IMG/VR virus record: IMGVR_UViG_3300048886_002032
Span: 1-24,037 of that record
DNA length: 24,037 nt
Origin: a virus
Taxonomy: Duplodnaviria > Caudoviricetes
Strand: one strand, 5' to 3'
Shown: positions 1-24,037 of the stretch, piece after piece
How positions within the stretch are numbered: position 1 is the first letter of the stretch
Layout of the letters: each line of letters starts with the position of its first letter
The notes under the pieces: generated by a model
Seen by the model: only the letters and a program-made list of their open reading frames with translations
Told to the model about the DNA's origin: nothing
The model's database searches: none
Made by a program: the position numbers and the translations under genes

Positions 1-1190
1 TCGTTTCCAATTTGTCTTAATTTTAATATCGTTATAAATCTTTTTGCATTTTCTTTTATTTCAATAATTTTAAACGCAACATTCCTTTCGATAAATGAAG
101 AACCGAAGGCATGGGGTAAAGGCGTTGCGGCATCATCAATAGTAGCGTCACCGACAACCGGATAAAACTTAATATAAGGTTTAAGTCTTAATGGGTAGTC
201 GATTAATACTTGATCTAATAATTTAGAGTTTCTAACTAAAGACGTTTCAACCTCAACTTCCAATTCTATTTTAGGAAATTTAAATTCATTACTTAATTTA
301 CTTGCAATGGAGAGTTGAGTCACTTCATTGGTTAAAAAATCAATAACCCCTACGGTTTTTTGCTTATAACCATAGTCCTCAACGTAATTAGTTTCGATTG
401 ATGCCTGTTGGCCAACTTTAACAACCGTAAAAAGTCTTTGTTTCCCATCATTAAATTTATTAATTTTTAAAATGTTTTGTCGGCCTCTTTGAGAGTATGG
501 CCCAAATAATTCTAAAGACGCCCCTGAATTAACATCCCTAGATTTAATTTCCATTGTGTCGGTTGAATCAATTATAAAAACTGAATTGGTTGCAATTAAA
601 AGTTTTGCTAAACCGTCCCGAGTGGAAATGTTATCAAATTTAGATCCATCATCAATTATAATATTATTTGGTGGGCTTATTTTAGAGGCATCAAATGTTA
701 ATACGGCTTTTATATCAGGCTTATCCAATATTTGTTCTAGGGCCGTTTGTGAATCCGTTCCATTATTAATAGTCCCCGCTGGAATTCTGGCCGTTCTAAT
801 AACCGAATCAAAACTTAAAACTCTAAAAGTTAATTCTTCATTTTCAAAATTTTCTCTCGTGCCCTCTTCGTTTATAAGGCCTCTAAAAACGTCAACGGCA
901 CCATTAACATCATTGTATTCGATTCTAACTTTCGTTAAGTCCCTACTATAAGTAAAGATAGACCTATGGTCATGAATTTGTGAAAGGTAACCATCCTTAT
1001 TAATCGCCTTAAGAGTTACATCACCATAATAAAAAACGCCAATATCATAATCCCCAGCGTCAATGCTTTTTCTCATAGAAGAAACGCCCGAATCAATAAT
1101 TTTAGCAGAGACTTCTATTTCATCGGCATAAGTTGTGGCCGTTAATTTTGGAGTAAAATAGATTTTATAATGAATTGGAGTTATCGCCAT
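1..1190 (-). CDS. Probable tail hub/baseplate protein, 3'-truncated by the window edge
   Basis: Not in the ORF track. ATG at 1188-1190 with SD AAGGA; the parts translated by hand read MAITPIHYKIYFTPKLT...FRGLINEEGTRENFENEELTFRVLSFDSV... and, in the same frame at the edge, ...RFITILKLRQIGN. Position is TMP > Dit-like > this gene. Confidence 0.7.
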   Translation of the reverse strand, partial: MAITPIHYKIYFTPKLTATTYADEIEVSAKIIDSGVSSMRKSIDAGDYDIGVFYYGDVTLKAINKDGYLSQIHDHRSIFTYSRDLTKVRIEYNDVNGAVDVFRGLINEEGTRENFENEELTFRVLSFDSVIRTARIPAGTINNGTDSQTALEQILDKPDIKAVLTFDASKISPPNNIIIDDGSKFDNISTRDGLAKLLIATNSVFIIDSTDTMEIKSRDVNSGASLELFGPYSQRGRQNILKINKFNDGKQRLFTVVKVGQQASIETNYVEDYGYKQKTVGVIDFLTNEVTQLSIASKLSNEFKFPKIELEVEVETSLVRNSKLLDQVLIDYPLRLKPYIKFYPVVGDATIDDAATPLPHAFGSSFIERNVAFKIIEIKENAKRFITILKLRQIGN

Positions 1191-1199
1191 TTTATTCCT

Positions 1200-2036
1200 T
1201 TAAACGTGTGAAACTAATTCTAACCCACCAAGGTCCATTGGATTAGTATAAATATTTTTTAAATATTTTAATCTATACCCTTTTATGACTTGAACTAGTT
1301 TTGCATCCTTTAATCTAAATCCAGGAATTGCGGTTGTAAAATGTTTTGGTTCATATCGTCCACCGCATGGATAAATGATAAAGGGTGATTCACTCTCCAA
1401 AAGAGCAATAGCCAAATCAATGTCGACATTATAAACGGAACTAGTAGGATAATTTTTAAACTTAATGGAATATCCCATTGTTTCGAGTGATTTTTGAACA
1501 CTATACCGCCCCGATAAAGTTTTTTTCGATCTTGAATTTCTATCCACACTGATTTTTGAGACTTCGGGATAACCTACAAAAGTTCCTATTTCACTCGACC
1601 CAATAAATTGAGAGATATATTTTTCGGCGTTTGTTGCTTGTGTGGTGTCGATAGATATTTGAAGCCCACCCGTTGAAACCGAATCAAATTCATAATAAGC
1701 CGAATTTTCAGAAAAATCTGTTTCTGTTATATTAGTTTTAGTAACACCACCAATACCTATAACATTTGAGAAATGAACGTATGAGGCGCCTGATAAATAC
1801 TTAACGGTAAAACCTTTAAAGTTACAATCAAGTAAAAGAATTCTATCAATTGTTTGTGTGTCGAAAGTCACTGTTAAAGTTTCGGTGGTAGTATCATTTG
1901 ACCCGACCGAACGCCAAAAAGTGTCGACATCAAGATCAAGAGCATATTTTGCAGAGGCGTTGCCAGTACTCCCAACAGCCGAACCATCTTTTATTTTATT
2001 TTCGTATAGAAATTTTATACCGCCAGTAACCGCCAT
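1200..2036 (-). CDS. Distal-tail (Dit-like) structural protein with probable beta-sandwich/discoidin-like N-terminal domain
   Basis: 278 aa, Thr/Ser/Gly-rich, directly after the TMP (1-nt stop/start overlap); 'YALDLDVDTFWRS...ETLTVTF' resembles F5/8-type domains. Confidence 0.55.
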   Translation of the reverse strand: MAVTGGIKFLYENKIKDGSAVGSTGNASAKYALDLDVDTFWRSVGSNDTTTETLTVTFDTQTIDRILLLDCNFKGFTVKYLSGASYVHFSNVIGIGGVTKTNITETDFSENSAYYEFDSVSTGGLQISIDTTQATNAEKYISQFIGSSEIGTFVGYPEVSKISVDRNSRSKKTLSGRYSVQKSLETMGYSIKFKNYPTSSVYNVDIDLAIALLESESPFIIYPCGGRYEPKHFTTAIPGFRLKDAKLVQVIKGYRLKYLKNIYTNPMDLGGLELVSHV

Positions 2037-4207
2037 TATGCCGCCTCCTCTCTAGAAATTCCTAAAGCCTGATTTTCAATTTGTCTGGCCGTTAATACTT
2101 GACTGGCCTCTTCTCCATCGAACCCTATAATAACTTGGGTTGTTGATTCATTTCCAAAAACCTCTTCATCTCTTGAAGCCCCAATTGCATTTAAAGCATC
2201 ATTGGCATCTCTTTGAGGTATTACTAATTCACCGGGCATTAACATGGCCGGCACCGAATCTATTCCTTTAATTCCACCTGAAACAATTCCCCCATCAGCA
2301 AGTTTTTGAGCATTTAATCTATGAAGTTGTTCAACTCCAAAAGCTACTTGAGCCGCGGCCAAAACACCGCCTATTATAGGACCGGCCGGAACACCGAAAA
2401 ATTCGACCGCCCCTTTCATAGCACTTGACGCCGCCGCCGCTGTATTGGCCACGATTGAAACATTGGCCCCAACTTTTGCAATGGCCCTCAACTCTTTATT
2501 AGATGAAGAGGCCATTGCCGAAAATTGAGAAGCAAACTTATCGGCCTCTTTAAAACGGCTATCATCCAAAAATTTCATAGTTTTATAATAGGACTTCATC
2601 CCACCGATTAATTTTAAATTATGTTTCTGCTCAAATTTTAATTCGTCGTTTTGATCTTTTAATCTCTTTTTTTGTTTTTCATCAAAGGCCTGTTGCTCTA
2701 ATTCTTTTTCGGTTACTATAAATTTAGAGAGTTCTTCTAATTTTAAAAGTCTCTCTTCCTCGGTATAAAGACGAAACATTTCATCATATTCTTGATTCAT
2801 TTCCATTTTTGCAAGCTGTTCTTCTCCAAGTAATTCAAGAGTCTTATTCTTATATCGTTCCTGCTCCTCATAAAGTCTTTTATTATAATATTTAATTGTT
2901 TGGTAAACGGATTCGGCGGCTTTAGTAACTGGAATAGTAGTACTCGCAGGTGCGTCATTCCATTTCTTGTCTACATTTTTTTTAAAAGAATCAAAATCAG
3001 CGTCAACTTTTTTAAGAGAGTCACTAATTACGTCTTTTATTAAAGTAAAATGGGTTACCATATGGGCCGGGTTAAATATAAACTCGGTTGAAAAATAAGA
3101 TGCGATTGTTGTAAAAAATTTTTTTGCCGTAATTCCTATAGTATCAAAACCTTTTATAAAAAGCTTAACCGTTTCTTTCCAAAGTAATTTTGTTCGATCT
3201 ACATTCTTTACAAAGTCAGACATAAAAGTGGTTATTGCTACCGATGCCCCTATAACTAAAGCCCCAATACCGGTCGACATAAGAGTCGCCCTAAAACCTT
3301 TTAATGAAATAGAGGCCGCTGTAATTGCCGTTCTTAATCCATAAAAACCGGCCGCCGCCGTAGCAAGACCCGCTGTTAATGCCGCCAAATTTGTAGCAAA
3401 CAATAAAACCGTTCCGGCCATATCTGCAAATTCTTTTCCATGGGTTTTTAATAGTTTTACTAGAATTTCATTTAACCAATGGGCCATTTCTGATAATGGT
3501 TTCGTTAATTTTTTACCGATAATTTCTGCTATATCTCCAAGAGTGTTCCCTAATTGAATAAATCGACCGGTCCCTTCGGCCGTTGCTCTTGCTTGCCCAC
3601 CGAATTGGACTTGTAATTCTTTTAAAATAATTGCTTGAGCAGAAGCCACGTCATTTATTTTCACGAAAGATTTAACGAGGTCTTTTTGCTCCTCACTGAA
3701 TTGAATGCCGGCCCGAGTCATGGCCGTTATACCTAGGATAGGGTCATTTAAAGCTTTACCTAACATCAAGGCCGAACTTTTTAAGTCAGTACCTAAAGCG
3801 GCCGACATGTCTAAAACAGTTTCTGTCGCCTTTGGAAAAACATCTTTTCCAATTTTAGTAAAAGTTAAAAGTAAAGATTGAGCGCCTATAATGGCCTCAT
3901 CTCCAAAAGTTGAAACCTCTTGAAGGCTACTTGCCATGTTAGTTAATTCTTTAGCTGTTAACCCAACGGCATTCCCAGTTGATTTTAAGGCGGCCCCTAA
4001 TCTCGTTTCGGCTTGCTCTTGAACTCTATAAGTAGCAATTAACCCGGCTATTGTAGCCGATAAACCGGCAAAGGCTATTGTGGCCTTTGTTGCAATTCCA
4101 CTTAATGTTTGTTGTAGCTTTTTAGTACTCTTTTCGGTTTGGCCTAACGCTTTTTGAAAGTCGGCCGTGTCACCATTTATTTTTATCGTTAAATTATTGA
4201 CCGCCAT
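2036..4207 (-). CDS. Tail tape measure protein
   Basis: 723 aa, Ala/Gly/Leu-rich helical; typical N-terminus 'LTIKINGDTADFQKAL', 'GKALNDPILGITAMTRAGI' motif and C-terminal 'LADGGIV...DSVPAMLMPGELVIP'; follows the chaperone genes. Confidence 0.92.
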   Translation of the reverse strand: MAVNNLTIKINGDTADFQKALGQTEKSTKKLQQTLSGIATKATIAFAGLSATIAGLIATYRVQEQAETRLGAALKSTGNAVGLTAKELTNMASSLQEVSTFGDEAIIGAQSLLLTFTKIGKDVFPKATETVLDMSAALGTDLKSSALMLGKALNDPILGITAMTRAGIQFSEEQKDLVKSFVKINDVASAQAIILKELQVQFGGQARATAEGTGRFIQLGNTLGDIAEIIGKKLTKPLSEMAHWLNEILVKLLKTHGKEFADMAGTVLLFATNLAALTAGLATAAAGFYGLRTAITAASISLKGFRATLMSTGIGALVIGASVAITTFMSDFVKNVDRTKLLWKETVKLFIKGFDTIGITAKKFFTTIASYFSTEFIFNPAHMVTHFTLIKDVISDSLKKVDADFDSFKKNVDKKWNDAPASTTIPVTKAAESVYQTIKYYNKRLYEEQERYKNKTLELLGEEQLAKMEMNQEYDEMFRLYTEEERLLKLEELSKFIVTEKELEQQAFDEKQKKRLKDQNDELKFEQKHNLKLIGGMKSYYKTMKFLDDSRFKEADKFASQFSAMASSSNKELRAIAKVGANVSIVANTAAAASSAMKGAVEFFGVPAGPIIGGVLAAAQVAFGVEQLHRLNAQKLADGGIVSGGIKGIDSVPAMLMPGELVIPQRDANDALNAIGASRDEEVFGNESTTQVIIGFDGEEASQVLTARQIENQALGISREEAA

Positions 4208-4519
4208 ATTCTAACCTCTTTCGTTCACGGGCCTTATTCAATGCAATTTTCATGGCCTCTTTTTGATCGTCACTTAAATCAATATTTTTTTCATCATCTC
4301 TCATAGGGCCATTCGATTCTAATTTTAAACCCTGTAAAGACGCTTTAAAAGATCTATCAGAGTTTATTCTAAGGCCTATTTTTTGAAGTCTCCAATATAT
4401 TTCATGCAATGACATTTTTAAAATATATTCGGTACTCCATCCATAATTAAAACTAAAAGTATCAAAAACCTCACCCCAATCTAGGGTTTTTTCGTCCGGC
4501 GAATTTTCGCTTTTTTTTT
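4194..4519 (-). CDS. Tail assembly chaperone 'T' segment (C-terminal part of a G-T -1 frameshift fusion)
   Basis: The 73-aa ORF 4194..4415 is open upstream in the -1 frame (…KSENSPDEKTLDWGEVFDTFSFNYGWSTEYILKMSL…) back to an A9 run at 4511-4519. Confidence 0.75.
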
Positions 4520-4960
4520 GATAATCTTTTTAGTTTCGTCGGCCTTATCAGGGTTTAATGTGGCCTCTTTTATTTCCCCTATCACCTTTTCACTAAAACC
4601 CATGGAGTTTAATAATGCTAAAAACATTTCCAAATGCTCTTTTAATGAAGCAATAAACTTCATAAGCAACTTATAACCACCCACGTTATTAACCTCTTCT
4701 TCTCCGGTTTCAATATTAATAGTTTTTAATTCTATCTTTTTAAATTCTTTGGCGTCCTCATAGTCCATTAAATAAAGGACAACTTTACAAACATCGGACG
4801 AAATAGGATTTTTCATTACGTCCTCAATATCAATCTTTTTCTCTTTGAGGCTTATTAAGTCTTGAGGAGTACAAGGCCTTAAACTAAAGGTCTTATCGGG
4901 AATTGATAAATAAAACTCCGATCGTCTAGGTAATAAATCAGTGACTTTAAACTCTTTCAT
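4481..4960 (-). CDS. Tail assembly chaperone (gpG-like)
   Basis: 159 aa between tail tube and TMP, SD AAGGGG, slippery A9 near the 3' end. Confidence 0.75.
   Translation of the reverse strand: MKEFKVTDLLPRRSEFYLSIPDKTFSLRPCTPQDLISLKEKKIDIEDVMKNPISSDVCKVVLYLMDYEDAKEFKKIELKTINIETGEEEVNNVGGYKLLMKFIASLKEHLEMFLALLNSMGFSEKVIGEIKEATLNPDKADETKKIIKKKAKIRRTKKP
4511..4519 (-). other. Programmed -1 ribosomal frameshift site (A AAA AAA)
   Basis: - strand ATC AAA AAA AAA GCG; the -1 frame has a TAA just upstream and is open downstream to 4194. Confidence 0.7.
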
Positions 4961-5112
4961 AATTTCCCCTTTTAAATTTTATCAAAAATAATTTATTATG
5001 ATTTATTTTTTATGTCATCACAATTTATTATAGGGGGGGGATTTGAGAAAAAAGATATTTCTTCAAATTGCCATGGGTGAATTTCAAAAAAAAAGAGGCA
5101 AACCGAAAGAAT

Positions 5113-5130
5113 TGACTTTTTGAAAAGTCA
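5113..5130. promoter_or_regulatory. Palindromic operator candidate TGACTTTT-TG-AAAAGTCA
   Basis: Perfect 8-bp inverted repeat overlapping a TTGACT hexamer, ~28 nt upstream of the RHH-like gene. Confidence 0.45.
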
Positions 5131-5157
5131 GGGGAATTAGGGGGGGGTAAAATTAAA

Positions 5158-5361
5158 ATGGAAAATTTAAATCAATTTATTCATATAAGAGTGTCAGACC
5201 AAGAGAAAAATAGACTTAAATGGTTGGCCGATAAATATGCCAATGGAAATTTATCTTTATGGATGGTTTATGCAAGCTTGAATTTAGATAGAGAGTTTAT
5301 TAAACCCGAAGTTTTAAATGAATCAAAAAGAAATAGGGCCAGAGGTCGAAAGAAAATTTAA
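5158..5361 (+). CDS. Ribbon-helix-helix-like small DNA-binding protein
   Basis: 67 aa; 'IHIRVSDQEKNRLKWLADKY..NLSLWM' fits the beta-helix-helix pattern of CopG/MobC-like proteins; fills an intergenic gap; G-rich SD. Confidence 0.7.
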   Translation: MENLNQFIHIRVSDQEKNRLKWLADKYANGNLSLWMVYASLNLDREFIKPEVLNESKRNRARGRKKI

Positions 5362-5383
5362 CTTGGAAAAATTCTCTTTCGAC
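5345..5383. terminator. Hairpin between the convergent RHH and tail tube genes
   Basis: GTCGAAAGAAAATTT ... AAATTCTCTTTCGAC, 14/15 complementary; no clear U-tract. Confidence 0.45.
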
Positions 5384-5399
5384 TCTCCGGCGTAACCTT

Positions 5400-6278
5400 T
5401 TAGGAAGGTTGGACCCAACGGATTTTTATAACTCCGTCTTTTGCTGTATCGTACAACATTTTTACCGTCACTTCGGCGGCACTGAAAGAATTTCTAGAAA
5501 AATTAAGCGGCATCCCGACAGCCTTACAATTAAACGCGTCTGCTTCTATCATCTCGCCCGACCCTTTTTTCTGTCCCATAATTAAGGCGCCGAAATTCGG
5601 GAATGACTGATTAGCTTGATTTCCAATCGTGACATCCATGGAACTAGTATTAATTGGGTTAACATAAAACTCTGCACTATCGCCTATTGTAAAGGCCGGC
5701 GTTCCCACCTTTGTAAAAGTTAAACCAAACGTTGCATCAATAGCGGTCGATGCAGAAACATCAAGGCCACTTGCTACTTTAAGAGAATCATTTAAATAAC
5801 TACCATCGGTGCCACGCCCTATGTCGGCGTCACTTCCTAAATAAAGATCGAAAGTTTGGGCGGCCGTTGCCACAATAATATATTTTCCAAATTTTAAATC
5901 GGCCTCATCACCTGAAGTCGCCGTCACCGCTGAAATTCCATTGGCCGCTGAAATAACCGAAGTCCCTTTAACATTGGCGGCTGTAGTAACAGAGCCACTT
6001 GCCTCCGCCGCATTTGTTGTTGGGGCATTTCCTAAAAATAAAGTGAACACAAAATCGGGATATTCTGAAAAAGAAAGTGATAATTCCGCCGATATCGCTC
6101 CGTCGGCCGATTCCCATGGATACTTGCTCGACCCTCCAACGAGGTCGATCGTTTCGCCACTAAGAGAAAGACTTGATGATTCTAAAACTTTGAGTTCTCC
6201 GTAAAATTCTCCGGTCGCCCTCTGATAAGGGGAAAAACTATGAATCCCAAAAAACGTTCTTGGTGCTGATAAAGCCAT
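5400..6278 (-). CDS. Major tail (tube) protein
   Basis: 292 aa, Ser/Thr/Ala/Gly-rich, strong SD AAGGAG; lies after the tail terminator and before chaperones/TMP. Confidence 0.8.
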   Translation of the reverse strand: MALSAPRTFFGIHSFSPYQRATGEFYGELKVLESSSLSLSGETIDLVGGSSKYPWESADGAISAELSLSFSEYPDFVFTLFLGNAPTTNAAEASGSVTTAANVKGTSVISAANGISAVTATSGDEADLKFGKYIIVATAAQTFDLYLGSDADIGRGTDGSYLNDSLKVASGLDVSASTAIDATFGLTFTKVGTPAFTIGDSAEFYVNPINTSSMDVTIGNQANQSFPNFGALIMGQKKGSGEMIEADAFNCKAVGMPLNFSRNSFSAAEVTVKMLYDTAKDGVIKIRWVQPS

Positions 6279-6301
6279 GGTAAAAACTCCTTTTTTAAAT
6301 A

Positions 6302-6775
6302 TTAACCTATTGAACTTTTTATTTGTAAACCAACGGCCCTAAACTCTCTTGATTCATTTAACGTTGATAAAGGGATAGGGGCCAAAACATTAATCGATAT
6401 AAAATTACTATTACTCTTTATACTAAAATTCTCTTCAAAAATTTCTTTTAAGGCCCTTGAGTACCTAAACATCCTCGTGGCCAAATCGGTATACCCCGAT
6501 TGATCGGCCAAAACTAAAACTATATTTATTATAAATTCTTGAGGCGTATTAGGTCCAAAACCAGTTCCGTCTATATCCTCACACGAATAAAAAATAAAAG
6601 GGTTATGGTTAACGCTCTCATGATCGAGGTCTTGCAAAAAATAAGCTGAATTATCAACGGTTAAAAGAGTAATTGAGTCACCCTTTTCCGTATTAATAGC
6701 GCCTATTTTAGTATTTAAATTAGTTGTTAAAATACTTTTTACATCAACCATTAATGATTCAAGATCATAGGCCAT
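6302..6775 (-). CDS. Tail terminator/completion protein (putative)
   Basis: 157 aa; size and position immediately before the tail tube gene. Confidence 0.55.
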   Translation of the reverse strand: MAYDLESLMVDVKSILTTNLNTKIGAINTEKGDSITLLTVDNSAYFLQDLDHESVNHNPFIFYSCEDIDGTGFGPNTPQEFIINIVLVLADQSGYTDLATRMFRYSRALKEIFEENFSIKSNSNFISINVLAPIPLSTLNESREFRAVGLQIKSSIG

Positions 6776-7398
6776 TATTTTTTACCTTTACCTTTTAGAG
6801 TTTTCATTACGTAGTCATCTAAGGTTTTAATCCACAAACCCAAACGTCTTTTTATATGAGGGGAATTGGCCCATGGACCCTTCTCGGTCCCGATAACCAT
6901 AAAGGGTCGGGCCGGCATTTTTCTCGTTCCTGTCTGTAAATAAGTTGGATAAGGAGCGCCTTTTTTACTCGTGACTTTCGTTCCTAATATAAGAACCTTT
7001 TTATTTAAAATTGAGGCGATTGTATTACTATCGGCCGGGTCCGTTAAAGACCTCATTAAATCACCCGATGCTTTTAAAATCGGATAAACAAAACCATATT
7101 TCATTTCTTTATATTGTTGATAACCATTTGGGAAAAATTTATCACTCGGTGGTTTTTTTTTCCAACCGGCGGTATTCTCATCGGTTAACCAATGGGCCGT
7201 GAAGGGCTTATCTGAAAGATCTTTAAAAGGCCCTTTACCTTTTAAAATAAAAAGGGCCTTATTCGTTTTATACCAAGACCGACCGATAAGTTTTAATGGT
7301 TCACTTAAATCATCAACCTTTCGACCGGCCCTTCTTAAGGCCCTTTTGAATTCTCCGGTCGGATCAACCACAATCCCTTTGTTTTTATCCATCACCAT
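6775..7398 (-). CDS. Virion morphogenesis / tail completion protein (Mu gpG-like)
   Basis: Basic 207-aa protein with 'IL..SGDL..S' and 'YLQTGTRKMPARPFM' motifs. Confidence 0.8.
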   Translation of the reverse strand: MVMDKNKGIVVDPTGEFKRALRRAGRKVDDLSEPLKLIGRSWYKTNKALFILKGKGPFKDLSDKPFTAHWLTDENTAGWKKKPPSDKFFPNGYQQYKEMKYGFVYPILKASGDLMRSLTDPADSNTIASILNKKVLILGTKVTSKKGAPYPTYLQTGTRKMPARPFMVIGTEKGPWANSPHIKRRLGLWIKTLDDYVMKTLKGKGKK

Positions 7399-7823
7399 TG
7401 CTGTACATCTCTTTTAAAAATATGGGATAGATCATCTGAAACGGCAAAAGAATTCACTCCATCACTCGCCCGGCCTAAAGTGGCGTCACTTAATAGCAAT
7501 TTACCTAAAGCTATTTCGTCCAATTTTTTTAAGGCCATCGCCTGTAAATTGGTACTACTGTCTTGATCGGCCTCTGCTATTCCAGTCTTAACGGCCAAAA
7601 TCCTTTTAACTCTTGATGCTACAAGTTGGACACTTATCGTCTTAATGATTTTTAGAGAATTAGAACCTGTTATGGGCGTTGCATACTTTCGTCCTACAAT
7701 GCCGTCTATATAGGCGTCCTCTTGACTGATAAACTCGTCAACTTCGGCCGACGTAATTCCATTACTCGAATAAGTTAAATTTTTAAATTCGGCCTGGACA
7801 TCGGTATTAAGTGAGTAAGCCAT
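7392..7823 (-). CDS. Head-tail connector (Mu gp36/DUF1320-like)
   Basis: 143 aa; 'MAYS...DV', 'IDGIVGRKYATPI', 'A...LDEIALGKLLL' pattern. Confidence 0.8.
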   Translation of the reverse strand: MAYSLNTDVQAEFKNLTYSSNGITSAEVDEFISQEDAYIDGIVGRKYATPITGSNSLKIIKTISVQLVASRVKRILAVKTGIAEADQDSSTNLQAMALKKLDEIALGKLLLSDATLGRASDGVNSFAVSDDLSHIFKRDVQQW

Positions 7824-7826
7824 TTT

Positions 7827-8024
7827 CTACACCTTTTTTTTAGGGCCTCTTTTTTTTCTTTGTTTAATAATAGGTTGAGGGTCTACTGGAATTTCTTCAA
7901 CAATATTTCCTTCTATTAATCCGTGAATTAAATTTCCAATTATTATTATTTCATCATTATTGATCGTTTGGCCTTTTGTTTTTCTAACGCCATTACAACC
8001 AAAATTTTCTAAAACCTTAAACAT
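7827..8024 (-). CDS. Small hypothetical virion-associated protein
   Basis: 65 aa, strong SD AGGAGGTG, basic C-terminus, directly after the MCP. Confidence 0.65.
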   Translation of the reverse strand: MFKVLENFGCNGVRKTKGQTINNDEIIIIGNLIHGLIEGNIVEEIPVDPQPIIKQRKKRGPKKKV

Positions 8025-8046
8025 TAATCACCTCCTATTAAAATTT

Positions 8047-8077
8047 AAAAAAAGGTGGGCGTTTTAATTCCCACCTT
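8047..8077 (-). terminator. Intrinsic terminator after the major capsid gene
   Basis: AAGGTGGG/CCCACCTT 8-bp stem running into a T-tract on the - strand, ~11 nt after the MCP stop. Confidence 0.75.
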
Positions 8078-8088
8078 CTAAAAAACTT

Positions 8089-9021
8089 TTAGGCCACGGC
8101 ATTTTTAATTAAATATGCAGCGCTAACATTACTTAGAAATAAATCATAAGCATCCTCAACCAAAACAGCGGTCGAACCTGGAGGGTTATTTACAGCATAC
8201 TTATAAACTTTTCGTGGAGCAGATTGTTGGATTCTATAACCAAGAGAAACCTGATAAGGCGCTGCACGATCGGGGACAACTGCAAAAATTGCATTTTTAC
8301 CGAAGGCCGGTGCCAATGAACTCGTTTGACCTTCTGCTGCTGATTCATACATAACTTCTGAAATGATTAACTTATCAACTCCAAAAGCAACGGCCAATTC
8401 ATCATGGCTCAACCCACCGCCTCTATTATATTTATATCCTAGAGCGTCAAGAATTTTACCAGAAAATCTAATCTGATTCCAAACTTGCCACGACATAATT
8501 AAAGCGTTTGGCGGTCGGCCACAACCATCTTGTATAGTGGTTCGTGCTGTAGAGGCATCACCAAGAGGGTCGCTATTAGTATAATCACTCCATTGGGCCG
8601 TTCCTGACAATGTAGTATTTTGTGTTAGTGTTGCGGTATTTCCTAAAGCATCACCAAGAGTTTTTTCTTTTTCAATCATCAATTGAGTTGTTAATCCAAT
8701 GACTTCATCTCTCATGGCATCATAAGGAGAATCGTACAAATTTATTTTATCATCATTTGTGACAAGGCCTTCAAGACCATGCCCCTCTACAGTATAAGTC
8801 GATTGACTTCTAGTAACGGCCTCGACTCTTCTATACTCGCCACGGCCTCCAATATAATTTTGTTCGATTCTAAGATGGTTAGTTCCATACTTAGCAAGTT
8901 TCCCGGATTTTTGGGCAACCCTTACTTCGGGTAGAATTTTTTCGCAGGCATAACCTTCGGGGATATAAGCAGAGGATGCTTGAGTTAAAAGTTTATCTAC
9001 AATTGCGGTCATTTGTGACAT
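8089..9021 (-). CDS. Major capsid protein (HK97 fold)
   Basis: 310 aa, SD AAGGAG, 'LSGTAQWSDYTNSDP' and terminal 'AAYLIKNAVA' typical of lambda-E-like MCPs; follows protease and decoration genes. Confidence 0.9.
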   Translation of the reverse strand: MSQMTAIVDKLLTQASSAYIPEGYACEKILPEVRVAQKSGKLAKYGTNHLRIEQNYIGGRGEYRRVEAVTRSQSTYTVEGHGLEGLVTNDDKINLYDSPYDAMRDEVIGLTTQLMIEKEKTLGDALGNTATLTQNTTLSGTAQWSDYTNSDPLGDASTARTTIQDGCGRPPNALIMSWQVWNQIRFSGKILDALGYKYNRGGGLSHDELAVAFGVDKLIISEVMYESAAEGQTSSLAPAFGKNAIFAVVPDRAAPYQVSLGYRIQQSAPRKVYKYAVNNPPGSTAVLVEDAYDLFLSNVSAAYLIKNAVA

Positions 9022-9068
9022 TTTTTTTACTCCTTATTAAAAATTAAAATTTAAAAAACAAATTGTTA

Positions 9069-9452
9069 TTAAGCGTCTGTGGCATGCGCCTGGAAACCGT
9101 GTACTCTAACGCCAATGACATCCCCAGAAACGCCGGACTCTATACAAATAGCTCCCGACCATTCTGCGGCCGCATCGACTACTTCTCCGGTGCCTGTCGA
9201 TGTTGATGTTAAAATTTTTCCTTGGGCGACTGTCTCTCCTATTTCTAACTTAGCGCCTCCACCTGAAAGGGCTACTTCTACTAGTTCACCACTACTAACC
9301 GAGGCATCATTTTGGCTTATGCCAATAGCTCGACCATTGGCGCCTGATTCGGAAACTTCACCGGCCCCGCTTAAAGTTACGAAACGAAATTTTCGGATCG
9401 TCCCACCTGCTTTAAAAGTTGTAATGTTCACTGGTTGTGTTGATGCGGCCAT
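9069..9452 (-). CDS. Capsid decoration/cement protein (DUF2190-like)
   Basis: 127 aa, Gly/Ala/Ser-rich, 'KFRFV', 'AIGIS', 'GDVIGV'; between scaffold and MCP. Confidence 0.75.
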   Translation of the reverse strand: MAASTQPVNITTFKAGGTIRKFRFVTLSGAGEVSESGANGRAIGISQNDASVSSGELVEVALSGGGAKLEIGETVAQGKILTSTSTGTGEVVDAAAEWSGAICIESGVSGDVIGVRVHGFQAHATDA

Positions 9453-9481
9453 AACTTTTTCTCCTTTTTATAAAAATTAAA

Positions 9482-10768
9482 TTAAGCAATTGAGTTATAA
9501 TGTTTCATAATTTCTTTATTTTCGTTAAGCTCAATCCCAATAGCTACATCAAGAGGGATTTTATTTTCTTCAGATCTTTTTTCGGCCAATGCAATAATTT
9601 TTTCTTCAAAATTTTCTTTAGAAATAGCGTTGTTAATCGTTCCACTATTTCCCGATTCACTTAATTTAATTTCATGTTGTAGATTTAAAAACTTATCCAT
9701 ATCACCATCAATGAAAGGAGACCGCTGCGCCTCTACGACAAGGCCTTCCGAAAGTTTTAAATCAAAGGCCTTATTCTTTTCAACTAATACTTTTTCTTTT
9801 TTCATTTCTGCTAACCTCTCTTCTTTTTCATTTTCACTTGCCTCTAATTTACCTCGAAGGGCGATTAACTCTTCATCCTTTTTAAGTAACTCATCTTTAA
9901 GGGCCTGTAATTGGTCTTCAAGGCTTAATTCATTTTCTTCTAAGGCCACATTCATTTCAGTTAATTTAACCTCTTCTTTTTTCTCTTCAATCTCTTCTTT
10001 TTTCTCTTCATTCATTTTATCCACCTCGCTTAATTGATTAATACCTTCACTTAAAACTATAGGACTCATCTCCTTTACTACAGGCCTATTGGTTAGGCCG
10101 GCACCGAATAGAGTGGGTCCATGATCATTTCTTTTTTCATTGTCTTTATAATTAAAAGAAAAATCAGCACTGATATATTTAAAGGATTTATTTTCGAGGC
10201 TTTTTTTCCCGGTGGGCGTCCAATCAACCTCGGCCCATAGTTGATCACCACTATCTGAAAGGGCCAATTGATTAATCCAACCGGCGGCCTCTCCCTCTGA
10301 ATTATGAGAGAAATCAATCATTAGATCAATGCCTCTAATTTTCTCCGAGAAATTTTTTACCATACTTTTTAAGTCTAAATTAGAGACTTTTATTTCACGC
10401 CCATCATGGACGAAATTCCCGACTCTTAATAATTGGATTTTTTTAGGGATATTTTCTTCACTTAATAACACCGGTATAAATCTAAACTCACTCATTTTGC
10501 CTTCCTTTAATTTTCCATAAATTATTGTAACACCTTGCACGCTATTTTTAAAAGACCTAAAAGACCCTTTTATAAAGTCACTTGGGTTTCTTTGTCTAAA
10601 TCTAAAAGAGGTCGGCGTTTCATCAATTAAATTATTAGGTATAGGTGGATGAGCTCCACTTTCAATGGCCTTCTCTTTTGCTTTATCAATTGTTAATCCT
10701 GGAATTTTTTCAACAACAATTGATTGGATGTTTCCAGGCCTCGCCTTCATAACTTTCGGCATTCTCAT
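9482..10768 (-). CDS. Mu gpI-like prohead protease/scaffold with N-terminal extension
   Basis: 'LMIDFSH', 'AAGWI', 'VDWTP.G', 'FKYISADF', 'GAGLTNRP' motifs, followed by an acidic coiled-coil scaffold region. Confidence 0.9.
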   Translation of the reverse strand: MRMPKVMKARPGNIQSIVVEKIPGLTIDKAKEKAIESGAHPPIPNNLIDETPTSFRFRQRNPSDFIKGSFRSFKNSVQGVTIIYGKLKEGKMSEFRFIPVLLSEENIPKKIQLLRVGNFVHDGREIKVSNLDLKSMVKNFSEKIRGIDLMIDFSHNSEGEAAGWINQLALSDSGDQLWAEVDWTPTGKKSLENKSFKYISADFSFNYKDNEKRNDHGPTLFGAGLTNRPVVKEMSPIVLSEGINQLSEVDKMNEEKKEEIEEKKEEVKLTEMNVALEENELSLEDQLQALKDELLKKDEELIALRGKLEASENEKEERLAEMKKEKVLVEKNKAFDLKLSEGLVVEAQRSPFIDGDMDKFLNLQHEIKLSESGNSGTINNAISKENFEEKIIALAEKRSEENKIPLDVAIGIELNENKEIMKHYNSIA

Positions 10769-11684
10769 TTCTCTCTGAAAATTGTAAATATTTTTCTATC
10801 TTTATCTTTTCGGTTTTATTTTTGGCTTTTACTCCTAACCTTTCAATCTTTCGACCCTTAAGATCACCGATTAAAATAGGCTCGTGTACTGATCTACAAT
10901 TCCAATGGAGAGGAGGCTCAAATTTAAATCTATTCGGATCATCTTTCGCAAAAATCTGGCCATTTAAATTTTCACAGAGGGGGGTACGGTTAATCTGATA
11001 ATTGTTAACGAATTCGTAGGCTTCGATAAGTTTATCCACTTCAGGGTCATTAAAAAAAGCCGACCTTGCCTCTCCTATAGCTTGGTGAGCTGTTAAAGGA
11101 GCGCCGGCCCTAACCGATGGACCGTCTATAAAATCCATGGCCGTTTCTTTTAGATCGTTCTTAATTTGATTTATACTTTTTTGTTGTGCCAATGAAGTTG
11201 AAAATTGAAAATAAATGGCCTTTTCTAAATCTGATAATTGAGTTTTAACCAATAGCTCTTGTTGAAACTTAATTCTCTTTTTTACCGAAGGTGGTAACTT
11301 CGAAAACATAGTTTCTATTTTTTTACCTTTAACTGATTTACCTTTTAACTTTTTGGCTTTTTTACTTTCAACAAATTGAATCGACTCAAAATCAATCTCA
11401 CTCAATTTATATTTTGCTTTAGGGACTTCTTTTTTTGCAAGTCTTAAAGATTCATAAGCAATAACAGTTAAAGTCTCTAATAATTCTTTTTTATAAAAGT
11501 TGGTGCCAGAGGCGGTAAGTCCTTTTACCGCCTCTAGCTTATTGGAAGAAGTGAGACCTTTATCCTTGGCCTCTATTCTATTTATAAGAGAGTCGGCCAT
11601 GTAAGACAAATTACTTTGCATTACATCTAAGACACCGGCCTCTGCATCTTTTAAAAAACGGTCTAATTCACTTCTAATCGCCAT
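10710..11684 (-). CDS. Minor head protein (Mu gpF / SPP1 gp7-like)
   Basis: 'RTPLCENLNG' and 'PPLHWNCRS' motifs; directly after the portal. Confidence 0.88.
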   Translation of the reverse strand: MAIRSELDRFLKDAEAGVLDVMQSNLSYMADSLINRIEAKDKGLTSSNKLEAVKGLTASGTNFYKKELLETLTVIAYESLRLAKKEVPKAKYKLSEIDFESIQFVESKKAKKLKGKSVKGKKIETMFSKLPPSVKKRIKFQQELLVKTQLSDLEKAIYFQFSTSLAQQKSINQIKNDLKETAMDFIDGPSVRAGAPLTAHQAIGEARSAFFNDPEVDKLIEAYEFVNNYQINRTPLCENLNGQIFAKDDPNRFKFEPPLHWNCRSVHEPILIGDLKGRKIERLGVKAKNKTEKIKIEKYLQFSERNENAESYEGEAWKHPINCC

Positions 11685-13084
11685 TAAAGACCCCTTCTAT
11701 TCTCTCTTATAATTTTAAACTTTTCAGATAAACTCATTTCATTATTCGGTTGAGGTGACCCTTGTACTCTTTGGCCTTCGTCACTCATTTCAGTTATACC
11801 AAGTCTTTTTCTCAAATGTTTTTCTAAATTATCATCGGGCGTTAATATTTGGGCCGTTGTTAAAATATTTAATATATCGGCCAATTCTTTTCCAGCTTTA
11901 TCAGAAATTCCAGAAAATTGTAACTTAGGGTATTTATCCCTAGGTCCGAAGTTCATTTTAACTAATTCAGGAATTAAATTTCTATTTATTTGGTCGGCTA
12001 TTTCATTGGCCAAAAATTCAAGGCCTGTTAAAAAGAAGTCAGATAGATCATTTGATAAAGCATAGGCCCCGGAACCACTCATACCTAATTCTAAAAAATT
12101 GGCCAAAAAAGCTTTAACCATTCTCTTATCCTCATTCTCAATTGAAACCTCAACCTTAGAAGGGTCATAGCTATTAGTATTTAAATCAATATCAAAACCT
12201 TCGGGCTTAATTAAATAATTAGATTGATGAGTGGTATATTTTTCTAAGGCCGTAATAAGTTTTGCATATTGAGTTGATGATTGTTTACCTTGGGGAATAG
12301 TAGCTATCGGAGTCGGCACCGCAAATTTCTCAATACCAATAGCATTAATTTTATTATAATTATTTTTACGCCACCAATTTCCATAGCAAGGCCTAAGAGC
12401 GCTTATCCCTTCATAATTTGAACCTTCTCTATTTAAAGTAAATAGTAATAAATATTTTGCTGGAATTTCGGCATCCCTTGCTAAATCACCATAGGCCAAC
12501 TGCAAAACGCTCTCTAATTCTCCGGTCTCTTTATTTAAATTCCATTGGTCAATTGTTTTAGGAGACCTCCACGAAATGTTTCTTATCCCTGTATAAGAAT
12601 TTAAAATAGTGTTACCTTCATTATCTTTAAGAGGACTATTAATAAAGTTTTTATGGGTTACTTCAAACATAGAGTAACCAAACTCAATCATAGTTAAGGC
12701 CTCACTTAAAAACCTTGGGAAAGGTGTGGCCATTGATTCAAATAATATTTTTTCTATTAGTCGGGCATCATTATGATAATAAGAATCATCACCGGCCGGT
12801 AAAATTTCAGCGCTTGCCGATTTAATAGGATTTTTAACAGCACTAAGGCACATCATGACTTGAGGGTCGGACCTTCTCATCTTATCGAATACAACCGCCC
12901 TTTCACTATTTTTTAAGACATCCAAATAGTCTTCATCAAAATAACCTGAGAATATTTCAGTTCCCGACGAACCTATAGGGTTATGATGAAAGGCCGGTAA
13001 TTCATTATTTTCTTCCGATTCAATTTTATCCTCGGTCGAACCTAAGTTTAGTAATTTTGTCATAAAACCCATATTGATCACCAT
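11684..13084 (-). CDS. Portal protein (Mu gp29/DUF935-like)
   Basis: 466 aa after TerL; 'GISALRPCY..W..K', 'IEKFAVPTP', 'GAYALS', 'INRNLIPELVKMNFG' motifs. The start may be at 13072. Confidence 0.9.
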   Translation of the reverse strand: MVINMGFMTKLLNLGSTEDKIESEENNELPAFHHNPIGSSGTEIFSGYFDEDYLDVLKNSERAVVFDKMRRSDPQVMMCLSAVKNPIKSASAEILPAGDDSYYHNDARLIEKILFESMATPFPRFLSEALTMIEFGYSMFEVTHKNFINSPLKDNEGNTILNSYTGIRNISWRSPKTIDQWNLNKETGELESVLQLAYGDLARDAEIPAKYLLLFTLNREGSNYEGISALRPCYGNWWRKNNYNKINAIGIEKFAVPTPIATIPQGKQSSTQYAKLITALEKYTTHQSNYLIKPEGFDIDLNTNSYDPSKVEVSIENEDKRMVKAFLANFLELGMSGSGAYALSNDLSDFFLTGLEFLANEIADQINRNLIPELVKMNFGPRDKYPKLQFSGISDKAGKELADILNILTTAQILTPDDNLEKHLRKRLGITEMSDEGQRVQGSPQPNNEMSLSEKFKIIRENRRGL

Positions 13085-14472
13085 TCGTTTAAATTTACAT
13101 TTACAATATTATTAGGAATGAAGTCATTCGTAAAATCATCGACCCTTTTTAAAGATAAATAATTAAAGGCCCCTGTAAAGGCATCAATTATATCATCATG
13201 TCGGCCTTCAGGAAAATTTTCGGCCTCAATATAAAAGTTCTCTTTATTCCTACATGATTTTAAAATTTTAATATTCCCGGCCTCTGCTTGGGCCGATGAA
13301 GGTTTAGAGGCCGTTTGTTTGTCTACGTTAATTTTTTCCACTTCAATTTGAAACCCTGATAACATTCTAATAAAGTTCTCTATTTCATTTTTGCCGGCCC
13401 CGCCAGGATCTTGAAAACCTTTTACTATACAACTCACTCCATCCTGTTTGGCCGTGTTTAAAATTAATTGCTCAACTTTTAACGCACTATACCGCTCTCT
13501 AATAATATCTAAAATATAAAACTGATTATTCTTATCAACGCCTAATTTTAAACCCACGGTAAAATCAGGGTCACCCTTATCGCCGTCTTTAAATTCAGAG
13601 GCCGCCCTATCCCAACACCTAACAATATTAGTTAATGGAGGCGTGGCGTTAACCTCTTCAAAATAACTCTTCTTGAAATAAATTCCGGCGCTCTCTTCAA
13701 TATTCCAATTACCATCTAATAATTGAAGGCGTTCGACTTTAGATAAGGCTTTTAAATTGGCCAGATAAGACGGGTCGGTTTTACATAGAATTCTATTATC
13801 TGATAATTTTGAAGGGATAAAGGTAAAGCTCTTAGGAATTCCCCCCGGATAATTTTCCTCTAATTCTTTTTTGTCCGTTGACCAAACCAATTTATTATCA
13901 TCTCTTATAAAATATCTTTTAACCCCGGCCCGTTCTTTTATTGGAAGGCCATCATCTCCTATATACCACTCTACTAATTTCTTAACCCATGATTTAGCCG
14001 ATGGGTTTGTGGTCGCCCTTATATAAGGCTTTACACCACTAACCGACCTATTCCGACTTAACATGTACCAAAATTGTTTTTCAGTGAAGTGAGTCAATTC
14101 ATCAAAATAAATAATAGGAATTTGCGCCCCCTGCCAATCCATTACGTTCTTATTGTATTCCAAGTGAGAAAATTTTAATTTACAACCGGCCGGGAAAACC
14201 CACGTTAAAGACGACTCTTTAGGTTCGGCACCCAATAAGGAATAGATCTTTTTGGAAGTGTCCCATAGACCGCCTTCATTTCTGACTTGATTAGAGGTCC
14301 TTCTAAAACAAACGGCCCCGGCCTCTTTATTATTAAAGTGTCTTAAAAAATCTAAAAGTAGCGCATAGGTTTTTCCCCCACCGGCGGCCCCACCATAAAA
14401 AGCAATATCCGAATCATTTTTAAGGAATTCTTCTTGTGGCCCTTCTTGAGGGCCTAACGAAATATCAGTCAT
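13078..14472 (-). CDS. terL: Terminase large subunit
   Basis: Walker A 'GGAAGGGKT', Walker B 'IYFDE', coupling motif 'ATTNP', nuclease 'WDRA', 'DFTVG', 'HDDIIDA'. Confidence 0.95.
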   Translation of the reverse strand: MTDISLGPQEGPQEEFLKNDSDIAFYGGAAGGGKTYALLLDFLRHFNNKEAGAVCFRRTSNQVRNEGGLWDTSKKIYSLLGAEPKESSLTWVFPAGCKLKFSHLEYNKNVMDWQGAQIPIIYFDELTHFTEKQFWYMLSRNRSVSGVKPYIRATTNPSAKSWVKKLVEWYIGDDGLPIKERAGVKRYFIRDDNKLVWSTDKKELEENYPGGIPKSFTFIPSKLSDNRILCKTDPSYLANLKALSKVERLQLLDGNWNIEESAGIYFKKSYFEEVNATPPLTNIVRCWDRAASEFKDGDKGDPDFTVGLKLGVDKNNQFYILDIIRERYSALKVEQLILNTAKQDGVSCIVKGFQDPGGAGKNEIENFIRMLSGFQIEVEKINVDKQTASKPSSAQAEAGNIKILKSCRNKENFYIEAENFPEGRHDDIIDAFTGAFNYLSLKRVDDFTNDFIPNNIVNVNLNEW

Positions 14473-14669
14473 TGTTTTTTTCTCTTAGGTTTTTTCTTAG
14501 ATTTAATGGAGTCATGTAGAGACCAAAAAACACCATCCAAGTAATTTTTGGCCTCTTCTTTAGAGTTGAAAATTTCAGATAAGACAACGTTTCCAAGCCA
14601 TGGGCCGTGATAACTTTTAATACGCCAAACGGTTTTATTATCCTTTATTTCTTCAAAAATCTCATTCAT
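14469..14669 (-). CDS. Hypothetical protein
   Basis: 66 aa, overlaps both neighbours (translational coupling). Confidence 0.6.
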   Translation of the reverse strand: MNEIFEEIKDNKTVWRIKSYHGPWLGNVVLSEIFNSKEEAKNYLDGVFWSLHDSIKSKKKPKRKKQ

Positions 14670-15447
14670 CTTTTTTACTTTTTTCTAATCTCAACTTAAA
14701 CCTAACTATTCTTTTTTTTGAAACCTCAAAATAATAATCATCTTTTTCTATACCTATAAATTTTCTATTATTGTTTAGGCATGCCACTCCTGTACTTCCT
14801 GATCCCATTGTAAAATCCAAGACCGTTTCATTTTCTAAAGAATAAGTTTTAATTAAATAAGATAATAAAGGAGTAGGTTTTTGCGTTGGATGGAGACTAT
14901 TATTATTACTCCTCGGATAATTTAAAATGCTGCCAGGGTACCTATAGCCTGAATTATTCGACCCTAAATGAACGGTCGTGACGCTGCTATTAGCTGTAGT
15001 AGTCGGATCTCTATGGGAAGTCGGTGACCTCATTCCTTTTTTTCTTCCATAAGGTTTACCTTTAATAAATTGAGGATAATACTTACCCGATTTATTATAA
15101 AATATAGAAATAATTTCATGTTTTTTTAAAGGTTGATATTTTACAGTGGCGAAGTTGCCCGCTGATTTTTTACTCCAAATAAAATCATACTTAAACATTG
15201 CACTATTCGATATCCTTAATTTACTACTAAATGGCTCCGAACCAAACAAACAAATAACACTATCAATTTTAATTATTCTTTTTAACTCATTCCACATTTT
15301 ATTTAAATCAATAATAGAATCCCATCTACAGTGGGTCGTGCCATAAGGTGGATCCGTTAAAACCATGTCAATAGAATTGGAAGGAATGCTTTTCATTATT
15401 TCTAAACAGTCTCCTTTATATAAACTAAAGGAATCATTTTCGATCAT
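14662..15447 (-). CDS. Orphan amino (N4-C/N6-A) DNA methyltransferase, beta class
   Basis: 'GDCLE', catalytic 'DPPY', 'HPTQKP', SAM-binding 'VLDFTMGSGSTG', 'FIGIE'. Likely start ATG 15447 (the ORF track starts at 15486). Confidence 0.93.
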   Translation of the reverse strand: MIENDSFSLYKGDCLEIMKSIPSNSIDMVLTDPPYGTTHCRWDSIIDLNKMWNELKRIIKIDSVICLFGSEPFSSKLRISNSAMFKYDFIWSKKSAGNFATVKYQPLKKHEIISIFYNKSGKYYPQFIKGKPYGRKKGMRSPTSHRDPTTTANSSVTTVHLGSNNSGYRYPGSILNYPRSNNNSLHPTQKPTPLLSYLIKTYSLENETVLDFTMGSGSTGVACLNNNRKFIGIEKDDYYFEVSKKRIVRFKLRLEKSKKDE

Positions 15448-15754
15448 CTTTTTTTTTCCTTTTATAAAAAGAGAAAACATTATCAAAATCCTCTTTTATT
15501 ATGAATTTCTCAAAATTATATTCAAAATTCTTTTGGCTTATAACGTGAAAGTTATCAACTCCCTTAATAATATAGTCACCTTTTTTGCCTTCAACATATT
15601 TTTGGTTATCATCGGGGGTATAAGGTCCACTATTACTGACAATGCAAAAATTTTCGTGGGCCTTATAAGCAACTTTAAAACTCATTTTTCTGTTATAAAC
15701 ATCAAATTTTTTTTCTAATTCTTTTTTTAACTCCAAATAATTATAGATTCTCAT
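15434..15754 (-). CDS. Hypothetical phage protein (PGDYG-like motif)
   Basis: 106 aa with 'GKKGDYIIKGV...F..F', a recurrent small phage protein motif. Confidence 0.6.
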   Translation of the reverse strand: MRIYNYLELKKELEKKFDVYNRKMSFKVAYKAHENFCIVSNSGPYTPDDNQKYVEGKKGDYIIKGVDNFHVISQKNFEYNFEKFIIKEDFDNVFSFYKRKKKDDRK

Positions 15755-15757
15755 TAA

Positions 15758-16189
15758 TCATTCTCTATTATTAGTTGGAATATTTAAAACTAAATTGGCA
15801 ATGGCACCGCCGTCCCCAGACGCTCTATCCAAAGGCTTATCGGCCCAACCGCATAAATTCTTAAGACAAAAAATCAACATAGTATTATCACCCCTCATAG
15901 CCTTTTCAATTGCGGTCTTCACTAGTCTAATTTTAACAGGGGCCATTTTTCTCGCCCTATAGTCTTGAAAGGTACAATCATATTTCTCTCTTATTCGGGC
16001 CTCTAAAGTGTCATGACTCACTCCAAGGATGTCGGAACAAACCTCTCTAGTCGGCTTAAATTGTAAAATGACATTAAGTTTATCCCAATCAATCTCAACA
16101 CGAGGCCGGCCTCTTGAAACATTTTTAACTTTTACTTTTTTCTTTTTACTTTTTTTAACACTTTTTTTCTCGACTTTTTTTTTACTCAT
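15758..16189 (-). CDS. terS: Terminase small subunit (putative)
   Basis: 143 aa; Lys-rich N-terminus, 'GRPR', HTH-like 'EVCSDILGVSHDTL', 'GDNTMLIFCLKN..GW.DK'; upstream of TerL. Confidence 0.72.
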   Translation of the reverse strand: MSKKKVEKKSVKKSKKKKVKVKNVSRGRPRVEIDWDKLNVILQFKPTREVCSDILGVSHDTLEARIREKYDCTFQDYRARKMAPVKIRLVKTAIEKAMRGDNTMLIFCLKNLCGWADKPLDRASGDGGAIANLVLNIPTNNRE

Positions 16190-16234
16190 TATTTCGTCTC
16201 CCGGTCTATTTTTAGGCGCTGTGACGTTTTAATT

Positions 16235-17290
16235 CTAAAGTTTAAACCATTGTTTTGCAATTTCCCGGCTTATCTTATAAACCATTAAAGGTGGAACACT
16301 CATACCTAAAGAATAAAACCCTTCTCTATCATTTTTAAATTTAAAGTCTAAAGGAAAAGAAGAGGCCAGCGTTGCCTCATAAAGATTTATAAATCTAGGA
16401 GAGTCATAAATTGAAACGGTCGCCCCTCCGGTTCTGGCCGGTATAGTATAACTAACTTTATCATTATGATTTATTTTATAATTAAAAAAATTCTTTTTAC
16501 CTAAAACCCTAAAACAAATTTGATCAAAGCCAACATCATTAAATTTTCGATATTCCCATAACTTTAAAAGAGAAGCATGTAATGGTTTACCGCCTTTCGT
16601 GTCGTCCCTTATTTCTCTAAAAGGTATTAACCTCTCATTAAAATGGAGCTCCAATTTTGGAAAAAAGAGTTCAACTTTATGGGCGATAAAAAAAACCCTA
16701 TATCTTTTTTGAGGTAAACCCATGACGGCACCATTAAGCTTAAATAATTGTAGGACATAACCAATCTTTTTAAAGGCCTCTATTATTTCCTTAGTAATTC
16801 CTTTGGCCCCACCTTTTAACATTCCTAAAACATTTTCGGCCACAATGACTTTAGGTCTTAATTTACCGGCCAGATCAATAAAATCAAAAAATAAATCATC
16901 AAGGCGTTGAGTAACTTGACCCTCTCTAAATTTAAATTCGGCCCCCCATTTTTCTTCTCGTCTACCGGCCGTTGAAAAAACAGAGCATGGCGGTGACCCA
17001 TCTAAAATGTCTAGGTCATAAAGCTCCTCTGGAAAATCTAAACCATTTGGACTTCTCTTTTTAAACTCTTGAATAGAATCAAGAAAAGGAAATTTAGGTT
17101 TTAAGTTTCCCTGATAAATCTCCATGGCCCTTTTATCGATCTCTAAACAACCAATGACATCGTGGCCATTCATTTTATAACCCATAGAAGAACCACCGGC
17201 GCCTGAAAAGCAAGTGAACACTTTAAGGCCGTTTGGTTTTACCTTTTCAAGGTCTTTTAAAAACCATTTATAACTAAAATCAATATTCAA
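16235..17290 (-). CDS. Orphan C5-cytosine DNA methyltransferase
   Basis: Motif I 'FSGAGG', IV 'GSPPC', VI 'ENV', VIII 'PQKRYRVF', X 'LGMSVPP'. Confidence 0.95.
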   Translation of the reverse strand: MNIDFSYKWFLKDLEKVKPNGLKVFTCFSGAGGSSMGYKMNGHDVIGCLEIDKRAMEIYQGNLKPKFPFLDSIQEFKKRSPNGLDFPEELYDLDILDGSPPCSVFSTAGRREEKWGAEFKFREGQVTQRLDDLFFDFIDLAGKLRPKVIVAENVLGMLKGGAKGITKEIIEAFKKIGYVLQLFKLNGAVMGLPQKRYRVFFIAHKVELFFPKLELHFNERLIPFREIRDDTKGGKPLHASLLKLWEYRKFNDVGFDQICFRVLGKKNFFNYKINHNDKVSYTIPARTGGATVSIYDSPRFINLYEATLASSFPLDFKFKNDREGFYSLGMSVPPLMVYKISREIAKQWFKL

Positions 17291-17810
17291 ATTTACATCG
17301 AGGACAAGTGTTTTTTAAATCATCGCCAAAATTATCAACGTCAATCTCGCCAGGAGTGGTGCCTGAACTAAGACCATCATTCATTTCATCCCGATCAAAC
17401 ATTTTTAAATTCTCGGTTGTAAAATCTGGAATTCCTAAAAGGTCTAGATTTTCTATTTCCATTCCTTCTAAATTTTCGATCATTTTTTTTCTATCATGCT
17501 CGGCCAATTCGGCAACATGGTTATCCGATTCTAAAAATAAATATTCTTCGCCCTCGTTTTTAAAATCCTGAAAATCGACCGGGAAATTTTCAAGTCCTAA
17601 TTTTTTGGCCGATTCCAAACGACAATGGCCGGCTACAATTAAACCACTTCTTTTAGAAACTATAATTGGATGTCTTATCCCTTGAAATTTTATTATTTCT
17701 GCTAAGAGATTAATTTGTTTTTCCGAATGTTGGTTTGTATTTTTTGGATTGGGACATAAATTTTGAATGGCCATTAATTCGTGATGAGAGCACTTTATTT
17801 CTACTTTCAT
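17280..17810 (-). CDS. ParB/Srx N-terminal domain protein
   Basis: 'NPKNTNQH...I..G...PIIV...IVAGHCRL.AAK.LG'-type pattern, 'DN..AEL' and C-terminal 'CPRC'; overlaps the C5 MTase start. Confidence 0.88.
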   Translation of the reverse strand: MKVEIKCSHHELMAIQNLCPNPKNTNQHSEKQINLLAEIIKFQGIRHPIIVSKRSGLIVAGHCRLESAKKLGLENFPVDFQDFKNEGEEYLFLESDNHVAELAEHDRKKMIENLEGMEIENLDLLGIPDFTTENLKMFDRDEMNDGLSSGTTPGEIDVDNFGDDLKNTCPRCKFEY

Positions 17811-17965
17811 TCATAATTCCTTAAATTTTTCAACATAATTTAACCTCAATTTATTGGCAGATTAAATAATGGTTATTTAATAAACGATATTCATTTATAC
17901 CTTACTAGTCTGTTATTTCAAGTATTTAGCATTAAATAATTCTTATTTAAGTTAATTCTGTCTGT

Positions 17966-17991
17966 TATTATACATTATATAATGCATAATA
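17966..17991. promoter_or_regulatory. Near-perfect 26-bp palindrome with overlapping divergent -10 (TATAAT) boxes
   Basis: TATTATACATTATATAATGCATAATA (one mismatched pair) between the divergent late (-) and early (+) gene blocks. Confidence 0.6.
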
Positions 17992-18029
17992 CCCGAAAAT
18001 CTGATATAATATAGTTGGGGGGAAAAATT

Positions 18030-18248
18030 ATGAAAAATAAAACTAAAAATTTAAAAATTAAATGGGAAAAAACTTTAACTGAAATTCGGAAAAGTGATCA
18101 AGAGCGTGACGAGCTAATTGAGCAAATTTTAATAAAAACGCAAATTGAAAACAAGCCTCACGGTTTCTCCAAGGATGAACTTAATAAGTACGAGGCTTGG
18201 TTGTTAATGCAAAAAGATTTTATATTAACGAATAAACTTCTTTTTTAG
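18030..18248 (+). CDS. Hypothetical protein
   Basis: ATG 18030 preceded by GGGGGG SD (ORF track starts at TTG 18015). Confidence 0.6.
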   Translation: MKNKTKNLKIKWEKTLTEIRKSDQERDELIEQILIKTQIENKPHGFSKDELNKYEAWLLMQKDFILTNKLLF

Positions 18249-18341
18249 ATTTAGAAAAAAATATTTTTTTTAATAACAGGCCCGAGGAGTAAAAAAAGGG
18301 CCACGCATAAACCAATTAACTTTTTAACAAATGGAGATTTT

Positions 18342-18692
18342 ATGAAAAATTTAAAAGAAATGCCTCTCGAAAATGCCGGTTATAGAATTTTAGTTTCTGC
18401 TCACTCTTTAGAAGAGCAAATTTTGATTGTTGTTTTTGGCATGAATGAAAATTTTGAATTCGTCACTTGGACATTCAACAGTTTAACCGGCGGTTTTGAA
18501 AACGGCGCTTATTCTCACAATTTCAAAAAGATCACGAATCTTTTTGATCGAAAAATTGAAAGAGTTTTACGTTTTTATCATACCGATGCCTTCGATTTTT
18601 TCGCTGAAAAAAGAATCTATGATCAAGAGGCCATTCGAAATTTATGCGCATTTTTAGATGATGAAGAGGGAAAAAAAGACATGATGAAATAG
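18342..18692 (+). CDS. Hypothetical protein
   Basis: 116 aa, SD GGAG. Confidence 0.75.
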   Translation: MKNLKEMPLENAGYRILVSAHSLEEQILIVVFGMNENFEFVTWTFNSLTGGFENGAYSHNFKKITNLFDRKIERVLRFYHTDAFDFFAEKRIYDQEAIRNLCAFLDDEEGKKDMMK

Positions 18693-18721
18693 AGAATAAT
18701 TAAATTCTCTATAAAAAAGGA

Positions 18722-19306
18722 GTGTTCATTATGAACCGATTAGAAAATTTAAACAAAAAGTTTAAAAAAGACATTAAAAATTCTTTAGAAAATGGCGAGC
18801 GTTATCCAAAGGTTTTAAAGGAAGGCCTTCAAAAATTAATGGTTACTAACCATAAAAATGATAAAAAAGGTTTTAGTCCCAAAGAAATTGCCGACGAAAC
18901 TGGCATGAATCCTGATTTACTTTATCGCTGGCGCTATCAAGCTCTAGACCCAAATGGCCAAAAGTATAGCAATGATTCTAAAGTTGTAAAAAGCCTTAAA
19001 AGAGCAAAAAAAGCAATTTTAAAACCTTCTAAAAAAGTTACTACTTCAAAACCTTCTAAAGAAGTTGATTCATTCAAAGACGCAATTTTCAAAAAGATTC
19101 ATCATTCCGATATAATTTCGCAATTAAACGGAATTTTAGATGAGAGTGTTCACAATTTTGAGGAATTAGAAGAGTTTGAAATTACAGAAATTAAAAAAAT
19201 CATCGAATGGGCCTCAATCCTTTTAGAAAAAATTGAGGATTTTAGTCACGAAACTATCGACATGAATGACTTTATTTTCGGTAGCAATAAAAGGAAGGAA
19301 AAATGA
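18722..19306 (+). CDS. HTH DNA-binding protein (IS3 OrfA-like HTH)
   Basis: 'RYPKVLKE...FSPKEIADETGMNPDLLYRWR'; SD AAGGAG, true start probably ATG 18731. Confidence 0.65.
   Translation: MFIMNRLENLNKKFKKDIKNSLENGERYPKVLKEGLQKLMVTNHKNDKKGFSPKEIADETGMNPDLLYRWRYQALDPNGQKYSNDSKVVKSLKRAKKAILKPSKKVTTSKPSKEVDSFKDAIFKKIHHSDIISQLNGILDESVHNFEELEEFEITEIKKIIEWASILLEKIEDFSHETIDMNDFIFGSNKRKEK
19021..19066 (+). repeat. In-frame direct repeat, period 27 bp (KPSKKV/KPSKEV)
   Basis: AAAACCTTCTAAA(A/G)AAGTT at 19021 and 19048, 18/19 identical. Confidence 0.7.
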
Positions 19307-19545
19307 TTTTTAAAAGAAAATTGTTAAAGAAAAAACTCATAAAAAAAGAAAAACAAAAGGCCGGTCGCCCTAAAATTTGGGGGCCGGACGAAAAGTTCAA
19401 TAAAACTTTTCGGTTATCTCAAAAACAGCAAGACTTGATCTATGAGAATCATCCATCCCTTCAAGACTGGTTTGAAAATTACTTTTTAAAATTTGAAAAG
19501 GACATTGAGAAAAAAGAGGCCTTGAAATTAAATTTAATCGCATAA
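19303..19545 (+). CDS. AT-hook/RHH-like small regulator (paralog A)
   Basis: 'GRPKIWG...FNKTFRLS'; 23/52 identical to the 21278..21505 product. Confidence 0.7.
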   Translation: MIFKRKLLKKKLIKKEKQKAGRPKIWGPDEKFNKTFRLSQKQQDLIYENHPSLQDWFENYFLKFEKDIEKKEALKLNLIA

Positions 19546-19556
19546 AGGGGTGAGTA

Positions 19557-19724
19557 ATGAAAGTTAAAGAATTGATTAAAATTTTAAAAGAATTTGACCA
19601 AGAAAAAGATGTCATCGGGGTTTATTTGGACCATTACGAGGAAATTCCATTTGTTGAGAACGTTGAAACCGTTTCCGACAATAATGGCCATGCTCAACTA
19701 AATTTGACGAGTGTAATTGAGTAA
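19557..19724 (+). CDS. Small hypothetical phage protein (55 aa)
   Basis: Not in the ORF track; SD AGGGG(TGA), MKVKELIKILKEFDQEKDV...SVIE*; 'MKVKELI..L' is a common phage N-terminus. Confidence 0.75.
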   Translation: MKVKELIKILKEFDQEKDVIGVYLDHYEEIPFVENVETVSDNNGHAQLNLTSVIE

Positions 19725-19750
19725 AAAGGATTCTTTTATGATTAAGTCTT

Positions 19751-19784
19751 AAGGGTCAACAATTTGTTGGCCCTTTACTTTTTT
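19751..19784 (+). terminator. Intrinsic terminator-like hairpin
   Basis: AAGGGTCAACA-ATT-TGTTGGCCCTT (one G-U pair) followed by TACTTTTTT. Confidence 0.55.
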
Positions 19785-19796
19785 ATTGGAGAAAAA

Positions 19797-20018
19797 ATGA
19801 AATTCTTAAACGAGATTGAAACCCTTTTAAAAAATTATAAAGCTGAAATGATGAAAATTGTTAAGGCCAATAACTTCACAAAAGGAAATGAATTAAAAGA
19901 ATTATCGTCTATTAACAAATTATTATCAATTGCCACGAAAGAGCTAAAAATTCATTCAGGAAAATCAATTTTTAGAAATTTTGACGGCCAAATTGATAAA
20001 AATAAAACGAGGAAATAA
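19797..20018 (+). CDS. Hypothetical protein
   Basis: ATG 19797 with SD GGAG (ORF track starts at 19764). Confidence 0.65.
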   Translation: MKFLNEIETLLKNYKAEMMKIVKANNFTKGNELKELSSINKLLSIATKELKIHSGKSIFRNFDGQIDKNKTRK

Positions 20019-20020
20019 AA

Positions 20021-20437
20021 ATGGATAAAACAACAAAACGCCTAATTAAAAATTGCGCTATTATTAATGATGATTGTCGCAACAGTATTCCTTTGAATGG
20101 GTTAATTCATCGGATTGTAGAATTAAACGCCATCGATAAGGATTTTGGAACTGATTTTTATAGGGCCAAACTTCATAATTGCACTTTAACTTTAACGCCT
20201 AAAGTTCTTTTATCAGAAAAAACTTGGGAAATTTTATGGAAAGTCCAAAATTTCAACGTCTTTAACAACTCAAACGACCCCCATGGAGAGCATGATTTTG
20301 GGATTATTGAAGTTGATAAGGAATCATACAATTTTAAATTCGACTATTACCAAGACGAAACTCTTCAATATACCGCCGATAACTATTTAATAGACGCCTA
20401 TAGAGTTTTAACCATTCTTCATTCAACGGAGTATTAA
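20021..20437 (+). CDS. DUF3768-family protein
   Basis: 'F...NDPHGEHDFG', 'FKFDYY', 'RVLTI...EY' signature. Confidence 0.85.
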   Translation: MDKTTKRLIKNCAIINDDCRNSIPLNGLIHRIVELNAIDKDFGTDFYRAKLHNCTLTLTPKVLLSEKTWEILWKVQNFNVFNNSNDPHGEHDFGIIEVDKESYNFKFDYYQDETLQYTADNYLIDAYRVLTILHSTEY

Positions 20438-20737
20438 ATGGATAAAAAAACTAAAACTTTAAAGTGTCGATCTTGCGAAAGACCTATCAAAAATTTCGAG
20501 GGAACGCTTAAATTCCCAACTAAACAACAATTAGAAGAAATGAAAAAAGGAATCATGCCCAAACAAATTTGTCATGATTGTTATACCTCTTTTTCAGGAA
20601 CATCTCTTTTAGAAGTAGTTAAAGAAATTGAATTAATTGGTCAACGCCTCGAAAAAATCGATGGGGATATTGTAAAATGGAGATTAAATAAAAAAAGATT
20701 GAAAGATCTTTTTATTCTGGAGGATGAAAATGAATGA
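20438..20737 (+). CDS. Hypothetical protein with putative Zn-binding CxxC pairs
   Basis: 99 aa, CRSC and CHDC; SD GGAG. Confidence 0.65.
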   Translation: MDKKTKTLKCRSCERPIKNFEGTLKFPTKQQLEEMKKGIMPKQICHDCYTSFSGTSLLEVVKEIELIGQRLEKIDGDIVKWRLNKKRLKDLFILEDENE

Positions 20738-20909
20738 TGATGAAAATGATTTAACCGATCAAGAAACGGAATATTTTTTTAAATATTTGAATTTTTCTGA
20801 AAAGGATAAAAGAATATTTTACTTAGAAAATAAGGAAATTCTACATAGCGCCTATAAGAAATTGCAATATGACGAAATGATGCAATTTTTCTTTAACTAC
20901 AACCAATAA
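20724..20909 (+). CDS. Hypothetical protein
   Basis: 61 aa acidic, SD GGAGG (start may be ATG 20730). Confidence 0.6.
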   Translation: MKMNDDENDLTDQETEYFFKYLNFSEKDKRIFYLENKEILHSAYKKLQYDEMMQFFFNYNQ

Positions 20910-20924
20910 AAAAGGAAATAAAAG

Positions 20925-21257
20925 ATGGAAAATAAAACATTCTCAATTAAAGCTTATATCGTTGAATATCAGCATCCTGAAAATTATTCATTCTACGCTT
21001 GTTTTAAGCGTGCTGATATTTATGCAAAATCAAAAGATGACGCTATAAAAATAGTTAATGACCAACTTTCATACAATGGAGATCATTTAAAAAAAGAGTT
21101 TAAGAAAAAAGCTACTTTAATTGATAGGCGTATTCTCCATTGCTTTTTTGATGAAGATGACGCATTTTTTTATAATGATTATGACGATAACAAAATGTTT
21201 ACTCAAAAAGACGAAATGATGAATATGGAATATTTAATTGATAAATATTTAGATTAA
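20925..21257 (+). CDS. Hypothetical protein
   Basis: 110 aa, SD AAGGA. Confidence 0.7.
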   Translation: MENKTFSIKAYIVEYQHPENYSFYACFKRADIYAKSKDDAIKIVNDQLSYNGDHLKKEFKKKATLIDRRILHCFFDEDDAFFYNDYDDNKMFTQKDEMMNMEYLIDKYLD

Positions 21258-21265
21258 TTTTTACC

Positions 21266-21296
21266 CGGTGGCCTCACTTAGGCCACCGCTTTTTTT
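21266..21296 (+). terminator. Intrinsic terminator ending the + strand cassette
   Basis: CGGTGGCCT-CACTT-AGGCCACCG followed by CTTTTTTT; overlaps the stop of the convergent gene. Confidence 0.8.
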
Positions 21297-21505
21297 CTCT
21301 TCTCAACCCGACTTTTTAAAGTAACATAACACTCCTCAAAAAAACTTTGTAGAGTCCTATATTCCGAATAAATTAAAACTTCCTGGCTTTCACTTAAACG
21401 AATAGTTTTATTAAATTTCTTTTCATCGCCCCAAACACGAGGCCGGCCTAATCTAACATTGGCCTTCTTAGTTATTTTCTTTTTAGTTATTTTCTTTTTT
21501 GTCAT
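21278..21505 (-). CDS. AT-hook/RHH-like small regulator (paralog B)
   Basis: 'TKKKI' tandem repeats, 'GRPRVWG...FNKTIRLS'; homologous to 19303..19545. Confidence 0.72.
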   Translation of the reverse strand: MTKKKITKKKITKKANVRLGRPRVWGDEKKFNKTIRLSESQEVLIYSEYRTLQSFFEECYVTLKSRVEKRKKAVA

Positions 21506-21521
21506 TTTTATTCTCTCTTTT

Positions 21522-21569
21522 AAAAAAATAAAAGTGTATAGAGTTTTCTAGCCTCTATACACTTTTATT
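21522..21569 (-). terminator. Perfect 17-bp inverted repeat (terminator or operator)
   Basis: AATAAAAGTGTATAGAG-N9-CTCTATACACTTTTATT, T-run downstream on the - strand. Confidence 0.7.
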
Positions 21570-21670
21570 CTCTGTTTTTTTATGCCCATTAAAAAAGCCA
21601 CTTCGGAACGGTTTGCTTTCGTCACACTTGATTAATAGTGAATCCTTTATACATTATAAAATCATTATTA

Positions 21671-22075
21671 TCAAACAATTTCTAAAATCTTTTTAACATC
21701 TTTTAAAGAAGAAACGAAGGCGGCGCTACCACCACCTTCACGAATCTTTATTTGGAATTCAATTTGTTTTTTAAAATGTTTTTCTTTTTTAGATCTAAGT
21801 AAAAATGAAGGCGTTTCTTTTAATTTTTTTCTATTCGCCTCATAGAACTTTATCGTTGTTGGAGTTTTTACTTCTAAAGCATAAAATTGACTCTTATAAA
21901 ATCCTAGAATGTCCGACCCACCTTGAAGGGCAAACTTACTAACATGTTTCCTCATCGTTTTTCCATCAAAAAAACCACCTGAAATATTTTTCCAAAAAAA
22001 AGAATCTCTTAAAGAATTAAGATAATAAAGTATTTCTTCCTCTATCAAACTCTCTTTTAAAATTTTGGTCATCAA
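21671..22075 (-). CDS. VRR-NUC-like PD-(D/E)xK nuclease (putative Holliday junction resolvase)
   Basis: 'E..IE..I', 'GGSDILG', 'ALEVKTP', 'Q..F...I...GG.A..V.S..DV'. Confidence 0.85.
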   Translation of the reverse strand: MMTKILKESLIEEEILYYLNSLRDSFFWKNISGGFFDGKTMRKHVSKFALQGGSDILGFYKSQFYALEVKTPTTIKFYEANRKKLKETPSFLLRSKKEKHFKKQIEFQIKIREGGGSAAFVSSLKDVKKILEIV

Positions 22076-22412
22076 TAAATTCCTTTTTAAAAATTAAATT
22101 AATAATAAACTTTTCAAAAGTATTATATTCAAGAGGCCAAATAACATTGTCCAGTTCCTGGAATTCAATCTCTTCATTTAAAATAATGAATTCATCCATT
22201 TCTTCTTTATCTAAATCTCTTTTAATTAAAAGTTGTCGATGTCTTATAAGAATAAATTTCTGCTCCTTTTCTAAAAATTCCCATTCCGGAACGTTAAAAG
22301 CTAAATCAACGTAACTTTCCCAATCATCGCCTTTAATTTTAGAACCTGGGATCCCTTTAATATAGATATCTAACGCTATTCTCTCTATAGAATCCCAATT
22401 ATAAAAGGTCAT
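22017..22412 (-). CDS. Hypothetical protein
   Basis: 131 aa, ATGA overlap with the helicase stop. Confidence 0.65.
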   Translation of the reverse strand: MTFYNWDSIERIALDIYIKGIPGSKIKGDDWESYVDLAFNVPEWEFLEKEQKFILIRHRQLLIKRDLDKEEMDEFIILNEEIEFQELDNVIWPLEYNTFEKFIINLIFKKEFIDDQNFKREFDRGRNTLLS

Positions 22413-23254
22413 AAAACGTTTCTCTTTTTAAAGTTGTCTTTTAATTCTAAAAAGTTGATAGAATAGTCTTTAACATAAAGGTTTTTCTCTTTATCAAATT
22501 GTAAATTAAACATTTTATTTTCTACGGTTTGACCTCTATGTTTAGTTATCCTTAAAGTAGGATAATAGAAGTCGTTTAACTGAAACCTCTGTAAAATATA
22601 ACAAAATTGGACTAAATTAATGACGCTTTTACATCCTCTTATATCATTCATATTTATAAGCCTATGGGAATTTTCAGTCATGTCTGCGCCAGTATGGGCC
22701 ACCATGATGAATGGCTTTTTGGCCTCTGCAACCTCTTCTTTTAAAGACTTAATAAAGTAGGATTGATCATCTATAGACCTATCCATATAAAATTCGGATG
22801 TCGTTAAGTTATCAAAAAATATTAAATCGATATCACTATTATGAATAGTTTCTCTGAAATAAGCGTATTTAGTTTTTAAGTCATTTTTTTTAATCAGTTT
22901 AGAATAATTCATTTCCGAATGAATAAGTAATTTTCTTAAGAGTGTTCGTGCGTCCTCTTTCGCCATGGTCTTTAAGGCCATAGAGAATTCTATTAGAAAA
23001 TCGTTTTCCGTTTCTTCACTTAACCAAACCAAAACCTTTTTATCTTTATCACACCTTTTTAAAGCATCTATTATAAGAGAGCGCATTAATGTAGACTTCC
23101 CCCCATGGGCCACCCCTAGATATAAGTGAAGGGCACCCGGTCTATGCCCTTTATGCTCACTCAAAAATTTATAGTCTGAAAACCAGGAAACCTTTTCTCT
23201 CTCTTTTAATAGCTCAAAAACTTCATCTAAAGACTCAGAATTAATTTCTTTCAT
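22409..23254 (-). CDS. SF4 (DnaB/T7 gp4-like) helicase ATPase domain
   Basis: Walker A 'GVAHGGKST', 'WLSEE', Walker B 'IFFDNL', 'MVAH', 'DIRG', 'ITKHRG'. Confidence 0.8.
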   Translation of the reverse strand: MKEINSESLDEVFELLKEREKVSWFSDYKFLSEHKGHRPGALHLYLGVAHGGKSTLMRSLIIDALKRCDKDKKVLVWLSEETENDFLIEFSMALKTMAKEDARTLLRKLLIHSEMNYSKLIKKNDLKTKYAYFRETIHNSDIDLIFFDNLTTSEFYMDRSIDDQSYFIKSLKEEVAEAKKPFIMVAHTGADMTENSHRLINMNDIRGCKSVINLVQFCYILQRFQLNDFYYPTLRITKHRGQTVENKMFNLQFDKEKNLYVKDYSINFLELKDNFKKRNVL

Positions 23255-23298
23255 AAAACCTCGACTACTTATTTAATTATTTTATAATGTATATAGTA

Positions 23299-24037
23299 TT
23301 AATTAATCGGAGTACCGTGGCAACCCGATTTTTTAAAAAAGGCCTCCAAGCGATCCTCTAAAGATTCTTCTTTAGATTCATTTAGATATGAATCAAAATT
23401 TTCGTTAAAAAGCGTTTGAGGTCTTAAATAATTTTTACCCGGCGTTCCATTGGCAAAAATTGTATCACTCCATTCCGCCACTTTTAAATCAATGACTTTT
23501 TTGAAATCTTTTAAAGTATATTTTTCTTTGATGCGGGCCTTTATAAATTTCAAATTTCCGTTTGCGTTATATCTAAAATTCTTGCCTGTTTTTTCGTTGA
23601 GATATTGAATTATCTCTTGGGCCAAAATCAGTTCATTTTGAGCCTCTATTTTCTTAGGGCTTAACTTAGTATTAGTTTCCACTTTAACTTCCATTTCAAG
23701 CTGTTTTTTAATCAATGGCGAGGAGGCCTTTGCTTTAGAAGAGGTCTCATTTATGAATGAATCCTTTTTTATAAATTTTAAAATTGATTTTCTGTCATCG
23801 ATTGAGTTGGAATTTATTCCAACAAAACTTTTGCTTGTTTTTAGTTTAATATATTTTAATATATTAAAAGAATACATAGAGGCCGTGTCGCACAATTTTT
23901 TTTGATGTAATTTATTACACTGGAATGGCGCTAAGGTTCGTAATTTATAGCACTGGAATGACCCTAAGGTTCGTAATTTATAACACTGGAATGACTCGCC
24001 GTTCTCCTTGGAGGCGTGGCATAAAATGGAAATTCTT
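23299..24037 (-). CDS. Phage replication initiator with conserved phage C-terminal domain (Phg_2220_C-like), 5'-truncated
   Basis: 'IIQYLNEKTGKNFR...IKARI...DFKKVID.K..EW...YLRPQTLF..NFDSYLNE'; the frame stays open from 23895 to the window edge. Confidence 0.85.
   Translation of the reverse strand, partial: RISILCHASKENGESFQCYKLRTLGSFQCYKLRTLAPFQCNKLHQKKLCDTASMYSFNILKYIKLKTSKSFVGINSNSIDDRKSILKFIKKDSFINETSSKAKASSPLIKKQLEMEVKVETNTKLSPKKIEAQNELILAQEIIQYLNEKTGKNFRYNANGNLKFIKARIKEKYTLKDFKKVIDLKVAEWSDTIFANGTPGKNYLRPQTLFNENFDSYLNESKEESLEDRLEAFFKKSGCHGTPIN
23908..23995. repeat. 33-bp tandem repeats (~2.7 copies), candidate replication-origin iterons
   Basis: TAATTTATnnCACTGGAATG...CTAAGGTTCG at 23908, 23941 and (partial) 23974, inside the initiator gene. 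Confidence 0.85.

Follow-up and report, generated by a model that had tools for sequence, protein, structure and literature searches.

GGCC is strongly over-represented in a stretch of phage DNA of 24,037 nucleotides (the window), and the excess is the product of a one-way change of silent GGCT and AGCC to GGCC at the outer base of the word. The best reading is that the excess is a host signature, the alternative that an earlier note on this DNA had set beside its own proposal of a phage-encoded system. With a probability of roughly 0.6, it is the work of a host-borne ratchet repairing T:G to C:G at GGCC, not of the phage's own methylases. The features discussed are listed in Table 1.

GGCC occurs 184 times in the window (1 per 131 bases), where G+C is 34.3% and base composition predicts 20.1 sites, an observed-to-expected ratio (O/E) of 9.15. 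The earlier note, with about 184 sites, an excess of about 10-fold and an expectation of about 15-20 at about 33% G+C, was close on all counts. The excess also persists under the Markov and codon-shuffled nulls proposed as a check. The first-order Markov expectation is 47.4 sites and the second-order expectation 142.6 (z 6.1), and under the latter GGCC is still at the top of the 256 4-mers. In 38 hand-picked genes (overlapping genes each counted), there are 181 coding sites versus 67.8 +- 6.8 after within-gene synonymous shuffling (maximum 88 in 300 shuffles), and these proteins, recoded to match codon usage in two sister genomes, have 43 +- 6. All three frames are raised (31/11/139 versus 12.5/7.3/47.9 under shuffling). 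The 1,196 bases of non-coding DNA hold four sites where 0.38 would be expected, so that, as in HIP-type palindromes, the excess is large in every reading frame and also beyond the genes. NNG|GCC codon pairs make up 139 of the 181 coding sites; a dicodon-preserving null is uninformative here because it retains these by construction. Genes of both strands are enriched, as noted earlier (O/E is 8.9 in the + strand block 18001-21260). The reported presence of GGCC in hairpin stems also holds, with two sites in a strong stem (Table 1) and a further pair in a weak hairpin (z -1.9). No base skew is found within the 64 bases flanking GGCC.

Table 1. Features of the window.
Feature	Position	Strand	Details
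GGCC, outer-base conversion GGCT/AGCC to GGCC, and, separately, a shift from C[T]G to C[C]G	1..24037	.	184 sites
Distal tail module, swapped with relatives low in GGCC	1..2671	-	G002 94.8% identical; 17 vs 17 GGCC
Major capsid protein	8089..9021	-	vs G001: 97% protein, 84% DNA identity; 8 vs 2 GGCC
Mu-type portal protein	11684..13084	-	PF06074
Terminase large subunit	13078..14472	-	18 GGCC
N6/N4 amino methyltransferase (DPPY motif), accessory	14662..15447	-	PF01555 E 5e-31; 0 GGCC
Small gene between modification slot and terminase; probable small terminase subunit (position only)	15758..16189	-	conserved in place in relatives; no family match
C5 cytosine methyltransferase, SPPC (CmoX-like) subfamily	16235..17290	-	Pfam PF00145 E 2e-37; 11 GGCC
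ParB N-terminal-like protein, heads swappable DNA-modification slot	17280..17810	-	PF02195 E 1.4e-5
Terminator-like hairpin, GGCC in each arm, between convergent genes	21266..21288	.	z -5.2, 0/200 shuffles as stable

The direction of the change is seen at silent positions. In silent GGC[Y], the last base is C in 212 of 229 cases (93%), versus 1,028 of 4,444 (23%) elsewhere, and in two sister genomes it is C in 28 of 64 and 41 of 74. The ratio of GGC[C] to GGC[T] is 582:94 in the window and G003, which together cover about the whole genome, compared with 372:307 in G001 and G002 (odds ratio 5.1, z 12). GGCT/AGCC is halved in the high lineage, and GGAC (O/E 0.90 vs 0.89) is unchanged. In GGCC, the inner C is the target of HaeIII-type methylases; GGTC, the deamination product for inner-C methylation, is not depleted (O/E 1.38 vs 1.27). 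Of the neighbour depletions that the earlier note wished to see checked, that of GGCT/AGCC is therefore present and that of GGTC is not, and the bias of one-off neighbours lies at the outer positions, as in HIP-type palindromes. Over the close family the RGCY pool stays at O/E 1.3-1.85, with a GGCC share from 0.05 to 0.65. Among seven close relatives (three of which barely differ from one another), C/T variation affects 8 of 173 outer Cs of GGCC and 309 of 904 other Cs (p 1.5e-18), making the outer C about 7-fold less variable than silent Cs elsewhere. GGCT sites are C/T-variable in 8 of 18 cases versus 309 of 2,817 other Ts (p 4e-4). Substitution polarity among relatives thus runs toward GGCC, and the site-creating process first suspected from the window works in one direction and at synonymous positions, has led to a derived state and is apparently still active.

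A second shift is found in the same DNA: CCGG is up and CTG is down, through a change of C[T]G to C[C]G that is separate from the GGCC conversion. A single motif, GGCCGG, was considered for both and dropped, since lineages differ in one shift irrespective of the other. The C[T]G change probably reflects another host bias that acts independently.

Comparison with related phages places the high-GGCC state in one subclade (O/E 8–11); close relatives have O/E 0.6–5.6. In a tree of the portal protein the high clade (100/99) is nested among lineages of O/E 1.1-5.6, and the state is derived. The complete genomes G051, G001 and G002 (O/E 4.0, 2.9 and 3.2) and the 96%-complete G052 (3.35) have no PF00145 gene. 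In G051, alanine codons that follow a codon ending in G are GCC:GCT 51:6 (89%), equal to the high clade (154:19, 89%). Conversion at this position is therefore as complete in a phage with no C5 enzyme. Recently imported genes lack the mark: those that replace the methylase in L276 have no GGCC and 11 GGCT/AGCC in 1,073 bases, in a contig with 49 GGCC. A GGC[Y] odds of at least 5 is found in 7 of 107 distant loci of the phage family versus 2 of 126 loci of the methylase family (median 0.59), so that the shift tracks the phage family more than the methylase family. A pattern scan for GGCC-saturated AT-rich viruses gave 120 loci, of which 80 have long flanks and none of these reaches O/E 5 (maximum 3.65), the other 40 being too short to inform. 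Seven of the short loci were examined in their records: five have O/E 0.8-2.0, and the other two, 4-kb fragments picked by the pattern itself, have 4.3 and 5.4.

The ParB-like gene and two methyltransferase genes recognized earlier are all real, and the methylases had been put forward as candidate writers of GGCC. For the N6/N4 enzyme this is ruled out. It is absent in the high-GGCC L007 and L276 and present in the low-GGCC G001, and contigs of three of four sequencing runs skip its gene, which has no GGCC and so is likely a recent import. The C5 enzyme is doubtful as a writer. It is found in four of the five high-clade records with a visible slot, its loss in L276 looking recent, and is absent from every low relative with a visible slot. 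L276 and G001 keep the ParB-like gene, but the cargo of the slot differs there. In the high clade the C5 gene is fully converted (11-13 GGCC), and the sites in the window's copy make it likely a long resident. Its presence varies within the population: it is replaced in L276, and a contig of run X2 skips it at the same breakpoints (this joint has 30 letters on its short side and is counted only because its ends match L276). The closest solved relative of the enzyme is SpCmoX, a DNA cytosine C5-carboxymethyltransferase of Synechococcus phage S-B43 (PDB 8YF3; PMC12783734), which likewise has the SPPC motif and a ParB-like neighbour. The profile alignment to 8YF3 (E 1e-57) covers positions 10-344, recognition region included, and 8YF3 ranks first in Foldseek for the structure model (pLDDT 76, 12-row alignment), which confirmed the fold only. 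Unlike SpCmoX, Met stands in place of the carboxymethyl-binding Arg-350 of motif X in 12 of 12 aligned C5 sequences, and Pfam scans of the window and G003 found no CmoA or CmoY. The profile covers M.HaeIII (1DCT) at 24-210 and 294-340 only, without homology in its recognition domain. From sequence, the phage C5 enzyme is likely an ordinary methylase encoded by an accessory gene, and at most a candidate GGCC methylase. An independent lineage with a C5 methylase (P0004, on a contig of 29,189 bases) is 64% identical.

The C5 methylase could still act as a booster. In such a scheme it would methylate new GC or GGCC faster than the host enzyme, and a host methyl-directed nickase would fix the sites in an Elhai-type ratchet, raising a family baseline of 2-4x to 9-11x. 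The distribution of the gene and its own conversion agree with this, as does the full-length alignment to an enzyme described as GC-specific (PMC12783734). After bases other than G, GCC is also raised in the high clade (GCC:GCT 97:100), unlike in G051 (45:201). High and low clades swap tail modules, which suggests that they share hosts at times and that the difference between them may be phage-determined. It is also reported that under-methylation limits repair in phiX174 (PMC5014478), although extra Dam gave no better repair in lambda (10.1101/2025.08.29.673000). However, the highest GGCC level with a C5 methylase is a single phylogenetic contrast, and G051 reached its 89% with no such enzyme. 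The recognition segment differs among window/L008, L007 and L009, and not every member of the population has the gene. The 143 loci with C5 homologues of 39-60% identity have GGCC O/E of 3.64 or less (medians 0.82 and 0.41), and G066 has a C5 methylase at O/E 1.84. A boosting role is therefore doubtful, and both methylases of the phage probably serve as exchangeable cargo against host defences. The phage-encoded two-methylase system of the earlier note loses ground accordingly, its site-creating process being the part that stands.

Selection for GGCC itself, as methylated self-marks, packaging signals or protein-binding sites, is improbable. Purifying selection would also yield low variability at the outer base, and the methylase slot adjoins the terminase genes. 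However, the word is fed by outer-base transitions only, with GGTC and GGAC unchanged and no clade-specific gain of Gly codons before Pro, Gln or His (11:9), and amino-acid changes show no net gain toward Ala (67 vs 74; 78 vs 70). Spacing is not significantly even (CV 0.84 vs 0.94, p 0.053), only 181 of the 463 codon pairs able to spell GGCC do so, and whole genes without GGCC are tolerated (the gene at 1200-2036, in the distal tail module, and the N6/N4 gene). The earlier note's suggestion of selection for densely methylated GGCC is thus unsupported.

About as improbable, or slightly more so, is that the host restricts or senses GGCT/AGCC- and CTG-words, GGCC being a by-product of phage escape mutations. 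Avoidance does act in this genome, where CGCG is nearly absent (2 vs 20). The distant relatives G047 and G048, each with an unrelated C5 enzyme, were considered as independent support for the methylase and set aside as avoidance because their RGCY pool is depleted (O/E 0.51 and 0.64), with GGCC spared. Escape can lead to any base, yet the RGCY pool of the window is conserved (1.55), which already largely refutes this explanation, and GGCT at O/E 0.73 is far from purged. A translational preference for NNG|GCC, despite its large share of coding sites and the use of GCC for 47% of Ala codons, is refuted by the frame-independent pattern, which extends to non-coding DNA, with GCC favoured only after G (122/180 vs 60/193 after other bases) and Glu, Lys and Gln codons G-ending only before Ala (45/68 vs 219/930 otherwise).

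In the host repair ratchet, a GGCC cytosine methylase of the host and a partner nickase (MutH-like or Vsr-like) would read the GGCC strand as correct. The nickase would cut the GGCT strand, and T:G at the outer base would be resolved to C:G. With the GGCT strand nicked, gains of GGCC would be fixed and losses undone. The only replication genes of the phage are a DnaD-like initiator and a helicase; it thus replicates with the host replisome, and its DNA is exposed to the host's bias. How near a lineage comes to saturation would depend on the host strain and on how long the lineage has lived there. The host may be a Bacteriovoracales-type predatory bacterium. It is possible, if unlikely in all its parts, that phages of Bacteriovoracales are rewritten by an undescribed GGCC-directed methyl-guided repair, a self-site-creating analogue of MutH, and that one subclade added its own CmoX-like C5 methylase, reaching host-level saturation. 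Methyl-directed repair of the host acts on phage DNA in phiX174 (PMC5014478); host mismatch repair is reported to be weak on lambda (10.1101/2025.08.29.673000), which counts against the ratchet.

Vsr (PF03852) was found in none of five phage records, including the window and G003, at E 0.1 (the control was positive in 4 of 14), and Pfam scans gave no match to Vsr or DUF559. Literature searches, which covered few subscription journals and no supplements, found no enzyme with outer-base GGCC repair specificity and no GGCC over-representation in phage or Bacteriovoracales. Searches for a host link gave, through the capsid protein, 25 loci in genome contigs (28-57% identity), none above O/E 2.2; many of these are apparently mis-binned phage contigs. 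Among the protein clusters of 20 proteins a single organism name came up, for a distant helicase, a sequence atlas gave no usable taxa, and cultured phages and plasmids gave distant matches only.

In E. coli, the Dcm/Vsr footprint consists of a depleted T spelling and an enriched C spelling. The proposed correction of T:G to C:G in a specific context is shared with that system (PMC12907096), which the C[T]GG shift fits directly; here, however, vsr is lacking in the phage records and conversion takes place at the outer C of GGCC. HIP1 and alternative HIPs of cyanobacteria, for which a GmeC-directed mismatch-repair ratchet has been proposed (Elhai 2015, PMC4390886), resemble the phage case in that a palindrome is over-represented across genes and frames, neighbours are biased at outer positions, and the proposed cause is a methylase-linked one-way ratchet without selection. 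Unlike HIPs, which have 5-8 bases and occur about once per 1,000 (PMC4390886), the phage word has four bases and is far denser, it is found in a phage (a word absent from the main text of that paper), and its candidate C5 methylase is accessory. Both the HIP1 and the very-short-patch analogies of the earlier note were apt. As with Dam/MutH on phiX174 (PMC5014478) and lambda (10.1101/2025.08.29.673000), host repair would reach phages that use the host polymerase; those phages are described as avoiding or under-representing GATC, in contrast to the ninefold enrichment of GGCC. Phage word usage can mirror that of the host, as in tetranucleotide signature sharing (PMC1360066, PMC2917420). Here, unlike in those reports, one word and one substitution type are involved, polarity is resolved, and sister lineages stand at different stages.

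GGCC enrichment is opposite to the usual palindrome avoidance in phages. The cause of HIP-type palindrome build-up is a long-standing open question, for which the ratchet model (PMC4390886) is a proposal. Sister lineages of this phage family differ in how far their GGCC share has risen, the tree gives the direction of change, and unconverted imports stand beside a converted core; by comparison of relatives, this is evidence for a neutral ratchet that creates sites. If such host repair is at work, the phage would offer a compact substrate on which to test the HIP-type ratchet model, and the GGCC:GGCT ratio of each gene would be a residence-time clock and a host marker. Should the host link hold, a family of uncultured phages would gain an assigned host, and a simple test on heteroduplex DNA could probe a new repair specificity.

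The window contains 184 GGCC sites at a G+C content of 34.3%, against 20.1 expected from base composition, confirming the count and fold excess reported in the earlier note. The excess persists under the Markov and codon-shuffled nulls it proposed. Dinucleotides predict 47.4 sites and trinucleotides 142.6 (z 6.1, the top 4-mer), and the coding sequence of 38 hand-picked genes has 181, in all three frames, compared with 67.8 ± 6.8 after synonymous shuffling and 43 ± 6 once the same proteins are back-translated with the codon usage of two sister genomes. Non-coding DNA has four in 1,196 bases (0.38 expected), two of them inside a strong hairpin. Two genes have none (see table). In a pattern scan, an observed/expected ratio (O/E) of 5 was reached in 0 of 80 long loci, suggesting that few viral contigs match the level of the window. 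The enrichment is genuine and informative as to mechanism.

Relatives at differing GGCC levels provide a natural experiment. Seven records with DNA 90-95% identical (L004, L005, L007, L008, L009, L213, and L276) show O/E values of 7.8-11.3. In the nearest sisters (G001, G002, and L002; ~75-78% identity in the core) O/E is 2.9-3.3, and in the remaining close family members it ranges from 0.6 to 5.6. In a 24-row tree of the portal protein (rooted at the midpoint; six long branches were flagged, of which only L252 is in the close group), the high-GGCC group is a single clade (100/99) nested among lower lineages, indicating that the high-GGCC state is derived.

The earlier note had also offered a site-creating process as one of two readings, and this one is supported: conversion is directional, synonymous, and located at the outer base (the last C of GGCC). 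With the bracketed base compared, GGC[C]:[T] is 582:94 in the window and G003, a record that extends beyond the window, but 372:307 in G001 and G002 (odds ratio 5.1). GGTC (1.38 vs. 1.27) and GGAC (0.90 vs. 0.89) have unchanged O/E. Of the one-off neighbors proposed for a depletion test, GGC[T] is reduced and GGTC is not. When the window is aligned to L001, differences at GC[Y] lead to C in 63 cases and to T in 12; with L003 the figures are 41 and 17. At silent transition sites of the core, which leaves out 1-3200 and 8000-9500 as recombinant, C is found in 212 of 229 at GGC[Y] and in 1,028 of 4,444 elsewhere. The RGCY pool (AGCT, AGCC, GGCT, and GGCC) is equally large in low and high lineages (O/E 1.3-1.85), and GGCC makes up 0.58-0.65 of it in high lineages and 0.05-0.33 in most of the low ones, with L242 reaching 0.46. 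Neither a gain of Ala in proteins nor a clade-specific shift at Gly codons followed by Pro, Gln, or His (11:9 vs. 12:3, 4:10, 20:6, and 13:12) was found. In a set of seven high-clade relatives, of which three are almost identical to one another, the outer C varies at 8 of 173 sites compared with 309 of 904 other Cs; GGCT varies at 8 of 18 sites, and other Ts at 309 of 2,817. Variation at the inner C (4 of 29 sites, p 0.026) shows that it is not a deamination hot spot. Such a pattern is left by a process that, at the outer base, reverses losses and makes gains permanent.

Imported genes date this process. The capsid gene is 97% identical to that of G001 in protein and 84% in DNA, with 8 GGCC vs. 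2. In L276, two other genes replacing the C5 methylase gene have no GGCC and 11 GGCT/AGCC in 1,073 bases; the contig as a whole has 49 GGCC. The distal tail module common to the window and G002 (94.8% identical, 17 GGCC each) shows that high and low clades exchange DNA.

Both phage methylases had been named as candidate writers. The C5 enzyme, found in four of five high-clade records with a visible slot but not in G001, G002, G051, or G052, could have boosted conversion, lifting the high clade to 9-11x from the sisters' 3x. This is unlikely. G051, the key control, is complete with terminal repeats and has no PF00145, yet its 4-mers rank from GGCC at the top to AGCC at the bottom, and GCC:GCT for Ala after a G-ending codon is 51:6, compared with 154:19 in the high clade (both 89%); the enzyme is not needed as a writer. 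Loci with more distant homologues (143, some overlapping) all have O/E of 3.64 or less, and PF00145 occurs once in 33 further family records (one of 14 complete ones; O/E 1.84). The catalytic motifs are intact (SPPC subfamily). The closest solved relative, SpCmoX, modifies GC and requires Arg-350 (PMC12783734), where the phage enzyme has Met. CmoX, unlike M.HaeIII, can be aligned to the recognition region, which differs among window/L008, L007, and L009. The recognition segment at residues about 270-295 is hypervariable between copies that are 85-96% identical, which points to shuffling or diversifying selection. The N6/N4 enzyme is rejected, being absent from the high L007 and L276, present in the low-GGCC G001, and encoded by a gene without GGCC that is skipped in contigs of three of four runs. 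Conversion thus needs neither phage methylase.

We infer that the converting activity belongs to the host, which probably imposes the bias. A GGCC strand opposite a GGCT strand would form a T:G mismatch at the site edge; a host methylase would mark the GGCC strand and a nickase would cut the other, fixing C. Or a Vsr-like enzyme with GGCC context might fix C directly; a search of five phage records for Vsr gave no hit. Strand marking with nicking has been proposed for HIP sequences (PMC4390886), and Vsr-type direct repair offers a mechanistic model (PMC12907096). M.HaeIII is least strict at the outer position, AGCC being the best near-cognate site (PMC11879396), which makes outer-base tolerance plausible. 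Phage DNA is accessible to host methyl-directed repair (PMC5014478), which is weak in lambda (10.1101/2025.08.29.673000). The difference between high clade and sisters would reflect a longer stay on a host with a strong bias, host changes being marked by tail swaps (probability about 0.6). Bacteriovoracales, described as GGCC-rich, a property for which the literature search found nothing, are a tentative candidate for the host. That a link to this host and a boost from the methylase are both true is improbable.

A further change, from C[T]G to C[C]G, matches the GGCC shift in strength and varies independently across lineages. Silent C[Y]GG has C in 45/62 in the window and 1/45 in G001, and C[Y]GH in 146/233 and 38/203. 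CCGG remains enriched with GGCC masked (1.44 vs. 0.41), varying independently across the family. CGCG is almost missing from the window (2 vs. 20), G001 (0), and G002 (3), and has O/E 1.9 in G052 and 2.2 in L263, probably reflecting host restriction that varies by lineage. Two distant complete relatives (G047 and G048; loci L480-L483), with one short-domain C5 methylase each, show extreme CAG/CTG depletion sparing CCAG, and lack GGACC. L293 and L330, two unrelated viral contigs that are AT-rich and carry homologous C5 methylases, have CCGG O/E 4.5-4.8 and almost no CTAG, CATG, or CGCG.

The window makes up roughly three quarters of a tailed phage genome of ~31 kb (CheckV 78%) found in sequencing runs labeled seawater, marine, or hydrothermal vent. 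Pfam and PHROG matches include a Mu-type portal and protease, terminase, tape measure, DnaD-like initiator, and helicase, and no DNA polymerase. G003 runs past the right end, adding RecT and an NlpC/P60 protein, and circles back to the tail gene at the left end. A swappable DNA-modification cassette occupies the slot that lies upstream of the putative small terminase. In different members of one ~30-kb phage family its cargo is ParB with the C5 methylase, QueC/QueD/QueE(/FolE)-like 7-deazaguanine genes, ParB accompanied by a small unassigned gene and an ABC-ATPase-like one, or fusions of ParB and methylase. A block of small + strand genes is flanked by two small basic proteins that are paralogous (39-49% alike), lie on opposite strands, and have homologues in L003, L091, and L093. 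The initiator contains a three-copy short tandem peptide repeat, different in sequence in G003, possibly an iteron-like origin.

Coordinates of features in the window and of the slot in related loci
Feature	Record	Position	Strand
Gene without GGCC	window	1200-2036	
N6/N4 methylase gene, without GGCC	window	14662-15447	-
Slot	window	15448-17810	
C5 methylase gene	window	16235-17290	-
ParB-like gene	window	17280-17810	-
Small basic protein	window	19303-19545	+
Small basic protein	window	21278-21505	-
Initiator frame	window	23299-24036	-
Tandem peptide repeat (- strand)	window	23896-23990	
Slot	L003	189-2974	
Slot	L252	4613-8180	
Slot	L276	2790-4391	
Slot	L090	485-1684	
Slot	L091	1871-3050	

Word-count footprints of repair, HIP sequences, and the sharing of signatures between phage and host are already known kinds of phenomena. 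The GGCC feature works like the HIP ratchet. It does not belong with Dcm/Vsr (no vsr, and the wrong neighbor is depleted), and the C5 enzyme belongs neither with the HaeIII type, by its recognition domain, nor with CmoX, lacking the Arg. CCGG over-representation in Helicobacter is called unexplained in passages of PMC4687349, which do not mention GGCC. Literature searches in a limited library listed no paper on a phage with ninefold enrichment of GGCC. The novelty lies in a phage example in which sister lineages are graded and imports can be dated.
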